IMG/VR virus record: IMGVR_UViG_3300008119_000003
Span: 1 to 64,000 of that record
DNA length: 64,000 nucleotides
DNA from: a virus
Strand: one strand, 5' to 3'
Under the pieces are notes generated by a model, which saw only the letters and a program-made list of their open reading frames with translations, did no database searches and was not told the DNA's origin. The translations under genes and the position numbers were made by a program. Positions 1-64,000 of the stretch are shown here, piece after piece (positions within the stretch are counted from its first letter, which is position 1; the number at the start of each line of letters is the position of its first letter).

Positions 1-1
1 A

Positions 2-3000
2 AGTGGTCAAGGAGCTGAAACATTCTTATCAGGTTTCTTAATGGGAGGTTTGGTACAAGGGCCACAATCCCTTCTTACTCAAGCTGCTCCCCAATTAGGT
101 AAAGATCTTTATAACAAATATAAAAATCCTCAAGAATATTCTAAACAGAAAGAGGAAAGAGCGGCAGAAAGAGCTAAGATTACAAATTTCATGAACGTTC
201 TTGCTTCTGATCCCAATAAAGTATTCGATTCAATAAGCGCTAATATTAAAGCGCAAAAAGACTTTTCAGAAATAATGGATCGTGCTGAAGAAAATGGAGA
301 TAAAAAAGAACATGGTGATGCTGTACAAGATTCAATATTTACTAACGTACAAACTCTTTTAGATAAAGGTTATATTGATTTATTTACAAATCAGATTGAA
401 GATTATCAAAAATTAAATGACAATGAGCTAGCTGAAGCATTTGGCTATACTACTCAGTCAGGTGCTAAAGATGAATTTAATAAAGATCTAAGAGGTAGAC
501 TAGATTCTATCTTAAAGAAAACAAATGATATTAAGGCTCGTCACGAAAAGTATTCTAGTATTAAAAATCCATTTGCCTATGATTCAGATGACTTTGTAGA
601 AAGACTGGATTACTTTGGATTTGAAGAAGCTAGAAAACAAGCTATATATAATGAGTATACATACGACAGAGCGCAAAGTCGTATGGCATCCTTGCTGGAA
701 GCTGTAGCTGCTGACCCTGTTTTAGCAAAAGCTAAAGCTGGAAGAATAACAAGTATTTTTAACGAGTTTCAATTAGATGCAGAACTTGAAACATTAAAGG
801 ATGAGATTAAAATCTACGCCGAAGGTGATGCTAAACAAAAAGAAATCTCAGCTAAAAAACAAAGACAATACGACTCTTTATTAAAAATAAAGAATAGTAT
901 GAGCAATCACGGTATTGAGGTAGAGCGTGCTCGCAAAGCTGCGGTCAGCCCTGAGAAAACCGATGAAATTAAAAAGGATGTCATTACAAATGAAAGTATT
1001 GGCGTAGGCTCAACAGTTAGTTACCAACCTAGATCTGGATTACCTATTTCTGGTAAAGTAATTAAAAAGACAAATACCAAAGTAACTATTCAATACACTG
1101 ATAAGAACGGCGAGGTAAAAACTAAAGTTGTTAGTATCAATGCTAAAAGCTTAAAGGGAATTGGAACTAGTGGTCAGCAGTTAGAAATAGACTTTGATGG
1201 ATCAGATCCTGCATCTCGTAATGTAGATTACTTTAAGAAAGAACTTAAAGCTGATTTAGAAGAATACTTAAAAGTATTAGCTGAGAATTCAGAAGATGGA
1301 GGACAGCCTATTCTGTCTACAGATATAGATAGAATATTTTCTTATCTAGAGGACTATCTAGAATTAGGAGTAGATGCTAGAGCAGCAAGTATGAACGTTA
1401 ACTTACTTAACGATCCTATGTACTTCTCTGAGGCAGCTAAAAAATTCAGTGCTGCTGCTAAAGCCGCTCAAGAAATTGCGGCTAAGAAACTACAAGAAGC
1501 TTGGGATGTATACGAAGCTCGTATGCAAACTAATCAATTACTTCGCGATATCTACGAAAAATTCAATGTCTTCTTCATGCCGGAAGAGATTGATAAATTA
1601 ATTAAAGGAGAAAGTATACCATCTGTATTTATTGACGCTGGTACTAAGAAACCAATAGAAACAAATAGCCTTAAGTATAAAGAGATATTAGAATTCTTAG
1701 AACTATTTGAGGAGGCTAACGGGTTTACTTTAGCAGGTAAAGAAATATCTGAAGAAGGTGCTGAGTCTTTCCAAAGACCATATGACTTTACAGAAAAGGA
1801 TGATACTAGAACATATAAAGACTTTGTAAAAGCTTTAGGATTAGATCCTAAACTTAAGAGTCAGATGGTTTCTACAAAAGATTTACTGAATTATATAATC
1901 AAAAATAAGTTTAGTAAACCGGGAGCTAAAGCTTTAGCTAGAAGATTAATGACTACCGTCAAAGATTCTGATCAGATAGAAATTAGTTCTACCTCTTCTC
2001 AAGCATTTACTTACTCTAAAACTGCAGGTATTACTATAGATTTAAGATACTCTTCAAAAGACTACGGTCAAATGCAAGTTTCTTTAGAATACTCTGTCCT
2101 AAATCCAATGCTTCAGAAGATTGTAGAAGAAGGATTGCTTGACGATAAGTTTACTAAGGCTACCACAAATCTTATGGATGCCGTAAGAGAATACTACGAA
2201 GCAAATAGAGATTCTATAAAAGATCCGAATCTAAATGCAATGTTTAAATTCATGCTTTCTAGTCCACAGGCATTCTTATCCGAGGCTTTGACTAATACTG
2301 TTGCTCAAACAGAACTAGAAGCTATACCGTATAAGAATACAAATAAGAATCTATGGGAGGAAGTATTAGATGCATTTAGAGAGTTCTTAGCTAAACTCTT
2401 AGGGTTCTCTCAAAGTTCTAGTAATACAGCTTTGACTGAGGCAATAGGTATTATATCTAATAAAGTAGAAAACAGACCTATTATAGGAAGCACTGAAGAT
2501 ACAGGTATTACTCCAACTGATACAAGCGCTGCAGCAATTACTGTAGATACACCGTTTAATGATATGCCAAGAGATCTGCAGACTATGTTACGTGCAGAAC
2601 TTAAAATCTTTAACCAGGAACAAATATCTAATAACAAACCTATTATTCCTGATTCAGAAATTACCCGATTCATTAAACAAAACGATAGAGCTAAAAAACT
2701 TATTGATAACTACAATAAACGAAACGGTCTTACAGGCACACCTACTAGTACACCTGCAACAGAGCCTACAGCTTTCACAGTTACCGTAGATGGTTACAAC
2801 ATCAATACTTACGAAGATGGAAATATCGATGTAACTAAAGATGGAGAAGTAATAGCAGTTGGACTAGCTAACGAAGCTGAGGCAATGGCTGCTATCGAAC
2901 AGCATAAGAAAGAACAAAGACCTGTATTTAAAATTAAACAGAAATTCAAAGGTCTACTTATATACACAACTCTTGCTAGTAGTGTAGATGATCTAGATAG

Positions 3001-3970
3001 CATTAAGGAAGGAGTCATCAATGGGGAAACTTTATTAGCTGAGGCTTTAGCTGATAATGGACAAAGCATTGAAGGTACTACTATAGATGCAGTAATGTAT
3101 AAGCTTTTTGTAAAAGACAAAGCTCTTGCAGAAAAAGTATACGATGATGCGTTAGCTAAAATGGAGGCTGCGGTTAATGCCGGAGATACTGTAGTAACAA
3201 CTATAGGACGATTTGCTCAGAAGGCTGATATGGTACTTATCCACACTAACGATAACGTAATTGTTGATAAAGCTGGTAAAGATGCTGTATCTAGAGTTAG
3301 AGCTTACGAAAGCGCAGCTAAGAAAACAAAGGTTAAAAGCAATATCCAGATCTTAGAGATTGACTCTCCTATTATAGACGTACTTACAGGAAAAGCTAAG
3401 GCTACATCTCTTAAAGAGAAGTACAAAGGCAAGGTAAAAGAAAGTATCGAGAATGCTAAATCTATGGAGGAGCTTGATGATATTAACAGAGAAACAACTT
3501 CTTTAATTCTTGAAGATGAGAACCTTACAGCTGAAGAGTTTAAGGAACTTATGAATAAAAAAATGCAGGAATTATCATCAAAAATTCCTACCTTTGAAGA
3601 AGTAGAGAAGAACGATTTAGTAGTAATGAAAGATAGAAAACAGTACGGTCGAAGCGGCATTGTACAAGTTCTTGGAAAGAATACTACTAACGGCACGGTT
3701 AAAGTAAAACGACTTAATTCAAATGAAGCTATGACTTTATCAAAGGAAGAATTCGAAAATGGTGCCGAGTACATGTATCGCGCAGGTACTGAGAAACTTG
3801 AACAAACTGTTACAATAACTGCTGACGAAAAACAAAACTCCAACTCTAATATGGAAAGCGCAGGAGACATTAATAATGTTGACGCTATCAGAGAAGATAT
3901 GGAAAAGGCGAAGAACTCTTCTGCCGAAGATATAGATGATGAATTTACTAACTCATTTGGCTGCGAATAA
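2..3970 (+). CDS. Giant virion cargo/ejection protein 1 (crAss-like), 5'-truncated by the window; contains degenerate zincin-like and SH3/KOW-like modules
   Basis: The frame is open from base 2 (first ATG at 41). It lies directly upstream of the virion RNAP with a TAATG overlap, is helical and Cys-poor, and has a Gly-rich hydrophobic stretch at the window edge. Confidence 0.7.
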   Translation, partial: SGQGAETFLSGFLMGGLVQGPQSLLTQAAPQLGKDLYNKYKNPQEYSKQKEERAAERAKITNFMNVLASDPNKVFDSISANIKAQKDFSEIMDRAEENGDKKEHGDAVQDSIFTNVQTLLDKGYIDLFTNQIEDYQKLNDNELAEAFGYTTQSGAKDEFNKDLRGRLDSILKKTNDIKARHEKYSSIKNPFAYDSDDFVERLDYFGFEEARKQAIYNEYTYDRAQSRMASLLEAVAADPVLAKAKAGRITSIFNEFQLDAELETLKDEIKIYAEGDAKQKEISAKKQRQYDSLLKIKNSMSNHGIEVERARKAAVSPEKTDEIKKDVITNESIGVGSTVSYQPRSGLPISGKVIKKTNTKVTIQYTDKNGEVKTKVVSINAKSLKGIGTSGQQLEIDFDGSDPASRNVDYFKKELKADLEEYLKVLAENSEDGGQPILSTDIDRIFSYLEDYLELGVDARAASMNVNLLNDPMYFSEAAKKFSAAAKAAQEIAAKKLQEAWDVYEARMQTNQLLRDIYEKFNVFFMPEEIDKLIKGESIPSVFIDAGTKKPIETNSLKYKEILEFLELFEEANGFTLAGKEISEEGAESFQRPYDFTEKDDTRTYKDFVKALGLDPKLKSQMVSTKDLLNYIIKNKFSKPGAKALARRLMTTVKDSDQIEISSTSSQAFTYSKTAGITIDLRYSSKDYGQMQVSLEYSVLNPMLQKIVEEGLLDDKFTKATTNLMDAVREYYEANRDSIKDPNLNAMFKFMLSSPQAFLSEALTNTVAQTELEAIPYKNTNKNLWEEVLDAFREFLAKLLGFSQSSSNTALTEAIGIISNKVENRPIIGSTEDTGITPTDTSAAAITVDTPFNDMPRDLQTMLRAELKIFNQEQISNNKPIIPDSEITRFIKQNDRAKKLIDNYNKRNGLTGTPTSTPATEPTAFTVTVDGYNINTYEDGNIDVTKDGEVIAVGLANEAEAMAAIEQHKKEQRPVFKIKQKFKGLLIYTTLASSVDDLDSIKEGVINGETLLAEALADNGQSIEGTTIDAVMYKLFVKDKALAEKVYDDALAKMEAAVNAGDTVVTTIGRFAQKADMVLIHTNDNVIVDKAGKDAVSRVRAYESAAKKTKVKSNIQILEIDSPIIDVLTGKAKATSLKEKYKGKVKESIENAKSMEELDDINRETTSLILEDENLTAEEFKELMNKKMQELSSKIPTFEEVEKNDLVVMKDRKQYGRSGIVQVLGKNTTNGTVKVKRLNSNEAMTLSKEEFENGAEYMYRAGTEKLEQTVTITADEKQNSNSNMESAGDINNVDAIREDMEKAKNSSAEDIDDEFTNSFGCE

Positions 3971-6900
3971 TGATTAACTGTACCCTAAGTAACAAACAAT
4001 TAAGGATCCTTCGTACTAAAATTGCGAAGGATCTTTTGACTTATGTAGATAACAACGAAAACTTTGATCTTAAAGATTATCTATCTAAAATCTACAATCA
4101 AGTTAACGATGCTACAAAGAACCAGAACTTAGCTTTGGACTATGCTAGAGTATCTCTTCCTTTTATCAAACAGCTTTTAGGAGTAGACAATACTCTTGAG
4201 AACTTACCTGAGCAAGGATTAAATATTGCTGAGCTGTACAAAACAACTAGATTAGCTGGAGACGATAAGAATGGTTTTCAAGTCGTAGTAGACTACTTAG
4301 GTGTTACTATTAATCCCGCTAAGAATCTTGGTGAGGTAAAAAAAGATCTTGAAAAAGAAGAAGATCAAGAAAAAGCAGCTAAGAAAAATGTCGATAATCG
4401 CGTAGTTCCTACTATCTATAAAGAGACAAGAAAGCCTTATGATCCTGTATCAACTAGTATGCAGGAAGTTTTATCTGGTAAACCGGAATCGGTAAGAGAT
4501 CCTAGAATGAAAATATACAGTGACATTACCAAAATGATACTGGATAAAATTCCACTTGGTGGAGCAAAGGACTTTGAAGGAATTGAATATCCAGGAGTAA
4601 ACGGGGGGATCTTTGTTAAGATGATGCGATACAATAGAATCGCAGTTAATGATACCTTTCCTCATGTAAAAGAGGTTATCGAATCAGGTGTAGACCAAGA
4701 CTATATAATTGAAGACTATAACTTTGCTTTTGTTTATGTACTAACCGATAAAGACGGCAATGAACTTCGCTTTAACGATAAGGGAGAAGTTACCAAAAGT
4801 GGAACTTTAGTTTATTACAATACTCGATTTCTACCAAAGAGAGGATCGAATAAGTTATTTGATGTAGACAATGTTACTAATACCCAAAAACCTATAGAGG
4901 TTGCTAAAAATTTAGGTATTTCTATTGAGGAAGCAACAGAATTTTTAAGAAGTGGCTTCGAGGAATTAGCAAAGGCTTACGATTATATTAGATTAAAAGA
5001 TGGTAATAGTATAATGTATTCTATTACCGGCGGAAGCAAAGGTGCTATTGTGGATAATAACCGCAAGATGGTTCCGTTTCAAACTAGAATTTTTAGAAAC
5101 GAGCCCCTAAGCTTTGCCTTTTATGCTAAAGACAAACTAAAACCTGGAGATTTCTCAGGGGTATATGTAACCGGTGCACAATCTAACTACCCGGTATTAA
5201 TAGCTCCTAGAAGTATATCTGATTCGCTTGCAACAGACTTGGTAGAAATGTTAACGAAATCCGTTAATAAATCTGATGGTCAGCCGCTAAGTAATAAAGA
5301 GAAAGTTGACATACTTTCTACATACATACTTAACTCTGTTAAAGATATACAGTATGGTGTAGATAAAAGCAATGGGGCAATATACATAAAGCTAGAGGGA
5401 CAACCTTTAAAGCTTTCATCGCCAGAAGCAGCTGATACATTAAAGAACGTTTTCCTAAAACAACCTAGTGGATTTGATAGAAAAAACATTATAGCATTAC
5501 CGCTAGCTAATAGCAACAAAAATGTTACAGTCTTTTCTAGAAATCCTAATGGTACATTTAGCACAGAGTCTGTTCCGTACATGACGTACTTGGAGCAGAA
5601 TATGGACATGAACGTAGAGTTAGACGAAGACGGACTACTTAAACGTTATAACCCATACTTTAATCTTATGATTAACCTTGACAGTATGGGCAAGGTATTA
5701 TTAGATAATGGTAATGTAGACGAAAAAGAAGAGACTAATAATGAAAAGGTAGCTAGACTTAGAGCGGAGGAACAAATAGAAATTCTTAAGAAAATACCTA
5801 ACATAGATAGTTATAAAGTAAAAGGTAAGATTGATAGCAATCTTATGCCTGAAGATATTAAAAAAATATATCAGGAAATTTATGATAGATATGATGCTGT
5901 TATCACGCCTATACTAAGAGATCAGATAGAACTTGAGATAATGGAAACTCTTTCTAAGGTTCAAGATGTAGCAGCATTTACCGGGGCTAGAGATCTAACT
6001 CCAAAGGAACAAACCGAACAAGATAGAATTATAGCAGAGATTACAAAGAAGTATTTAGGAAGTTCTAAAAAAATAGCTAAGCCCGTAACTAATACTACAG
6101 AAAACAAACCAGAAGAGTTTGTTAATCATTCTGGAGGAGCATATGGCGGAGATACTCTTTGGGATATTATAGGAAGAAGATTTGGTGTAGTAGAACACAG
6201 ACATTATAGAGAAGCAAGTAATAGGAATCTATCTAAAAAACTTAGAGACTTTGGTGTATCAGCAACTGTCCTTACAAAGGAACAGATGGATACAGCCAGA
6301 CAAGAGATAAAAGACTTAATTAATAAAGATTACCCAGATACCGTAGAAGGAAACTTACAGGTAAGAAACTACTACCAAGTTGCTAATGCGGATTCTGTAT
6401 TTGCAGTTGCTCCAATTCTTAGAGTACATAAGGATACAAGAGGAACAGTAGTTAAAAAAATAAAGGCTGTAACGGGAGGAACGAATACAGCCGTGCAATT
6501 AGCTATAGCATTAAACAAACCTGTTTACATTTGGGATGCTGGTAGCAAAAGTTATGAAGGCACAGGAAGATGGTATACTTATGATTATTCTGTAGAACAA
6601 TTTGTGCCAACAGATACACCTACTCTTACTAAAAACTTTGCCGGCGTAGGTACAAGAGATGTCGAAGACTATGACGTTAAAGATAGATTTGATCAATGGG
6701 GACCAAGATTTCAGTATGTAGGAAAAGACATAGAGCTTGAGGCAATACAAGCAATTACCGATGTATATGAAAAAACTTTTGGTAGCAAACCCGAAGTAGA
6801 TCCATTTGTAAAAGCGGATGCTTTACCACCTATCGAACAAAATTTTGAAGATGGTGAGGGCGGTAGAACTATGCAGCCTCAGTTTAAAGGTAAGTCTGCA

Positions 6901-9900
6901 ATGGACTTAATTATATCTGGAGATAGAACTAGAACTACTAGAGCAAATACAGATATTACAAGAATGCTCAAAGACTATAATCTACCAAGTATTACTGCTC
7001 TTAAGGGTATGATTGTTAGAATGGTCGACAGAAACGGTAGACAAGTATATGCAAGAATAACAGACGTCTCTAGATTTAATAAAACATACCAGCTTGACAC
7101 GTGGCAGAAGGAGGGATGGGACGAGGCTACAACAGATAAGCTTTTAGGTAAGTACCCATACGCTATAGAATTTGAGGTAGTTAAAGATCCTGGTCAAAAA
7201 ACTGCTACAGAAGTTAAAACTGTATCGGAAGACTATGGTGTTGTACAAGCTGAAACTAATCCTACGGAAAGCGAAAAGCAAGCAGACATTGATTTAATTA
7301 AGCCACATATACAAAGACAGGCCTTTAAAGAAAATGTAGGTAAGTATGCTAATGAAATGTTCCATTACTCTTTAAGATGGGGTAGAAAAAACTATAACTT
7401 CTTTGTATTAAAAGATGGAAAGTATGTTAAATCTACAATAGCTGACGAGGGATCTCAACTATATTCTAAAGATAGAAATGGTAATTACGTTAAATCAAAT
7501 AGAAAAGATAAGGCTGCTTATAACAACGGATTAATTAATCCATTAGATATTGATTCTTTTGCAGGAAAAGGAGATATGTATGGCTATGATCTAGTAGATC
7601 AGAACGGAGATCCTCTTCCATCGATTTCAGAATTACAACCGATTATAGATAAAATTGAATCTGCTCTCGGTATAAGCATGAGAAATTACGACTCTGTCAT
7701 AGGTAATATTTATTTACCTGGAGAGTATGTATATCCACATAAGGATACTTCTGAAAGTAAATCAGCAAGAAAGTATCCTGTTATTGTATACAGTATTGGT
7801 AACGATGCTGGATTAGGTATAGTGGATAATAACGAAGGTAAGATGACTTTTGCTAACGAGTATGATGCAAAATGGTTACCAGCTGGTGAAAAATTAAAAG
7901 GTTATACAAATGAGGTATTAACAAAGCACGGTAGTATCTATACTTTCGGTATGGGCGGTAAGGGTAGATTTGAATTAACTCATAGTACGCCGATTAATTC
8001 TAAGAAAGATACTCCTCAATCTCCGATAACATTACCAAACGGAAAAGTAGTAACTAACTATACTATTACTCTTACTTTTAGAAGAGCTGCAGACCTAGCA
8101 GAAGGTATGGCAGATTCTCCTACAACGTCTGATAAAGTTAGCGCAGTAGAAAAGAAAGCTGCAGAAGTTGTACAGAAAGTAGAACCGCAACAGATATTCC
8201 GTAGAGGAAGATCAAGTGCAGATAGTAATATATTAGATAACTTGATGAACGATGACGACTTCATCGATAAAAACGGTAAGAACAAATTAGGTATTCAAGG
8301 TAATATTAAAGCAACTAGAGAACAGATTGCTTTAGCTAAAACCTGGTACGAGAATAGCCCGCTTAGCAAACACATACCATTTAAGGTAATGTTCAATGCT
8401 ATCAATACTGCTACTAAAAACGGTATTGCTCGTTGGGATGTAAACGGTATTACACTGTTTAAAGGATCGGATTACTCTGATCTATACCACGAAGCATGGC
8501 ACGGCTTTACACAGATGTTCTTGACTAAAGAAGAAAGAGATAAACTATATAACGAAGCACGATTAAACAAAGGATCGTTTGTAGCATTTGACGGAAGTAC
8601 TGTAACATTTGGAGCAGCTACTGATGAACAAATAGAAGAATACTTGGCGGAGGACTTCCGCGAGTATATGCTTGGTAAAGGAAAGAAAGTATTAGACAAG
8701 ACCCCGGTTAAGAAGAACATCTTCCAAAAGATATTTGAATTCTTAAAGGCATTGTTCGGTAAGACTAATGCTGATGACGTTATTACTAATGGTAACAATA
8801 ACAGCTATACCAACGAGCTATACGAGAAACTAAGAGTAGGAGATCTAAACCAGTTTACATTTAACCAGGCTAATAGAGTATTTACTACTTTGAATAAGGT
8901 AGTAACTACAACTACTCCTAAAGATAATACTACCCCAGCTAAACTAGGATACGAAGCCTCAGCATTAATTGGATCTACAGTAGATGCATTATTTGTTGAA
9001 GCTATCGCTAAGTTAAATGGCGGTAAGACACACGTATTTACTACAGCGGCTATACGTACAGTAAAAGGACGTACCACAGTATATAAGTACGTATTACAAG
9101 AACTAACTAAGCAGTTAGAGAACGTGTATCTAGACAAACTCGACATGGAGGCTAAAGGACTAGATACACAAGATATAAACTATGAACTAGATACTCTATC
9201 CTATGCGGTAAAACACTTCGGTAAGCCCGATGAGGTTCTTAAACCAACAGGGGTAATGAAGTACCACATGGAGACTAGTAAGTTTATGGAGTTTGACGAT
9301 CGACAAATAGTAGAGCTGAATAAGATCGATGATAGTAAACTAACTATCAAGAACGAGTTCGAATCTAAATCGGGTAACGAAATGTCGGGTAAAGAGAAAG
9401 CCTCTCCTATCCTTCTATATACTATCCGTGGTTTATATGCTTACGATACTGACGGTAGCGTCAAGACTAACAGATTAGGTTTCCCTAAACTGATGGACCC
9501 TAATGCTGCATGGAACCGTATATATAATATTACAGACGGAGCTAGAAACATCCAAGATGTTTATAACAGATTGTCTGAGGCAGCGGTAGACTACCCTGCT
9601 ATTGCGCAATTCCTTGAGAAGGTAGGACCTCCTACTAATATGGAGACTAGCTCTCAACAGTTATGGACAGATATTACAAATGTCCTTACTATGAAGCGTA
9701 TCCCTCTTATGGCAGTACGCACTACTTTCTCTTCAGAGTTCGTAGAAGCTGTAGATCCTGAGACCGGAGAAGTTTTAATGGAGGGTAACAAACCTATCAA
9801 AGAAACAGTAACTACGTTTAAGGTTACTCCTACAAGAGCAGGTGGTGAATACAGCAAGGTTGGTGCTAAATGGGATAACTACTTTGCAGTAGCCGCACCT

Positions 9901-12900
9901 AATCAATATATTACTGTAGGCGCAGATAATGTTAATACATTAAATATCCAGGCTGTTGCGGAAAACTTTGACCGTACTTTATCTATAAACAAGTTAGATA
10001 CTGTATTTGAATTTATGGAAGCTATAGGTATGCCGTTGGAGAATAACTCTACCGTACGTAAAGCTTTAGCAAATAAAAATAACCCGACATTCAAAGCTAT
10101 ATACGATTTACATACGACTATATTATACGGTATCTATCCTTATAATAATATGTATGCCGGAGCAAATCCGATTGTAATAAAAAAGCCTAGCGACTTAGTT
10201 AAGGAATACAAGGTTAACATAGATGACTTTAAGGTAGCTAATAAGCTTAGCGGTATCTCAATTAAGTATAATACTATACAGAACTTCCACCTTACTTGGT
10301 CTGATGACTTCTCTGATACTACTGTATCTAACGCTGAGGGAGAAAACCAATACGAGAAGTCTCTACGCGGTACGTTAATGAACCAGATAGATAGTATTAA
10401 TACTGCTGATACTATAACCGAACTTACACAAGAAGGCGTTAGTAATGCGGAAGACTTAAGTATGAATCATCTTGCTAAGTCACGTAATCCTTTTATGAAG
10501 ACTTCAAAGTTCATGAGAAGATTATTTGACGAGAACGGAAAGAAGATTGTATACGAATCAGCATGGGGAGATAGAGTAAGATCTCAGATCGAGCTTCTAA
10601 ACATGTCTGGTACTTCTGTAGAAATAACTAACGTTAGAGGCCTTATAAATGAAAGTGGTATTGCCTCAGCTAATGCTGATGAGACTACTAAGATCTTACA
10701 AGACTTTTACATGATGATGTTATACGGCGTATCAGAAGCTACACGTCATGCTGATAAGTCTACTACATACTTATTTAGATTAGTTGCTACTGATCCAAAA
10801 GATGAAAAAGGTAAAGTACTAAAGCACTTAATTGACCTTTCATCATTTACACAGAGATCAAATCCTGATGCGCCGTCTGCAGGTAGAATAGAATTTACCA
10901 AAGATCTAGTTAAACATTTATGTGCTGAGTACGAACGTATTCAGAAACTTAAAGACGGAGATCCTGCAGGAGTAGCTGTAGTAGGTGATAAAACTTATGC
11001 CGAGAAAGGATCAGAGTTTGTAATCTTTGACAAGATACTAGATACTGATACTAAGACTAAGATAAAGAAAGCTAGAACATCATCTTTATCAGAACCTGTT
11101 CTTACCGCAGAAGACCTTTACAAATATCTTAATGATCCTAAAAGGGTAGATCTAAAAAATTCTATTGAGCAACAAATAGGAACTTACCTAACAAGCCAAG
11201 TAAAAGAATTTGAGGAGTCGTTAACTGAAATGGGATTCTATAACAATCCGCAGTTATATAGTCAAGTTTTAAATAAGATGGGAGTTAGAAACCCAGAAAG
11301 TATTACAGAAGAACGTAGAAGCCAGTTATTAAAAGACATGGCTGAGGCTTATGTAGCAAATGCTTGGTCACAAAATCTTGAAGTTACTTTATTATTTTAC
11401 GGAGACCCTGCATTATATCCTGGCGAAGCTGACTTCTTTAAACGTAATGCTGGTCTAGGTGCTACAGGAACAATTCCTCGTACTGATATTTACATGCAAC
11501 AGTATGTAAATGCTAAACTTGCAGCTAATAGCGAAGCAGCAAGACTTGGATTTAAACCGAAGAAGTTTGGTAAGACTATGACGTCTGCTGTAATGGAAGA
11601 TGCTAAAACTCAATCGGTATATTACGATGAGTATTTAAAAGAGGCAATAGAGTTTGAGACAGAGCGTCTTACAAAACTTAAGGCTTCAGAAGAGCAGATC
11701 GAAAAAACTGTAAAAGCTATAACAAAACGATTTGGCGAGTATAAGAAAATGACAGAGGGCGATGGTCAAGGTTGGATAAACTTTGATGCATACCGTGCAT
11801 TACTTATGTCACTAAACAAATGGACTAATACACAAGAATCCATTTATAATAAAATTGTTAATAGAGAAGAAGTTACTGAAGATATTCTTCAATTCTTCCC
11901 TGTTAAAAAGATGCAGTACTGGGGACCTCTTAAGACAGATGGTCTTCCTGTGTACGGTTTCCACAAGTTCTCTTTGATGCCTCTTATTCCTAACATTATT
12001 CAAGGTAAGAACTTGCAGAGTCTTCAGTCAAAAATGTTAGAGCAGGGAATCGACTATGCTTTATTAAAGTCTGGTTCTAAGATTAACACTCTTACTAAAG
12101 ACGGTGCTGTTGACAAGTTCTATAAGAATTCTAAGAGTAATACCGATAAGACCTTAGCAATCGAAGAAGAGGGCTTTGAGTTTACTCCTAACGAAATCTT
12201 TATGGATTACTTTAAAGATCAGTTAGAGGTACACGATCACTTTAATAACAAAGTTACTTTCTCTACTCAGCTTCGTAAACTTATCGAAGACGGTTTAATG
12301 GAGAACGGGGTTCCGACAGACTGGAAACCTTTTGACTTCTCGGATCCTTGGCAAAGAATACAAGCTTGGGAAGCGGCTTCAGATAGTGAGAAGATGTCAT
12401 CTAAAAACTACAAGAAGTTAATAAGATATGAGGCTAACCTTGAGGCATTAGTTCAACTTAAGAAAGATAAACTTGTAAAAGAGATTGGTTCTGATATGAA
12501 GAGCCTTCTTGATTTTGTTAAAAAAGAACTTACAAGACAAGAGTTATCAGATCATGAGATTAACTTTATAGACTACGACGGTATTACCAAAGAGCCTAAA
12601 CAAAGTTTAGACTTATCATTGTCTGCAGATAAAATAGAAAAGCTTTTAGTTTCTGTTGTACAGAAGCGCTTGATTAACCAGAAGATTACTGGAGAAACAT
12701 TAGTACAAGTATCTGGTGTAGGATTTGAAAACGCTAATAACAATATGCGTAATGCTACCGAAGAGGAAATTAAAAAGTATGGTACAAATGCAGGTTTACC
12801 TTTCTATCGTAAGAAGCCTGATGGATCTACCTCAGCAATGAAAGTTAAGATTGCACTTCAAGGCGGATTCAAAAAGTTATTGTACCATCCTGATGTAACA

Positions 12901-15900
12901 TCATTAGCTTCTAAAAATAACATTACTCCGCTTCAAGCTCTTAATACATTACTTAAAGATGAGAACTGGTTAGATAAACCAATTAACCCTAATCAAGAAA
13001 TATACGCCAAAGCATTTGCTAAACTGGATAGTACTAAAGGAGATTCTAAATTATTTATACTTAGATCAGAACTAACTCCAGAATTATTAAATGAGCTTAC
13101 TCCTGATACTAAGGGTGGTCAACGTGTTAAAGGTGGCGAGTACTACGGAATTAAAATTCTTGGAGACTACTATTCTCATAACACGGTTAAGTCTAAAGAC
13201 GGAGAAAATCTAGATATTATAGTTGTAGATAAAGTAGAAGACGCTGAAAATCAGTATCAAGAATATCTAAAGGGCGGTGCTAAAAACTTTACAGGAGTTT
13301 CTGAAGTAGAACCTGTAGATAAAAATAGATTGTTCATAACAATGGTAGCTGCACGTATTCCTGTGCAAGGTCTTAACTCTATGGAGTTCATGGAGGTATT
13401 TGAATTCTTACCAGAAGAAGCAGGTAACATTGTAATTCTTCCAGCAGAGATCGTAGCTAAGTCAGGTGGTGACTTTGACATCGATAAGATGTTTACTATG
13501 ATGCCTAACATTTCAGCTAAGTATAAAAAGATTTCTGATAAGAGTATCAAAGCTATTAGCGAGCAATTTGGTAGTGATGTAACACGAGAAGAAATAGAAG
13601 ATCTAGAAGAGAAGTATGCTGACCTAGATAATGAAGAAGCATTTACTGATGATGAGATGAAGATTTTAAACTTAGTAGATGTTTTATCAGAGGAAGAGGT
13701 TACTGTTAAACTAGATAAGAATAGAAAATCAGTTAAAGGTATTGAGAATGCTTTAATTAAAGATACGATAGGAATTCTTTCGATGCCTGAAAACAGAATC
13801 AAACTGATTACCCCTAATGGTATTGACATCCTTAAAGGTATTGCTGAGGACATGGCTTATATAGATAGAGGTGAAGAACCTGGAACTAGTAAGTCGCCAA
13901 CAGAAATATTTGAACTAGGTCGTAACTTATACAAACACCAGTCTAATAGTATTGGTAAAGCTGTACTCGGTATCATTGCTGTAGCAAACACGTTTAATAC
14001 TTTGTTTGCACGCACAGGATTAATTATGAGCAGCGATCGTATCATCACTTATAAGAAAGATGGTACTCCTGTATATGCCGATCAAAACCTATACTTGCCT
14101 CATAATTCTATTGACGGTAACATATCTTTATCTTCTGCTTATTCTACCGACTTAAGTAACCGTGTAGCTGATATCATTAACCAAATGATTAACGGAGCGG
14201 TAGACGTTGCAAAGGATGCATGGATCTTTGATATACAAGGTAACAAAGAGGTTATACCTTCATTGTTATTCCTGATCCAAGCAGGCGTACCGATTGACCA
14301 AGCAGTCTATTTTGTATCACAGCCTATTATTAAAGACTTCTTAGGTAAGCAACGTTTACTTAAGAGTAAGTTTGCTGTACCTATTGGTCAGGAGGATGTA
14401 GGATTATTCCACAGAATAGAAGCTCGTAACCAAATTCTATTTAACGTAGAAAATGGATTTACACAAGATCCTAAAAAATACTTGAGTAGTCAGGTATTCG
14501 GAGATACAAATGTTTTCGATAAGGCCCTTGTATGGAATCTTTTGGAAGAATTTGCTCCTAACCTAGAAGATTATTCAAAAGAAGATCTTAAGAAAAATCT
14601 AAAGAAAAAAGAAGGAGAAGGTTACAACGAATTGGACAGAGCAGTATTTACTCAGTTCATCATGATCCAAGAGATGGCTGGTCAGATTACACAGCTTACA
14701 CAGGGTCTTAAATTTGATAACGATAAGACAAGTACATTGCTCGATGCTCGCATGAAGATAGAGAAAATGAGTACTCTTACAAACGGTATTAGTGCAGAAT
14801 CAATTAGAAGAATTGCAGAAGAATCACCTATCAGTGCATTTAAAATCCAAGACTTTATAATCGAGCGATACCATAATTTATTCCCATTACGCGATAGTGA
14901 AGAAGTAAATAACTTTGTTCAAGATCTATTCCGTAGACAAGGGGATGGTAAAAACAAATCATTTGCAATTAAAAAAGCAACTGGTATGGATGACGAGACT
15001 TTACAAAGAACATTGAGAAATGATCTTATGAGTTTCCTATTCCAAAGATCATACTATAAATTTAATTCTAATACCAACACGTATCAAGGTAAAGATGTAG
15101 AGGTTGAGATAGAAGAGTTAAAGAATTTAAAGGCTGCAGCTAGAGTAAAAGAAGGTAAACTGTATATAGATAAAAAACAGATTAACAGTTTGTTTAGCAC
15201 AAAGCAGTATAGTAAACAAAGCGCCTGGCAGTTTGCTGCTCCGGTAGATAATATAATCTTTGACATGTACGATCCCGTAACAGGTAAACAATTATTTACC
15301 AAGTTCGTATTTGAAAGAGAAGTATTAAGAAGCTATCCTGAGAATTCTAAAGAGAATATCAGCAAGACAAAAGACTATGCGAAATATGTTGAGCAGTATA
15401 AGGCACAGCCTGATGAAAAGTATACAGCTGAATATAAAGCTTACGAGTCTGTACTTAGAGATAAAGCATTAGGTAACTTAAATCTTCACGGTTATTTATT
15501 CTACGGAGATAAAGCATATGGTCGTCAGATCATGCAGCTTAAAGAAAGTAATCCTAGCTTATTTGAAAAGTATTCAGTACTTGCAAACTTAGAAGCTGTA
15601 ACCAAACCTTACACAACTACTACTCTTACTAATTTAAAGTTTGCTAATACTCTGTATACAGAAGATGATCTAAACATCTACCATAACAACTTACAGGATC
15701 TAGCTAACCCTAGCGTTATTAAGTCAGAAGATCCTGTGGAGAATGCAAGAATATCAGAGCTATTCCAAAAGTTTGGTTTGTTCTCTTTATTGCAGTCAGG
15801 TACAGATACAAGAAGTACTTTCTCTATGATTCGTGCAGTACCGACAGAAATGTCTATGGCTCTATTTGAAAAACCATATAAGCAGTTTACAGAAGAGTTA

Positions 15901-18417
15901 AAGTATGATGAGATTGAAAGTTTATTACGCGATTATCAAAATACATTTGTTACAAGCCAGTATGCAAGAAGTAACTATCTAAGTAAGAAAATTAAAAACT
16001 GGGCTACTAACCCATTACTTAAAGGTGCTGTTGATGCTAATGGTAATATTCCAGATAATGTAATTTACAATCTGGATCCAGAAGCTCTTCAAAAAGCTAT
16101 GGAAGCTGCTGCTGAAGCAGAGAAAGCTGCTGAAGAACAAGAGGCTAGAAATGTAATGATAAAAGGTATACCTGTTAACTTAACACAGCTTGGTATATCA
16201 TTTACACCAAACGATCAGCAAGTAGAAGCTCTTAACAATATTGCGGAATTTATCAGCAAAGGTTACGATATGACTACTGATGATGTTACTAATAACATGT
16301 ATACTCTTATGGGATATGCTGGTACTGGTAAAACAAGTATCACTAAAATCTTACTGGAATACCTAAGAAAAAGAAATATTACTTACAGTGTTACAGCTAC
16401 TACACATAAAGCTAAAGGAGTATTGTCTAAAGCTATTGGTATGCGTACCAAAACTATTCATAAGTCTTTAGCCTTAGCACCTAAAATAGATCCTACAAGA
16501 GTTAGCTTAAAGGACCTAGAGCTAAATGTTGTTGCCTCTGGTGAATTTCCTACAGATGTTTTAATCATCGATGAGTCATCTTTCATTGGACCTGATCTAT
16601 TTAATTTCATAAAACGAAGAGCTGAGAAGAACCAACAGCAGGTAATTTTTATTGGTGACCCAGCACAGCTTAAGCCTGTAGCCAAAGAGAAAAGAAATAG
16701 AGTTGTATTAAATAAAGAAAACTCTCCTGTATTTAGAGAGGTATCTAATAAATCTGAACTTACTCAAGTTGAACGTCAGGCTGGAGATAATCCTTTGGGT
16801 CCAATCTTAGATTCTATTCGTAACAACATGAAGGAATCGTTGCCAACATTCGGCTACAAGTCTAAAGTTATTGGTAATGAAGGAATAGTATTTACGTCGT
16901 CATCTAGAGAATTTGCTAAGGATGTTGTAAAAGCTTTCCAATCAGAGGAGTTTAGAAATAACAGAAACTTTGTTAGAGCTATAACCTATGAGAACAGTCG
17001 AGTTGAAAAGCTTAACACTGCTATACGTAGAGGACTTGGTTACACTGAGCCTTATGTGGTAGGAGAAATCATGATGGGTTACAGTAACTATAAAAAACAA
17101 ATGGGTACTGATGATTACGCTATTAATAATTCAGTAGACTACATTATAACAAATATTGAATACGTTCCAAGCAGAAATGTTGGAGAAAAAGCATTAAAAG
17201 AATCTGGCCTAAACTTACAACCAATGGTGATGTCAGGATATAATATTACTCTTCAGGATATATCCGATTCTAAGATTGAACCTGTTGAAGTATTTATGTT
17301 AGACAATAACAATAGCGAAGAACAGTTTAGAGAACTAGGCCGCCAAAGTGAAGCACTAGCAGCACTTGGTGAAAAGAGTACTAAATTGTTTAAGCACTGG
17401 TATAGATTTATGGAATCATTTGCTCTAAACAAAAATATAGTAGCAGATGAGATTGATCCAGAAACAGGAGAACCAAGAGTTGTTGTACTTAAAACTCTTG
17501 ACTACGGTTATGCTCATACTATTCACAAGTCACAAGGTTCTACGTATACAAACATATTTGTAGACTTAGATAATATTAATGTATCTCAAGACATAGAGGA
17601 AAGAAATCAAATGAAGTATGTTGCTCTTTCCAGAGCTACGAATATTGCCTATGCTCTTACAGAAAATGCAGAAGGAGATGCACCTCAGATTGACTTTAAC
17701 GGAGACTTCGTTAATAAAACAATAGTACCATCTGAAACTGATAAACTATATAAGACAGAGGCAGACATACAAACCTCTAAGCTTATGACTATCTTACAAG
17801 ACAACAGTACCGGAGTTAGAACATTTAAATATACGTTGGATGCTAAATCTGGTACAGCTGGTAAAGGAGTTCTTACTGAAGAGACTGCTAGAATGATTAG
17901 ACAAGATTATCCAAATGCTTTAATGGTATTCAATGACTTCACAGACCTGAAAGGAAATACTGCTGGAACAAACAGCGTATGGAGAGCATTAGGTTCTAAC
18001 GGTATCGGAATTTCTACTAAGGTGGGACCTTCTCCAACTAAGGTAGGATCAGATAAAATTAATATGTCTGAGGCATTGACTGATGAAACTCTAGATGATA
18101 ACAAGAAGTTAATTGACAAAGAAATTAAAGCTATCAAAGAAAAGCTTGCTGAGCCAGGTCCTCAAAAGTATCTAGTATTCGATGACTTTGGTTATGGTCA
18201 ATACATGATCGGGTATGTAGAGAATGCTCCAACGATCAGCAGACCTACTTTAAAAGGATCTGCCCCACAAACATTCTTGTATCTATCAGAACAATTATAT
18301 CGTAACTTTGGATACATTAATCCTCATTACTTATTACTTCCTCAAGGAAGAGCTGTTGTCCAAGAAGGTCAGCCTATTACAGATGATGAGATTATTGAAC
18401 AAAATAAAAAATGTTAA
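3970..18417 (+). CDS. Virion-packaged multidomain RNA polymerase (crAss/phi14:2 gp66-like) with fused SLOG-like, ASCH-like, 2OG-Fe(II) oxygenase, zincin, SF1B helicase and macro-like domains
   Basis: Catalytic GGDFDIDK at 13471-13485 preceded by RIPVQG; KRNAG, EGDGQGWI and STQLRKLI motifs; HEAWH at 8488-8502; Walker A GYAGTGKT at 16312-16335; TIHKSQGSTY and YVALSRA helicase motifs. Confidence 0.9.
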   Translation: MINCTLSNKQLRILRTKIAKDLLTYVDNNENFDLKDYLSKIYNQVNDATKNQNLALDYARVSLPFIKQLLGVDNTLENLPEQGLNIAELYKTTRLAGDDKNGFQVVVDYLGVTINPAKNLGEVKKDLEKEEDQEKAAKKNVDNRVVPTIYKETRKPYDPVSTSMQEVLSGKPESVRDPRMKIYSDITKMILDKIPLGGAKDFEGIEYPGVNGGIFVKMMRYNRIAVNDTFPHVKEVIESGVDQDYIIEDYNFAFVYVLTDKDGNELRFNDKGEVTKSGTLVYYNTRFLPKRGSNKLFDVDNVTNTQKPIEVAKNLGISIEEATEFLRSGFEELAKAYDYIRLKDGNSIMYSITGGSKGAIVDNNRKMVPFQTRIFRNEPLSFAFYAKDKLKPGDFSGVYVTGAQSNYPVLIAPRSISDSLATDLVEMLTKSVNKSDGQPLSNKEKVDILSTYILNSVKDIQYGVDKSNGAIYIKLEGQPLKLSSPEAADTLKNVFLKQPSGFDRKNIIALPLANSNKNVTVFSRNPNGTFSTESVPYMTYLEQNMDMNVELDEDGLLKRYNPYFNLMINLDSMGKVLLDNGNVDEKEETNNEKVARLRAEEQIEILKKIPNIDSYKVKGKIDSNLMPEDIKKIYQEIYDRYDAVITPILRDQIELEIMETLSKVQDVAAFTGARDLTPKEQTEQDRIIAEITKKYLGSSKKIAKPVTNTTENKPEEFVNHSGGAYGGDTLWDIIGRRFGVVEHRHYREASNRNLSKKLRDFGVSATVLTKEQMDTARQEIKDLINKDYPDTVEGNLQVRNYYQVANADSVFAVAPILRVHKDTRGTVVKKIKAVTGGTNTAVQLAIALNKPVYIWDAGSKSYEGTGRWYTYDYSVEQFVPTDTPTLTKNFAGVGTRDVEDYDVKDRFDQWGPRFQYVGKDIELEAIQAITDVYEKTFGSKPEVDPFVKADALPPIEQNFEDGEGGRTMQPQFKGKSAMDLIISGDRTRTTRANTDITRMLKDYNLPSITALKGMIVRMVDRNGRQVYARITDVSRFNKTYQLDTWQKEGWDEATTDKLLGKYPYAIEFEVVKDPGQKTATEVKTVSEDYGVVQAETNPTESEKQADIDLIKPHIQRQAFKENVGKYANEMFHYSLRWGRKNYNFFVLKDGKYVKSTIADEGSQLYSKDRNGNYVKSNRKDKAAYNNGLINPLDIDSFAGKGDMYGYDLVDQNGDPLPSISELQPIIDKIESALGISMRNYDSVIGNIYLPGEYVYPHKDTSESKSARKYPVIVYSIGNDAGLGIVDNNEGKMTFANEYDAKWLPAGEKLKGYTNEVLTKHGSIYTFGMGGKGRFELTHSTPINSKKDTPQSPITLPNGKVVTNYTITLTFRRAADLAEGMADSPTTSDKVSAVEKKAAEVVQKVEPQQIFRRGRSSADSNILDNLMNDDDFIDKNGKNKLGIQGNIKATREQIALAKTWYENSPLSKHIPFKVMFNAINTATKNGIARWDVNGITLFKGSDYSDLYHEAWHGFTQMFLTKEERDKLYNEARLNKGSFVAFDGSTVTFGAATDEQIEEYLAEDFREYMLGKGKKVLDKTPVKKNIFQKIFEFLKALFGKTNADDVITNGNNNSYTNELYEKLRVGDLNQFTFNQANRVFTTLNKVVTTTTPKDNTTPAKLGYEASALIGSTVDALFVEAIAKLNGGKTHVFTTAAIRTVKGRTTVYKYVLQELTKQLENVYLDKLDMEAKGLDTQDINYELDTLSYAVKHFGKPDEVLKPTGVMKYHMETSKFMEFDDRQIVELNKIDDSKLTIKNEFESKSGNEMSGKEKASPILLYTIRGLYAYDTDGSVKTNRLGFPKLMDPNAAWNRIYNITDGARNIQDVYNRLSEAAVDYPAIAQFLEKVGPPTNMETSSQQLWTDITNVLTMKRIPLMAVRTTFSSEFVEAVDPETGEVLMEGNKPIKETVTTFKVTPTRAGGEYSKVGAKWDNYFAVAAPNQYITVGADNVNTLNIQAVAENFDRTLSINKLDTVFEFMEAIGMPLENNSTVRKALANKNNPTFKAIYDLHTTILYGIYPYNNMYAGANPIVIKKPSDLVKEYKVNIDDFKVANKLSGISIKYNTIQNFHLTWSDDFSDTTVSNAEGENQYEKSLRGTLMNQIDSINTADTITELTQEGVSNAEDLSMNHLAKSRNPFMKTSKFMRRLFDENGKKIVYESAWGDRVRSQIELLNMSGTSVEITNVRGLINESGIASANADETTKILQDFYMMMLYGVSEATRHADKSTTYLFRLVATDPKDEKGKVLKHLIDLSSFTQRSNPDAPSAGRIEFTKDLVKHLCAEYERIQKLKDGDPAGVAVVGDKTYAEKGSEFVIFDKILDTDTKTKIKKARTSSLSEPVLTAEDLYKYLNDPKRVDLKNSIEQQIGTYLTSQVKEFEESLTEMGFYNNPQLYSQVLNKMGVRNPESITEERRSQLLKDMAEAYVANAWSQNLEVTLLFYGDPALYPGEADFFKRNAGLGATGTIPRTDIYMQQYVNAKLAANSEAARLGFKPKKFGKTMTSAVMEDAKTQSVYYDEYLKEAIEFETERLTKLKASEEQIEKTVKAITKRFGEYKKMTEGDGQGWINFDAYRALLMSLNKWTNTQESIYNKIVNREEVTEDILQFFPVKKMQYWGPLKTDGLPVYGFHKFSLMPLIPNIIQGKNLQSLQSKMLEQGIDYALLKSGSKINTLTKDGAVDKFYKNSKSNTDKTLAIEEEGFEFTPNEIFMDYFKDQLEVHDHFNNKVTFSTQLRKLIEDGLMENGVPTDWKPFDFSDPWQRIQAWEAASDSEKMSSKNYKKLIRYEANLEALVQLKKDKLVKEIGSDMKSLLDFVKKELTRQELSDHEINFIDYDGITKEPKQSLDLSLSADKIEKLLVSVVQKRLINQKITGETLVQVSGVGFENANNNMRNATEEEIKKYGTNAGLPFYRKKPDGSTSAMKVKIALQGGFKKLLYHPDVTSLASKNNITPLQALNTLLKDENWLDKPINPNQEIYAKAFAKLDSTKGDSKLFILRSELTPELLNELTPDTKGGQRVKGGEYYGIKILGDYYSHNTVKSKDGENLDIIVVDKVEDAENQYQEYLKGGAKNFTGVSEVEPVDKNRLFITMVAARIPVQGLNSMEFMEVFEFLPEEAGNIVILPAEIVAKSGGDFDIDKMFTMMPNISAKYKKISDKSIKAISEQFGSDVTREEIEDLEEKYADLDNEEAFTDDEMKILNLVDVLSEEEVTVKLDKNRKSVKGIENALIKDTIGILSMPENRIKLITPNGIDILKGIAEDMAYIDRGEEPGTSKSPTEIFELGRNLYKHQSNSIGKAVLGIIAVANTFNTLFARTGLIMSSDRIITYKKDGTPVYADQNLYLPHNSIDGNISLSSAYSTDLSNRVADIINQMINGAVDVAKDAWIFDIQGNKEVIPSLLFLIQAGVPIDQAVYFVSQPIIKDFLGKQRLLKSKFAVPIGQEDVGLFHRIEARNQILFNVENGFTQDPKKYLSSQVFGDTNVFDKALVWNLLEEFAPNLEDYSKEDLKKNLKKKEGEGYNELDRAVFTQFIMIQEMAGQITQLTQGLKFDNDKTSTLLDARMKIEKMSTLTNGISAESIRRIAEESPISAFKIQDFIIERYHNLFPLRDSEEVNNFVQDLFRRQGDGKNKSFAIKKATGMDDETLQRTLRNDLMSFLFQRSYYKFNSNTNTYQGKDVEVEIEELKNLKAAARVKEGKLYIDKKQINSLFSTKQYSKQSAWQFAAPVDNIIFDMYDPVTGKQLFTKFVFEREVLRSYPENSKENISKTKDYAKYVEQYKAQPDEKYTAEYKAYESVLRDKALGNLNLHGYLFYGDKAYGRQIMQLKESNPSLFEKYSVLANLEAVTKPYTTTTLTNLKFANTLYTEDDLNIYHNNLQDLANPSVIKSEDPVENARISELFQKFGLFSLLQSGTDTRSTFSMIRAVPTEMSMALFEKPYKQFTEELKYDEIESLLRDYQNTFVTSQYARSNYLSKKIKNWATNPLLKGAVDANGNIPDNVIYNLDPEALQKAMEAAAEAEKAAEEQEARNVMIKGIPVNLTQLGISFTPNDQQVEALNNIAEFISKGYDMTTDDVTNNMYTLMGYAGTGKTSITKILLEYLRKRNITYSVTATTHKAKGVLSKAIGMRTKTIHKSLALAPKIDPTRVSLKDLELNVVASGEFPTDVLIIDESSFIGPDLFNFIKRRAEKNQQQVIFIGDPAQLKPVAKEKRNRVVLNKENSPVFREVSNKSELTQVERQAGDNPLGPILDSIRNNMKESLPTFGYKSKVIGNEGIVFTSSSREFAKDVVKAFQSEEFRNNRNFVRAITYENSRVEKLNTAIRRGLGYTEPYVVGEIMMGYSNYKKQMGTDDYAINNSVDYIITNIEYVPSRNVGEKALKESGLNLQPMVMSGYNITLQDISDSKIEPVEVFMLDNNNSEEQFRELGRQSEALAALGEKSTKLFKHWYRFMESFALNKNIVADEIDPETGEPRVVVLKTLDYGYAHTIHKSQGSTYTNIFVDLDNINVSQDIEERNQMKYVALSRATNIAYALTENAEGDAPQIDFNGDFVNKTIVPSETDKLYKTEADIQTSKLMTILQDNSTGVRTFKYTLDAKSGTAGKGVLTEETARMIRQDYPNALMVFNDFTDLKGNTAGTNSVWRALGSNGIGISTKVGPSPTKVGSDKINMSEALTDETLDDNKKLIDKEIKAIKEKLAEPGPQKYLVFDDFGYGQYMIGYVENAPTISRPTLKGSAPQTFLYLSEQLYRNFGYINPHYLLLPQGRAVVQEGQPITDDEIIEQNKKC

Positions 18418-18428
18418 ACTAAGTAAAG

Positions 18429-21400
18429 ATGAGCGTTTGTCCATTACCAAATTCACTAAACGAATTAACCGAATATGCTAAGCAGATAGGCTTAGGTCCA
18501 AGAGCTTCTACGGAAGTTCTTCGGGCTTTTATGCAGAAGAATAGAAATCTTCCTATGGGAGCAGAACCTATTGTTCCGACTAACGAAGAGTTCAAAGCTT
18601 TAATGGATAATATGGACGTATGGAATACTGAGGGCAGACAAGTAATTATGCCCGATCTATACGCAGGTTTTGGAGATAACATGAATGCTTTTCCAGAGTA
18701 TAGTGTTTTAGTAAATCCTATAAAACTTGATGCACAATCTCAAGCTAATTTAAAAGCAGCTGCTACGGTAACTGTATTAGCACAAAAACTTAGTAGTAAC
18801 TTAGGTGTACCTTACCAGTTTATAACCCCGGCAGAAGCTGCAGAATTGACAAAAAATGTCAATACTTGGAAGGGACAATCAGCATTCTTCTTCGGAGGAG
18901 TTGTGTACATGATACCAGAATTAGTCACAGAGAAGTCTGTGCTACACGAATTTGCTCACCCCCTTATACGTGCTATAAGAATCAGCAATCCTACTTTGTT
19001 TACTAAACTAACAAATGAACTTAAGAATAGTCCAAACGGTACAAGACTGCTAGCTGAAGCTAGAGAAGAGTATTCTGATTTAACAGCAGACGATCCTATT
19101 ATTTTAGAAGAGGCTTTAGTAAAATCATTAACTGCTCAGGCTGTAGATAAAACTGATTCAGCATTTAATAAATTCATTAAGAATTTCTTATTTGCATTAC
19201 GTCAGATACTAAGAAAGGTATTCGGCGATATGCCACAAAAAGTTAAAGTAGAAAACCTAGATCAGAATACTACACTTGCTGAGCTAGGAGACATGTTAAT
19301 ATTAGAACAGTTCGACATAAATCTAGAGGGTGTTAGCCAAGAAGATGTAGCCGCTTATATTAATGATGTTAATGAATATGTAAAAGCATTACAAGACTTT
19401 AACAAGAACGATCTGCAGCAAAGCACAAACCTTTTCTTTGAGATGGTTAAAAAACAAATCAATCTTTTAGAAAAGAATAAGGACTACGACGGGATGAAAA
19501 AGATCCTAAAGGATGCATTCGACAGACCTGACCTAGAACAACTCTTTGCTAACTTAGCACCTTACCAAGATATATCTTCTTTCCTTACTAACGAAATGAG
19601 TAAGTTAAAAAGAGATGCAGAGTTTGCAAGAAAACATACAGAGGCTTTTGTAAATAGTTTGATCCGCACTAAGTACATGATAAACCGTTTAAACAAAGAG
19701 CTTGTTCGTTTAGTAAAGGATCCTAACTCTAAATCAAACGTAGCAACTGTATTCTATTATAACAACATCATCAATTACTGGGAGAATTTCCTAGATGATT
19801 TTCAAAAGAAGCTTACGGATGTTGAGAACGGCGTTGATTCAAGCAATCCTATATTTGAATTAATGGGATCTATTGCCAGCGAAATATCAATTGCCCGAAC
19901 TAATACTAGTAAAATTTATTTTGCAGGAACATCTGAGATTATCAAAGAGACTCTTGGACCAATGCAAGAAAGAATCGATCAGAGATTTAAAGATCTGATG
20001 GATGACTTAAAGAAAAGAGGAGCATCTCAAGAGATAATGGAGTTACGTCAAAAAGATTATTGGGGATTATCAGGAGATAACCTTAGAACTTTCTTGTCGT
20101 TAAAACAAAGAGTAGAGGCCGGAGAAAACCTATCAGGTTCTGAGAATGAAGTATACGAAAGACTTAGAGATATAAGCTATAAGGAAGGAGCATACTTAAC
20201 TGAACAGAAAATAGAATTTTTAATGCTAGGTCGTTTAGGAGACGCTCATGCTCTTAACTCTTTCCTAGAAGGTTTTATATATAACCAAGACCCTGTAGTA
20301 TTTGGATTTGCAACATTTGTCAAGAACAGAATGACCGATGTATTCACAACTGCTCAGCAAAAGGGTAATGCATTTTTAACTAATGTAAAGCCATTACTAG
20401 AGGCAGCAGGCTATAACCAATCTAACCCTGCAGAGTTTGGTAGGAGAGCTACGTTCTTAGACAAGAAGGGAGGTACAAATAAAGATACCGGAGTATTTGA
20501 AGGAAAGGAAGTACATACTCTCCTTAATCCATTCAAAGGTTATAGAGCTGACGTTGCTAAAATGCGAGACGAGATTCGTGCTGCAGAAATAGTAGCAGCA
20601 CAGACAGGTAATACTGATGAAGTACTAGCACTTAAGTTAAAGAAACAAAAGTTTGAAAGAGAGTACTTCCATACAGATTTTACAAAAGAATATTACGAAC
20701 GTTACGAAGTTTTCCGAAAAGGAGATAACGATATTATAGGTGCTAAGGCTGAGATGGCAAGACAAGAAATACTTGCTAAGATTCAGAATCTTACTACAGG
20801 TATGGGTAACCAAACCACATTAGAAAGACTTGATGCCGCAGAAGAACTAGATACATTATGGAGACAGTATCGTCAATTACATTCTAACTATTTACCAAGC
20901 GGTGAATTAAAAAGAAAAGAAGACCTAGAGATAGCCGAGCGACTAAGAGAGTTCCGAGCAATATCTCGTGAATTATATAGAGAGGAATTACTTCCAGATC
21001 TATTTACTAATTCGTTAGCTGCTCACGAACAGTTTCTTATTGACAGAAAGTATGAGAAAAACAGTCCTGCATTCAATCGTCTACGTGAGAAATGGATAAT
21101 GCAGAATACTAGAATTAAAATAAAAGATTCTTTCTACGAGAAACAAAAACAAATTCTAGATGAAATAAAAGCTATTACGGCAAAGCTTCCTAAAGATTCT
21201 CAAATAGAAGCTACTATAAGTGAACTATACGAAAAACTTAGTCAGCTTATGAGCCCATATCGTGATGATGATATGCAGCCAGAAGCTACAGCAATGGACA
21301 TTAGAAACATTGCTGAGATTAAAAGAGTAGAACAGTTACTTGATCTAGCTAAAAAGAATGTAGCAAAAGCATCTGGTCTAACTGCAAATGAGCATGAGAT

Positions 21401-24155
21401 CCTTAGTAATTACTTTGCTAGACTTAAGAATGGTGAAGAGGTTACTCCAGCAGAAAGAATGGAAGCTAACGATCTCCTTGTTAAGAAAAGTAAAAATGAA
21501 TTAAAAGAAGGAGATAGAAAAAGATTATACGAATTATGGGAAGATCTTGCTGAGTTACAGACATCAATACCTACAGACTATTATGTAGATACTATAAACA
21601 ACTTGATGAGTTATGTAGATCTAGAAGAGATGCAAAACCGATTCAAGTTTAAGGATATTGATAAGACTAATGCTCATCAAATTCTTACCGAAGAATTCTT
21701 AGATTTCTTAGACGAACAAAGCGAAGAAGTTGCTGATTGGTTTAGAACAAACCATATCCTGTCTAGAGCTACTGATAAGGACGGTAACGAGTATATGAAG
21801 ATCCAACGTGTTAAAGCTTGGAGCGTTACTCGACCTAAATCTGCAGAGTACTTAGAGACTCACGAGTTTAAAAACTCTGACGGCGAAATAGAAGTTCTTC
21901 CGTCTGTTCCTAATATGACTTATTATGATAGAGTTGTTAAAGATCAATATGTAACCAAAGAAGTTACTATGTTAGAAGCATTAGAGATGGGAGACCCTAC
22001 TCTAGCTAACAAAGATAACAAAGGTCAATGGTTACCAAGACTTGATGCTCCAGACGATAGATATATTAACCATGAATATTTTGATGTAGCTAAAAATAAC
22101 AAAGCATTACATGCTGCTATTATAGCTTTATCTAAATGGCATCTAGAGTTTCAAGAAGGAAATCCTAACCCATCTAAGTTGTATTTGGATATCCCTCGTT
22201 TTATGCGAAGCGGTTATGAAGCTAACCTGAACATGTTTACTGCAGAAGGTAAAGATCAAAATCCTATCAGTAGATGGTGGAAACGATTCCGAGCATTCTG
22301 GGGTGGAAGCGACGATGACTACGACAGAGGTTATGACTTTACTACTCAGCAGGAAATGATCAAGGGAGATATGTTCGACGATCAATATGCGGGCGTACCA
22401 ATTAATGGTCTAGCCGATATTGAAACCGTTAACGTATCTATGGATCTTACTTACGGTATAATGAGATACATGATCTCTGCTGAAAAACAAAGAGCTCTCA
22501 TAGAAATGAATCCTATGGCAAGAGCTTTACAAACAGTACTTTCTGACCCAGATAATGTAGTAAGACAAGTAAAGGGTATAAGCAAAGACATGCTTGACAA
22601 CTTTAGTTTAAGTAACATGTTTGAGAGAGGAACCAAACTTCTTAGAAAGGGAGAGAAATCTGTAAGGCAAAAAGCTATTGATAACTTTGTAGAAAGAGAA
22701 TTTGAAGGTAAACTAAACAAAGGGGTAGTCGGAGTAGACTCTGATAACGTATGGGTACATAAGCTAGCAGATAATATCATGGGAGCATCAGCTTTCGGAT
22801 ACTTTGCTATGGATATCCCATCAGCATTAAAGAACTCCTTTGGTCTACGTATCCAATCTCTCATTGAATCAGCCGGAGGCAAGTACTTTAATCATACTAG
22901 CTATGCAGAAGGTACTATGTTTTCAAATAAAGTTAGTTGGGAAATCAGTTTAGAAGTATATAAGTTTGGACCTAAGTCCCATAATACTCAGCTAGTTGAG
23001 ATCTTTGACGCATATCAAGGAAGATTCCAAGATAAGTTTGTTGAACACGGATCTAGATCTTTAACTAAAGATGCATTAGGAGGATTAAGCTGGATGACAA
23101 GTTTCCGTAAATGGACAGAATTAAATTCAACTCTTTCCATCTTCGGAGCAATGATGCATCACGAAAAGAATGTTACGCAAACTATAAACGGCGTAACTAA
23201 AAAGATAAAATATATAGATGCTTGGGAAACAGTAGATGGTCAGATCAGATTAAAGGAAGGTGTTGATCCAGAATGGGGAATAGGAGGAACTAAATTTAAA
23301 GCATTTAAGAATAGAGTACAAGGTGTTGTAAATAACCTTGCCGGTTCCTTTGCTAAGTTTGATTACTCTGAAGCAGATAGATATGTAGCATTCCGATTTG
23401 CTATTGCATTTAAGCGCTGGTTCTTACGTATGTTTATGAACCGTTTACAGCACAGAGGATCTCTAAGAAAAGGAACAGCTCGTGCTAGATTTGACGCAGC
23501 AGTAGGAGATACAGCTATGGGTTTCCACTTAGAAGCTTTAATGGCCGCAGGAAGAGTAATAAAAACAAAAGGCGAGTATGCTATGTTTTTATCTGATACA
23601 GAGAAAGCTGCTATGTTAAAAACAATAATGGACGTAGCCTATGTTATGGCATTTAGTATGGCCATTTCTATGATATTTGGATTTGATGAGGATGATCCAC
23701 AAAAGTTTGCTAAGCTACGTGCACGATCAGGACCACTACCATTCTTAGGAGTGTCTGATAATGAAAAAGAGTTTAACTTGGGAGGATGGTTCACAAACCA
23801 CGCCTTGTATATGACTATGCAACTAAAGAACGAATCTATGCAATGGTTACCTATACCAGGATACGGTGCTGATAACTATATAGATTTGTTAAGTATGGAA
23901 TCTGTATCTATGAATAATACATGGGATAACTATAAAAAGATTTTTGCTGGATCCGCACTTCATTTAGGTAACTACATGTTTGGAACAGACGATTCTAAAG
24001 CATACTTTGATCAACGAGAAGGACCATACGAATGGATGCAGAAGGATGGATCTAAAGTACTAACTTATATAGCTCGTTCATTAGGTCTAAGTGGGAAAAC
24101 TTTATCGCCAGATATGGCAATTATAAACTGGGTTAAAGGACAAAACTGGAGATAA
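18429..24155 (+). CDS. Giant virion cargo/ejection protein 3 with N-terminal zincin (HEFAH) domain
   Basis: 1908 aa; LHEFAH...LEEALV motif; long helical body with hydrophobic C-terminal segments; third gene of the crAss-like RNAP cluster. Confidence 0.75.
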   Translation: MSVCPLPNSLNELTEYAKQIGLGPRASTEVLRAFMQKNRNLPMGAEPIVPTNEEFKALMDNMDVWNTEGRQVIMPDLYAGFGDNMNAFPEYSVLVNPIKLDAQSQANLKAAATVTVLAQKLSSNLGVPYQFITPAEAAELTKNVNTWKGQSAFFFGGVVYMIPELVTEKSVLHEFAHPLIRAIRISNPTLFTKLTNELKNSPNGTRLLAEAREEYSDLTADDPIILEEALVKSLTAQAVDKTDSAFNKFIKNFLFALRQILRKVFGDMPQKVKVENLDQNTTLAELGDMLILEQFDINLEGVSQEDVAAYINDVNEYVKALQDFNKNDLQQSTNLFFEMVKKQINLLEKNKDYDGMKKILKDAFDRPDLEQLFANLAPYQDISSFLTNEMSKLKRDAEFARKHTEAFVNSLIRTKYMINRLNKELVRLVKDPNSKSNVATVFYYNNIINYWENFLDDFQKKLTDVENGVDSSNPIFELMGSIASEISIARTNTSKIYFAGTSEIIKETLGPMQERIDQRFKDLMDDLKKRGASQEIMELRQKDYWGLSGDNLRTFLSLKQRVEAGENLSGSENEVYERLRDISYKEGAYLTEQKIEFLMLGRLGDAHALNSFLEGFIYNQDPVVFGFATFVKNRMTDVFTTAQQKGNAFLTNVKPLLEAAGYNQSNPAEFGRRATFLDKKGGTNKDTGVFEGKEVHTLLNPFKGYRADVAKMRDEIRAAEIVAAQTGNTDEVLALKLKKQKFEREYFHTDFTKEYYERYEVFRKGDNDIIGAKAEMARQEILAKIQNLTTGMGNQTTLERLDAAEELDTLWRQYRQLHSNYLPSGELKRKEDLEIAERLREFRAISRELYREELLPDLFTNSLAAHEQFLIDRKYEKNSPAFNRLREKWIMQNTRIKIKDSFYEKQKQILDEIKAITAKLPKDSQIEATISELYEKLSQLMSPYRDDDMQPEATAMDIRNIAEIKRVEQLLDLAKKNVAKASGLTANEHEILSNYFARLKNGEEVTPAERMEANDLLVKKSKNELKEGDRKRLYELWEDLAELQTSIPTDYYVDTINNLMSYVDLEEMQNRFKFKDIDKTNAHQILTEEFLDFLDEQSEEVADWFRTNHILSRATDKDGNEYMKIQRVKAWSVTRPKSAEYLETHEFKNSDGEIEVLPSVPNMTYYDRVVKDQYVTKEVTMLEALEMGDPTLANKDNKGQWLPRLDAPDDRYINHEYFDVAKNNKALHAAIIALSKWHLEFQEGNPNPSKLYLDIPRFMRSGYEANLNMFTAEGKDQNPISRWWKRFRAFWGGSDDDYDRGYDFTTQQEMIKGDMFDDQYAGVPINGLADIETVNVSMDLTYGIMRYMISAEKQRALIEMNPMARALQTVLSDPDNVVRQVKGISKDMLDNFSLSNMFERGTKLLRKGEKSVRQKAIDNFVEREFEGKLNKGVVGVDSDNVWVHKLADNIMGASAFGYFAMDIPSALKNSFGLRIQSLIESAGGKYFNHTSYAEGTMFSNKVSWEISLEVYKFGPKSHNTQLVEIFDAYQGRFQDKFVEHGSRSLTKDALGGLSWMTSFRKWTELNSTLSIFGAMMHHEKNVTQTINGVTKKIKYIDAWETVDGQIRLKEGVDPEWGIGGTKFKAFKNRVQGVVNNLAGSFAKFDYSEADRYVAFRFAIAFKRWFLRMFMNRLQHRGSLRKGTARARFDAAVGDTAMGFHLEALMAAGRVIKTKGEYAMFLSDTEKAAMLKTIMDVAYVMAFSMAISMIFGFDEDDPQKFAKLRARSGPLPFLGVSDNEKEFNLGGWFTNHALYMTMQLKNESMQWLPIPGYGADNYIDLLSMESVSMNNTWDNYKKIFAGSALHLGNYMFGTDDSKAYFDQREGPYEWMQKDGSKVLTYIARSLGLSGKTLSPDMAIINWVKGQNWR

Positions 24156-24160
24156 TTAAT

Positions 24161-24168
24161 TATATTTG
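24161..24168 (+). promoter_or_regulatory. Bacteroidota-type -7 promoter element (TATATTTG) before the lysis cassette
   Basis: Matches TAnnTTTG, 4 nt upstream of ATG 24173. Confidence 0.55.
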
Positions 24169-24172
24169 ATAT

Positions 24173-24718
24173 ATGAAAAAGTACTCTTACAAAGAACTAG
24201 AAGCAGAATTTGCTAGACTAGGTTATCAATGGCCAACCTTACACGTTATTGGAACAAGGTCTAAGGCTAATGAGAAAAACAAGTTTGATGACTATCTTTA
24301 TTTGGTAAATGGTCCTATAATGTTTCCATATACCGCTACTACTAATCCTGGTACACACTGGTTAAAAAACTTGCTAAACCCAAAAGGTACAGCAGTATTG
24401 AAACCCGGACAGTATGTCGACAGTTGGAAGTTGGGATTACACCAAGGTAAATATACAGCATTAGTACAAGCTAAACCTGTTACTGTATACCGTGATGGAG
24501 ACAAGGATGATTTAGCTGAGGAGACAAAGACTGAGGATACAGGTATGTTTGGTATTAACATCCACCGTGCTAACCCATCAGCTATCTCTAGCATTATAGA
24601 TAAATGGTCAGCAGGATGTCAAGTAGTCAACAACCCTAAAGAGTACCATCATCTTATATCAGCATGTAAGGGGTCAGGTAAAAACTTGTTTACTTACACC
24701 TTGCTAAGAGAGTTCTAA
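24173..24718 (+). CDS. Putative endolysin (L,D-transpeptidase/YkuD-like cysteine peptidase)
   Basis: GINIHRA...WSAGCQV His/Cys motif; ATTNPG motif; next to membrane proteins. Confidence 0.7.
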   Translation: MKKYSYKELEAEFARLGYQWPTLHVIGTRSKANEKNKFDDYLYLVNGPIMFPYTATTNPGTHWLKNLLNPKGTAVLKPGQYVDSWKLGLHQGKYTALVQAKPVTVYRDGDKDDLAEETKTEDTGMFGINIHRANPSAISSIIDKWSAGCQVVNNPKEYHHLISACKGSGKNLFTYTLLREF

Positions 24719-24999
24719 TGAAGAAGTGGATCCTATCCATATTAAGCAAAGACGGGGACCAGAGTTCTAAAAGACTTGTAGGCCTCTACTGTGTTCTTAC
24801 AGGATCTATCTTAGCATGGATAGCTACATTCACAGAGTACAAATGCCCAGAGTACATGTATAACACAATTATGTTTATAGGTGGTGGGGTATTTGTAGGA
24901 ACTATGATCGAGGGGGTTTTTACACAAAGAATAAATATACCTTTTAAACCTAAAGAAGATGCCAATGACAACACGTCAACTGAAGAAGCTGTACAGTGA
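24718..24999 (+). CDS. Putative holin
   Basis: 93 aa, SSKR followed by two hydrophobic helices and a charged tail; follows the endolysin. Confidence 0.65.
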   Translation: MKKWILSILSKDGDQSSKRLVGLYCVLTGSILAWIATFTEYKCPEYMYNTIMFIGGGVFVGTMIEGVFTQRINIPFKPKEDANDNTSTEEAVQ

Positions 25000-25330
25000 T
25001 ATAGCTGTTATAGTAGCCCTTGTAGCTTTTGTAGCCTTTATTGTAATATTACAATATAAGAATAAGGTAAAAGATCTTAAGATAGAAGATCTTAAACGTC
25101 AGTCATATGCCAATGATATTAGAGATAGTATTATTATAGATTCTTTAAAGTTTAAGATACTACAAGATAGTCTCCATATAGTTGATATTCAACGAGTTAA
25201 CCGTATAAACACTATAAATAAACAAGATGACAAAGACAAAGGTAACAGGGATATTGTTATTGCTATTATCCCTAACGCAAATGATGAGCAGCGTGACCGT
25301 ATATGGACAGCTTACTCCCCAAAGAATTAA
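24959..25330 (+). CDS. Putative inner-membrane spanin-like protein
   Basis: N-terminal TM helix (IAVIVALVAFVAFIVIL) then a coiled-coil-like region; overlaps the next gene. Confidence 0.5.
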   Translation: MPMTTRQLKKLYSDIAVIVALVAFVAFIVILQYKNKVKDLKIEDLKRQSYANDIRDSIIIDSLKFKILQDSLHIVDIQRVNRINTINKQDDKDKGNRDIVIAIIPNANDEQRDRIWTAYSPKN

Positions 25331-25691
25331 GTACAATGATACTAAAGGTATCTTCTTCACAGATAAACAAGAGGAGATCTTGCTTAAATCTATTGTGGAC
25401 TACGACTACTTGCAGAAAAGTATTGCAAGAAAAGACGAGATCATCAAGACTTATGAACTCCGCATCGTCGACAAAGATTACGAGATCAAGAAAGCAGCCG
25501 ATCAACTCGTTAAAGCAAATGAGAGAACAACAGATTGCCTGGATCACAATGCAGAGCTACAGTCGTACTTGGTAGAAACTCGAGATTCTCTGCATACTTC
25601 ACAAAATAATCTAGGATTAGCAAAAAGAAATAACTGGATATTTGGAGGAGTATCACTTTTTTTGTTAACTTTACTTATAGTAACTAACTAA
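25227..25691 (+). CDS. Putative spanin partner (signal peptide, coiled coil, C-terminal TM)
   Basis: N-terminal hydrophobic signal, helical middle, C-terminal WIFGGVSLFLLTLLIV; overlaps the previous gene in another frame. Confidence 0.5.
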   Translation: MTKTKVTGILLLLLSLTQMMSSVTVYGQLTPQRIKYNDTKGIFFTDKQEEILLKSIVDYDYLQKSIARKDEIIKTYELRIVDKDYEIKKAADQLVKANERTTDCLDHNAELQSYLVETRDSLHTSQNNLGLAKRNNWIFGGVSLFLLTLLIVTN

Positions 25692-25702
25692 TACATAATA
25701 CA

Positions 25703-25843
25703 ATGGCTGAAAAACCTAAAGTGATCGTAGCTCCAATGACAGCTTTATCACGTGTTAACGGTAAAAATTTTAAGAAAGGTGGCGCGGTAGGTAAAGCAAA
25801 TGCTAAACCTAAAATGTTCATGAAGAAAATGGGCAAGAAGTAA
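25703..25843 (+). CDS. Small basic protein with FKKGG motif (46 aa)
   Basis: Read by hand: MAEKPKVIVAPMTALSRVNGKNFKKGGAVGKANAKPKMFMKKMGKK. Confidence 0.6.
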   Translation: MAEKPKVIVAPMTALSRVNGKNFKKGGAVGKANAKPKMFMKKMGKK

Positions 25844-25990
25844 ATGGATAATAACTATCTGTTTCTTAAAGCTCAAGTAAAAGCATTTCATCCTCAGTGG
25901 TCTGAGGAACAAATAGATGCTGAATGTAAAAAAATACTAGCCGGCGAAAGCGAGGACGCAGATGACGGCTGTTTATACTGTGGATCCTAA
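25844..25990 (+). CDS. Small protein ending in acidic CxxCGS tail (48 aa)
   Basis: Read by hand: MDNNYLFLKAQVKAFHPQWSEEQIDAECKKILAGESEDADDGCLYCGS; ATG directly abuts the upstream stop. Confidence 0.65.
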   Translation: MDNNYLFLKAQVKAFHPQWSEEQIDAECKKILAGESEDADDGCLYCGS

Positions 25991-26002
25991 AAAATTAAAA
26001 CA

Positions 26003-26389
26003 ATGGCAAAGAAAATTTTAAAGAAAGCAGCATTTGGTAGAGAAGTCACTAAATCTGATAGTGGTCAATATAAAACAATTGATACTAATAAAGGTACTAG
26101 AGTAAGAAGAACCGTTAAAGGTGTCATAAAAGGAGCACCTACTGTAGCAGAAGCTAATGCAAATAGAGCTGATGCTATAAAAAATCCTTCTATAGATGTT
26201 AAAAATCAAGCTAAAAGAGTTGCTAATATGGCTGCGCAGTCTCTGGATCCAAAATATGGTACAACCATATTTAAAAACAGTTATGATTCATTCATAAAAA
26301 ATAACGCTGTAGATAAATCAAACGTAAAAAAATACGGAGACTTTAAAAAAGGCGGAACTGCTAAAACAACTACCAAAAAGAAAAAGTAA
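26003..26389 (+). CDS. Basic hypothetical protein (paralog of 26389-26844)
   Basis: RTVKGV..GA..V.EA.ANR and YGDFK shared with the next ORF; FKKGG near the C-terminus. Confidence 0.7.
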   Translation: MAKKILKKAAFGREVTKSDSGQYKTIDTNKGTRVRRTVKGVIKGAPTVAEANANRADAIKNPSIDVKNQAKRVANMAAQSLDPKYGTTIFKNSYDSFIKNNAVDKSNVKKYGDFKKGGTAKTTTKKKK

Positions 26390-26844
26390 TGGCAAAGAAG
26401 AAAAGACCCGAAAAGACAGAGAGTGGTTACTATAGACAAGGTACCTATATAAAGGATGACGGGAGTACTGGTTATGACCGTCCTGTAAGAACTGTAAAAG
26501 GAGTTTTAGCTGGAGCAGCTAAGGTAGATGAAGCTAGAGCAAATAGAGAAAGGAGAGATAATACTGTCGCACCTAAATCGGCAACAGGTTATGTCCCTAC
26601 AGCTAAAGAAGCTGATCAAGCAGCAAAGGAGCGACTTAAATCATATGGTGATTTTAAAGATATGACTCCTGGAATATATAAACCTAAGGGCGTTCCGTAC
26701 CTCCTTCCTGAGCCTACATATTATGAACCTCGTAATCCTGGTTTAGAAAGAGAGAGAAGAGGGGGAACAATTTCAAAACCTGTTACAGCACTAGATCAGG
26801 TAGATAGAATGGAGAAAGCTAAATTCGGTAAAACTAAAAAGTAA
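26389..26844 (+). CDS. Basic hypothetical protein (paralog of 26003-26389)
   Basis: Shared motifs with the previous ORF; TAATG coupling. Confidence 0.7.
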   Translation: MAKKKRPEKTESGYYRQGTYIKDDGSTGYDRPVRTVKGVLAGAAKVDEARANRERRDNTVAPKSATGYVPTAKEADQAAKERLKSYGDFKDMTPGIYKPKGVPYLLPEPTYYEPRNPGLERERRGGTISKPVTALDQVDRMEKAKFGKTKK

Positions 26845-26981
26845 TGGCTAAAGTAGCAAGTATAAAAAGCAATGCCCCTAAGCGAGCTAAGGTTAGCCGC
26901 CCAGGGATTATTGCTAAAACTAAAACTAGTCGATTAAAGTCGTCTAAGAATTATAAAAAAGCATATAGAGGTCAGGGTTGA
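26844..26981 (+). CDS. Small basic protein ending KKAYRGQG (45 aa)
   Basis: Read by hand: MAKVASIKSNAPKRAKVSRPGIIAKTKTSRLKSSKNYKKAYRGQG; TAATG coupling. Confidence 0.65.
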   Translation: MAKVASIKSNAPKRAKVSRPGIIAKTKTSRLKSSKNYKKAYRGQG

Positions 26982-27358
26982 TCTAAGATCTTCTTGATGT
27001 CGGGTCTAAAATATGTAGGCCCTTTTAAGATCTTTCCGTCTTCTCGGTAAATAGGTTTGCCATCGGCACCTAACTTACTTAAATTCGATCGTTGGATTTC
27101 TTTAAAGACATCCTCGATTTTATCTTGGAGACCATGCTTAAGCACAGTCCCGAAAAGAATGTAGAGCTGGTCCCCCAAAGCATCTGCGATACCCACAAGG
27201 TCATTAGCACGTACCGCTTCAAGGTATTCTGAATTTTCTTCAGCTTGTAGCGAATAGCGTAACTCGCCTTGTTTAATAGGTCCAACAGTTGGGGTCTTAG
27301 CATCTTTTTGATCAAATAAGTAGTGGAACTCTGCCACCATCTCTATATAATTTTTCAT
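26972..27358 (-). CDS. MazG-like / PRA-PH family nucleoside triphosphate pyrophosphohydrolase
   Basis: EENSEY, IADALGDQLY, EIQRSNLSK and REDGKILKGP motifs. Confidence 0.85.
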   Translation of the reverse strand: MKNYIEMVAEFHYLFDQKDAKTPTVGPIKQGELRYSLQAEENSEYLEAVRANDLVGIADALGDQLYILFGTVLKHGLQDKIEDVFKEIQRSNLSKLGADGKPIYREDGKILKGPTYFRPDIKKILDQP

Positions 27359-27374
27359 CTACAGTAATTTACAA

Positions 27375-27887
27375 TCAATAGCCTTTCTCTTCTCCAGGCT
27401 TAGTATAATATTTAACCTTGTCTATGTCATTATCACTACCGTTAGCAGCCATCTTAACAAGACCTAGCATATCAGTATTCTTAGTGTAGTCACTAGTCCA
27501 CATTGATAATCTATCTACAGCAGTTTTGTTATAGAACTTATGCTTCTCATATGCTTCTTTAAGTTTACAGTGTCTTTCATCTTTCTCATTTAACATAGCC
27601 TCTAGTAAGATAAGATAGTTTATAACATCTCCGATCTTCTCAGATACTATTTCATTTTTAACAGGTACATTATCAGACACTATATCTTTTATAGAAACTA
27701 AGTGCTTAGTCATATAACTCCAGAGAACTTCAGCTGATGTGCTGTGGAGGGATAATCCCCCCGCAGCTTCATCAAAGTTTCTGAATACGTTATCATCTTT
27801 AGCATATTCTTTATGCTTAGTAAGTAGAGTCTGGCGTACTAGATCAATACGCTTTTCTACTCGTCTGCTAAAATCTTCTCTTGTCAT
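27375..27887 (-). CDS. All-helical nucleotide pyrophosphatase-like protein (DUF1599-like)
   Basis: KHKEYA..DNVFRNF, KHLVSI and EKIGDVINYLILL motifs. Confidence 0.55.
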   Translation of the reverse strand: MTREDFSRRVEKRIDLVRQTLLTKHKEYAKDDNVFRNFDEAAGGLSLHSTSAEVLWSYMTKHLVSIKDIVSDNVPVKNEIVSEKIGDVINYLILLEAMLNEKDERHCKLKEAYEKHKFYNKTAVDRLSMWTSDYTKNTDMLGLVKMAANGSDNDIDKVKYYTKPGEEKGY

Positions 27888-28912
27888 AGATCCGGTAGTT
27901 GGAATGTAGGTAATTCTTCGTTCCCAAAGTTAAAGAATTCTTCTTCATCTTGCAATGCTTCTTCTTTGTTTTCACTAATAATTTCCTCGACATTCTCCGG
28001 CTGACCTTCCTCGTAGATTAAATCTAGAGTAATATCATCTATCTTTTCAGAGATATTGTAATCATTCATTTCTTCTTTTCTTTCAACCTCATCGATTACA
28101 TCTAGTAGACTTAACTGGTTAGTGGGTTGTACATCCTCCTGTACAGATTCTTGTACAAATTCCGTAGGATAATCCATCTGTGTTAAAGTAGTTAACGCAA
28201 AGTATTTGTTAATAACTTTGTGGCATTCTGATTGATCCTCAAACCAGTTCTTAGGATGAGACATACGTAATGCAGTAGCTACACAGTTGTAGAAGTTCCA
28301 TGCATTCGTATGGTCTATGTTATCAAATAAGACAACCTTGCCAATAAGACTATCTCTTACGGAAGATACTTGTTCCTTATTAAGACACTGCTTGTCAATA
28401 AACATCTCACCTACTAATTGCGAGTAAGTATACAAGCTAGCAGTCTGATTAATAAGTATATCTCTTGATGCAAGTAAGTCAGCATAGTGAGCATTAGCCA
28501 TATTCAATTGTGTTTGAATCATAGCAATAGCTTCTTCATCAGCCTTACCTGTATGCTTTCTAGCATAACTAGATAAGTTACCAGCAAAGATATAGTTACC
28601 AGTCTTCGGAATGTAAACTCCAACTCCACATTTAAACCTCATAGATTTGTCATACGAGTTACCCCATATAAACATCATCTTCATATCTGGATCTGTACCC
28701 TGATCTAGGATATAGATTCCATTTGCAACATTACCGCCAATACTTGCACGGTATAATTCTGATTCTACATTAAAGCCACGAGTAGCAAGTTCTTCATGAA
28801 CTTTATCTATAATAGATTTGTGGCTAATAGGAGTATAGCGCCCCCCGTGATTGGGGAGAGCTACACCTTCTAAATATTCTCTGGTAATACCAGTAGGAAT
28901 TCTTTTACTCAT
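27884..28912 (-). CDS. DUF932-like protein with acidic C-terminal tail
   Basis: YTPISH, GNSYDKS and RKHTG motifs. Confidence 0.65.
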   Translation of the reverse strand: MSKRIPTGITREYLEGVALPNHGGRYTPISHKSIIDKVHEELATRGFNVESELYRASIGGNVANGIYILDQGTDPDMKMMFIWGNSYDKSMRFKCGVGVYIPKTGNYIFAGNLSSYARKHTGKADEEAIAMIQTQLNMANAHYADLLASRDILINQTASLYTYSQLVGEMFIDKQCLNKEQVSSVRDSLIGKVVLFDNIDHTNAWNFYNCVATALRMSHPKNWFEDQSECHKVINKYFALTTLTQMDYPTEFVQESVQEDVQPTNQLSLLDVIDEVERKEEMNDYNISEKIDDITLDLIYEEGQPENVEEIISENKEEALQDEEEFFNFGNEELPTFQLPDL

Positions 28913-30903
28913 TAGAATAAACTTAATTGTGATTTCTCTTTGTTCTTATTAACGTTCTCGATTTCTTTATAGATCTTCTCTAGATAGTAATCTTCATTAA
29001 CGTTATAGTCAGACCATTTCTTTTCTTGATATTCATCCATCACGGTTTGCATCCACTTACCTGATTCTACTTGAATCTCTCTAGCATCAGCTACATTACG
29101 TTTGATAATCTTGCATCCCTTCTCAGATATATAATACCTTACAATCTTCTGCAGGTAATCATCCGTACGTTTACCTTTCTCGAAACATGTCTTAATAAAC
29201 TTCCAATCTCCTTTTGCTTTAATACCTCCACAGTAATCTAAGATGTTTCTATTATCCATCATAGTTTTCTCTGGTAATACATCGTGCACAAAGTAATTGT
29301 ATATAGCTTTAGGTATAATCAGGAAGCTCTTATTCTTATGTAACGCTAGATCATTAAATTCGAATCGACCTTTACACTTGACATTGGAGTACAAATACTT
29401 ACCCCCTATCTCCTTAAACACGTGATGAGGATTCTTCTGTTTCAGAGTATCCCATTCTTCTTTAGTTACCTCTTTCGCTTTATGAACAGCAATATAGTTA
29501 TTAACATCAGCTAGAATTATCTTCTGATACTGATCGTGTTCTAACTGCAGGCTTGTTAGTTCTTCCCACTTACTACAAATTTCCAGATACTTGTCTTTAT
29601 AACTAGCTGGAATCATCATCTCAAGACCATCTGTATTTTGCATAAGCGGTATGCTTCCCGGGATTCCATCAGATAGCATCTCATATAACATAGTCAAACT
29701 TAGTTGACCGTTAATAGTAATACGCATCGTGAATTCAGGATCATATAGAAAACTATTCTCGTCATTACTCAAACCATAAGTACTATTCAGAATAATTTTG
29801 TATACATAATTCTTAGGATCCTTTTTCGGAATCTTCTTTCTCTCTTCGAAGAACCATTCATATTGCTCACAGAATTCTTTCTGCGGAATGTGCGCGGGCG
29901 ACCACTTGTTTCTGATAGCCAGGTTAGGATAGAAACTAGTAACGTCAGACGTCATTATAATCATACCATCCTTAGCCTCATATACTCCAGACTTAGTAGC
30001 ACCATGCAATCCGCCGAGACCATAGTCAGTCTTAACGCCCTTATGTGTAACAGAATATTTGAATCCGCCTTTAGTCTCCTTGGTATTTATAACCAGAGAT
30101 TTAAACTTCTCAAATATATTATTAAACTCTCTACGTTTAAACTTTATATACGGTAGTATGATATCACCAACAATAATCTGTTCACGATTCGTTCTCAATT
30201 GTTTTAGATCATACTTTTTTATACCGGTCTTCTGACTTAAGAAGTGCAGAAACAATTCTTTAGATATACGCGGCTCTGATGCACTATACAAGTTAATATT
30301 GTATTCATTAGTAAGAGTCTTACGTAAAGCAATCTGTTCCTTACTTAACAGGAGGATAGCTTTAGTAGACTTAACGTCATTAATACAGTAGGTTGTAATA
30401 GTATCAATCTCTTCTTGTGTACGAATCATAGTACTATGATGTATAGGCATCTCTTGGATGTTATACCAATCCATAGAATACTGAATCCATTTCAAGCTAG
30501 ATCTCTTTGCCGCGTTATCCCAGTGATTTAGTTTATAAACATCAATCTGAGGAACACTTAACTCCCTTTCAGAATACTTAGGAAACTCTTCGTTATTACC
30601 ACGGGCAATTACATCTTGAGCCTGCAGATATAAAGCATAGGCTATACGTTCAGGATCTAATCCAATAAGATCGGAACCTTCTTTAATCATAAACTCCGTA
30701 ATCTGCGAGTCGAAGTTTAAACCATTAAACGATATATGCCATTCACTATTATATGCATTATGATTTACAAATCGGAGGAGTTCTTCATAGTCATTGCGCA
30801 GTTTATGTACAACGAATATCTTAGTCTCCTCTGTTTTATAATGTTGAAACACAGCAACGAAACAGTTGATCAGTGTCTCATAGTCCATTACCCAGTGATT
30901 CAT
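28912..30903 (-). CDS. polB: Family B DNA polymerase with 3'-5' exonuclease
   Basis: ExoI DYE, ExoII FNGLNFD, ExoIII YCINDV; motif A SDVTSFYPN, motif B KIILNSTYG, motif C NTDG. Confidence 0.92.
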   Translation of the reverse strand: MNHWVMDYETLINCFVAVFQHYKTEETKIFVVHKLRNDYEELLRFVNHNAYNSEWHISFNGLNFDSQITEFMIKEGSDLIGLDPERIAYALYLQAQDVIARGNNEEFPKYSERELSVPQIDVYKLNHWDNAAKRSSLKWIQYSMDWYNIQEMPIHHSTMIRTQEEIDTITTYCINDVKSTKAILLLSKEQIALRKTLTNEYNINLYSASEPRISKELFLHFLSQKTGIKKYDLKQLRTNREQIIVGDIILPYIKFKRREFNNIFEKFKSLVINTKETKGGFKYSVTHKGVKTDYGLGGLHGATKSGVYEAKDGMIIMTSDVTSFYPNLAIRNKWSPAHIPQKEFCEQYEWFFEERKKIPKKDPKNYVYKIILNSTYGLSNDENSFLYDPEFTMRITINGQLSLTMLYEMLSDGIPGSIPLMQNTDGLEMMIPASYKDKYLEICSKWEELTSLQLEHDQYQKIILADVNNYIAVHKAKEVTKEEWDTLKQKNPHHVFKEIGGKYLYSNVKCKGRFEFNDLALHKNKSFLIIPKAIYNYFVHDVLPEKTMMDNRNILDYCGGIKAKGDWKFIKTCFEKGKRTDDYLQKIVRYYISEKGCKIIKRNVADAREIQVESGKWMQTVMDEYQEKKWSDYNVNEDYYLEKIYKEIENVNKNKEKSQLSLF

Positions 30904-30908
30904 AGGGA

Positions 30909-30934
30909 TAAAAATGGGGGATTGCTCCCCCTTT
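30909..30934 (-). terminator. Hairpin plus U-tract between ORF 30955 and polB
   Basis: Minus strand GGGGGA-GCAA-TCCCCC-ATTTTT. Confidence 0.6.
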
Positions 30935-30954
30935 AATTTATTATTTACAGACTA

Positions 30955-31359
30955 TTATTCCGCAGACTCCGCAGGAACATTAGCATCTTCAACTTCTACT
31001 TCCTGTACAAGATAATCATCTATTGGAAATGTAGAGTAGTTAGTAGCAAACATCATAACGAACTCCTGAATATCACGAAGGTCTTCAAGATAATATTCTT
31101 GATAAGTTTCTTGACCGCGACGCTCTTGCTTATAAGGGCTTCCGTCACGACCTGGAGTCTTGCGCATTTCTGGATCACCATTAGCATCAAGCTTTGGCAA
31201 CATGTGAAATGTATCCTTCTTAAGTTTACTAATAACAGCTAATACTTTAAGCTGTGCATCATAAATACATTCAAGATATGGGCAATGTTCTGCCACAGGG
31301 ATCATCTTAAATGTTTTTGTTTCCTTCCAATTGGAATGGATTAATAACATGTTTTTCAT
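30955..31359 (-). CDS. Hypothetical protein
   Basis: 134-aa ORF in operon orientation; TATATTTG (31377-31384, minus strand) upstream. Confidence 0.7.
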   Translation of the reverse strand: MKNMLLIHSNWKETKTFKMIPVAEHCPYLECIYDAQLKVLAVISKLKKDTFHMLPKLDANGDPEMRKTPGRDGSPYKQERRGQETYQEYYLEDLRDIQEFVMMFATNYSTFPIDDYLVQEVEVEDANVPAESAE

Positions 31360-31384
31360 ACTTTGGTTTTAAGTTTCAAATATA

Positions 31385-31945
31385 CTAGATAAAATTAAAG
31401 ATTTCAACTTCTTTAACTGTTGCATGCAAAGTTTCTTTATCGATATCAGGTTTAGAACATAACTGCCCTACCTCTTTCAATACAGATGCCTTTACCGCCA
31501 ATAGATTAGCATAGTTATCGTAGAATCTTTCTGGATAAAGATAGCTCATTACGATTTCTTTACTAGCAGGCTTACTTTTAAAAAAGCCTATGACCTTTTC
31601 TTTTGTGGTACTGATGAATTCAGAATACTTACCTCTTAGAAAACAGTCAAAGTCATGCTCATATTCTTTCATGTTAAATATATAAGCGCCTTTATTGTTT
31701 TCTAATTCATAGTAGGAATCAAAGTACATATGAGATAATAAATTAGTTTTTTCAAACCGCTTGAACTCTTCGTCCTCACGTAAATTATATACACATATTA
31801 ACTTCTGATCCTGTAGTCCAAACTTACCATCCCAAGAAACATAACTCTCTAAAGGTGTGGCTTCGGATCCCCTCTTTATTTCTAATAGGGGGTACATAAA
31901 TATCCTAGACTTCTGGATATATTCTTTTGTGAGAGTTTTAATCAT
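31385..31945 (-). CDS. Hypothetical protein
   Basis: 186-aa ORF in the replication module. Confidence 0.7.
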   Translation of the reverse strand: MIKTLTKEYIQKSRIFMYPLLEIKRGSEATPLESYVSWDGKFGLQDQKLICVYNLREDEEFKRFEKTNLLSHMYFDSYYELENNKGAYIFNMKEYEHDFDCFLRGKYSEFISTTKEKVIGFFKSKPASKEIVMSYLYPERFYDNYANLLAVKASVLKEVGQLCSKPDIDKETLHATVKEVEIFNFI

Positions 31946-31950
31946 ATAGT

Positions 31951-32919
31951 TTACAGGATTACGTTACCTACCTCATACTCATAAGGTAAGTCAAATTTTC
32001 TATTTGTATAATGATAGTCTGCAATTTTCATTATTTCATCGAGCCTGTCCATCCAGCTATTAAGTGTTACAGTACTAACTTCAAATGCATAACACTGGGT
32101 AAGCTTGTCAACCACTATGAAATGAAATTTAATCTTGTAATTACTTAAGCCATAGTTGGCTCTTACTAATCTACAGTACACCGCAGCTTGTAACCAGTAC
32201 TTGTAGTACTCTATGGTCTCTGGGAAATCTTGTAGCAGTTTTCCGCTGGTCTTGAGATCATTAATATAAATCACTTTGTTAGTATGATCAATGTTAACGT
32301 TATCTACAATACCTCTAAGACCAAAATCATACTGTGTATCCATTACAAATGGTACCTCGCTCATACTAAAGGAACCCCCTATATTGAGCAAGCCTGTAAT
32401 TTTCTCATTAGATCTTACGATCTCAGCATAACCTTTTACTTTGTTCAGGGTTTCTTCGTCTATAACAGCCTTGTCACCCTTTGTAGTTAAGAAGTTATAG
32501 TAACTTATACTTGCGTCAGTTATTACTTTCTCAACTCTTTGTGCATCAGTCTTGAGACTCTGATACAGATTGATCTCCTTTAGTATATCAAGAATATCAA
32601 ACTCATTCTCCTCCAAAGATAAGTCAGTATGTCCTTTAACCAAAGCTCTTATGAATACTTTGTCAACAACATTCTTAATGCTATCGCCCGGCAGGTTTAC
32701 CGGAGACACCACATACTTCTCATGGAACTTATCCTCCTCTAAAAGAAGACAGTGAAGCAAGCTACCTTCAATCAGGTGCTGCTCCATCTTATCTTCTCTT
32801 TGGTTCAGGATATAGTGTTTATAAAATGCACTTGGGGCAAACAATAACTTGTTAAACCCGGAGTAACTAAAGTGAAACTTCTTGCTGTAGAAGTTCTCCT
32901 CCGCTTGGAAATCTATCAT
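31951..32919 (-). CDS. PD-(D/E)XK exonuclease (RecE/DUF3799-like)
   Basis: FSYSG, GSLLHCLLLE, RGIVD, INDLKTS and YWLQAAVY motifs. Confidence 0.8.
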   Translation of the reverse strand: MIDFQAEENFYSKKFHFSYSGFNKLLFAPSAFYKHYILNQREDKMEQHLIEGSLLHCLLLEEDKFHEKYVVSPVNLPGDSIKNVVDKVFIRALVKGHTDLSLEENEFDILDILKEINLYQSLKTDAQRVEKVITDASISYYNFLTTKGDKAVIDEETLNKVKGYAEIVRSNEKITGLLNIGGSFSMSEVPFVMDTQYDFGLRGIVDNVNIDHTNKVIYINDLKTSGKLLQDFPETIEYYKYWLQAAVYCRLVRANYGLSNYKIKFHFIVVDKLTQCYAFEVSTVTLNSWMDRLDEIMKIADYHYTNRKFDLPYEYEVGNVIL

Positions 32920-33997
32920 TTTGTTTATTTAAAAGTTTATCTACCTTGGCTTGCATATCTGGTGTTAATCTAACATCTACAACTTCATAGTTATTACTAC
33001 CTGTATAAGAGTTACTTAATACACTAGCCTTAATAGTATCCAATAACTCTTGAGTCAGTAACTTCTTCTCTATAGATACATTTAGGATGGCATCTTTATC
33101 CCAGCGGTACTTGTTATAACCAAGCCAATTAAGTAAAGACTTAAAGCCTACAGTGTTTCTATACTTGTGGTTATAGATATGGTTTCTACCAAATTCCTCA
33201 AGAAGTAATGCCAGATAGACAAAGCTTTTCTCATAGTTACAACCGGCCATAATGGTCATAGCAACTAAGTGATTGTCCTTATCCATACTAGTTAGCATAG
33301 TTCTTAAAGATTCAAATGCATCTCTATCAATAACTGTGTCACCAATAAGATTGTTGAATACTTCTTGTGAATAAACATTACTAAGATTTGAACTAGTAAG
33401 TAAGAAGTCATCTATAACAGTTGTTATATAGTCACCATAGTACTCTCCACTTCTAAATGAACTACCATGTAAGATGTTACCGTACATGTTTTTAGTAGGG
33501 TTAATGTAATTAGTTACATAGAATGATGTAATGGTAGGTCTGTCTATAATAACATACTTACCGGTATAAGTGGCTAACCGCGCTACAAGATTATGTACAT
33601 TACCACCAATTCTAAAACCATCGGCAAACGGTTTTACATCAGAAGTTTTTATATAATACAAGTGCTTTGTATCTAGACCTGCGTCTATAGAATCTAGACC
33701 TGCAATAATAATATCTGCAGTATCTCTATCTCTAACAGTCTTGATCTTCTTCTCCTCCAAGAAAGGCTTGGCCTTATCTCTAGGAATACTGCACTTAGGT
33801 GCAAAGTATATTGTTTTTACATTAGTAAGATCTAGTTTCTTATCAGCAGTTGCCTGCTTAAATACTTTTTCATATTCATTCTCATGCCAGCGGTAATGTA
33901 GAAATTTTCTTTTATCATCCACTAGTACACGACTAGGTATAAGTACTAGCTCATTATTACTTACAGTAAGTGTTAGTTGTTCTTGTATCATAATCAA
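32867..33997 (-). CDS. Hypothetical protein with BRCT-like N-terminal region and shared helical domain
   Basis: IYFAPKCSIPR...TVRDRDTADIII; IDRDAFESLRTMLTSMDKDNHLVAM shared with neighbours. Confidence 0.6.
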   Translation of the reverse strand: MIMIQEQLTLTVSNNELVLIPSRVLVDDKRKFLHYRWHENEYEKVFKQATADKKLDLTNVKTIYFAPKCSIPRDKAKPFLEEKKIKTVRDRDTADIIIAGLDSIDAGLDTKHLYYIKTSDVKPFADGFRIGGNVHNLVARLATYTGKYVIIDRPTITSFYVTNYINPTKNMYGNILHGSSFRSGEYYGDYITTVIDDFLLTSSNLSNVYSQEVFNNLIGDTVIDRDAFESLRTMLTSMDKDNHLVAMTIMAGCNYEKSFVYLALLLEEFGRNHIYNHKYRNTVGFKSLLNWLGYNKYRWDKDAILNVSIEKKLLTQELLDTIKASVLSNSYTGSNNYEVVDVRLTPDMQAKVDKLLNKQNDRFPSGGELLQQEVSL

Positions 33998-35106
33998 AAT
34001 GGTATTGAGGTCTCAGGTTTAGGATCCTCTTTAGGTTTATTTTCCTCCATAAACTCTTGATAAGTCTTGGTCCAGGAAGGTGTAAGTTTTACAAACTTTC
34101 TTGCATCATCAGGCATGTTGTCTTTAACATGATCTTCAATAGTATCCATGATAAGATTATCATATATCTCCTCAGTTAACCAACCTTTCTTTAAGAATAG
34201 TTTTATAGCTGCAGGATAACTAGTATATCTAAGACTGGTAAAGTCTAACTTATCATTCATGATTTTAACATTAGCATTGCTCATAGCATTAGTCACCTGA
34301 TAATAATCTTCTTTAAGAAGCTTATAGATGTAATACATAGAGGTCTCATAGTTACAATTGAATACCATTTCTGCAGCTACCGCACGATTCTCCATATCAG
34401 AGTTAAACATGGTAGTCAAAGTTTGATATATAGAATCATCTATGGTAACACGCTCTATAGAATTGAAGACTAGGTCCTCATCTATAACAGGTGTCTTCAT
34501 AGATAGGATACGGTATAACATCTCTACAGTTCTTGGATGCAGAAAATTAAATTCAGTCTCCATATTATTTAAAGGTGACCAAGAATCATAATAGCGGTAG
34601 TATGCTTTAGAGAATACCATATAGTCCTCAGTATCCATTATAGTATTGAAGACACCACCTTTTAGTTTTATCTTCTCCCTACTAAAGTTATCGGACATGT
34701 TATATAGTAATACAGAACAATCCTTAGCTATAAGATTATTAGGAACTTGTTGATCCGCATTACCACTACTCATATTCTTACCGTGACCGATAAAGAAATC
34801 TGCTTTAGACGCATCATTAGTAATAGTCCAGTTATTTAGACGAGCAATATCTCTCAACTGAGCAATACTATATTTACAACCGGGTATCACGTACCCTTTA
34901 GATTTAGCAGGAAGAGAAACTAATGCACCCCCCTTGAGGAGTGCATTAATCTTTTCTACTGAATCATCATCTACAGTATACAGCCATGTATGAGGAAGTG
35001 CTTTATGCTTCTTATCCACACTGGCATATCTTACCTTTCCTTTAATAAATGGTAACTGCTTCAGCATAGTGTCTGTAACATTACCGAGATTCAAATCCAT
35101 TTTCAT
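33994..35106 (-). CDS. Paralog of 32867-33997
   Basis: YVIPGCKYS...TITNDASKADFFI; IDDSIYQTLTTMFNSDMENRAVAAEM. Confidence 0.6.
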   Translation of the reverse strand: MKMDLNLGNVTDTMLKQLPFIKGKVRYASVDKKHKALPHTWLYTVDDDSVEKINALLKGGALVSLPAKSKGYVIPGCKYSIAQLRDIARLNNWTITNDASKADFFIGHGKNMSSGNADQQVPNNLIAKDCSVLLYNMSDNFSREKIKLKGGVFNTIMDTEDYMVFSKAYYRYYDSWSPLNNMETEFNFLHPRTVEMLYRILSMKTPVIDEDLVFNSIERVTIDDSIYQTLTTMFNSDMENRAVAAEMVFNCNYETSMYYIYKLLKEDYYQVTNAMSNANVKIMNDKLDFTSLRYTSYPAAIKLFLKKGWLTEEIYDNLIMDTIEDHVKDNMPDDARKFVKLTPSWTKTYQEFMEENKPKEDPKPETSIPF

Positions 35107-35288
35107 CTTTTAATTTTTGCGTATGTAACAGGATGTATTTCTACTAAACTAAATTGAACTCGCTTACCTATTTCACTATCTCCCCTGTAATCCATAATCA
35201 TTACATCATCAGGGTATATGGGGTACGCGCTCATTTCCGAGCTGCGCACCATCCATTTGTCATCTATAATTTCTAGGTAACCTACCAT
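35103..35288 (-). CDS. Hypothetical protein
   Basis: 61 aa, start and stop overlap both neighbours. Confidence 0.55.
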   Translation of the reverse strand: MVGYLEIIDDKWMVRSSEMSAYPIYPDDVMIMDYRGDSEIGKRVQFSLVEIHPVTYAKIKR

Positions 35289-36478
35289 TACTTAACTGCG
35301 ATAGCAGCGATGTTAGCGTTTAACATTAACTTGGTAAACTTCTTACTTCCATTAAGGATACCCTTGATAAGAGCATACTTCAAGTCATTAGTGAAGATGT
35401 CCTTATCAGTGATGAAGTTAGTAACACGGTCAATGATCTTCTGATCTACAGTATTATCTGTGCTATAGTGAACCGCATAGTTAGTAAAGCGCAATGCTAG
35501 AATACTAGCGATGTCTGCACGATATGCATCATCCTTACCAACACAGTTATTCATCTGACCTTTAACATACTCCCAGCTATTGTTAGTCAACATATCCTTA
35601 GGAGTAATTAACTTATCTAACTTGTTGTTAATGAACGTGGTAAACAGAGTAGCAAACTCGCTACCTACACTACCCTCACCAATCATTTGAATAAGCGGTA
35701 AGTTCTGCTCAAAATTCTCTATGCTAGAGATACTGTTAAAGAAGGTAGTAATACTACGAGCATTAGTAGTCTGCGTAACTAACTCCGGATGCATCAACAA
35801 GAAGTTAATACAACGAGAGTCAATGTTATTCTGCTCTGCCCAACGAGCCCAGCAGTCTACATCAAACTTTAAGTAAGCCGTAATAAATCTGGTCTTCTGC
35901 GCAGCATCCATAGATGTTACTTGATAGTCACCATTATCTGGATTACTAGTCAATACAATATGCCAGTTCTTTGGCAGCTCCCATGAGATATACTTCTGAC
36001 GGTCAATCAATTCCATCGCCGCTTGTGTAAATCTTTGGTCAGCACGACTATAGTCATCGAGGATTAAGATACCACCTTGCTCCTTACCTTGGATCCATTC
36101 CGGAGTGGCATAACCCATACGCTTCTCTCCGCTTGGAACATACTTATTCTGAATATACATAGGCATGATGTTCTCAGGTACCCACTTGGCTACCTTCTTG
36201 CCATCATCCGTAGTCTTAATTACTTCGAATTCCTTAATAGGAAAACCTGTAAGGTCACCTAGCTCCTCGATCTGAGCAAGATTTAACTTAACTACATCTA
36301 GTCCTAGCTCTTTACCAATCTGCAAAATAGTGGTGGTCTTACCGATACCGGCCTCACCCTCGATATTCACTGCTACAGGAATCTTTCCGTCAGCTTGAAT
36401 ATGTTGATTATTCTTTACAATGTGACCGATAAAGGTCTTCAACTCGTCTGTGTTTAAGTTAACTTGATTTGCGCTCAT
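35288..36478 (-). CDS. MoxR-like AAA+ ATPase
   Basis: Walker A GEAGIGKT, Walker B LILDD, LTSNP sensor, AQKTRF. Confidence 0.85.
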   Translation of the reverse strand: MSANQVNLNTDELKTFIGHIVKNNQHIQADGKIPVAVNIEGEAGIGKTTTILQIGKELGLDVVKLNLAQIEELGDLTGFPIKEFEVIKTTDDGKKVAKWVPENIMPMYIQNKYVPSGEKRMGYATPEWIQGKEQGGILILDDYSRADQRFTQAAMELIDRQKYISWELPKNWHIVLTSNPDNGDYQVTSMDAAQKTRFITAYLKFDVDCWARWAEQNNIDSRCINFLLMHPELVTQTTNARSITTFFNSISSIENFEQNLPLIQMIGEGSVGSEFATLFTTFINNKLDKLITPKDMLTNNSWEYVKGQMNNCVGKDDAYRADIASILALRFTNYAVHYSTDNTVDQKIIDRVTNFITDKDIFTNDLKYALIKGILNGSKKFTKLMLNANIAAIAVK

Positions 36479-36483
36479 AATAC

Positions 36484-37677
36484 TTAGTTTAATTTAATTT
36501 GTGGACCAGGTAGGTCTTCGTTTATATTTCCACGGGTAGAGATTACCCACAACATTTTGCCTCTTGGCTTTACAGTACAATCACATTCTCCATCTGTTAA
36601 GTATATCAAACAAGTATACTTATCTTGGTTTTCATTATACAATTCTAATACAGGATCAAAATAAGTACCGCCGCGACCATGTATCTCAATCTTATCTCCA
36701 GCCTTGTATGGCCCGATATGACGGATACGAGTATCACACTGTACAATAGTTATCTCTGCACCTGTCTTATTAATATGATCAATCTCATGGAAGAACTCTT
36801 GTACTTCCTTATCACTAACGGAACCGCTAGTATCTACAGCAACTAAGATGTGCTTACGGAATTTAATCTTAAGACCAGGGTTATCCTCGAATCTTTTATT
36901 AAACTTACGTCTCAACTTCTTAGTAAATACTTTCTGACTACCTCCAGTAAACCTTCTAAGATATGCTTTCCAGTCAAACTTAGGCGGCTCACTACTGTTA
37001 AGCTTGTCTAGTAAACCCTTGAGTTCTCCAGGTATATGACCTCTAGACTTTGATACTTGTTCTGCAATCTCCTTAAGCTGATGCTCTACTTGCTTTTGTA
37101 TAAGCTTCTGTTCAGCTTCACTTAAGTCTTTGAAATCATCCCATGTACTGTGATCAGGAACAAGATTACCATTCTCGTCAATCTTTAATCCCATAGCTGA
37201 AGCTTTCATCATCTGCTCAAAAGGACTATTACCATTTCCGTTATTCAACTGCTGTTGTAGTAGATTATAATACTCTCTACAGCCGGCCTTAACAGGAAGA
37301 TTCATAGGAGCAAACATCTCATTATCGATAGTACATCCGCCGTCAGGAAGATACTGCTTATCGATATACTGATTAATCTCCAAGTCCATAGCTATGTTAG
37401 CTAACTTAGGGTCTGGGAAATCAGTATGTATAGTAAGATGAAAGAACGCTATATGTAACAGCTCGTGCTTCAACAAACCTATATGATGCTCCGGGCTCAA
37501 GCTTTCCCAAAACTCCTCGTTGATCATCAACTGAAAGTTTATATTATGCTTGCATACACCTGCCGTAGGAACTCTATTACTCCACAGCTTGTTTAACCCA
37601 ATGAGAAAGAGCCCGTAAAAAGGCTCCTTCAACATTAGTTCTTTGCTAGCCTTAGCTAGACTATCTTGTTTTGTCAT
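36484..37677 (-). CDS. vWA-like domain protein with N-terminal HExxH metallopeptidase (DUF2201-like)
   Basis: KHELLH, NIAMDLEIN, MIDAS VDTSGS and GRGGTYF motifs. Confidence 0.85.
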   Translation of the reverse strand: MTKQDSLAKASKELMLKEPFYGLFLIGLNKLWSNRVPTAGVCKHNINFQLMINEEFWESLSPEHHIGLLKHELLHIAFFHLTIHTDFPDPKLANIAMDLEINQYIDKQYLPDGGCTIDNEMFAPMNLPVKAGCREYYNLLQQQLNNGNGNSPFEQMMKASAMGLKIDENGNLVPDHSTWDDFKDLSEAEQKLIQKQVEHQLKEIAEQVSKSRGHIPGELKGLLDKLNSSEPPKFDWKAYLRRFTGGSQKVFTKKLRRKFNKRFEDNPGLKIKFRKHILVAVDTSGSVSDKEVQEFFHEIDHINKTGAEITIVQCDTRIRHIGPYKAGDKIEIHGRGGTYFDPVLELYNENQDKYTCLIYLTDGECDCTVKPRGKMLWVISTRGNINEDLPGPQIKLN

Positions 37678-38081
37678 TTACCTTTAGGTATTAATGTTAG
37701 TTGATACTTCTCCATAAACGTAAAACCAGCAGTTTCTAATTGCTTTCCTAACTCTTCTGCAAATCTGTTAATAAAGAATGCCATAGCTACAGGATCAACA
37801 TTCACATTTTTGTGAATTACTTCATACATGCTATTCCAAGTAAGGACACTGTTATAATCTAAACCAGTAAGTTCCTTTAACTTTACTACAGTATCTGAAT
37901 CAAGATTTAGATTCTTATGTCCTGCTTCTTTACATAACATAAGTATGTAGGGTAAATTAGCTTGTAGATCTGAGGACTCAATAAGATTCTTAACCACAAT
38001 GTGGTTCTCTTTATCTACAGACTTAGCCATTGACAACAGGTTCTTATATGTTGTCTCATCAAGTTTAAATACTTCTCCCAT
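37674..38081 (-). CDS. Hypothetical protein sharing the helical domain of 32867 and 33994
   Basis: LDETTYKNLLSMAKSVDKENHIVV; start moved to ATG 38081, coupled to the upstream stop. Confidence 0.6.
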   Translation of the reverse strand: MGEVFKLDETTYKNLLSMAKSVDKENHIVVKNLIESSDLQANLPYILMLCKEAGHKNLNLDSDTVVKLKELTGLDYNSVLTWNSMYEVIHKNVNVDPVAMAFFINRFAEELGKQLETAGFTFMEKYQLTLIPKGK

Positions 38082-38422
38082 TAGTCTTCTATTTTTAATG
38101 TTTTTAACATCCATATCGGAGGGTTATTCATATTAGTGATCCACTCCTTTGCACTTGGTAGATAACCATTGCAATCTTCTTTTACATGTTGCTCGCCTAC
38201 ATAGCGAGTCATAACTTTTTTACCTACCGAGTTAACAAAGAAGGGCCCGAAGACCCTTTCACATTCAAAGATACCTTCACTATGATGCCTAAATAATCTA
38301 TGCATACTATGACCATACCAGGCCTTAGTAGCATCAAACCATTCATGAATGTGCATGTACTCCTCAGGCTCACCGCCCCACTTCTTAGCAGAGCTGCGAG
38401 CATGATCATATGGATGCGCCAT
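38081..38422 (-). CDS. DUF6915-like protein
   Basis: HPYDHARSSAKKWGG, HRLFRHHSEGIF and GEQHVKED motifs. Confidence 0.7.
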   Translation of the reverse strand: MAHPYDHARSSAKKWGGEPEEYMHIHEWFDATKAWYGHSMHRLFRHHSEGIFECERVFGPFFVNSVGKKVMTRYVGEQHVKEDCNGYLPSAKEWITNMNNPPIWMLKTLKIED

Positions 38423-38778
38423 TATTCTCCCCAGTCTATATCTACAATATTAACCGAATCGTAAGCATCAGTAACAGATCTTACATAACCGTCAATAAGT
38501 ATTACAGGCTCATCTACAAGCTCAATAGTTATAGTTCCATAACCACCATCATTATTATACCAATCCCAGTTGTAATGCTGTTCAAGTATATGAGTAGCTA
38601 GATCTTGTAGATCTCCTTCAAACTTATCATTAAGGTCAGAGCTATCTATATTATCTCCATAAAATTCTACATCTTCCACCTGGCCAGAGTCTCCTCCGCC
38701 ATCATATCTAATCTCTACATTAGTTACACCAGCATCTTTTAATGCTGCAAATAAGGTTGCTGTTTTTAAGCTTGCCAT
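38422..38778 (-). CDS. DUF6878-like protein
   Basis: YDGGGDSGQVE and WYNNDGGYG motifs. Confidence 0.7.
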   Translation of the reverse strand: MASLKTATLFAALKDAGVTNVEIRYDGGGDSGQVEDVEFYGDNIDSSDLNDKFEGDLQDLATHILEQHYNWDWYNNDGGYGTITIELVDEPVILIDGYVRSVTDAYDSVNIVDIDWGE

Positions 38779-38779
38779 A

Positions 38780-39199
38780 TTACTTTTGTTTATAAAACCT
38801 ACCAAGTATGTTTGCGTTTAACCAGAAGTCTTTCTCCAGTACCTCACACATAAATTGGTATTTAACTTCTTGATAAGAGAGCTCTGTCTTAGAGTAGCAT
38901 ATCTTTAGGATAGTCCTTTTGATTTGTACCCCAGCTTTATGAGCTGCCTTAAGTTTCTCATTACTGCTATAGTAATTTTGATATACAATTTTTCTTACAC
39001 GCTTGTAAGTCCTCTTGCGTCTATCTGTAGACAATGCCTTCTTAGAAAGCTTGGTCTTAACATCCGCATAGAAGTTCTTCTTGCCAATGTAGGACTTGCG
39101 TTCACCATCTATGATAACATCCATCTGGTATACAAATCCTACAGCACCATCAGGAATCATATCCTCGGTGAATTCTTTATGCTGGTAGATCCAACTCAT
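38780..39199 (-). CDS. GIY-YIG family endonuclease
   Basis: GFVY...YIGKK, YYSSN, E..YQ and N.NI.G motifs. Confidence 0.7.
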   Translation of the reverse strand: MSWIYQHKEFTEDMIPDGAVGFVYQMDVIIDGERKSYIGKKNFYADVKTKLSKKALSTDRRKRTYKRVRKIVYQNYYSSNEKLKAAHKAGVQIKRTILKICYSKTELSYQEVKYQFMCEVLEKDFWLNANILGRFYKQK

Positions 39200-40173
39200 T
39201 TCTTTAATGCTTCTTTTAATAAGGGGTGTAAGAATGTTCTTACCTTTTCTCTACCATATACTTTAACAGAGTCTGACAAATCCTTCTCGAGTTTCAGATG
39301 TATCCCCGGAAAACCAAAGTTATCCTTATACTTCTTCATCGCTTTTATACCGGCCTCATCATTATCAAATAGAGTACAGATAGATTTATATCTAACCTTG
39401 TATATATCTATTACCTCTTGACGGATTGCTGTATTCTCACTGTCTGGTGCTACAACTTCTAGATTGTAACCAAACTTCTTGAGACACATTGCATCCTTAA
39501 GAGAACTGCAGATAACAAGATTAGGTACGTCAAACTTTAATTGGTCGGTACCCTGTACATAATTTTTTACCTTCAGAAACTTATGCTCCTTTACCTTAGG
39601 CTGATAGACCTTATAGATCTGTCCGTCCGCCCTAGTATAACCATATATATAATTACCTTTAATAGTAAGTTCATCTACAATTCCGTCGTCATCTTTCTCC
39701 ATCTTGTAGAATTCTAATGGCAATACATTATATTCAGTAAGAGTATCGGAATCTATTCCATACCTTGACCAGAACTCGGCGTCTAAATTATTCCACTGTC
39801 TAGCAGAGTAATCGGATACCTTATAAGATGCTTGTTTCTTGAATGCACTTACGGAATATTCTCCGTCGTTCTTTAATAGGAATTCATTATAGTCTTCAGT
39901 TATCTTTCTTATAGCTTCGTAGTATTCTAGATTAAATATCTTAGATACCAAACTAATATGATTACCACCATTGCCGGTAGAGAAGTCTTTGTATAGATAA
40001 CCCGAAGTGTTATAATAAATACAGAAGCTCGGAGTACGTTCTTCAGGATTGAATAAAGATTTAATCTTTACAGTTTGACCAGTTAACTTCTCATCTAATC
40101 TACAATAATATTCGAATGCCCATACTGTAGGTACATCCGCTATGTCGGATATTAAAAATCTAGTACTAATCAT
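39196..40173 (-). CDS. DNA primase (DnaG-like TOPRIM)
   Basis: ERTPSF, KDFSTG, SSLKD, FDNDEAG and KDLSD motifs. Confidence 0.85.
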   Translation of the reverse strand: MISTRFLISDIADVPTVWAFEYYCRLDEKLTGQTVKIKSLFNPEERTPSFCIYYNTSGYLYKDFSTGNGGNHISLVSKIFNLEYYEAIRKITEDYNEFLLKNDGEYSVSAFKKQASYKVSDYSARQWNNLDAEFWSRYGIDSDTLTEYNVLPLEFYKMEKDDDGIVDELTIKGNYIYGYTRADGQIYKVYQPKVKEHKFLKVKNYVQGTDQLKFDVPNLVICSSLKDAMCLKKFGYNLEVVAPDSENTAIRQEVIDIYKVRYKSICTLFDNDEAGIKAMKKYKDNFGFPGIHLKLEKDLSDSVKVYGREKVRTFLHPLLKEALKK

Positions 40174-40178
40174 AACGG

Positions 40179-40219
40179 TAAAATTAAGGGGGAATATTCC
40201 TACTCCCCCTAGTAATTTT
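40179..40219 (-). terminator. Hairpin plus U-tract after the SSB gene
   Basis: Minus strand AGGGGGAGTA-GGAA-TATTCCCCCT-TAATTTT. Confidence 0.55.
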
Positions 40220-40221
40220 AT

Positions 40222-40914
40222 TTATAATTCAAAGTCGCCAGCTACATTGCTGGTAGTAGGAGTTGCATCTCCAAAAGATTGAACCGTATCGGTCTTGCTC
40301 TTCTTGATATGAACATCAGCATTAAACTTAACTACCTTGCTCAATGCTTCTTCAACATCTGCAGACTCGTAAGCCAAGCCTTCCTTAGACCACTTTGGTA
40401 AATACAAATCGTGGTTAGTATAGCCTTGCTTATTCTGATATTCACGACCTGCTACACAAGCACGTAGATACTTACCAGTAAATGGCTTATCTGCATTAAG
40501 CTGACTTACCAAAGACTCTATAGTATCATGCTTATTATCTTGACTCTCTAACCAAGACTGCATACTCAACGCTTTACAGATGTTGTTAACAGCTTTCAGG
40601 ATCTCGTCATCACGCTTAATAATAATACCTGATTTAGTTTCGCCATCAGCATATGGGAATTCAGAGAAACGAATACGTCCCACCTGACCTTTGTAACGAC
40701 CCTGTGTAGGATCATCCTTGTCAATAAAGAAACCTTCGAAGTCAGCTCCCATGTCAGGACCCTCTACATTAAGGTTCATATTATAAGCTCCCTTCTTGTA
40801 AGGAACTTCGTCTAAGACAATGCTATTAATCTTAAACGTATGGACGCCCGGCGCCAATGTTTTAGGAACAGAGCTACCGCCGCTGTTCGTGTCGATGTTT
40901 TTTGTACTAATCAT
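40222..40914 (-). CDS. Putative single-stranded DNA-binding protein
   Basis: Between a Sak4-like ATPase and the primase; beta-rich; acidic-hydrophobic tail AGDFEL. Confidence 0.6.
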   Translation of the reverse strand: MISTKNIDTNSGGSSVPKTLAPGVHTFKINSIVLDEVPYKKGAYNMNLNVEGPDMGADFEGFFIDKDDPTQGRYKGQVGRIRFSEFPYADGETKSGIIIKRDDEILKAVNNICKALSMQSWLESQDNKHDTIESLVSQLNADKPFTGKYLRACVAGREYQNKQGYTNHDLYLPKWSKEGLAYESADVEEALSKVVKFNADVHIKKSKTDTVQSFGDATPTTSNVAGDFEL

Positions 40915-40924
40915 TTTTTAATTA

Positions 40925-41665
40925 TTAATCTATGAATACTTTATCCCAGTTTACTACTACCTCATTATCCACGAGCTCAGAGATTTCAATCTCTTGATTA
41001 CGAAGATGCTCAGGTCTTGCGCCACATGATATCTCATCAGTGGTTTTGAAACTTAATATGTTCTTACTACCTCTACGGAATAGATAACCAATCGCATCTG
41101 AATTAGATGTAGTAATTAGTTTGAGCTTACCTGTCAACGCTAAGTCTAGCGAATTAAAGTTCGACCCGTTCTTCTCCAATAGAGTATCCTTAACGTGACC
41201 TACAAGTATAGTTCTTGGTGCCCAAGTCTTGATGTAATCAATAACTTTTACGAATGCCTCCCTTAACCAGGGATATCCTGCACCATTTGGTAGGTTAAGA
41301 ATGCTACCATATTTAGCCTTCCCTTCGGTTGGCCAACCTTTACCCATCGGAGTCCGCGTGTAAAGTTCTTCAGCATATGGTAAACACATCTCTTCTAATG
41401 CTGTAATAGTATCAATAGCGACATAGCCGTACGGATTCCCTGCATCTTTGATTGCTTTACCAATTGCTTTTATTTCGTCAAGAGATGTTGCCTTCATCTT
41501 AATAGCGTCAACGTAATCGCTACCGCTTTCAAGATCTAAGATTAAACAGTTCTCTAACTGTGAAAGCACGGTTGTTTTACCGGCTTTTGGTTTACTAAAA
41601 ATAACCAGGTTCTTAGGACTTTTGCTAGTCGCAGGAACCTTACTTGTAGGCAACTTAATTTCCAT
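40925..41665 (-). CDS. AAA_24 / Sak4-like ATPase
   Basis: SKPKAGKTT, LDLESG, AIDTIT, GAGY and VGHVKD motifs. Confidence 0.8.
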   Translation of the reverse strand: MEIKLPTSKVPATSKSPKNLVIFSKPKAGKTTVLSQLENCLILDLESGSDYVDAIKMKATSLDEIKAIGKAIKDAGNPYGYVAIDTITALEEMCLPYAEELYTRTPMGKGWPTEGKAKYGSILNLPNGAGYPWLREAFVKVIDYIKTWAPRTILVGHVKDTLLEKNGSNFNSLDLALTGKLKLITTSNSDAIGYLFRRGSKNILSFKTTDEISCGARPEHLRNQEIEISELVDNEVVVNWDKVFID

Positions 41666-41666
41666 G

Positions 41667-42203
41667 TTACTTTATTAAATCGTTTAACCATTTCTTTCTG
41701 CTAACAGGTTGCTTCAACATGATAGCGGCTAAATCTCTAATAGTAAGCTGATCTAACGGAGCATCCTGATCAGGATCCATTATGTCATCAAAGCCATCAA
41801 AAGATAACTGCGTCATCTTAGAAGGTTCCTCTACTGCAATCTCTACCTTACTTAATTCAGCAACAGGTACGAGATATCTTTCACTGATTCCCTCGAGCTC
41901 ACTTTCGATTGCTTCGTATTCATCTGCGAAGAAAGGATTAAACTTCCATTTATAAAGAGTTCTGTTTGCATCTTCACATTCCATCTCACGACTTACGAAC
42001 TCTAAATAAAGATCTTGTTTCATCTTCAACTGACTTGGAAATAAAGCAATGTGTTTGCTGTCTTTACCAACCGGTTTGTAGGCTAACGTAGGAACATATA
42101 CCGCATCGGGTATACCTAACTTTTCAAAAACTTCTTGGTGAAATTCTCGGAGCTCTTTAGTACGAGCTCTTCTGTCTAACTTTTCTGTGGTTTTAATAGC
42201 CAT
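41667..42203 (-). CDS. Hypothetical replication-module protein
   Basis: 178 aa; C-terminal TIRDLAAI...PVSRKKWLN; internal QLSF. Confidence 0.65.
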   Translation of the reverse strand: MAIKTTEKLDRRARTKELREFHQEVFEKLGIPDAVYVPTLAYKPVGKDSKHIALFPSQLKMKQDLYLEFVSREMECEDANRTLYKWKFNPFFADEYEAIESELEGISERYLVPVAELSKVEIAVEEPSKMTQLSFDGFDDIMDPDQDAPLDQLTIRDLAAIMLKQPVSRKKWLNDLIK

Positions 42204-42207
42204 TTTT

Positions 42208-43200
42208 TTACCTTGTATTAATTCGTTTTTCTTGTGTAGGAGGAGCAGGTATTTCTACTACCCTCATCTTTTCGAATTCGCATCGGAAGAAACTCATTCT
42301 AGTATCACCATTCCTACATTTAAGGAAGTGCATTACCATAACGTTTTCATCATTAATGATATACCTATCGGGACCATAATAGCGAACCTTAAAATATCCC
42401 GGTCTGTTAAGACCAACAAGTATATCGGCATGCTGCAATAATGCATCGGCTCCCATCAAGTCAGAAGTAAGGATGTAGTTTCCAGCTCTACCATCTTCAT
42501 TTCTATCTGGGCTATCGATGTTTCTATTAAGCTGGCTAAGTATGATAAAGGAAATAGGATACTTTCTCTTCAACTCTGTAAGCATCTCTGCCAGGTTGTA
42601 AAGCATCTCGTGTTTATCTTTTTCAAACGGTGCTAACTTAACAAGGTAGGAGTGATCAAGAGTTACAATCGTATTTGTATATGTCGGAAATTCTCCCTCA
42701 CGATTCATGTGGTCTTCCATATACATCTCGATAATAGATCTTATCTCCAATACTGTTCTCGGTTTCTCGACAACATCTATTGGGTAACCTACTCTTTGCT
42801 TTGCATAATCATAGCATGCTTGTAGATCTGTGTCTGCTAAGGTACCGTTAGCACTACACAAATATTTATACGACTTACCAACGACGCTAGAAAATTCTCT
42901 TAAGGCAGATACACGGCCAATCATTTCGAATTGAAATTCTAAAACTCTAAAGTTCTCCCCCTTATTCAGGACGAATGCACTGTTAATGATGTTATCTTTA
43001 ACCAGAGTTTTACCTGCGCCTGATCTACCTGCGATCACTGTTAACGTGTTCCATTCTATACCGTCAGTACCCGCGTCATTAAACTTTTCCCAGGGAGTCT
43101 TGAGACTTTTGATAGCCCCTTCTTTCCTACCCTTCATATAGTGAAGAGCTTGGACAAAGCTTTCTTTCTGCCCCTTCCAGGGCTTAGCGATTTCTGACAT
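42208..43200 (-). CDS. dnaB: DnaB-like replicative helicase (C-terminal ATPase domain only)
   Basis: AGRSGAGKT, FQFEM, LSQLNR, SDLMGA and KCRNG motifs. Confidence 0.85.
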   Translation of the reverse strand: MSEIAKPWKGQKESFVQALHYMKGRKEGAIKSLKTPWEKFNDAGTDGIEWNTLTVIAGRSGAGKTLVKDNIINSAFVLNKGENFRVLEFQFEMIGRVSALREFSSVVGKSYKYLCSANGTLADTDLQACYDYAKQRVGYPIDVVEKPRTVLEIRSIIEMYMEDHMNREGEFPTYTNTIVTLDHSYLVKLAPFEKDKHEMLYNLAEMLTELKRKYPISFIILSQLNRNIDSPDRNEDGRAGNYILTSDLMGADALLQHADILVGLNRPGYFKVRYYGPDRYIINDENVMVMHFLKCRNGDTRMSFFRCEFEKMRVVEIPAPPTQEKRINTR

Positions 43201-43211
43201 GTTGTTGGTAA

Positions 43212-43424
43212 TTAAGTCCGACTAGATCCAAGGACTCTTCGGACAGTAAAGTTATAAATTTTATCCGAGGTAAAAAATATAAATTCTAAAACTAATGAAC
43301 AGACGTAGGAAATATCTGTTAGGAATGTGTCAATAAGTAACCAACAAATAACCGATAAACCTACACCTAATATAACCCTAAACATAATCCTTTCGAACTT
43401 TTGAAACTGTTCTATTTGCATCAT
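43212..43424 (-). CDS. Small membrane protein
   Basis: 70 aa with two hydrophobic stretches. Confidence 0.5.
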   Translation of the reverse strand: MMQIEQFQKFERIMFRVILGVGLSVICWLLIDTFLTDISYVCSLVLEFIFFTSDKIYNFTVRRVLGSSRT

Positions 43425-44008
43425 ACCACTTTCTCTTTTATGTGATTATCATCATCCTGATAACCACCGTTTAATATTATCTCACAGAACGCTGCAAGTT
43501 CTGAATCCCAAGTCTTATCAATACTTTGTTTACGAATAAAGTATTGGGAATTCTTCATGTACATATACCTGTTCTTCTCATACGAGTCAACGTAATAAGC
43601 AGTAGCTTTCAGTATTGTATCCCAACTGTAATCATAGTTCTTAAAGAACCATTCGAAGGCTTTCTTCAAATCATTCTTAGGTAATCTTGCTGCTTTACCG
43701 CTAGGTAACTTACCTTTTGGAAACATCTCAAGATACTGAACTACTAGATCATCCTCTGTAACTACAATAGCCTTAACGGAAGCTCGCATGTTACCAAATA
43801 ATGCCGTAGCATCATCGATAATTTTATTACCAGCATCAGTAAGAATACCTTTCTTGGCATCTTCGATAAGATCAAGATCAGCAAGTAATCTAAGTTCAGT
43901 ATGAACATTGATAACACTTGGTCTAACTTTATTTGCGATACCCCATAGAACATAAAATCCATTAGGGCTTATGCCGTTTTCGGCTAGATAATCAAAGAAT
44001 TCTTTCAT
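43421..44008 (-). CDS. Putative replication initiator / helicase loader (wHTH plus helical domain)
   Basis: Upstream of DnaB; wHTH-like N-terminus; YLEMFP and YMKNSQYFI motifs. Confidence 0.45.
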   Translation of the reverse strand: MKEFFDYLAENGISPNGFYVLWGIANKVRPSVINVHTELRLLADLDLIEDAKKGILTDAGNKIIDDATALFGNMRASVKAIVVTEDDLVVQYLEMFPKGKLPSGKAARLPKNDLKKAFEWFFKNYDYSWDTILKATAYYVDSYEKNRYMYMKNSQYFIRKQSIDKTWDSELAAFCEIILNGGYQDDDNHIKEKVV

Positions 44009-44523
44009 AACATTTCGGAATCTAAAGATACAAATGTTTTTGTAATTCCCTTCTCTTGCAACTTAGACATCAGGTTACTCCATATAGGAAGAACTCTCTT
44101 GTCTTTAATATCTAGGGCTACCTTAGTCTTATTACTACCGTGTAACATAGTAGCATGATGAGTAACCTTTTCTTTATGCATTTCGTTAACAACTCTTACC
44201 ATATGCGAGTAAGTCAGGCCTAATTCATTACCTATTAGGTAACAGCACTGCCTAATAATAATAACTTGTTGACCACGAAACTTCATGTTAGTAGTAAACG
44301 GAGCATCCTCTGGATACAATTCTTCTGCAAGATCTACTACAACCTTGAAGTCATTTATACCAGGTACCAAAGCATGATTACTACCAATGTACTTATCGTA
44401 TTTAACTAAACTCTTTTGAATATTAGTAAAGAACTTACCTATTACTAGGTTAAGATCATAATTCAACTGGGCTAGATCCTGCCGGATCTCCCCCCTCAAT
44501 TTCTTGACGTCTCTCTCTGCCAT
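44005..44523 (-). CDS. DnaA C-terminal-like HTH DNA-binding protein
   Basis: RQCCYLI...GLTYSHM...HHATMLHG resembles DnaA domain IV (R..A.YL...DHTTVIHA). Confidence 0.55.
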   Translation of the reverse strand: MAERDVKKLRGEIRQDLAQLNYDLNLVIGKFFTNIQKSLVKYDKYIGSNHALVPGINDFKVVVDLAEELYPEDAPFTTNMKFRGQQVIIIRQCCYLIGNELGLTYSHMVRVVNEMHKEKVTHHATMLHGSNKTKVALDIKDKRVLPIWSNLMSKLQEKGITKTFVSLDSEML

Positions 44524-44764
44524 ATTTTACGTAATCTGTTTCTTCTATATGATAAAATTTACCAGTGTTAATCGATATTGCCACATCTTTTACAATATGT
44601 TTAGCTCTGTCTAGCTCAATACCAAAGTCTGATAGTGCATCATATAGACATTTGTTTGTAACTGTACTTCTTTTAGAAGCTTCTATTTCAAAATAAACTT
44701 CTCCAAATCTCGGGTCAACTATTGTCTTGACCTTTATTCTACCAGGAAATTCTGGGCTTCTCAT
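44456..44764 (-). CDS. Hypothetical protein
   Basis: ORF bridging ung and the HTH gene; start chosen at ATG 44764. Confidence 0.5.
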   Translation of the reverse strand: MRSPEFPGRIKVKTIVDPRFGEVYFEIEASKRSTVTNKCLYDALSDFGIELDRAKHIVKDVAISINTGKFYHIEETDYVKYGRERRQEIEGGDPAGSSPVEL

Positions 44765-45440
44765 TTTGCTCCAAGTATTTATTAATCTTATTCCACATAT
44801 CTCCACAATCCCACTCTGGTTCTTCGTTATATGCAGCACTGGCAGGATGACTTACCATAATCTTATAGTTATTATCAGGAATTAAATCCGCAAAGTCTTG
44901 CGCTTTCTTTCCCATAAATACATAGATTAAGTTAGGTCTGTTCCAAACTAAATAGTCTAACACATATGCCATGAAAGGTTTCCATAGTAGCTGATGCGTA
45001 CCAGGTTTACCAATCGTAGTAGTAAGTGCACTGTTTAATAATAGAACTCCTTGATTAGCCCAACGAGTTAAGTCCGGGTCATTATTAAGAGAACCGGTAG
45101 TCTTACCTATAGATTTAAACATATAGTCTAAAGACTTCTCTACTTTACCAAAGTTACTGCAACTAAAAGCAATACCATCCGCCACATTAATTTGCGGATA
45201 TGGATCTTGGCCTATAATAACTACATTAACTTTATCAAAGGGACAAACTTCGAATGCTTTAAATAAATGTTTAACCTTTGGCGTGAATCTTTTACCATCT
45301 TGTGCCTCACGTAGTAGGAAGGACAGGATATCGTCGAAGTCAGATGTCATAATAAAATTAACTAGTTGGGGACCCCAACCATTTTCTTTGAGCTTTTCGT
45401 AAAGCTTGTCTTTAACTTCTTGTAAATTAACTTCTTCCAT
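44739..45440 (-). CDS. ung: Uracil-DNA glycosylase (family 1)
   Basis: IIGQDPY, WANQGVLLLN and SHPAS motifs. Confidence 0.92.
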   Translation of the reverse strand: MEEVNLQEVKDKLYEKLKENGWGPQLVNFIMTSDFDDILSFLLREAQDGKRFTPKVKHLFKAFEVCPFDKVNVVIIGQDPYPQINVADGIAFSCSNFGKVEKSLDYMFKSIGKTTGSLNNDPDLTRWANQGVLLLNSALTTTIGKPGTHQLLWKPFMAYVLDYLVWNRPNLIYVFMGKKAQDFADLIPDNNYKIMVSHPASAAYNEEPEWDCGDMWNKINKYLEQNEKPRISW

Positions 45441-45464
45441 CTTATATTTGTTAAAATTTGTATA

Positions 45465-45782
45465 ATGTCCGAGCCTAAAAAACCAGTTCAAGTAGAAGTA
45501 TATAAGCCTGATACAGTAATCAAAATAGAATTACCTGTAGCTTATGTGCAACGATTCAACCAGTTAATGTTAGAAGGTATCCCTTATAAGGATCACGACC
45601 ATTTTACTGAGACACTTAAAAAAGTAGAGAAAGGAGATCAAGATGATCCTTATAGCTACCATGTAACAACCATACTATCTTTTCTAGTTATGGTTGAAGA
45701 AGCTGCTCGTAAACAGGGTCATCTCAAAATGGTTGAGATAAACCCTGAAACACAAGAGCAGACGGATGTTAGTGAAGACTAA
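45465..45782 (+). CDS. Hypothetical protein, lone plus-strand gene
   Basis: 105-aa ORF filling the gap; TATATTTG at 45443-45450 upstream. Confidence 0.65.
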   Translation: MSEPKKPVQVEVYKPDTVIKIELPVAYVQRFNQLMLEGIPYKDHDHFTETLKKVEKGDQDDPYSYHVTTILSFLVMVEEAARKQGHLKMVEINPETQEQTDVSED

Positions 45783-46143
45783 AGTTCACAAGTTCTCCGA
45801 TTTCTATAGCTGCTTGTATAGCCATAGATAATTCTTCTTTACTACATTCTGAAAATGATTTACAGTTATCGTCAGTACATAGACCGGCTCGTAACTTTAC
45901 TTGGAGTTTCATATCTTCGAATGAGTCACCAGTATAGTTAGCAAGTTCTCTAATGCACTTATGTAACTTACTTAACTGAGCATAACTATGATCAGCTGTC
46001 TGCACTTCGTAGGTAATGACTACTGTCTCACCTTCCTGCAAACTTTTAATAAATAAACCTAGTTTAGCAGACCCTAATGGATCTATTTCTAAACTCTTAT
46101 TTACTACTTTTGCGCGTATACTTACGGGTAGTTGATCTGCCAT
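45769..46143 (-). CDS. NinB/YbcN-like protein
   Basis: SYAQLSKLH..IRELANYTG.SFEDMK and KSFSECSKEELS motifs. Confidence 0.6.
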   Translation of the reverse strand: MADQLPVSIRAKVVNKSLEIDPLGSAKLGLFIKSLQEGETVVITYEVQTADHSYAQLSKLHKCIRELANYTGDSFEDMKLQVKLRAGLCTDDNCKSFSECSKEELSMAIQAAIEIGELVNFSLH

Positions 46144-46420
46144 TTTCTTTTGGTTTGTTAGTACTTCCTTTAGGTCTTCCAGGTGATTTTTTCTGAACAA
46201 CTTTTTCTACTTTAGGCGTTTGCATTTCTTTTCTAGCCTTCTCAATACTTAGCTCATAGAATTTCTCCATGTACAAATCTAATAGACGAGCATATGATCC
46301 ATCCGCAGCATCAATCTGATCTTTAAGACGGTTAACTTGCTTATTTCTAATAGCAATACCTACTGATAATCCGGTAACTAAACCGGTAAATAATAATACA
46401 CATACTTCAAACGTTCCCAT
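46097..46420 (-). CDS. Membrane-anchored protein with AT-hook-like basic tail
   Basis: N-terminal TM, coiled coil, PGRPKGS. Confidence 0.6.
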   Translation of the reverse strand: MGTFEVCVLLFTGLVTGLSVGIAIRNKQVNRLKDQIDAADGSYARLLDLYMEKFYELSIEKARKEMQTPKVEKVVQKKSPGRPKGSTNKPKENGRSTTRKYTRKSSK

Positions 46421-46748
46421 TTCTTTTTTGTTTTAAATAGTTTTCTAATAATTCAATACTCTCTTGCATCTCCAGAAAATTCATATCTGTTATGAGCTCT
46501 GCAAATTTGCTCAATCTTTTAGACATCTCTGCCATGTCTAGTTGCTCAGGTATATCCCAGAATGCTTTCAGTAATGGACCGTGTTCTTTAACCACGATAT
46601 CATTAAAGTTATTTAAAATATTCTTAGTCTTATGCCTATTAAACCATTTGATATGCATGGTCTCATCTGCTGCGAACACAGCCATCTGTAACCACACTAC
46701 TAGGTTAGCAATCTTTAATCTGTCCGCGTCCTCTCTCGTTAATGACAT
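46407..46748 (-). CDS. Hypothetical protein
   Basis: 113-aa ORF in a tightly packed operon. Confidence 0.6.
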   Translation of the reverse strand: MSLTREDADRLKIANLVVWLQMAVFAADETMHIKWFNRHKTKNILNNFNDIVVKEHGPLLKAFWDIPEQLDMAEMSKRLSKFAELITDMNFLEMQESIELLENYLKQKRNGNV

Positions 46749-47047
46749 AAATGTAATTTAGCTAATCCTTCTTCCACTGTAATGTACTCTATCTTGAGAC
46801 CTGCCCACTCTGGTAGGAAGGATCCCATATCTGTACCACTTGTCTCCTCACCATGCCATTCTGCTTGAGCAGTAATATAAGGTCCACCACTAGGGTCTAT
46901 CATAGAGAATTTCTCTGTAGGCATGCCTGATTCACCAGGCCATCCGCCTAGACGGTACCCATCAGCAAACCCCGTCATCTCTATTACGTTATCCTTCTTC
47001 TCAAAGATAATTAGATCACTATAACGATTTCTATACTCTGTCTTCAT
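46739..47047 (-). CDS. Hypothetical protein
   Basis: 102 aa with NRY and IDPSGGPYI motifs. Confidence 0.65.
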   Translation of the reverse strand: MKTEYRNRYSDLIIFEKKDNVIEMTGFADGYRLGGWPGESGMPTEKFSMIDPSGGPYITAQAEWHGEETSGTDMGSFLPEWAGLKIEYITVEEGLAKLHLCH

Positions 47048-47190
47048 TCCTTAAGTTGTTTAATCTTTTTGTATACAAGTTCAACACAGTCATCTATACC
47101 TTTATAAGGGTTAAGATAAGGCACAGTCTTATTACCACGTAGATGTTCCATCTCCTTGATTAGTTCTTCTAATACTTTTTTAGTACTCAT
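47044..47190 (-). CDS. Small hypothetical protein (48 aa)
   Basis: Read by hand (MSTKKVLEELIKEMEHLRG...); ATGA overlaps with both neighbours. Confidence 0.55.
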   Translation of the reverse strand: MSTKKVLEELIKEMEHLRGNKTVPYLNPYKGIDDCVELVYKKIKQLKE

Positions 47191-47387
47191 AAGTCATCAG
47201 GATCAGTTGTTGTGCCTACAGTTATCGGGTCTACATATACAGTATCCTCCGGTATCTTAACAGCTTTAAACATTTGGTAGTCCTCTCTCTCAAGAGGCTT
47301 ATCCTTTACAGATAGGTATAAACCTATTGTAGCAGCACAATCTAGTAGTAAGATAAATGCTAATGCCCATATGATATACTTAGTCAT
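47187..47387 (-). CDS. Small membrane protein
   Basis: N-terminal hydrophobic helix. Confidence 0.55.
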   Translation of the reverse strand: MTKYIIWALAFILLLDCAATIGLYLSVKDKPLEREDYQMFKAVKIPEDTVYVDPITVGTTTDPDDL

Positions 47388-47389
47388 TG

Positions 47390-47533
47390 TTATTCAATTT
47401 TTATTTCTTCAAAAGATCTTAAGGTATCACAGTTAGGACACTCTAACTTAATAAGGTTGCCTAATTTAACAGCTACCCATTGATGCCCGCAGCAATCACA
47501 TTTAACTAGTGATGCATTGTACTTCTTATCCAT
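47390..47533 (-). CDS. Small zinc-ribbon protein (47 aa)
   Basis: Read by hand: KCDCCGHQW...ECPNCD. Confidence 0.65.
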   Translation of the reverse strand: MDKKYNASLVKCDCCGHQWVAVKLGNLIKLECPNCDTLRSFEEIKIE

Positions 47534-47534
47534 G

Positions 47535-47828
47535 TTAATCAGACTCTTGTTCTAGTTCAGGACGGTTGACCTTTAGGCCCCACATCAGGTTATACATAGA
47601 AGCAGATCTTTGAGCATACTTAACGGTAAGCCTTCTATGCTTACGCAAGTAGGTTACCATCCACTCCGTCCACTTTTCTTCTTGCTCAGGAGTCATGGTC
47701 CATTGCTCATACCATTTGTCCTTACGGTCTTTAATGTCCTCAAAGGTTACATCATGACCAGCTATTATAAACATGGTGTTGATTATATCTTTTACCATGT
47801 CATCGTCAGTTAGTCTCTTGCTTTTCAT
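47535..47828 (-). CDS. Hypothetical protein
   Basis: 97 aa, Trp-rich, operon-packed. Confidence 0.65.
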   Translation of the reverse strand: MKSKRLTDDDMVKDIINTMFIIAGHDVTFEDIKDRKDKWYEQWTMTPEQEEKWTEWMVTYLRKHRRLTVKYAQRSASMYNLMWGLKVNRPELEQESD

Positions 47829-48039
47829 CTTTTACAAATATTGGTTTAACCACATCAAGGCCGGAGCCATTTTTAGGAAATTGTATTTTACATACTTTAC
47901 CAACAAAGTATAACTCACTAGGAGTTTTTACATAAATAGCAAGTACTTCCAACTCATTAAAAATTAAATCGTCTTGACTGAGGTCTTTAGTTACATAAAA
48001 TGCATCTCCTCCTAACTCTACATAGTCTCCTACTTTCAT
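47806..48039 (-). CDS. Hypothetical protein (SH3-like start MKVGD)
   Basis: 77 aa, operon-packed. Confidence 0.55.
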   Translation of the reverse strand: MKVGDYVELGGDAFYVTKDLSQDDLIFNELEVLAIYVKTPSELYFVGKVCKIQFPKNGSGLDVVKPIFVKDEKQETN

Positions 48040-48263
48040 AAGTTAATTAGTATTACTTTATTATCTATGGTGATCATAGCTACTGGTATAAGTTCCTCAT
48101 CATTTAAATAACGTGACACCTTTGCGCCTATCTCCATACGGCCAGGATCACTTGAATAAACAACTATACATTCATGACTATAATCATTACTTACATTAGT
48201 AAGCTGTAGTACAATAGTGTCTGGCTCATAGTAATCATCTATGTAACATTCTCCAGGTTTCAT
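48036..48263 (-). CDS. Hypothetical protein
   Basis: 75 aa, ATGA overlaps. Confidence 0.55.
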   Translation of the reverse strand: MKPGECYIDDYYEPDTIVLQLTNVSNDYSHECIVVYSSDPGRMEIGAKVSRYLNDEELIPVAMITIDNKVILINL

Positions 48264-48559
48264 GGGTCTTCTATTTCACAGGTTAAATCTAAATCACCAA
48301 ATACCTTAGCAATAGGCTCGAGTTTATCACGAGATCCATACTTTACCACAGCCTTTCCCTCTTCATGAATCTTCATAGCGAACTGAGCAGCTCTTGCCGA
48401 AGATATCTCACAGTATATAATGAGAGCCATAATAACCTTATCAAAGGTATTATGGTCGTCATTATACAATACAAGTTTGGAATCTTCCATAAAAGACAAA
48501 TCTAGAACGATATCTTCAAGTACAATAGTACTAGTTTCTCCAATTGATCCAGTCATCAT
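48260..48559 (-). CDS. clpS: ATP-dependent Clp protease adaptor ClpS
   Basis: LVLYNDDHNTFDKVI and AMKIHEEGKAVVKYG motifs; exact start uncertain (48556-48565). Confidence 0.85.
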   Translation of the reverse strand: MMTGSIGETSTIVLEDIVLDLSFMEDSKLVLYNDDHNTFDKVIMALIIYCEISSARAAQFAMKIHEEGKAVVKYGSRDKLEPIAKVFGDLDLTCEIEDP

Positions 48560-48773
48560 GGTCATCTGCTTCTTGTTCTTTATAACAGTCTTTACAAAGA
48601 TCGGCATTATCTAAAAGTTCCTGTTCGATATCATCGACATCCCTATCAACATCTACTATAGACATAGCCATTTCTCTTATCACATCTACGTCACAATAGC
48701 GACAAAGATCCTCCGCTTGATTCCACGGAGAGTTTGGATCATTCTCTGATCCCGCAGGTAAATAATCAGACAT
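48531..48773 (-). CDS. Small acidic CxxC...CxxC protein
   Basis: LPAG..NDPNSPWNQ, CRYC and CKDC motifs. Confidence 0.6.
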   Translation of the reverse strand: MSDYLPAGSENDPNSPWNQAEDLCRYCDVDVIREMAMSIVDVDRDVDDIEQELLDNADLCKDCYKEQEADDHDDWINWRN

Positions 48774-49854
48774 TTTTCTTTACTCTTTTAATTTTAGAAT
48801 CATCGTAATCATGTAGCGCTTGGTTTACCCATGCTACATCAACAGTATTATCGTAACATAATATATGTACGGTAGCCTTCTCATCAGGATTAAGACGAAG
48901 TAATCGACCTAATCTTTGAGCAGACTTACGCTCGTTACCATATGCATGCATAATAATACCCTGCTTTAAGTTCGGGATGTTAACCCCCTCACTTAACTGT
49001 AATACACAAGAAAGTTTATCTATCTCTCCAGATTTAAACTTCAGGAGGTTAACTTCAGAGTCCTTATTACCGCTATGGTAACTGTAATCGCAAAGTTGAT
49101 CCGCCTGTTCCTGCGTATTAGCAAACAAAATAACCTTATCGGTTATATGATTAAACAGTTCCGCAGCATAACGTTCTTTACTAGGATAAGACATAAGCGC
49201 CTTCATTCGCATAATCCTGGCAATCTGGACCTCTTTAGGACCATTAGCGTTAAGAACTCTTTCACTCCAGTAATTATAACTAGCAAGTTCCGACGTAGGA
49301 AACTGTCCTTTCTTTGTTTTCTGCATAAAATTCTTACGGGTATCCAGGTCTAACATATGAATAATAACCTGATAATCATTTAGAATCCCATCATCGATGG
49401 CATCATCTGTAATGTACTTGTAGTTAATGGGACAGTAGTTATCTACCATCTCACCTTTCTCCGAGTTAGAATTTCTAGGAGGTGTACCGGTTAATCCCAC
49501 GACTTTACCTTTATAGTCCTCAAGATAAAACTCGTGGGAATATAAAAGGTTATGACATTCATCCAGGTATACTACGTCGTAGTCAGTATCTTGTTTGATC
49601 AAAGAGATGTAAGTACTAAACTCAATATGCTCTTTAAGATAACCGAGACCATGCTTATCGGCCTCATCTAACCACGACTTGAATACAGCTCTCTTAGGAG
49701 CAACAACAAGGAAGCGACAAGTATCGCTATAGTGTTCTTTCATATGGCGTAAGCCGATGAGGGTTTTCCCAACGCCCATGCTGACTGCGATGCCACTATG
49801 AGACGATGATAGTAACGATTCTAACGCGGCATTCTGTATCTCTTCTCTCGTCAT
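48766..49854 (-). CDS. SF2 DExH helicase
   Basis: GVGKT, DECH, GLTGTP, EGVNIP and QRLGRLLR motifs. Confidence 0.88.
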   Translation of the reverse strand: MTREEIQNAALESLLSSSHSGIAVSMGVGKTLIGLRHMKEHYSDTCRFLVVAPKRAVFKSWLDEADKHGLGYLKEHIEFSTYISLIKQDTDYDVVYLDECHNLLYSHEFYLEDYKGKVVGLTGTPPRNSNSEKGEMVDNYCPINYKYITDDAIDDGILNDYQVIIHMLDLDTRKNFMQKTKKGQFPTSELASYNYWSERVLNANGPKEVQIARIMRMKALMSYPSKERYAAELFNHITDKVILFANTQEQADQLCDYSYHSGNKDSEVNLLKFKSGEIDKLSCVLQLSEGVNIPNLKQGIIMHAYGNERKSAQRLGRLLRLNPDEKATVHILCYDNTVDVAWVNQALHDYDDSKIKRVKKNV

Positions 49855-50183
49855 ACCTTCCTAATATAAAAATGTTGGGGATAACTAGGACCTACGTACA
49901 ATAGTAACAATTCACAGATATAGTGTAGGCCTAAAGTACTATGTGCATACATAGCTCCCGGCAATCCTTTCTTAATACTCTCAAGAGTAAACCTCTCGCT
50001 ATCTTCTAACGATACGGCAGATATTTCAAAGGTCAATACCTTTTCGTCAGTATCACCATGCATTCTGCGTATAAGTTCAGTTAGATCATGAGGTATTATA
50101 AGATCTCCGCTATCTCCTCGCCATGTAGGCTCAACTAAACAAAGGTTCTCAAAACCTTCTACTACTTCAAATTTTAAAATCAT
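49851..50183 (-). CDS. Hypothetical protein
   Basis: 110 aa, ATGA overlaps. Confidence 0.6.
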   Translation of the reverse strand: MILKFEVVEGFENLCLVEPTWRGDSGDLIIPHDLTELIRRMHGDTDEKVLTFEISAVSLEDSERFTLESIKKGLPGAMYAHSTLGLHYICELLLLYVGPSYPQHFYIRKV

Positions 50184-50599
50184 GATTCTCTTGATTTACT
50201 TAGATTTAATAACTTGGCTTCCGTAGGATGAGTCTCAATCCAACCGTGACACGTCCGACAAACAGAAAGAAACTCCGTCTCATCTAGATATAACTTACCT
50301 GTTCTACCCATCTTATGATGGATATCCGTAGCATTAATACTACAGCCAGGTAATTTAGCTAGACAAAATGGATTTCTCTTCATGTAAGATTCTCGCAATA
50401 CGGTATATAGAGCATCTAACTTAACTTGTTTAGAAGATCGAGGGGACAAAGGTTTCTTTGCCGTTGGTTTTTTAATACTAGACAAACCCTTAAATTGTTT
50501 ACTCCAGCATGCCTTACAAAACCTTTGCTTACCCTCTTTCTTCCAAATGTTAGTTATCTCATTACAGCCGTCACACTTCTTCTGCTTGGCTTGTAACAT
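50180..50599 (-). CDS. HNH endonuclease with N-terminal zinc ribbon
   Basis: CDGC...CKAC; C..C, DIHH and CRTCH motifs. Confidence 0.8.
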   Translation of the reverse strand: MLQAKQKKCDGCNEITNIWKKEGKQRFCKACWSKQFKGLSSIKKPTAKKPLSPRSSKQVKLDALYTVLRESYMKRNPFCLAKLPGCSINATDIHHKMGRTGKLYLDETEFLSVCRTCHGWIETHPTEAKLLNLSKSRES

Positions 50600-50780
50600 T
50601 AGAATTTTGCATAATGATTATAGAATCACCGCCGTAGGTCAAAGCGATATGACTACCCTCGCCTACATTAGTAATAACATTCTCTTGCTTGGTTAGTTGC
50701 TTTAACATAACCTCTTCCGCTTCCGTTTCCGGAGTTAGAACAAGTCTTGTAGACCCATTCATAATAAACGTTGTTTTCAT
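50571..50780 (-). CDS. Hypothetical protein
   Basis: 69 aa, operon-packed. Confidence 0.55.
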   Translation of the reverse strand: MKTTFIMNGSTRLVLTPETEAEEVMLKQLTKQENVITNVGEGSHIALTYGGDSIIIMQNSNVTSQAEEV

Positions 50781-51092
50781 TTAGACTTCTGCTTTTTCAA
50801 AACAATCTTTTACCTGATTATAAAGAACTGAATCTGCCTCCTCGATTATATCTGCTATAGGTCCCAACTTCTGGTTGATAGACATACAGTATTTATAATG
50901 ATCTCTCGTAACCATCTCGTCGATATCCTCATCTTGAAGATAACGTGTAACCCTAACCTGACCGAAGTCTAAGATATTAAGAATGTCTTCGATGTTTTTA
51001 TGTTCGAAGATATCCTCGTAGGTCTCAACCCATTTGCGGTTACTAAAGTATAAGAAGAGAACTTCCTCGTTGTTCAGTTCATTTATATTCAT
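50781..51092 (-). CDS. Hypothetical protein
   Basis: 103 aa, operon-packed. Confidence 0.6.
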   Translation of the reverse strand: MNINELNNEEVLFLYFSNRKWVETYEDIFEHKNIEDILNILDFGQVRVTRYLQDEDIDEMVTRDHYKYCMSINQKLGPIADIIEEADSVLYNQVKDCFEKAEV

Positions 51093-51093
51093 C

Positions 51094-51570
51094 TTAAGCT
51101 GCTTTTAGTTGATAAAAATTATTTGGTAGCACCTTCTCTTCTATAAGTTTGTTAACAATATCCTTTTTAGAGATACCCATACCTTTGAAATCTAAAGTGC
51201 TAATATAGTCAGGATCCGTATGATCAGCAAATGTTTTTACTAAATCTTTTACTAATTGACTATGATGAAATACTTCGGTTAGTCCTTTCGCAACCCATTG
51301 ATTAGCAAGTTCTTGCTTCCATAGGTTCAATACATTCTGGGCTCTCTGATGTACCTTTTGGATACGCTTCTTCTTGTCCCAATGCATAGTTGATAACTCT
51401 TCTTCCGCGTACACCGACAAACCGAATAGTGCACGTTTATAAAGAAAGTTCTGATACGAATTAAATTCGTCACGCTCATACTCCGCGTATCTCTTCTTCT
51501 GGTATTTAGAACCATAGTTTTGATACTCTCCAAGTCTACCTGTGTAGACAACTTTTTGGTAGGATGCCAT
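51094..51570 (-). CDS. Hypothetical protein
   Basis: 158 aa. Confidence 0.65.
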   Translation of the reverse strand: MASYQKVVYTGRLGEYQNYGSKYQKKRYAEYERDEFNSYQNFLYKRALFGLSVYAEEELSTMHWDKKKRIQKVHQRAQNVLNLWKQELANQWVAKGLTEVFHHSQLVKDLVKTFADHTDPDYISTLDFKGMGISKKDIVNKLIEEKVLPNNFYQLKAA

Positions 51571-51596
51571 AATATTATAGGATTTAAATTTTATAC

Positions 51597-51628
51597 AAAA
51601 AAACAGGGGGCTATTACACCCCCTGTTT
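51597..51628 (-). terminator. Intrinsic terminator
   Basis: Minus strand AAACAGGGG...CCCCTGTTT followed by a T run. Confidence 0.7.
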
Positions 51629-51648
51629 AATAAATATGTTATATACGA

Positions 51649-52116
51649 TTACAATGTGAAACCTTCTTCAGTATCTGTTGAGCCTGATACTTCTGACTCG
51701 GCATTGGCTAAACGAATAGCCTCGCTGTTATCATGCGCAATCGTCTCATCTTGATCATTCCCACTTGGATTGTAGAATGTCTTACGATAGATAGGCTGAC
51801 CATCTACACAACATACGATACCTGTTGTACCTGCCATCTTATAATCCTTCTCAGGATTCTCAGAGTTAAACGGAACCAAAGATTCTTTGATAACAATTTT
51901 ACCTCCAAGTAATTGACCATCTTGGAAACCAAATTGCTCAAGATCTTCTACAGTACCATGCAATAAAGCACTGATAGGTTTAACTTTAACCCATCCCTTG
52001 TCAGAGATTACTGTACGCTTTTGCTCAACACGAATGTGTCCATACTTACTGTTATCTTTAGACATAACGATAACTTCTCCTGCTTCATTAGCAGTTACTT
52101 TTACTTTACTAACCAT
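51649..52116 (-). CDS. Hypothetical beta-rich protein with acidic tail (possible second SSB)
   Basis: 155 aa, ends DTEEGFTL. Confidence 0.6.
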   Translation of the reverse strand: MVSKVKVTANEAGEVIVMSKDNSKYGHIRVEQKRTVISDKGWVKVKPISALLHGTVEDLEQFGFQDGQLLGGKIVIKESLVPFNSENPEKDYKMAGTTGIVCCVDGQPIYRKTFYNPSGNDQDETIAHDNSEAIRLANAESEVSGSTDTEEGFTL

Positions 52117-52145
52117 TTGATTTAAATTTTAAAAATTGGAACTAA

Positions 52146-52427
52146 TTACTCTAGATCTGCACTGAGATCTAACTCGTCAGGATCGTCTGGGAATTCATCC
52201 GGAAAATACTCTTTGTAATAGTAGTCTATGTCCGTTTCATTCTCATCATCCTCATCATCTTCTGTGTCTCTTTCTTCTTTTAGATTAATAGAAGAACCTT
52301 TCCATGGATTATGTACATGCTCACCAATATTCATAGCGACAAGATCTCTTATGTCCTGATCTGTAAGATTCAGTACGTCGCTGATATCCAGCCAGATAGT
52401 CTTTCCATTAGGTAATTGGTAGTACAT
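52146..52427 (-). CDS. Acidic hypothetical protein
   Basis: YQLPNGK start and D/E-rich C-half; TACCTTTG (52433-52440, minus strand) upstream. Confidence 0.65.
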   Translation of the reverse strand: MYYQLPNGKTIWLDISDVLNLTDQDIRDLVAMNIGEHVHNPWKGSSINLKEERDTEDDEDDENETDIDYYYKEYFPDEFPDDPDELDLSADLE

Positions 52428-52496
52428 TACATCAAAGGTAATCCCCTTACTAAACTATAACAAGAAAATCAAGAAGGTATACAAACTAAAGTTTAA

Positions 52497-52679
52497 TTAT
52501 ATAGCTAATGCTACGATGCTCAATAACGAACTAACCGCTGTCATAATGACTACAGTTTTCAACACCTTCTTGTGCATAACTAATTGCTCTAGTAAATCCG
52601 CATGCTTAACATGCGTCTCTTTCTTAAATCTTTCGAAGTTGCCCATATAGACAACTCTCTTATCCTGCTCACTGCTCAT
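52497..52679 (-). CDS. Small protein with C-terminal TM helix
   Basis: 60 aa. Confidence 0.5.
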   Translation of the reverse strand: MSSEQDKRVVYMGNFERFKKETHVKHADLLEQLVMHKKVLKTVVIMTAVSSLLSIVALAI

Positions 52680-52748
52680 ATTAAAAATTTGTTAAAAGTT
52701 GGATAATCAATTAATTATCCTTAATCTTGTACAAGATATCCACAATAT

Positions 52749-53747
52749 ATGAAGCTAACTGCCACTGGTAAACTCGCTAAACAGTATCTCAAGAAGTATC
52801 CTAAACTTCCTATCCTAACAATTGCTAAACTAATGTACTCTGAAAATGAACTGCACTTTAATAGTGTAGATCATGCTCGTTCATCACTTAAGCGTCATTC
52901 AGGACTAGCTGGTGCAGAAACTAGGAAGACTGTAGATCCGGAATTACAAAGACCTATAACATATAATTATGCACCATTCAATGATATACCTAAATCATAC
53001 AAGTCTGGACCTAATGACTTTGTATTACCAGATGATGCTAATCATATTCTTGCTCTTTCTGATATACACTTTCCTTATCATGATGAGGAAGCTCTTGGTG
53101 CTGCTATACAATACGGCATTAACCAAAAGGTTAACACGGTTATTCTTAACGGTGATATTCTAGACTTCTACCAGTTGTCACGCTTTGATAAGGACCCATC
53201 TAAACCTAAAATGCAAGTAGAACTTGAACAAGGTAGATGGTTTATGAAAGCATTGCGTACCGCATTTCCTAAAGCGAGAATCTATTACAAGATTGGTAAC
53301 CACGAGGACCGTTTAGAAAAATGGTTAAAGATTAAGGCTCCTGAATGGATAGGCATGGACGAATTCGAATTAAAGATGTTACTACGATTCGGAGAGAATC
53401 AAATACAACTTATCGATTCATCTGCTACCATCAAGGCCGGTAATCTAAATATTATCCACGGTCATGAATACTTGGGAGGAGGAACTGTTAATCCCGCGCG
53501 TAATCTTTATTTAAAAGCAAAAGCGAGTACAATATGCGGTCACTTCCATAGAAAATCAGAATTTACAACTCGTGATATCAACAATAAAATCCAAGGCGCT
53601 TGGACTACAGGTTGTTTATGCGAGTTATATCCTGAATACATGAAAGGACACAGCGATTGGGTACACGGGTTTGCAGTAATAAAAATAGAAAAGGACGGAT
53701 CCTTTGCAGTAGATAACAAATTAATCATAGACGGAGTAGTATCATAA
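52749..53747 (+). CDS. Calcineurin-like metallophosphoesterase
   Basis: SDIHFP, NGDILD, GNHE, HGHE and GHFH motifs. Confidence 0.88.
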   Translation: MKLTATGKLAKQYLKKYPKLPILTIAKLMYSENELHFNSVDHARSSLKRHSGLAGAETRKTVDPELQRPITYNYAPFNDIPKSYKSGPNDFVLPDDANHILALSDIHFPYHDEEALGAAIQYGINQKVNTVILNGDILDFYQLSRFDKDPSKPKMQVELEQGRWFMKALRTAFPKARIYYKIGNHEDRLEKWLKIKAPEWIGMDEFELKMLLRFGENQIQLIDSSATIKAGNLNIIHGHEYLGGGTVNPARNLYLKAKASTICGHFHRKSEFTTRDINNKIQGAWTTGCLCELYPEYMKGHSDWVHGFAVIKIEKDGSFAVDNKLIIDGVVS

Positions 53748-53749
53748 CT

Positions 53750-53971
53750 ATGGCAACATACATCAAAGCTGGGATATACCAGATACCACATACAGAAGAG
53801 CAGATAATACCTGAAGTCTATATAGATCATGGTATGATGCAAATCATTGATGAAGATGAAAATCTTATAATACAACTAACCTACGAAGAACTACGCGGTA
53901 TTATGGCCATCATAGCTGCTGAACAGGAGAAGACCCATTTAAGGATCATCGCCGCTAGCAGAAATAATTAA
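53750..53971 (+). CDS. Hypothetical protein
   Basis: 73 aa, follows the phosphoesterase. Confidence 0.6.
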   Translation: MATYIKAGIYQIPHTEEQIIPEVYIDHGMMQIIDEDENLIIQLTYEELRGIMAIIAAEQEKTHLRIIAASRNN

Positions 53972-54291
53972 CCTACAATCCTATTCCAGATTCTTTTAAA
54001 GAACCCAACTTTAACTACAGTCTCTTCAGGATGTTTGGTAGTATATCTACCCCTATCGATTGCTTGACTGTACTTTTGGCGATATAAAATAAAGGTATCA
54101 TATCTGGAACTATGAATCTTTACTTTACCTTTCCAATTTCCTTCTTCATCCTTATATAGGATGCCTGATTCTTTTAACGCAATTAGGTATTCTCCACCTA
54201 ATCCTTCTGCCCTAGCGGCATAACTGGGTTTCATACCCTCATTAACGCGCTTGCATATATTAGCAAGCCTTTCTTTGGTAACTTTAGCCAT
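53968..54291 (-). CDS. Hypothetical basic protein, possible HTH
   Basis: EGMKPSYAARAEGL; start chosen at ATG 54291. Confidence 0.55.
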   Translation of the reverse strand: MAKVTKERLANICKRVNEGMKPSYAARAEGLGGEYLIALKESGILYKDEEGNWKGKVKIHSSRYDTFILYRQKYSQAIDRGRYTTKHPEETVVKVGFFKRIWNRIVG

Positions 54292-54392
54292 TCTGTTGGT
54301 TTTTAAATTGACATAAATTGAATACCCTAACTGCACAGCGGGACAAAATCATAAACCCCCGCCATGCATTAGGTCTTATCTACTTCTCACCC

Positions 54393-55166
54393 TTAAAAAG
54401 CTAATAATGGTAACCATTCTTGTCTTATGCTTTCTACTTCTTCTCCCCACTGATCACGTTTTCTATTACATGTATCCAAGTCCCAACTGAAATCTATCTT
54501 GCGGTTAAGCATTCTTGCATATCTTACAAGAGCCTGCGTTTCCCATCCGATATTATTATTTGGGTCAGATAATACGTCTAATAAAACATTAATATCTTTA
54601 GCAACATCTACATAATCAGCTATTGCTTGAAGACGATGATGCTGTCCAGCAGATAAATAAGCCTGCATCTTAACTAAATCAAGATCATAGTTACGAAGCA
54701 TAGGATTTGTCTTAATAATAGCTTTGATCAAGTCTTGGCTATTAGTAATCTTACCTAATAATACCTTAACAAAAACAGAATTAGTAGTACTTGAACGTAA
54801 ACCCTGTTTCTCATCTAAGAACCATTCAGCTCCGAAATACTTACACATGTCCTGATACATCTCCGGTTTACCAAACATAATTTGTTTACCAAACCAAAAC
54901 TTAAACTTCTTGGTCGTCTTATCATAAGTACATCCTGAATCGGAATCATTCTTAAGATAAACACCGGTCTTTGGATTCCATTTAGGCATATGCCCAGTAG
55001 ATGCCCAGTACAGATGTGTATCGGTCTCGGCCCTACTGATATCATGGTATCCGATAATGGTACCGTCATAAAACTTAAATCTCTGCTCTTGTAATGGAGC
55101 ATTCTTAATTTCCGCAAATCTTTCACGAGCCAACATAGGTTGGTCCTCAATATAAACTCTTGTCAT
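54393..55166 (-). CDS. Hypothetical protein (C-terminus reminiscent of PcfJ-associated helices)
   Basis: ARMLNRKIDFSWD; start chosen at ATG 55166. Confidence 0.6.
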   Translation of the reverse strand: MTRVYIEDQPMLARERFAEIKNAPLQEQRFKFYDGTIIGYHDISRAETDTHLYWASTGHMPKWNPKTGVYLKNDSDSGCTYDKTTKKFKFWFGKQIMFGKPEMYQDMCKYFGAEWFLDEKQGLRSSTTNSVFVKVLLGKITNSQDLIKAIIKTNPMLRNYDLDLVKMQAYLSAGQHHRLQAIADYVDVAKDINVLLDVLSDPNNNIGWETQALVRYARMLNRKIDFSWDLDTCNRKRDQWGEEVESIRQEWLPLLAF

Positions 55167-55286
55167 AAATTGATTTTTAGATTGATAAATAAGGTTACCT
55201 CGCGCCACGGTTGTATAACAGTAATTACTAAACTTTAGGAACCGTTGTCCCTTCGATGAAAAAACTTTGTGACGCGAGGCAATATT

Positions 55287-55442
55287 TTACCACCAGTTAG
55301 TACCACGAGGATTATAGTTCTCGCGAATCTTTGGTTTAAAACTGTCTTCACAACTGTGCACTGTAGTAGCACAAGATGTTAACGCGGCGACGGCCACGAT
55401 TACTGCAAAATAAAGCAGTATATAAAAATTCGATTTCTTCAT
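55287..55442 (-). CDS. Small lipoprotein (51 aa)
   Basis: Read by hand: MKKSNFYILLYFAVIVAVAALTSC-ATTVHSCEDSFKPKIRENYNPRGTNWW; lipobox LTSC. Confidence 0.65.
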   Translation of the reverse strand: MKKSNFYILLYFAVIVAVAALTSCATTVHSCEDSFKPKIRENYNPRGTNWW

Positions 55443-55460
55443 AAGGGTTATTATAAAAGG

Positions 55461-55652
55461 TTATTTAATTTCTCCGGCTTCACATAGGTTATCGTCGTAT
55501 CTAAACTTTCCGGTCTTTATCCATTCGATTACCTCATACTTACAAGCAGATTCGATTACCGAACTTGTATTAGTATGAACATCGTAGAGACCAGATTCAT
55601 TTTTCTCGACTTTTCCTGTGAGCACATAAATAAAAAAGATTACTTTGAACAT
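55461..55652 (-). CDS. Small hypothetical protein
   Basis: 63 aa from ATG 55652. Confidence 0.5.
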   Translation of the reverse strand: MFKVIFFIYVLTGKVEKNESGLYDVHTNTSSVIESACKYEVIEWIKTGKFRYDDNLCEAGEIK

Positions 55653-55733
55653 GGGCTTGTAAATTTTTTGGTAGGATGAGCCTATAAGGACGATGATAGT
55701 AAACAAAAAACAATAAACGAAATAACAATAGCC

Positions 55734-55919
55734 CTATGCAGGGCTACCGTATTTCATAATCGCATTGTTTAACGAGAGGACTAACTCTATTTGTTCTATG
55801 TCCATATCGTACAGTTCGTCGAACTCCCCTACTGTAAGAGGTTGATCTTCCATAAGAACCTTAATCTTGTTAAGATCCTCTATGAGGGTTATCTTATACA
55901 TTCGGTTTGTCTCCGTCAT
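55734..55919 (-). CDS. Small hypothetical protein
   Basis: 61 aa. Confidence 0.55.
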   Translation of the reverse strand: MTETNRMYKITLIEDLNKIKVLMEDQPLTVGEFDELYDMDIEQIELVLSLNNAIMKYGSPA

Positions 55920-56154
55920 CGTCTAATAGGTCTAATAGGTTTGCTGTTGCCTCCATATATTTATCCTGTGCTAACTGCAGGTCTCTTGCCGCGAGGTCAT
56001 AGTAACGTTTAGCTTTATGTATAGCATGTTCTCTCGCTAATTCATTTTGCATTGCTATATACTCGGCTTCTTGTTCCTGATAGGCAAATGACTGTGCAAG
56101 TTCTTGTTCGTCCATCATACGTTGGAACTCTTCGCTATTTTTTGTCTTACTCAT
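55894..56154 (-). CDS. Coiled-coil hypothetical protein
   Basis: 86 aa, helical. Confidence 0.6.
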   Translation of the reverse strand: MSKTKNSEEFQRMMDEQELAQSFAYQEQEAEYIAMQNELAREHAIHKAKRYYDLAARDLQLAQDKYMEATANLLDLLDDDGDKPNV

Positions 56155-56225
56155 TTTAATTTTTTTAGGGTGAAACTTCTACGCCGTAGGATGACTTTAT
56201 GATTGCCATCCTATTACACATAAAA

Positions 56226-56267
56226 CAAAAAAAAGAAATAGAGAGTCATTGCTGACTCATCTATTTC
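56226..56267 (-). terminator. Intrinsic terminator after the DUF2828-like gene
   Basis: Minus strand GAAATAGATGAGTCA-GCAA-TGACTCTCTATTTC-TTTTTTT. Confidence 0.75.
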
Positions 56268-56277
56268 ATATACTCGT

Positions 56278-57669
56278 TTAGTCGATTCGTATACAATTGT
56301 ATCGATCCGCACTAATAGTCTTCATCATAACCGCTAATGGCGACAGTTCGTCACCACCTAATACAGACCGAATGATACTCGGACTATACCCGCTAACGAG
56401 GGCAGTATTAATTGTGTTAGCCTTAACAGGTACATTGCCTAAACGACCGTTAACATTCCAAAAGATTATGCCCGGCATCTCATAACCGCAGTGTGCATAC
56501 ATATCTTTGATAGCATCAAAGTTAGTACGTATACCACAGGCTACATCAAACTCCATGTCACTGATAATCAGTAACTTGGTTGGCATATCTTCCTGTGCTA
56601 CCTTACCTGCAACAGCACGGTCTAGTAACACTGTGAATGTTTTATTTAGGTCTGTATTCATACCCCAATTTGCTCTACCAAGATTGAATACTTTCTCTGA
56701 AAGAGTATTGCCTTCTATCTTGTGGAACTGTGGGCTCTCACTGAACGTTAACACCAAATCCTTGAAAGGACCTTCGTTACGTTCAGAGATATACAAACCT
56801 AATCCTATAGATACTTCCATAGGTTGGCCCATCATACTACCTGATACGTCGCAGACAGGTAAGATTCTATCCTTGCACCCTTCCATATAGTTAGGTAACG
56901 ACTTCCACATAGCATCATATGCCTTTGTGTTAAAGCCGTCAACATTAACCTTGTGAACTAAATCACTTGGGAATAATACAGAAGCATTCATCTTCTCCTT
57001 ACCGTCCATAACATCGCTGATATAAGACTGATATCTTATACCATCGTGTCTATGAAATGCCTGTACATATCTCTTACCTGCAACAGAAGGTACCTTGCTA
57101 TACTGAATAGTTTCCCATTCGTTAGCACACATCTTCTGCTCCACGGTATTAGACATAGAGGTAAGTCTTCTACGGAATGTACCTGCTGATACACCGAGAT
57201 ACTTATGCATACCTACAAACCATTCTCCCTTACGTGGGAACCATTTGGCTAATAGGTTAGCGTTAGCATTCTCGTCTAGTTGGTGCTTTAGCCAATTAAG
57301 AGTATCATCACTTGGTCTTTCTATGATAAAGATATCCTTCCAATACCCAAACGTTGGGATATGGATAGCTACCTGATCATATACTTCACCATCTAGTGTC
57401 ATTAGATTTCTCATAATTACCTGAAAGAATCGCTTCTCTCCCGCACCACCACGTGCATCTCTTGCCCAAAATAGAATCTTAAGAGCAGTTAACTTATCCT
57501 CGCGATATGCTCGGGTAAATGCTTTTATGATATCTTGTTCAGACATAAAACGGCTCGCACCTGCTATAAAGAACAGGTCAAGACAGTCAATACCTGCAGT
57601 ACTATGTGTAACTGCGCCGTTATTGGTAAGACTATCGTTAGAAAACATCGCATTTGTAAAAGCGTCCAT
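56278..57669 (-). CDS. DUF2828 / TROVE(Ro60)-like protein with C-terminal vWA domain
   Basis: T.NG, LDLFF, RDARGGAGEK, GYWKD, AKWFPR, MIDAS CDVSGSM, ISDMEFD, FWNV and SGYSP motifs. Confidence 0.85.
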   Translation of the reverse strand: MDAFTNAMFSNDSLTNNGAVTHSTAGIDCLDLFFIAGASRFMSEQDIIKAFTRAYREDKLTALKILFWARDARGGAGEKRFFQVIMRNLMTLDGEVYDQVAIHIPTFGYWKDIFIIERPSDDTLNWLKHQLDENANANLLAKWFPRKGEWFVGMHKYLGVSAGTFRRRLTSMSNTVEQKMCANEWETIQYSKVPSVAGKRYVQAFHRHDGIRYQSYISDVMDGKEKMNASVLFPSDLVHKVNVDGFNTKAYDAMWKSLPNYMEGCKDRILPVCDVSGSMMGQPMEVSIGLGLYISERNEGPFKDLVLTFSESPQFHKIEGNTLSEKVFNLGRANWGMNTDLNKTFTVLLDRAVAGKVAQEDMPTKLLIISDMEFDVACGIRTNFDAIKDMYAHCGYEMPGIIFWNVNGRLGNVPVKANTINTALVSGYSPSIIRSVLGGDELSPLAVMMKTISADRYNCIRID

Positions 57670-57700
57670 AGGTAAAAAGGTTTTGGTTAAACATTAATTT

Positions 57701-58029
57701 AGAGGGGTAGGCCACGAGTATCACTACTCGGCTTTGCACGTACGACAGAATGAAGAGAGCCTTACAGTTAACTGCTGTGGCCTACCATCTCTTGGTATGG
57801 GACTTACCCCATACCGTTAGCATTGTATTATTAGTTTTACAGTGCTGACTCATTCTTTAACGTGCTAATGTCTTTATGTTAAACAGAATAGTTGTTTAAC
57901 CTTATTTAATTGTAGTTTTAATAGTGCTGAACTATCCTTCACTAACATAAAGACAGGTTGTAAAGATACAGAATGCATTTAACTTCCCATAGTTTGTTTA
58001 TAGTGCTGTTAGCATTCTTCCCTTTACAA
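57701..58029 (-). ncRNA. Tandem array of 3-4 related stem-loop RNAs (Y-RNA-like candidate)
   Basis: Units 57958-58029, 57869-57955 and 57736-57865 (plus 57701-57792) have covarying stems and conserved CAGCACT and ATTCTGT on the minus strand. Confidence 0.6.
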
Positions 58030-58031
58030 TA

Positions 58032-58298
58032 TCAATACTGAATACGATCAGACTCATCGCCGTCCCAAAAGTCGGCTTCGCTAAAACCACCTTTGTAACT
58101 ATCGGTAAGTTCGCGGATAGCATCTTCGGTAAAACATTCTTCTATGTTACCTTGTCTAACATATACCAACGACTTCTCCTGTAATAGGGCTTCGTAATGG
58201 TCTATAATAGTGGCAACACAAACGTTAGGCATAACCTTGCCGTCGTAGAGATTAGTAAACTTTCTCTCAACGGCAGAACGGGCAGACATTTTATCCAT
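58032..58298 (-). CDS. Hypothetical protein
   Basis: 88 aa. Confidence 0.55.
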   Translation of the reverse strand: MDKMSARSAVERKFTNLYDGKVMPNVCVATIIDHYEALLQEKSLVYVRQGNIEECFTEDAIRELTDSYKGGFSEADFWDGDESDRIQY

Positions 58299-58301
58299 AG
58301 T

Positions 58302-58565
58302 CTAATAGATATCGTGATAAGGTGAATAATAAGTTACTTGATCACTCCCGGGAACGTACCTTTCGAATGTCGCGGTCCTTCCCTTAATAATACCTTTGCC
58401 TGTCAGCCTATAGACTAACTTGGCTAACCACATCGGATATTCCCATACTCGGTAACCTTTCCTATAATACTCCAACATAAGGAATAGAACAGAATAAGAA
58501 TCTCGGGAAGTTATCCACTCGTAGTTATTGTAGGTAGAAACAATAAAGGTTTTCTTACGTAGCAT
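58302..58565 (-). CDS. Hypothetical protein
   Basis: 87 aa. Confidence 0.55.
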   Translation of the reverse strand: MLRKKTFIVSTYNNYEWITSRDSYSVLFLMLEYYRKGYRVWEYPMWLAKLVYRLTGKGIIKGRTATFERYVPGSDQVTYYSPYHDIY

Positions 58566-58762
58566 AAAGCAATACAGTTAATAGGTGAATAGATAAGAAT
58601 AGGTATCATAGAAGGAATACAGCAATAGTTAAATTAACAACCTACCTGCACAATGAATACAGTCTATTGCTATATCCTTCCATAATTTACCTACCATTTT
58701 GACTGATTATCAAGAAGTTAGGGAACAGACCTTGGTTGTCTGTCCCCTTCTCTGCCTCTCGA

Positions 58763-59179
58763 TTAACCGTTAAATGGGTTCAAATCCTCATCATCTTCTA
58801 CCTTCTCCTCTGTCTTTACTGCTTTACGGGTTGTTCCCATCCCGCTGTTAGCCAAACCGAGCATATCCATAACAGCAGAGCTTACTTGATCCTTCAAGAA
58901 GTCGTTATTTGCTACTAAGTTAGCCGCTTTGCGCATCACACTTGTATCCGCTACCACATTACCGTTACTTGTAATGATTAGAGGACAAATCTCTCCGACG
59001 TAGTTCAAACTGAAGAACAAAGGAACGCCGGTATCCTTATCTTCTCTATACTGTTCAGCCTTAACTCGCTTATATTCAGCAAGTTGCTCATCAGTCCCAT
59101 CGACGCCATATACGAATACGTCGACCATTTTGTTGTTCTTACCACGCTTCGGGTAACTGTTTAGATAGTTAATTTTCAT
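58763..59179 (-). CDS. Early protein with SSB-like acidic tail
   Basis: Ends EDDEDLNPFNG. Confidence 0.65.
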   Translation of the reverse strand: MKINYLNSYPKRGKNNKMVDVFVYGVDGTDEQLAEYKRVKAEQYREDKDTGVPLFFSLNYVGEICPLIITSNGNVVADTSVMRKAANLVANNDFLKDQVSSAVMDMLGLANSGMGTTRKAVKTEEKVEDDEDLNPFNG

Positions 59180-59491
59180 TACTACTTGTTTATAGGGTTT
59201 ATATAAAATTGTTTAACCGTCACATCGGCAAGCGAAGCGAACGGGAAATGAGGAAAGGGCAAGAGAAATAAAAAATGAGAGAGCAGCGATAGTTAAAATA
59301 GAAGATTTCCCGTAAACACTGGTGTTTCATCGATGGACGAATCGCACTTTGCTCGGTAGGAAATCTCGCTAAATAGACTAAATCGGGAGGACACCGATGA
59401 TGACGATGATAGTAAATATCGTCAGTCTCGCTACTTTGATAAAAAATAAAGGAACAGTTCCCGATGTACTTATCGAGGAACCGTCCCTGTG

Positions 59492-59524
59492 GAAAAAAGA
59501 AAACAACCGATTAAGGTTGTTTTC
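59492..59524 (-). terminator. Intrinsic terminator
   Basis: Minus strand GAAAACAACC-TTAATC-GGTTGTTTTC-TTTTTT. Confidence 0.7.
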
Positions 59525-59541
59525 AGGTACGAGGAATAGGG

Positions 59542-60057
59542 TTAGTTGAACGGGTCGATATCATCGTCCGAACCGTCTGCTCCGTTCTCGTTAACGGATA
59601 CAGTCGCCATAATCTTGGCTATTTCCGCCTTACGAGCGTTAGCCAATTTATCGCGTTGGACGATTAAGTCTTCGGCATCGGAATCATATCCCGCCTTCTT
59701 GGCTTCGTTGATTTCTATCCATAACTCGTCGGCCTTGGTCCATACAGGCTTCTTTGCTCCCGTTGCCTTATCGGTAACGATGATGCGTTTCATATCGCAA
59801 CCCGCAGGCACGAATTGTGAAGTACGCAAAAGTTGCAAGCCCGTCCCTGTGGACAAATCTCCTTCGCCGTCGTCGAATATAGGCTGATGGCCTGCATCGA
59901 GGCTATCTTGCTTATACTGTTCAACGGCTAACTTGTTAGAACTTGGAAGTATGTAATAGAAATGCATCTTATACTTCTCACCTGTTTCATCGTTAGTACG
60001 TGTAATAGGTCCTGTTGGTCGCTTCGCAACTCTTAACACTTGTTTGTTCTCGCTCAT
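59542..60057 (-). CDS. Early protein with SSB-like acidic tail (distant paralog of 58763)
   Basis: Ends DGSDDDIDPFN. Confidence 0.65.
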   Translation of the reverse strand: MSENKQVLRVAKRPTGPITRTNDETGEKYKMHFYYILPSSNKLAVEQYKQDSLDAGHQPIFDDGEGDLSTGTGLQLLRTSQFVPAGCDMKRIIVTDKATGAKKPVWTKADELWIEINEAKKAGYDSDAEDLIVQRDKLANARKAEIAKIMATVSVNENGADGSDDDIDPFN

Positions 60058-60345
60058 TTTGTGAGGTTTTTGGGGTTATTAATTCAATTAGGAAAGGGCA
60101 ACAAAAATAAATAATGCGTAGCAGGCGTAGGACGGTAGGAGGACGAGGATTGATGATAGTAACCCCTCGTTATGTCGATGCATTAGCCGTCGCGTACGTA
60201 AAATAAATAGTGATGGAACAGCCCCCGATTCATTTGTATAGGAATAAGATCGAGGAATAAGATATAGGAATGAGATCGAGGAAACGGAGTGAACAATAAG
60301 ACGAGCCATTACGGCCCGCCCTACTGTCTTCACCTATGATATACC

Positions 60346-60561
60346 TTACAGCCCGCGTCTACCTTTCTCAAGGTAATCTCGATGACTTAATGGTTTATCC
60401 ATATAGTTACGGTGATTCATTACCACCACTTTGCCAACGGCTTCGTGATGATGACTACTTGTAACTACATAGCCTTCGTCTTCTTTAGCCTTAACTAAAT
60501 CAGACAAAGGAATGTCTTGCGCAAGCGCTTGGTCTTCTGTGACCCAAATCTTCTTTTCCAT
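60346..60561 (-). CDS. Hypothetical early protein
   Basis: 71 aa with CCTATG start context. Confidence 0.6.
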   Translation of the reverse strand: MEKKIWVTEDQALAQDIPLSDLVKAKEDEGYVVTSSHHHEAVGKVVVMNHRNYMDKPLSHRDYLEKGRRGL

Positions 60562-60579
60562 AGGTATAGGATTAATTAA

Positions 60580-61206
60580 TTAAAAAAGAAAAGGGATTGC
60601 TCCCTTCTCTCTGACGCCTTGCTATAGGTGACGCCTACCGCTTCGGTCCTATGTTATCAGGACTTGGACTCTTAATCATCTGCTTCCACAGACCAAAATA
60701 TCAGTATGACTAATATGGCGAGGAAAGACAGTATCGCCATATATTCAGCCGAATGTATACAATTGAGATAGATATTCAAATCTCCAAAGATGATACAGCC
60801 GATTAAAGCAGGTGACACGATGATAGTAACATAGATTAGAGCGGTTATCCCAACGGCTCTAAAAAAACTTGTTAATGTTTTCATATAGGTGTTATTAATT
60901 AAAAAAGAAAAGGGCTTATTAGCCACCCTTTATGAGTAACGCTCTACGTTACAGGCTATGCATTGCAACCTTGCATAAGGGACGAGTTTGTATACAGGTA
61001 TCTCGTCAACCTGTTTGCTTATTCAGCAAGTTCTGAATACGATTCCAACTCTTCCATAGAGTTTGGCTCGCGACCATATTCTTTCACGAATAGGTCCCAC
61101 AATAATCCCATCATATCGGTGAATATTAGGCATTACATCGGTTAGTTATAGTCAACCGATTTAACTTAAAAAAGAAAAGGGCAAACCATATTGGTCTACC
61201 CTTTTC
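60580..61206 (-). repeat. Three copies of a hairpin plus CCCTTTTCTTTTTTAA element
   Basis: Plus strand TTAAAAAAGAAAAGGG at about 60580, 60899 and 61166, each followed by a complementary CCCTT. Confidence 0.7.
60672..60884 (-). CDS. Small two-TM membrane protein
   Basis: Start chosen at ATG 60884 (MKTLTSFF); two hydrophobic helices. Confidence 0.6.
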   Translation of the reverse strand: MKTLTSFFRAVGITALIYVTIIVSPALIGCIIFGDLNIYLNCIHSAEYMAILSFLAILVILIFWSVEADD

Positions 61207-61225
61207 AGTTAGTTAACGATTACCA

Positions 61226-61660
61226 TTAGAATGGCAAGCCGTCGTCTTCGTCCGTCATCCAATTGTAGACACGAGACTCGTTCCGTTGCAACCGCTCCCT
61301 AATCATAGCGATATGAATAGGTTCGTACCACGGATTGTTCATACGCAAACGCGTTGCTTCGGTTTCCATAACTTCCGCTCTCGCTTCGTTAATGGCATCC
61401 TTAACAACCTGTGCTTCGTTAAACACAGTCGTTGCAAATTCGTAATATGCATATGTCTTACCCTTCCTACTCTCGACAAGTCGAGAATGAAGGTTCATAC
61501 GCAAATTCGCGTTGTTATCCCGTTTGTCTTCGATGAAGCATCGAAGCAAATCAAATTGGTTAACGCGCAACTTAACAGTGTATAGGTTGAAACCCATCAC
61601 ATTCATAGTGTCGTACCCGAAGGTGGCGGAAACACTTGTCGCCTTTGCAGTTTTTGCCAT
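61226..61660 (-). CDS. First early gene; acidic C-terminal tail
   Basis: 144 aa, ends DEDDGLPF. Confidence 0.65.
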   Translation of the reverse strand: MAKTAKATSVSATFGYDTMNVMGFNLYTVKLRVNQFDLLRCFIEDKRDNNANLRMNLHSRLVESRKGKTYAYYEFATTVFNEAQVVKDAINEARAEVMETEATRLRMNNPWYEPIHIAMIRERLQRNESRVYNWMTDEDDGLPF

Positions 61661-62430
61661 AGGATGTTAATTAAAGCAAGGAAGGGCAACCCCCGATGCA
61701 ACTTTTTTTTGCTACTCTAAAAAAATAATAAATGAGAGAACAGTTTTAGCTTCGTCTCCCGTTTCAAGGGGGGTACCCCCGAAGAATTTTTGAAGCCGGG
61801 GAATTTTCAATAGGGATCCCCTACATCCTCTCCTACAATAGTTTTCCCCTACACCAGGGGGTAAGTTCGCCCTTACGTGTACCCGGGGTATGTCCCGTGG
61901 AACCTTATTACCCGGGGGTTATTTGTCCAGTTTTTTGTGTAATAAACTTGACATTCTTATATGCCCCTACATATAGATAAGCCGTATATCGAATTACTAT
62001 ATGCCGGCGCATGTAATTTCTGGAAAAATTCATGCAGTAATTCGGGAAACTTCCGAGTTTGTCCATGTTTTGTTACGGAGTTTGGCATTCTATAAGTCGC
62101 CAATACTCCTAGAATTTTCCAGTAATGGCGGATTAGCGCATACCCCTTGGGGATTATTTTCCACTAAAAGCCTGATTCTGTAGATTATTTTCCACAATGC
62201 TTGTCGCAAGAGTTTACTATATATGAGACAGATGTTATAAACCACATCTAACTCATACCCTTCCGGGTACGGAGTATATTCTCCATACAGGATAATGTCC
62301 CTTACAGGGTATAAAACTGAGGTTTCTTGTTTTTTATAAACCACATTATAGTATGGTATACTATACATTATCTAGAAAAACTAGGGGTTTTGACTGTTAT
62401 ATCATACTTTAGTGTGGTAACAATTTTACG
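61661..62430. other. Non-coding divergence region rich in palindromes and short repeats (candidate origin or genome-end region)
   Basis: No credible ORF; GGGGGTACCCCC, CCCCTAC x3, TACCCGGGG x2; separates leftward and rightward gene blocks. Confidence 0.5.
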
Positions 62431-62435
62431 CTAAA

Positions 62436-62467
62436 TTTGTTACGAGACAGAACTTTGTATATATTTG
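62436..62467 (+). promoter_or_regulatory. Bacteroidota housekeeping promoter (TTTG-N20-TATATTTG) for groES
   Basis: Matches the -33/-7 consensus with a 20-nt spacer. Confidence 0.7.
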
Positions 62468-62489
62468 TCTCAGCTAAACCAATAAACAT

Positions 62490-62780
62490 ATGTCAGCATT
62501 TAAAGAATTACGCGGTAAACGCATCCTAGTTACTAAGCCGGTTGCAGAAACAAAGTCTCTTATCGAGATCACTCCTGAGGTTCAGGCAGAGTTAGACAGA
62601 GAGATGATGAGCAAGTGGACTCGTCTTACTGTATTTGCAGTAGGTACTGAGGTTACTGATATTAAATCTGGTGACCAGGTTTATATTAACGCTAGTATGC
62701 TAGCTAATGCTGAACTTATTCAGTTAGACGGAGTTGACTACATGATGGTTCTTGACCATGCTGTAGCAATTGTCTACTAA
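62490..62780 (+). CDS. groES: Co-chaperonin GroES-like protein
   Basis: LRGKRILV, TVFAVG.EV.DIKSGDQV and DGVDYMMV motifs. Confidence 0.8.
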   Translation: MSAFKELRGKRILVTKPVAETKSLIEITPEVQAELDREMMSKWTRLTVFAVGTEVTDIKSGDQVYINASMLANAELIQLDGVDYMMVLDHAVAIVY

Positions 62781-62868
62781 GAGCTACCTTAACTAATAGG
62801 GTCTACTTTACTCCAAACGCTTTTTATCTCGGGATAGAATCGCGCTCGTAATGTAGGCCCTACTTTTT

Positions 62869-62900
62869 TTTGTCCTGCTTCTAAAATTATTGTATCTTTG
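62869..62900 (+). promoter_or_regulatory. Bacteroidota promoter (TTTG-N20-TATCTTTG)
   Basis: Consensus match, 4 nt upstream of ATG 62905. Confidence 0.65.
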
Positions 62901-62904
62901 ATAT

Positions 62905-63195
62905 ATGAGAAATAGTCTAGCCGGAAAATCCACAGGTAAATCTAAGTCTGCTAAGTACTTTGCTGCTAATCCAGAGGCTCGTGCTAAAAAGAATGCTTAT
63001 AATAAAGAGTATCATTCTGATCCTAGCCGAGTTAACTACCGTGAAGATTTAAACAGCGCTAATCGCAAAGCTAAGACATACGGTAATGGCGATGGTAAAG
63101 ACATGTCTCATACCAAAGCCGGGAAACTTGTAAAGGAATCTCGCTCTACTAACCGAGCTCGTAACGGAAAAGGAAACAATAAAAGACTTAAGTAA
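62905..63195 (+). CDS. Small basic HNH-like protein
   Basis: GDGKDMSH...S.NRARN minimal HNH-like motif. Confidence 0.6.
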   Translation: MRNSLAGKSTGKSKSAKYFAANPEARAKKNAYNKEYHSDPSRVNYREDLNSANRKAKTYGNGDGKDMSHTKAGKLVKESRSTNRARNGKGNNKRLK

Positions 63196-63632
63196 TGGCA
63201 CAACCACCTAATAACTTCTTTGCTACAAATATATTTAGACAACCTGATCCGGTATCAACACCTACAGGATCACCATTGGTTATTACTATAAACCCTTTTG
63301 CGGAAGGTATTACAGACTATACCTTGAGCTGTGCTATACTAGGTAGTTATGTTACATACTTTAATATAGTAGGTCCTACTATAGGTGGTACATTTACTTT
63401 TTACGTACCTAGTGTTGCAGGTTTACTAGGTCAGACTATTACTGTAAAGAATAGTGCTGATTACACAGTTAATATAGTACCATCTACTAATGCCCTTATT
63501 GATGAAGGTGCTTATTCCAATATTGCAGTTAAAAAACCAGGAAGTACTGGAGAAATAGGAGCGGCTACATTAATGGCTAATCCTACAAATGATGACAGTT
63601 GGTATGTTGTTAACACATTTACACAGATCTAA
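63195..63632 (+). CDS. Putative structural (beta-rich) protein
   Basis: GQTITVKN...WYVV pattern typical of phage decoration and fibre modules. Confidence 0.55.
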   Translation: MAQPPNNFFATNIFRQPDPVSTPTGSPLVITINPFAEGITDYTLSCAILGSYVTYFNIVGPTIGGTFTFYVPSVAGLLGQTITVKNSADYTVNIVPSTNALIDEGAYSNIAVKKPGSTGEIGAATLMANPTNDDSWYVVNTFTQI

Positions 63633-64000
63633 TGGCTACTATAAATAACCGTTTTGAGAACGAGACCCTTGAGCGTCTCCGCACAATATTAACCACATTA
63701 GCTACCACCTTGAACGTAGAAATAGTTGACCCAGCTACCGGACTCCCTATGACTCCGGCTTATGACTCCAGCGTAGTTGCTGTAGGAGATGCAGTAGAAG
63801 CACTTAATGAGTCTGTAATATTACTTAGAAGAATAGCTAAACTTCTTGAGCCAATGGCTACACAGGATACTAACCAAAGACAAAGGATTGTTATTGATAA
63901 TTCCGTTGTACAACTCACAACAAACCCTACGTCTATGGGTAATGTTGATACAAGATTTATGATTGCAGACTGGGCAAGAACAGCTTATAACACAGGGATA
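63632..64000 (+). CDS. Hypothetical protein, 3'-truncated by the window
   Basis: ATG 63632 coupled to the upstream stop; open to the end of the window. Confidence 0.6.
   Translation, partial: MATINNRFENETLERLRTILTTLATTLNVEIVDPATGLPMTPAYDSSVVAVGDAVEALNESVILLRRIAKLLEPMATQDTNQRQRIVIDNSVVQLTTNPTSMGNVDTRFMIADWARTAYNTGI

Follow-up and report, generated by a model that had tools for sequence, protein, structure and literature searches.

The giant genes and their products

The window analysed here is a stretch of 64,000 nucleotides (positions 1 to 64,000 of IMG/VR virus record IMGVR_UViG_3300008119_000003). The genome it belongs to is circular, measures 120,206 bp and has 36.8% G+C; the contig ends overlap by 114 bp. 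Three giant genes follow one another at its left edge (Table 1). The first, P1, wraps around the circular contig from a start at genome position 118540, and the window edge leaves it open. Three further large ORFs (1324, 967 and 1094 aa) lie immediately upstream of P1, outside the window, and encode no cysteine. No Pfam or PHROG match to P1 was found; its position, size and single C-terminal cysteine suggest that it is a homologue of crAss001 gp47 and phi14:2 g067. In fused proteins, the gp47-like parts are located N-terminal to the RNA polymerase (RNAP).

The second and largest protein, which we take to be of the 'polyvalent' type, combines a virion RNAP with accessory domains. All 32 tblastn matches were to crAss-like phage records, and PDB 6VR4 (phi14:2 gp66) matches residues 3124-3478 with an E value of 5.9e-24. 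The available text of 10.1101/2020.03.07.982082 names the DFDxD motif of crAss-type virion RNAPs. The third protein, P3, carries a zincin-type motif in which H173, E174 and H177, together with E228, are invariant in alignments of 40 and 37 sequences. For residues 100-270 of P3, structural comparison gives a weak match to zincins of the lethal-factor type (Z ~7, 150 residues aligned); the first ten residues of the protein were modelled with a mean pLDDT of 69.

Homology to 6VR4, the DFDxD motif and a zincin motif in the third protein are shared with phi14:2 g067-g066-g065 and crAss001 gp47-gp50-gp49, whereas the proteins in the window are about twice as long as those of the cultured crassviruses and have the helicase and AlkB-like domains in addition. 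From these sequence comparisons, P1, the RNAP giant and P3 probably constitute the 'RNAP module' that a crAss-like phage packages in its virion and injects into the host. Detection of module proteins in virions by mass spectrometry is described, in the portions of the literature available, for phi14:2 and crAss001 only.

Table 1. Position of genes, domains, motifs and cysteine codons at the locus (window coordinates).
Feature	Position	Strand	Residues	Basis or remark
P1	1..3970	+	1878 aa in full	C-terminal 1322 codons in window
Cys of P1 (TGC; ..FGCE)	3962-3964	+	1877, penultimate	Sole Cys of P1
TAATG stop/start overlap, P1 and giant	3968..3972	+
Giant virion RNA polymerase with accessory domains	3970..18417	+	4815 aa	PDB 6VR4 and Pfam matches
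Cys4 of giant (TGT; MINC)	3979-3981	+	4
AlkB-like 2OG-Fe(II) oxygenase domain, candidate	7573..8082	+	1202-1371 of giant	Pfam, sub-threshold (E 1.3e-5, 26 bits against curated cut-off of 31.2)
HEAWH, second HExxH motif	8488..8502	+		Within giant; also in 28%-identical homologue
Cys2318 of giant (HLCAEY)	10921-10923	+	2318	Only internal Cys, not conserved
DFDID, catalytic DFDxD motif	13471..13485	+	3168-3172 of giant	Motif of crAss-type virion RNAPs
SF1 helicase module (AAA_30/PIF1/UvrD_C_2)	16282..17649	+	4105-4558 of giant	Pfam
Cys4815 of giant (TGT; ..EQNKKC)	18412-18414	+	4815, last	After predicted short helix
P3	18429..24155	+	1908 aa	Zincin-type HExxH; homologue of phi14:2 g065 and crAss001 gp49
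Cys4 of P3 (TGT; MSVC)	18438-18440	+	4	Sole Cys of P3
HEFAH, invariant HExxH of P3	18945..18959	+	H173, E174, H177	With invariant E228

Cysteine content and placement

The first-pass annotation of this DNA had counted five cysteines in about 8000 residues, four at the adjoining ends of the three proteins, with codon positions, and a lone internal one (HLCAEY). The count is confirmed, with five in the 8032 residues encoded within the window (1309 + 4815 + 1908) and still five in 8601 residues when P1 is taken at full length, and every codon that was named lies where it was placed. The genome's remaining 92 ORFs encode 313 cysteines in 25,224 residues (1.24%), a rate at which about 107 would be expected in the three proteins (Poisson P ~5e-39). 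The probability that at least four of five cysteines fall within the 30 positions forming the four adjoining ends is ~7e-10. Among the other ORFs, a cysteine occurs in the first six residues in 3 of 92 and in the last nine in 10 of 92. The internal Cys2318 is missing from the close homologues P0064, P0066 and P0067, and P0168 has a tyrosine at the aligned position.

Conservation of the terminal cysteines

A tabulation across crAss-like phages, which the first-pass annotation had proposed, showed the terminal cysteines to be conserved in homologues of P1, RNAP and P3 alike. It covered 218 proteins (36 P1, 120 RNAP and 62 P3) with 641,354 residues, many of them mutually related, so that the counts are not independent events. 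Of their 357 cysteines, 323 are terminal. P1 homologues have a C-terminal cysteine in 33 of 36 cases, the other three being fragments of 768-879 aa, and an N-terminal one in none (0/36). In RNAP homologues a cysteine is found within the first eight residues in 114 of 120 and within the last nine in 117 of 120, and 94 contain exactly two cysteines, both terminal. P3 homologues show the mirror image of P1, with a cysteine at position 3-6 in 59 of 62 and none at the C-terminus (0/62); the N-terminal cysteine is invariant in alignment A3 (37 sequences). Terminal cysteines are retained down to 24-28% identity.

In relatives, the RNAP ends in a short helix that follows the formula acidic-x-hydrophobic-hydrophobic-K-x-C, and in the model built for the giant's last 300 residues a helix at 290-299 is followed by the cysteine. 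The acidic DDE segments that the first-pass annotation pointed out at both C-termini are present in this phage, but they are specific to its lineage and not general in relatives. Our literature search found no paper describing the terminal-cysteine pattern for crassviruses, and the word 'cysteine' does not occur in the available text of PMC10172136 or of 10.1101/2020.03.07.982082.

Junctions were also read directly from DNA. Cysteines stand on both sides of 73 of 74 RNAP-P3 junctions (63 distinct), the sole miss (L038) being a frameshift within P3 and no real junction, and on both sides of all 36 junctions between P1 and the next protein (25 distinct). On the P1 side, the gaps in relatives lie between -1 and +13 nt, with a single exception of -10 among the 36 junctions. 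The junction cysteines are encoded by TGT (127) or TGC (20), and their location slides between positions 3 and 6 on the N-terminal side and from 0 to 7 residues from the end on the C-terminal side. The use of both codons and the sliding position argue for selection on the residue and not on a nucleotide motif.

The cultured crassviruses phi14:2, crAss001 and DAC15 all obey the rule. In phi14:2, the cysteines are residue 1797 of 1797 in g067, 3 and 2179 of 2180 in g066, and 3 in g065; in crAss001, they are 2339 of 2341 in gp47, 5, 1334 and 2404 of 2412 in gp50, and 5 in gp49. Several disulfides are modelled in the tail and portal vertex of crAss001 in the available text of PMC10172136, so disulfides do form in crassvirus particles; the same text describes a map in which the cargo proteins are unresolved.

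Insertions, fusions and gene order

Some relatives have an extra protein inserted in the chain, and all five such proteins, which were inserted independently, have a cysteine at both ends: L065 (574 aa; Cys 3 and 572), L073 (739 aa; Cys 5, 287 and 734), L081 (195 aa; Cys 3 and 195), L106 (515 aa; Cys 5 and 515) and L127 (602 aa; Cys 3 and 601). The converse is seen in eight records in which P1 and RNAP form a single polypeptide (cr50_1, cr10_1, cr4_1, cr7_1, cr118_1, cr273_1, cr108_1 and Flavobacterium phage Fpv1). These fused proteins have no N-terminal cysteine, and the downstream pair, a C-terminal cysteine facing a next protein that starts M-x-C or similar, is kept in seven of the eight. 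In the seven fusions with a joint placed by blastp (Fpv1 left out), no cysteine lies within ~100 residues of it in five, and one or more lie near the predicted joint in cr4_1 (2180) and cr7_1 (2570 and 2625). The fused giants (Suoliviridae, cr108_1 and Fpv1) match the separate proteins of the window both in their domains and in the N-to-C order of these, with a peptide bond at the place of the cysteine pair of this phage. A single polyprotein version is mentioned by Drobysheva et al., as far as the text is available.

There are exceptions. In cr273_1, gp35 stops at a genuine TAA with the nearest cysteine 49 residues away, and gp36 starts MFC. In p-crAssphage, gp47 (857 aa) is an unpaired extra protein with a single cysteine at -1. 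The P1 homologues of crAss001 (gp47) and DAC15 (gp078) are encoded on the opposite strand and still have their single cysteine at -2. Strict gene order, in which the first-pass annotation had the proteins linked, is therefore not essential.

Precedents in other phages

A similar arrangement occurs in the Anabaena phage A-4L (NC_024358), where the sole cysteine of gp27 (1717 aa) is residue 1715 and that of gp26 (1114 aa) is residue 5. The cryo-EM structure of the A4 pre-ejectosome, as described in the available text of PMC12002296 (PNAS 2025), has a Cys1715-Cys5 disulfide that stabilises the C-terminal helix of gp27 inserted into gp26. Both systems place one cysteine close to the end of the upstream protein and another at about residue 5 of the downstream one, but in A4 the bond is seen in the structure and here it is proposed from the sequence pattern. 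A4 is also a T7-like podophage with one link, two proteins and no RNA polymerase, whereas here two links (in relatives as many as three or four) would string a virion RNAP to its neighbours. No A4 chain was found when the P3 profile was compared with PDB sequences at E values up to 1, and the only A4 structural match to P3 (9k2v_E, Z 6.7) is a helical hairpin among many unrelated matches.

The ejection proteins gp50, gp51 and gp52 of coliphage N4 contain no cysteine in 4,294 residues, gp50 having none in 3,500. The absence of cysteine is therefore the baseline, and the terminal cysteines are additions at chain breaks. The N4 polymerase differs in fold, being T7-like. According to the available text of PMC13434306, the virion RNAP gp50 is one 'beads-on-a-string' ejection protein of 3,500 residues from a short-tailed phage, its N-terminal, polymerase and C-terminal parts loosely joined. 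As one polypeptide, gp50 needs no joints. The same text says that how the three crassvirus proteins relate to the N4 domains 'warrant[s] further investigation'.

Proposed pairing of the facing cysteines

According to the first-pass annotation, cysteines would join each C-terminus to the N-terminus that faces it, head to tail. The core of this idea is strongly backed by the comparative evidence, namely conservation, the cysteine-free outer ends, the insertions, the fusions and A4. We favour the reading, with a probability of about 0.6, that the facing pairs staple P1, RNAP and P3 by disulfides into one linear ejection thread, as the sequence pattern and the analogy with A4 suggest. The disulfide itself, its chemistry, the time of its formation and its role in ejection are what we infer. 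The pattern in the sequences fits a disulfide and a metal bridge, and hetero- and homo-pairing, alike.

Disulfides might form with other partners, either as homodimers (P3-P3, P1-P1 or RNAP chains) or as anchors to capsid, portal or other cargo. Identical ends could meet if the ~6 copies of the cargo per virion proposed for crAss001 in the available text of PMC10172136 apply, and p-crAssphage gp47 and crAss002 gp30 each have a lone C-terminal cysteine with no obvious N-terminal partner, just as the N-terminal cysteine of cr273_1 gp36 has no near-terminal one. Such partners are unlikely, however, given that the two cysteines of a break are gained and lost jointly, both in the fusions and in 5/5 inserted links, and that the outer ends never carry one (0/36 and 0/62). 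This coupled bookkeeping is predicted by hetero head-to-tail pairing and is not required by independent anchoring, and A4 shows hetero-pairing directly.

A metal ion such as Zn2+ could join the facing thiols or, as a variant, a terminal cysteine could act as a 'cysteine switch' that caps the HExxH zinc of P3 or of the giant (HEAWH), so that the peptidase stays latent up to ejection. The invariant HExxH and glutamate with the weak zincin fold of P3, the second conserved HExxH in the giant and the acidic residues before both C-terminal cysteines are in keeping with a role of metal. A metal bridge requires no oxidising environment, which suits gut phages. We nevertheless consider these readings quite improbable. 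One catalytic zinc takes one thiolate, which leaves over a set of four or more terminal cysteines and the extra links with one at both ends, and neither P1 nor the extra links have an HExxH. In p-crAssphage and crAss002, the HExxH is located in the upstream protein, ~200 residues from its C-terminus (1743 of 1957 and 1814 of 2020, respectively), and the cysteines stay at the chain break and do not track it. We know of no MMP-type switch motif around the terminal cysteines. The sole solved example of the pattern, A4, is a disulfide.

Other thiol chemistry, with no part in linking, is very unlikely, whether it be a modification of the injected proteins (acylation, for example), a relic processing or cleavage signal of an ancestral polyprotein, or ligation of the thioester type. 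Seventeen of 73 RNAP tails have the cysteine three residues before the end and superficially resemble a CaaX box, but the spacing from the end ranges between 0 and 8 residues, and the neighbouring residues differ as well. No signal peptide or lipobox precedes the N-terminal cysteines, a cleavage site is needless between separate genes, and the coupled gain and loss of the two cysteines would go unexplained.

An absence of function, with chance or the mutational bias of an AT-rich genome in which cysteine is generally rare as the cause, has next to no probability and was rejected on the placement statistics (set against 1.24% cysteine in the other ORFs), the junction counts and the fact that hundreds of proteins, down to 24% identity, retain the residue and encode it by either codon.

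A possible mechanism of ejection

The cargo proteins are purged of cysteine, as are other ejected phage proteins, presumably because stray thiols in a dense, oxidised capsid would cross-link proteins that have to unfold and thread through the tail. Each break keeps one cysteine 0-8 residues from the end of the upstream protein and one at position 3-6 of the protein that follows. If the disulfide reading is right, the C-terminal helix of each protein may dock on the N-terminal region of its successor, and the thiol pair could oxidise to a disulfide when the particle is no longer in the reducing cytoplasm. P1, RNAP and P3 would be stapled into a linear thread of ~8,600 residues, the functional equivalent of the single-chain and fused versions in other phages. 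With the cysteines at the extreme ends, a joint would be only two chains thick over a few residues and so could pass portal and tail as one string. Reduction of the bonds in the host cytoplasm would then free the three proteins. Gut crassviruses live in an anoxic habitat, which makes spontaneous thiol oxidation less obvious and counts against a disulfide; a search of this genome for thioredoxin-fold genes found none, which leaves the phage no evident catalyst of its own for the oxidation.

More tentatively, and in our view rather less probable than the stapling as such, crass-like phages may draw their disulfide-stapled giants through the tail in a set order as one thread several thousand residues long, and the reducing host cytoplasm may then uncouple it, which would free and possibly activate the RNAP. 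If this is true, gene fusion, with its peptide bond, and a terminal cysteine pair, with its S-S bond, would be interchangeable evolutionary solutions, and a rule of one cysteine pair per chain break would allow the topology of the cargo chain to be read from any crass-like genome.

Genome context and the three cargo genes

The contig, of which the window is the first 64 kb, comprises 120,320 bases, and its last 114 (120207-120320) repeat its first 114 (window 1-114), so that the genome is either a 120,206-bp circle or terminally redundant. The upstream cargo protein P1 (putatively gp47/g067-like) spans the contig ends; read round the circle, it starts at genome position 118540 and is 1878 aa long. 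It is followed by a giant protein and by P3, a zincin-motif protein (gp49/g065-like).

Positions of the three neighbouring cargo genes in the window
Gene	Position	Strand	Length	Remark
P1	1-3970	+		First in-window ATG at 41; open at left edge
Giant	3970-18417	+	4815 aa	
P3	18429-24155	+	1908 aa	

Residues 3124-3478 of the giant match phi14:2 gp66 (PDB 6VR4) in phmmer (E 5.9e-24), the DFDID catalytic motif lies at residues 3168-3172, and all 32 tblastn matches to the core are crAss-like phage records. Judged by homology, the giant includes a crAss-type virion RNA polymerase (RNAP). Its further domains are an SF1 helicase (residues 4105-4558) and an AlkB-like one (residues 1202-1371) that scores under Pfam's cut-off. 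A second HExxH in the giant, YHEAWHGF (window 8488-8502), is kept in a 28%-identical homologue and may be a second zincin-like site. Accessory domains differ among RNAP homologues, which range from ~3,100 to 4,900 aa and bear Pfam labels including PIF1/AAA_30 helicase, AlkB-like 2OG oxygenase, DUF1768/NADAR, PF25176, ART-PolyVal (PF18760) and AAA_33 kinase.

In P3 the HExxH motif and a Glu are invariant, and the predicted model suggests a weak lethal-factor-like fold at residues 100-270 (Z about 7), in agreement with the label 'zincin-like' given to phi14:2 gp65 in bioRxiv 10.1101/2020.03.07.982082. A wide VIA-align comparison of the model of P3 residues 1-420 returned middling rows only (Z below 8), with lethal-factor and Certhrax rows covering the HExxH domain and helical hairpins making up the remainder. 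A chain of the A4 pre-ejectosome among these rows was a helical-hairpin row and was not counted as a match. Foldseek with the same model found nothing in the PDB at E up to 0.001, and a P3 profile searched against PDB sequences matched designed coiled coils only. Neither P1 nor P3 had a match in PHROGs or Pfam, nor did window 3000-6000 in a megablast search of the phage collection. Downstream of P3, a 181-aa ORF (window 24173-24718) has PHROG matches to phrog_3000 (E 1.7e-35) and to an endolysin family (E 1.2e-16).

Cysteines at the facing ends of otherwise cysteine-poor proteins

The five Cys codons read in the first-pass annotation were all confirmed exactly where it had placed them. P1 has Cys as its penultimate residue (..FGCE), the giant has one at its start (MINC..), one at residue 2318 (..HLCAEY..) and one as its last residue (..NKKC), and P3 starts MSVC... 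Full-length P1, the giant and P3 together contain these 5 Cys in 8601 residues, against about 107 expected (P about 5e-39) from the remaining 92 ORFs of the genome, which hold 313 in 25,224 residues (1.24%). The adjoining ends, 30 positions in all, hold four of the five (P about 7e-10). The pattern is thus far beyond chance.

Upstream of P1 lies a run of three large Cys-free ORFs (genome 108313-118540; 1324, 967 and 1094 aa). In relatives, the Cys count of the ORF adjoining P1 (starting MATY..) is either zero or two, in the latter case with residues 128 and 133/134. A 2286-aa ORF (genome 101411-108271) has only four Cys, arranged as two CX4C pairs near its ends (196/201 and 2106/2111), which may form a metal site tying the two ends together.

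Conservation among homologues and at gene junctions

Three database searches gave homologue sets for the three proteins, with identities from 97-100% down to 23-25%. Tabulating Cys across these crAss-like relatives, the check called for by the first-pass annotation, showed the terminal residues to be kept in nearly all of them.

Terminal Cys in homologues of the three cargo proteins
Homologues	Cys in first 8 residues	Cys in last 9 residues
P1	0/36	33/36
RNAP	114/120	117/120
P3	59/62	0/62

Terminal positions account for 323 of the 357 Cys in these 218 homologues (641,354 residues), although many homologues are related, so that the counts are not independent events, which weighs against the head-to-tail reading. 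Exactly two Cys, both terminal, occur in 94 of 120 RNAP homologues, and the N-terminal Cys is the sole one in 54 of 62 P3 homologues. Fragments of 768-879 aa account for all three P1 homologues that lack a C-terminal Cys. N-terminal Cys is absent from the RNAP homologues P0146, P0151, P0164, P0089 and P0093, and the P3 homologues P0036 and P0054 have no Cys at all. Two apparent exceptions were rejected: the RNAP homologue P0078, lacking a C-terminal Cys, derives from a gene split in locus L026, where a 361-aa tail ORF still ends ..NKKC, and in L062 the P3 N-terminus (MAC..) is present in a frameshifted gene.

Junctions read directly from DNA gave the same picture. In the 80 IMG/VR loci of the P3-alignment set, both Cys were present at 73 of 74 adjacent large-ORF pairs (63 distinct junction peptide pairs), the sole miss being L038, which has a frameshift inside the P3 gene. 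In the P1-alignment set (35 IMG/VR loci, one ending before the junction) both were present at 36 of 36 junctions, 25 of them distinct. The RNAP or P3 genes are frameshifted or interrupted in L026 (at 8744-8914), L038 (at 4809-4825) and L062 (near 9209), and the outer pieces of these split genes keep their terminal Cys.

Cys lies 0-7 residues from the C-end and 3-6 from the N-end at the junctions, and is encoded by both TGT (127) and TGC (20). The opposite strand carries the P1 homologue in crAss001 and DAC15, again with a single Cys at -2. A nucleotide-level cause, such as translational coupling or an RNA motif, was rejected because of this codon mix, the sliding position and the opposite-strand P1 homologues. 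Lipidation at a lipobox was dismissed for want of a signal peptide, and CaaX-like prenylation because the spacing is variable.

The cultured counterparts show the same arrangement. In phi14:2, Cys is the final residue of g067 (1797) and occurs at 3 and 2179 in the 2180-residue g066 and at 3 in g065; the genome record annotates all three as virion proteins by MS/MS. In crAss001 the Cys positions are 2339 in gp47 (2341 aa), 5, 1334 and 2404 in gp50 (2412 aa), and 5 in gp49. PMC10172136 describes these three as 'RNA polymerase-associated' cargo, unresolved in the structure, in the capsid cargo zone, and several disulfides as modelled in the tail and portal vertex; a word search of that paper did not find 'cysteine'.

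Extra links, fusions and rearrangements

An additional protein is present in the series at five loci, and each of these extra links bears Cys at its two termini: L065 (574 aa; Cys 3, 572), L073 (739 aa; Cys 5, 287, 734), L081 (195 aa; Cys 3, 195), L106 (515 aa; Cys 5, 515) and L127 (602 aa; Cys 3, 601). In eight records the gp47-like part and the RNAP are fused: the Suoliviridae cr50_1, cr10_1, cr4_1, cr7_1, cr118_1 and cr273_1, together with cr108_1 and Flavobacterium phage Fpv1. The fused polypeptide has 4,400-5,800 aa (about 3,860 aa in cr108_1) and lacks an N-terminal Cys. A C-terminal Cys, followed by a protein starting M-x-C or similar, is kept in seven of these eight fusions. Fusion joints were placed by blastp in all but Fpv1, and five of the seven have no Cys within about 100 residues; the others have Cys near the predicted joint (cr4_1, 2180; cr7_1, 2570 and 2625). 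In-frame TAG codons (12-148) in the cargo genes of cr4_1, cr7_1 and cr273_1 (L090, L091 and L093), with TAA as the stop, are consistent with TAG reassignment in late genes.

Domain order differs in p-crAssphage and crAss002, where the zincin-bearing protein comes first, ending ..SFSCM or ..SFVCS, and is followed by an RNAP protein starting MSC. In crAss002 this requires moving the gp33 start to the Met at annotated residue 33 (L095 17088-17190), which gives MSCTPSN.., matching MSCGN.. of p-crAssphage gp44; the annotated start is probably 32 codons too early. Taken together, the extra links, fusions, rearrangement and altered domain order indicate that Cys track polypeptide breaks and not particular domains.

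The single Cys of crAss002 gp30 (557 aa; L095 6393-8066) is at -7 (..RCGG..) with no obvious partner, and p-crAssphage gp48 (264 aa, three Cys) has a similar ..RCGG.. tail at -5. Internal Cys number 24 in cr7_1 and 22 in cr273_1, in gut crassvirus modules of about 7,400-7,800 aa, and 0 in phi14:2 and 1 in the window, their aquatic counterparts. A possible reason for the larger numbers in gut crassviruses is that stray thiols are selected against less strongly where the habitat is anoxic.

A structural precedent and the proposed mechanism

The cyanopodophage A4 provides one structurally proven head-to-tail disulfide, reported in PMC12002296 between gp27 Cys1715 and gp26 Cys5. In the A-4L record these are the sole Cys of gp27 (1717 aa) and gp26 (1114 aa), a signature like that of the crass-like junctions; the bond was observed in A4, whereas we infer it for crassviruses. 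The outgroup phage N4 (L133 14524-27524) has not one Cys among the 4,294 residues of gp50 (3500 aa), gp51 (644 aa) and gp52 (150 aa), compared with 1.4% in its DNA polymerase, and Cys avoidance looks general for ejected proteins. The N4 RNAP and its flanking domains are described as a single chain in PMC13434306.

We propose that the ejected module is kept Cys-free, so that stray cross-links would be avoided. Wherever the series is broken into separate polypeptides, the C-terminal helix of one protein, with Cys at its end, would dock on the N-terminal region of the next, and a disulfide would form between the paired thiols once the particle is released. P1, RNAP and P3 would then make up one linear thread, the equivalent of fused or single-chain forms. 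Such a thread could pass the tail because its joints sit at the extreme ends, and the reducing cytoplasm would uncouple it. For the final 300 residues of the giant, structure prediction (mean pLDDT 79.8) puts a helix at 290-299, just ahead of the Cys. A co-fold of P3 1-700 (alignment A1) with the giant's last 170 residues (alignment A2) scored 0.10 at best against a mark of 0.32 and, run without controls, bears neither way on binding. Comparative evidence and structural precedent leave the head-to-tail topology of the first-pass proposal well supported; its disulfide chemistry and function, with the docking, timing and role in ejection, are what we infer. We give a probability of roughly 0.6 to a Cys-free ejected module stapled head-to-tail by terminal disulfides that are reduced after entry.

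Terminal thiols might instead form disulfides with other partners, or homodimers. The single Cys of p-crAssphage gp47 (857 aa; L094 5588-8161) is at -1 and unpaired, and cr273_1 has a genuine TAA stop with no near-terminal C-end Cys; both count against head-to-tail joining. We consider such partners rather unlikely. Another candidate is a metal bridge, which would need no oxidation, or a cysteine switch. The gut is anoxic, and a thioredoxin family search of the phage's own genome gave no match, both of which count against a disulfide; an Erv1/ALR search also gave no match but is uninformative, its control being likewise silent. With the A4 bond on the other side, a metal bridge or switch seems improbable. 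Other thiol chemistry would use the same terminal Cys and is very unlikely, and chance is negligible given the probabilities calculated for this genome.

Significance for crassvirus biology

In the literature searched, no paper was found that connects the RNAP or cargo proteins of crassviruses with terminal Cys or with disulfides. Relative to that literature, the multi-link form of the A4-type disulfide suggested here for crassviruses appears to be new; the A4 link was already known.

Crassvirales are the most abundant human gut phages. The arrangement inside the head of their approximately five cargo proteins, including a multi-subunit virion RNAP, and the delivery of these proteins by way of the tail pose an acknowledged question (Bayfield et al.). 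The rule of one Cys pair per polypeptide break and none elsewhere, kept in every crass-like lineage examined, would provide a concrete and cheaply testable model of the cargo. It would tie crassviruses to the head-to-tail disulfide of A4 and account for giant proteins that are otherwise Cys-free, and it may serve as an annotation aid, correcting the start of crAss002 gp33 and flagging split or frameshifted genes.

What the first reader, a model, noticed from the sequence alone, without database searches (positions are those of the whole stretch)
56278..58029. Ro60/TROVE-like (DUF2828) gene preceded by an array of covarying structured RNAs: candidate phage ribonucleoprotein system
Seen in sequence: the 360-nt gap upstream of the DUF2828-vWA gene holds repeated units about 80 nt apart (plus-strand AGTGCTG at 57841, 57923, 58002; ACAGAAT at 57745, 57883, 57968). 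On the sense (minus) strand each unit has an outer stem, a purine-rich/UGU internal loop, an inner stem, and a loop starting CAGCACU...AAACUA. Outer stems differ in sequence yet pair: UUGUAAAG/CUUUACAA; UGUCUUUAUGUUA/UAACAUAAAGACA (13 bp); GCACGU/ACGUGC. Inner stems covary: GAAUGC/GCAUUC, GGAUAGUU/AACUAUUC, GAAUGA/UCAUUC. A fourth CAGCA unit sits at 57701-57792. Established: Ro60/Rsr TROVE-vWA proteins bind Y RNAs, which are end-paired bulged stems, and the bacterial Y RNAs are encoded next to rsr. Inference: the array is processed into small RNAs loaded on the DUF2828 protein, and the variable loops act as guides, tRNA mimics or decoys for host defence nucleases.
Basis: partly seen in the sequence, partly recalled or inferred. 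Interest (0 to 1): 0.9.

Follow-up and report, generated by a model that had tools for sequence, protein, structure and literature searches.

The report
Phage Ro60-like protein with Y-RNA-like hairpins
A freshwater phage carries a ring-shaped Ro60-like RNA-binding protein gene preceded by three structured small-RNA units, and the same RNA motif turns up with this protein family in many unrelated phages, pointing to an undescribed and widespread phage ribonucleoprotein.

Summary
The 360-nt spacer upstream of gene 56278-57669 (-) holds three structured units on the sense strand. Each has an outer stem, an internal loop, an inner stem and a large loop opening with CAGCAC (fold z about -5 each).

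The protein (Pfam DUF2828+DUF7788) has no TROVE sequence match. Its AlphaFold model matches only Ro60 structures over full length.

A covariance model of the simple hairpin (R1) found 67 matches in the window plus 48 related loci, all on the gene strand. In whole phage records it hit 14 of 17 DUF2828-bearing records at E<0.01, and 0 of 8 records without DUF2828 at E<0.1. The hit records include Felix O1-like, Listeria A511, Campylobacter, Staphylococcus, LeBron, KVP40 and GAP32 phages.

No Rfam family matches the window. Long-loop relatives score below threshold as YrlA.

Best reading (about 0.7): a Y-RNA-like family that is the cognate partner of a divergent phage Ro60. Binding and function are untested. 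I rate it a new variant of a known kind, of considerable interest.

The parts
56278..57669 (-). Gene for a 463-aa DUF2828+DUF7788 protein with a Ro60-like fold: a helical-repeat ring plus a C-terminal vWA domain with an intact DxSxS motif.
   Evidence: Pfam DUF7788 1.5e-52 and DUF2828 3.8e-30, no TROVE match. PHROG 850 'RNA-binding protein' 1.2e-132. AF2 model pLDDT 87.8, pTM 0.88. The top 12 listed Foldseek PDB matches are all Ro60/Rsr/phage Ro60 chains, full length, TM 0.36-0.66, E <= 1.6e-4. D274, S276 and S278 are invariant in 26 homologs.
57670..57705 (-). 36-nt leader between the end of P4b and the ATG. It has no Shine-Dalgarno-like sequence. A GUUUAACCAAAACC-like stretch is conserved in L001-L010.
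   Evidence: Read. No sigma-70-like promoter or intrinsic terminator lies in the spacer.
57706..57865 (-). Unit 3, the complex gene-proximal unit. P1 is 57865-57860 with 57741-57736. P2 is 57855-57850 with 57753-57748. CAGCA is at 57847-57843. The variable hairpin P3 is 57815-57794. P4a is 57786-57777, hairpin P5 is 57776-57764, hairpin P6 is 57730-57715 and P4b is 57715-57706. P4 pairs the loop of the P1/P2 hairpin with the 3' flank, an H-type pseudoknot topology.
   Evidence: Fold of the P1-closed part z -4.93. Fold of the P4-closed part z -3.35. P4 is kept with different sequences in other lineages: L009, L011, L012, L031 and L040 at 10-11 bp, with 0 to 7 of 300 shuffles as long; L030 at 8 bp, 76 of 300. 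Family alignment.
57869..57955 (-). Unit 2. P1 is 57955-57943 with 57881-57869 (13 bp). The internal loop is GUGAA / UGUU. P2 is 57937-57930 with 57893-57886. The loop starts with CAGCA at 57929-57925.
   Evidence: z -5.42. R1 match 47.9 bits, E 1.1e-6. RNAalifold on 11 orthologs gives 23 pairs, 8 with compensatory changes.
57958..58029 (-). Unit 1. P1 is 58029-58022 with 57965-57958. The internal loop is GGAA / UGUAU. P2 is 58017-58012 with 57976-57971. The loop starts with CAGCA at 58008-58004. The unit begins 3 nt after the stop codon of the upstream ORF.
   Evidence: z -5.14. R1 match 41.1 bits, E 2.9e-5. Orthologs in L001, L004, L007, L009 and L010, plus a short-looped L003 copy whose P1 covaries: AAAU/AUUU against AAAG/CUUU.
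58032..58298 (-). Upstream 88-aa ORF of unknown function on the same strand, shown for context. It leaves no room for a promoter between its stop codon and unit 1.
   Evidence: ORF list. No PHROG match.

Best explanation
The three units are genes, or processed segments of a polycistronic transcript, for small structured RNAs. They belong to an undescribed Y-RNA-like family that partners the DUF2828 protein, a sequence-divergent Ro60 homolog.

Shown here:
- The protein has the Ro60 ring-plus-vWA fold.
- The RNA core is a covarying 7-bp stem flanked by a conserved unpaired A on the 5' side and G on the 3' side. It closes a 30-50 nt A/U-rich loop that opens with CAGCA[A/C].
- The motif co-occurs with DUF2828 genes in phages of Proteobacteria, Firmicutes, Actinobacteria and Campylobacterota. 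It is always on the gene's strand. It lies upstream, downstream, or inside the phage's tRNA array.
- In several relatives the array sits behind what I read as its own promoters.
- Some copies carry a permuted tRNA-like (T-arm/D-arm) module like bacterial YrlA.

Inferred:
- The ring protein binds the stem/CAGCA module as Ro60 binds the Y RNA stem.
- The variable loop or tRNA-like module recruits or occludes another factor, such as a host exoribonuclease like PNPase, RNA-repair enzymes, or a defence nuclease.
- The particle thereby protects or remodels RNA, probably tRNA-related, during infection.
- In this phage the array is probably co-transcribed with its neighbours and then processed. Unit 3, whose P4 helix ends 36 nt before the ATG, may also set expression of the protein.
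For: Protein:
- The AF2 model matches Ro60 structures only, over the full length.
- The MIDAS-type DxSxS motif is invariant.

RNA reality:
- Fold z-scores are -4.9 to -5.4.
- In 52 distinct matches, 97.7% of cells are paired against 68.1% in shuffles and 35-49% in slid controls. All 7 of 7 pairs show double changes, with 113 such cells against 24.8 +/- 8.1.
- A sequence-only alignment of orthologs gives 8 compensatory pairs.

Linkage:
- 67 R1 matches at E<=1 in 306,532 bases, all on the gene strand. They lie in the window and in 35 of 48 loci, within about 1.2 kb of the gene.
- In the window's own complete 120,320-bp genome the only two matches are units 1 and 2.
- Whole records: 14 of 17 DUF2828-bearing records have a match at E<0.01. 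Counting only records that gave no seed to the model, it is 10 of 13.
- 0 of 8 records without DUF2828 have a match at E<0.1: T4, T5, RB69, SPO1, phiKZ, phage K, and the TROVE phages Bxz1 and CcrColossus.
- KVP40 was the only one of 5 blind-picked phages with the gene and the only one with a match.

Independence from the mRNA:
- The units lie downstream of the gene in L013-L029, Staphylococcus phage S-CoN_Ph13, LeBron and wV8.
- I read consensus TTGACA-17-TATACT/TAATAT boxes directly in front of the arrays in L055 and L041.
- The arrays are about 200 kb from the gene in GAP32 and Serratia phage BF.
- The window's genome has no tRNA gene, so the units are not merely tRNA spacers.

Link to Y RNAs:
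- Sub-threshold YrlA matches lie beside the gene in LeBron (39.8 bits) and L034 (36.9 and 32.3 bits; gathering score 69).
- The wV8 long form folds with a canonical T-arm and a D-like arm.

Weak hint of expression:
- Contigs of freshwater RNA libraries cover 57709-57993.

Literature (passages read):
Against: - No binding, processing or phenotype data exist for these RNAs.
- The protein does not match TROVE or any Ro60 by sequence.
- The window's units match neither Rfam Y_RNA nor YrlA, even at E<=10, and carry no tRNA-like module.
- The seed set for R1 was picked by a descriptor that demanded CAGCA plus a stem of at least 7 bp. The alignment is fitted to the model. Both inflate pairing and the 100% CAGCA conservation.
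- 3 of 17 DUF2828 records had no match at E<0.01. G004 had only an E 0.09 match far from the gene. Vibrio phage CZ01 gave E 0.2 genome-wide, and only a local filters-off search gave E 4e-4 in its tRNA cluster. G009 is a fragment estimated 31% complete.
- There are only 8 negative-control records.
- I did not test whether other genes co-occur equally well with the motif.
- The metatranscriptome evidence is contigs only. It has no strand information, DNA carry-over is possible, and conserved RNA from several related phages may be summed.
- That Bas63 gp130 is the DUF2828 ortholog is inferred from genus and gene position. I did not check it.
Confidence: 0.7

Rival explanations
1. The elements are a cis-acting leader. 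The structured 5' UTR, unit 3 with its P4 helix in particular, controls translation or read-through of the DUF2828 mRNA, possibly through autoregulatory binding by the protein. On this reading there are no free small RNAs.
For: In the window family and in L011, L012, L030, L031 and L040, the complex P4-bearing unit is always the gene-proximal one and ends 36-50 nt before the ATG. The window's spacer has no promoter of its own. In L031 and L040 a U-run follows P4b.
Against: The simple units lie downstream of the gene in L013-L029, Staphylococcus phage S-CoN_Ph13, LeBron and wV8. They lie 3-200 kb from the gene in L027, L048, KVP40, CZ01, GAP32 and BF. They sit behind what I read as their own promoters in L041 and L055. 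A second array in G003 precedes unrelated replication genes. A pure leader role cannot explain these placements. It could still hold for unit 3 as an added role.
Confidence: 0.13
2. The hairpins are independent phage small RNAs or processing/spacer elements of tRNA-type transcription units. Examples would be RNase entry sites or decoys for host nucleases. They do not bind the DUF2828 protein. The co-occurrence reflects shared residence in the same early or tRNA gene module.
For: In many phages the units are interleaved with tRNA genes: wV8, L030, L034, L046 and CZ01. In GAP32, BF and KVP40 they are far from the gene. L035 holds a tRNA-shaped RNA with a CAGCAA insertion.
Against: The window's complete genome has no tRNA gene yet keeps the array next to the gene. 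tRNA-rich phages without DUF2828 (T4, T5, RB69, phage K, SPO1, phiKZ) have no match at E<0.1. In 35 of 48 loci the units are adjacent to the gene, always on its strand. Long forms resemble YrlA, the known Ro60 ligand.
Confidence: 0.13
3. The feature is a DNA-level or chance feature: A/T-rich direct repeats, protein-binding iterons or promoter arrays, with no RNA structure under selection.
For: The region is A/T-rich (matches 0.21-0.47 G+C). The count of the 13-nt pattern alone is only marginally above shuffles, with 3 of 100 reaching it.
Against: The matches are strand-specific: 67 of 67 on the gene strand. The stems keep pairing while their sequences change completely between lineages. Fold z-scores are about -5.
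Confidence: 0.03

Closest known systems
Bacterial Ro60 (Rsr) with Y RNAs: Deinococcus Rsr-Yrn1 and the Salmonella rsr-yrlBA-rtcBA operon (Chen et al. 2014, PMC4201824, passages and Table S2 read; Rfam RF02553)
   Same: A ring-shaped HEAT/vWA protein is encoded beside one or several small RNAs on the same strand. The RNAs have a terminal stem with an internal loop and a large loop or module. Some carry a permuted tRNA-like domain. RNA-repair genes lie nearby in some relatives; Listeria phage A511 has an annotated 'tRNA splicing ligase' 1.3 kb downstream.
   Different: The protein has no TROVE sequence match. The RNA core motif, a stem plus a CAGCA[A/C] loop with flanking A and G, is not in the YrlA consensus. 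The window's units do not hit YrlA or Y_RNA at E<=10 and lack the tRNA-like domain. Unit 3 has a P4 pseudoknot-type helix.
Thermus phage phiLo Ro60 with Yrl1/Yrl2 (PMC12135203, passages read; PDB 9KOP, 9L5Y)
   Same: A phage-encoded Ro60-fold protein has two Y-RNA-like elements directly upstream of its gene. It is the best Foldseek match to the model (E 7.2e-8). The paper proposes hijacking of host PNPase.
   Different: phiLo Ro60 is a recognised TROVE protein, and its RNAs were picked through a CGAA motif. Identity to the window protein is 15%. The CAGCA motif is not reported in the passages I read.
TROVE Ro60 plus YrlA in cluster C mycobacteriophages, Caulobacter phage CcrColossus (three tandem YrlA) and Bacillus phage G (Table S2 of PMC4201824, read)
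   Same: Phages carry Ro60 with adjacent Y RNAs, sometimes in tandem.
   Different: Bxz1 and CcrColossus carry neither a DUF2828-profile match nor any R1 match. None of the 22 phages in that table is among the DUF2828 phages examined here.
Phage Bas63 gp130, a counter-defence factor against Ppl (PhageMaP, bioRxiv 10.1101/2024.10.10.617714, passages read)
   Different: No RNA partner was identified there. Here the candidate partners in the Felix O1-type locus are mapped: three short units and one long tRNA-like form in the gaps between tRNA genes. I inferred the orthology of gp130 to DUF2828 and did not check it.

Membership tests
Ro60 / TROVE (Rsr) proteins | TROVE domain recognisable by sequence (Pfam PF05731) | tested here: not met
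   Pfam reports only DUF7788 and DUF2828 at E<=0.01. NCBIfam reports nothing. A 26-sequence profile against all PDB sequences finds no Ro60 at E<=10.
Ro60 / TROVE (Rsr) proteins | Helical-repeat ring closed by a C-terminal vWA domain | tested here: met
   AF2 model pLDDT 87.8, pTM 0.88. The top 12 listed Foldseek PDB matches are all Ro60 chains aligned over 500-564 columns, TM up to 0.66. The next matches are isolated vWA domains with TMq <= 0.28.
Ro60 / TROVE (Rsr) proteins | MIDAS-type DxSxS motif in the vWA domain | tested here: met
   D274, S276 and S278 are invariant in 26 homologs. Calling DxSxS the MIDAS signature is recalled knowledge, echoed in PMC12135203.
Ro60 / TROVE (Rsr) proteins | Binds Y RNA and misfolded RNA | not testable with these tools
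   No RNA-protein prediction or experiment is available here.
Y RNA / YrlA (Rfam RF00019, RF02553) | Encoded next to the Ro60-type gene on the same strand | tested here: met
   The window units lie 36-360 nt upstream on the gene strand. 35 of 48 related loci have matches, all on the gene strand.
Y RNA / YrlA (Rfam RF00019, RF02553) | Terminal stem interrupted by an internal loop or bulge, closing a large loop or module | tested here: met
   The P1 / internal loop / P2 / large loop arrangement appears in the MFE folds of units 1-3. Covariation is shown.
Y RNA / YrlA (Rfam RF00019, RF02553) | Scores as a member with the curated covariance model | tested here: not met
   No YrlA or Y_RNA match in the window region at E<=10. 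Relatives' long forms reach 32-40 bits against a gathering score of 69.
Y RNA / YrlA (Rfam RF00019, RF02553) | Permuted tRNA-like domain (T-arm and D-arm), as in YrlA | tested here: not met
   Absent from the window's units. Present in the long forms of L034, LeBron and wV8.
Cis-regulatory 5' leader (riboswitch/attenuator type) | Fixed position in the 5' UTR of the regulated gene | tested here: not met
   The same motif lies downstream of the gene, inside tRNA arrays, or up to about 200 kb away in other phages.
Intrinsic terminators | Short G+C-rich hairpin followed by a U-run | tested here: not met
   0 terminator-like sites in 57500-58500. The loops are 30-50 nt.

The most novel reading that the evidence does not exclude
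DUF2828 proteins and the CAGCA-loop RNAs form a widespread phage ribonucleoprotein that acts in counter-defence. On this reading the ring protein holds a set of interchangeable adaptor RNAs: short hairpins, tRNA-like long forms and the pseudoknotted unit 3. These adaptors would mimic or shield tRNA-type substrates, or tether host RNases or repair enzymes. The particle would thereby neutralise RNA- or tRNA-directed host immunity; the Ppl-sensitivity phenotype reported for a Bas63 gene-130 deletion would be one readout. DUF2828 is also named in plant papers (search listing only), so the same logic might point to an unrecognised Ro-like RNP outside phages.
Probability: 0.3. Interest if true: 0.88.

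Novelty: new variant of a known kind. Interest (0 to 1): 0.74.

Why it matters
- Homologs of this protein occur in 707 of 50,697 phage records. These include well-studied or therapy-relevant groups: Felix O1-like, Listeria A511-like, Campylobacter Fletcherviruses, KVP40-like vibriophages, GAP32-like jumbo phages and cluster L mycobacteriophages. In those records it is named 'hypothetical protein' or 'RNA-binding protein'.
- In the searchable literature I found no RNA partner reported for it.
- A concrete, searchable RNA motif makes the question directly testable. It gives RNAs to pull down, mutate and delete in phages where a knockout phenotype has already been reported.
- It extends the Ro60/Y RNA principle to a second, sequence-unrelated-looking protein family.
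- It would re-annotate hundreds of 'gaps' in phage tRNA arrays, and several tiny predicted ORFs, as RNA genes.

Tried and rejected
- Rfam, window 57300-58400, E<=10. Only chance-level matches (best lysM-TM7, 22 bits against a gathering score of 61.5). No Y_RNA or YrlA.
- tRNA/tmRNA scans. None in the window or in the whole genome.
- Sigma-70 promoter and terminator scan of 57500-58500. Nothing in the spacer. The host's promoter type is unknown, so this does not exclude a promoter.
- Sequence searches for Ro60 kinship. None found; only the fold search shows it.
- Helix AGCACUGUA/UACAAUGCU inside the unit 3 loop. It covaries in L010 but is absent from units 1 and 2 and from L011 and L012, so it is lineage-specific and not part of the family core.
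- An ACU/GGU mini-helix in the unit 2 loop never varies, so it says nothing either way.
- Metatranscriptome contigs. Stretches without cover, contig depths (303 on the array against 2-6 on the CDS in X2) and an adapter junction at 57709 cannot prove transcription, strand or RNA ends. I treat them as hints only.
- L022's record was not held, so it was not searched.
- A whole-genome R1 search of Vibrio phage CZ01 gave only E 0.2. A local filters-off search gave one unit in the tRNA cluster.
- The search of earlier findings returned nothing on this protein sequence or on DUF2828 RNAs.
- Literature searches found no paper that describes an RNA partner of DUF2828 proteins. Subscription journals and bioRxiv supplements could not be searched, including Supplementary Fig. 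7E of the PhageMaP preprint.
- PMC10870794 (the Annual Review on bacterial Ro60) is not held.
Full report
**What is there**

The window is the first 64 kb of a complete 120,320-bp virus record with direct terminal repeats. G+C is 37%. Related sequence turns up in freshwater RNA libraries.

Gene 56278-57669 (-) encodes a 463-aa protein. It matches Pfam DUF7788 (1.5e-52) and DUF2828 (3.8e-30) and PHROG 850 'RNA-binding protein'.

The 362 nt between this gene and the upstream ORF (58032-58298, -) hold three units on the sense strand.
- Unit 1 (58029-57958) and unit 2 (57955-57869) share one plan. There is an outer stem P1 and a purine-rich 5' / UGU-type 3' internal loop. An inner stem P2 (GAAUnn/nnAUUC type) then closes a 30-40 nt loop that opens with CAGCACU and contains AAACUA.
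- Unit 3 (57865-57706) has the same P1, P2 and CAGCAC, but a 90-nt 'loop'. That loop holds a variable hairpin P3, the strand P4a and a hairpin P5.
- After P1 closes, a hairpin P6 follows, and then P4b pairs with P4a (GGUAGGCCAC/GUGGCCUACC). P4 therefore pairs the loop of the P1/P2 hairpin with its 3' flank, which is H-type pseudoknot topology.
Its CAGCA is not kept in relatives.

**Is it more than chance?**

- The spacer folds with z -5.34. The units fold with z -5.14, -5.42 and -4.93, and the P4 domain with z -3.35.
- The 13-nt loop-start pattern occurs only at these three places in the window.
- Eleven orthologous copies of unit 2, aligned by sequence alone, give 23 consensus pairs, 8 with compensatory changes.
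- P4 is present at the same place with unrelated sequences in L009, L011, L012, L031 and L040, at 10-11 bp. Between 0 and 7 of 300 shuffles are as long. In L030 it is weaker: 8 bp, 76 of 300.

**The protein**

No TROVE or Ro60 match appears by sequence. An AlphaFold2 model built on 26 homologs has pLDDT 87.8 and pTM 0.88. Its top 12 listed PDB matches are all Ro60 chains aligned end to end: phage phiLo, Xenopus, human and Deinococcus Rsr. Only after them come isolated vWA domains. The DxSxS motif of the vWA domain is invariant. The family is common: 707 phage records hold a homolog, 704 of them at 80% coverage or more.

**The RNA motif elsewhere**

The search for related loci returned 48 viral loci at 34-89% protein identity. 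A simple descriptor was CAGCA preceded within 3 nt by a stem of at least 7 bp that closes within 60 nt. It hit 68 times on the gene strand and 11 times on the other strand.

I aligned 32 curated units and built the covariance model R1. Results:
- In the window plus all 48 loci (306,532 bases, both strands), R1 found 67 matches at E<=1. All were on the gene strand, in the window and in 35 of 48 loci, within about 1.2 kb of the gene. Seeds match by construction.
- In the L013-L029 group the two units lie downstream of the gene.
- In six cultured phages fetched with their annotation, R1 found units beside the gene in five. None of these contributed seeds.
  - Listeria A511: three units upstream.
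  - Felix O1-like wV8: three units in the gaps between the tRNA genes that follow the gene.
  - Staphylococcus S-CoN_Ph13: three units downstream, overlapping a 29-codon 'hypothetical protein'.
  - Campylobacter F352: one unit, between tRNA-Tyr and the gene.
  - Mycobacteriophage LeBron: one unit downstream.
- In the 53 matches at E<=0.01, 97.7% of stem cells pair, every one of the 7 pairs shows double changes, and slid controls pair at 35-49%.
- That alignment is fitted to the model and the seeds were chosen for pairing, so these numbers lean towards the structure.
- The consensus also shows an unpaired A before the stem (85%), a G after it (96%) and an A-rich 3' end of the loop.

**Genome-level association**

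- Of 17 records that carry a DUF2828 gene, 14 have a match at E<0.01. Of the 13 that gave no seed, 10 do.
- The misses:
  - G004 (L005's record) had only an E 0.09 match elsewhere.
  - Vibrio phage CZ01 gave E 0.2. A local filters-off search then gave E 4e-4 for a unit between tRNA-Asn and tRNA-Trp, 10 kb from the gene.
  - G009 is a fragment estimated 31% complete.
- In GAP32 and Serratia phage BF the matches form clusters about 200 kb from the gene. In L027, L048 and KVP40 they lie 3-9 kb away on the gene's strand.
- Of 8 records without a DUF2828-profile match, none has a match at E<0.1. These are T4, T5, RB69, SPO1, phiKZ, phage K, and the TROVE-Ro60 phages Bxz1 and CcrColossus.
- By my own hypergeometric arithmetic, not a tool result, 14 of 17 against 0 of 8 gives about 1.5e-4. 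The controls are few and were chosen by me.

**Independent RNA genes or a leader?**

- In L041 I read a TTGACA-17-TAATAT box just before the first unit and a second promoter before the gene.
- In the second array of G003, TTGACA-17-TATACT ends 7 nt before the first hairpin, and the array precedes unrelated replication genes. These promoter readings are mine, from the sequence.
- In the window no sigma-70-type promoter lies in the spacer, and unit 1 starts 3 nt after the upstream stop codon. Co-transcription with processing is therefore the likelier route here, as is known for bacterial Y RNAs in the rsr operon (recalled).
- The window's genome has no tRNA gene, so the units are not just tRNA-array spacers.

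**Relation to Y RNAs**

No Rfam family covers the short units, in the window or in nine other loci. The long-loop versions score as sub-threshold YrlA: LeBron 39.8 bits, L034 36.9 and 32.3 bits, against a gathering score of 69. In those matches the CAGCAA stem takes the place of the YrlA stem, and the loop holds a T-arm and a D-arm. The wV8 long form folds the same way.

Chen et al. 2014 searched only genomes with annotated TROVE proteins. Their 22 phages (Table S2) include none of the DUF2828 phages seen here.

**Expression hints**

Contigs from four freshwater RNA libraries cover 57709-57993. In one library the array contig has word depth 303 against 2-6 for CDS contigs, and another contig begins with adapter sequence at 57709, inside P4b. 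These are contigs of related phages, without strand information, and DNA may be present. I count this as a weak hint only.

**Mechanism**

The best reading is a phage Ro60-like ribonucleoprotein (confidence about 0.7). The ring protein would bind the stem/CAGCA module. The variable loop, tRNA-like module or pseudoknot domain would engage a second factor.

- Context in relatives points to tRNA and RNA-repair biology: tRNA arrays, and an annotated 'tRNA splicing ligase' in A511.
- The PhageMaP preprint (passages read) reports that the Ro60-like gp130 of Felixounavirus Bas63 counters the Ppl defence, and it speculates about Y RNAs among the tRNAs.
- The phiLo paper (passages read) shows phage Ro60, Yrl RNA and host PNPase in one complex.
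- Which factor is engaged here is inference.
- Unit 3 may also regulate the gene (rival 1).

**Novelty**

Ro60 with adjacent Y RNA arrays is known in bacteria and a few phages, and earlier notes of this scan saw such arrays beside TROVE genes. New here:
- a distinct RNA motif;
- its specific link to the DUF2828 family across hundreds of phages;
- the pseudoknotted gene-proximal form.

I found no paper describing it. Subscription journals are not covered.

Noticed in passing
L051:2507-3058 (Listeria phage A511, NC_009811.2): A near-threshold ROOL RNA (87.5 bits against a gathering score of 99.1, E 3.6e-16) lies about 1 kb upstream of the DUF2828 gene, among tRNA genes. An annotated 'tRNA splicing ligase' lies 1.3 kb downstream of the gene.
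   Followed up: no
L055:2517-2683 (G003:C1:5016-5182): A second array of three CAGCAA hairpins sits 68 kb from the DUF2828 gene of the same phage. It lies directly behind two consensus sigma-70-type promoters and ahead of a 317-aa unknown ORF and a DUF5906 protein.
   Followed up: partly
L035:1693-1808: A tRNA-shaped RNA (7-bp acceptor stem, D-arm, T-arm with a UUCAAGU loop) has its anticodon/variable region replaced by a long insert containing ACAGCAAU. ARAGORN does not call it a tRNA. Fold z is -3.35.
   Followed up: partly
window 57670-57705 and the same place in L001-L010: There is no Shine-Dalgarno-like sequence before the ATG. Instead a GUUUAACCAAAACC-like leader is conserved. This suggests a host that does not rely on SD pairing, or a special mode of initiation.
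   Followed up: no
window 3970-18417 (+) and 18429-24155 (+): Two giant ORFs, about 4,815 and 1,908 aa. The 1,908-aa ORF has no PHROG match at 1e-5. The larger one was not submitted.
   Followed up: no
window 52749-53747 (+): A metallophosphoesterase gene (PHROG 221, 7.9e-45) lies 2.5 kb from the DUF2828 gene. LeBron also has a metallophosphoesterase 2.3 kb upstream of its copy, and A511 has a metal-dependent phosphohydrolase downstream. This may be an RNA-end-healing link.
   Followed up: no
L054 (Staphylococcus phage S-CoN_Ph13) record positions 14716-16450 and 21867-23601: The DUF2828 gene and its downstream hairpin array are present twice, in inverted orientation, with identical scores. 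Several tiny annotated 'hypothetical proteins' overlap the RNA units.
   Followed up: no
H64, Erwinia phage pEa_SNUABM_12: The DUF2828 homolog of this 358-kb jumbo phage is annotated 'putative structural protein'. If that rests on virion proteomics, the protein could be packaged.
   Followed up: no
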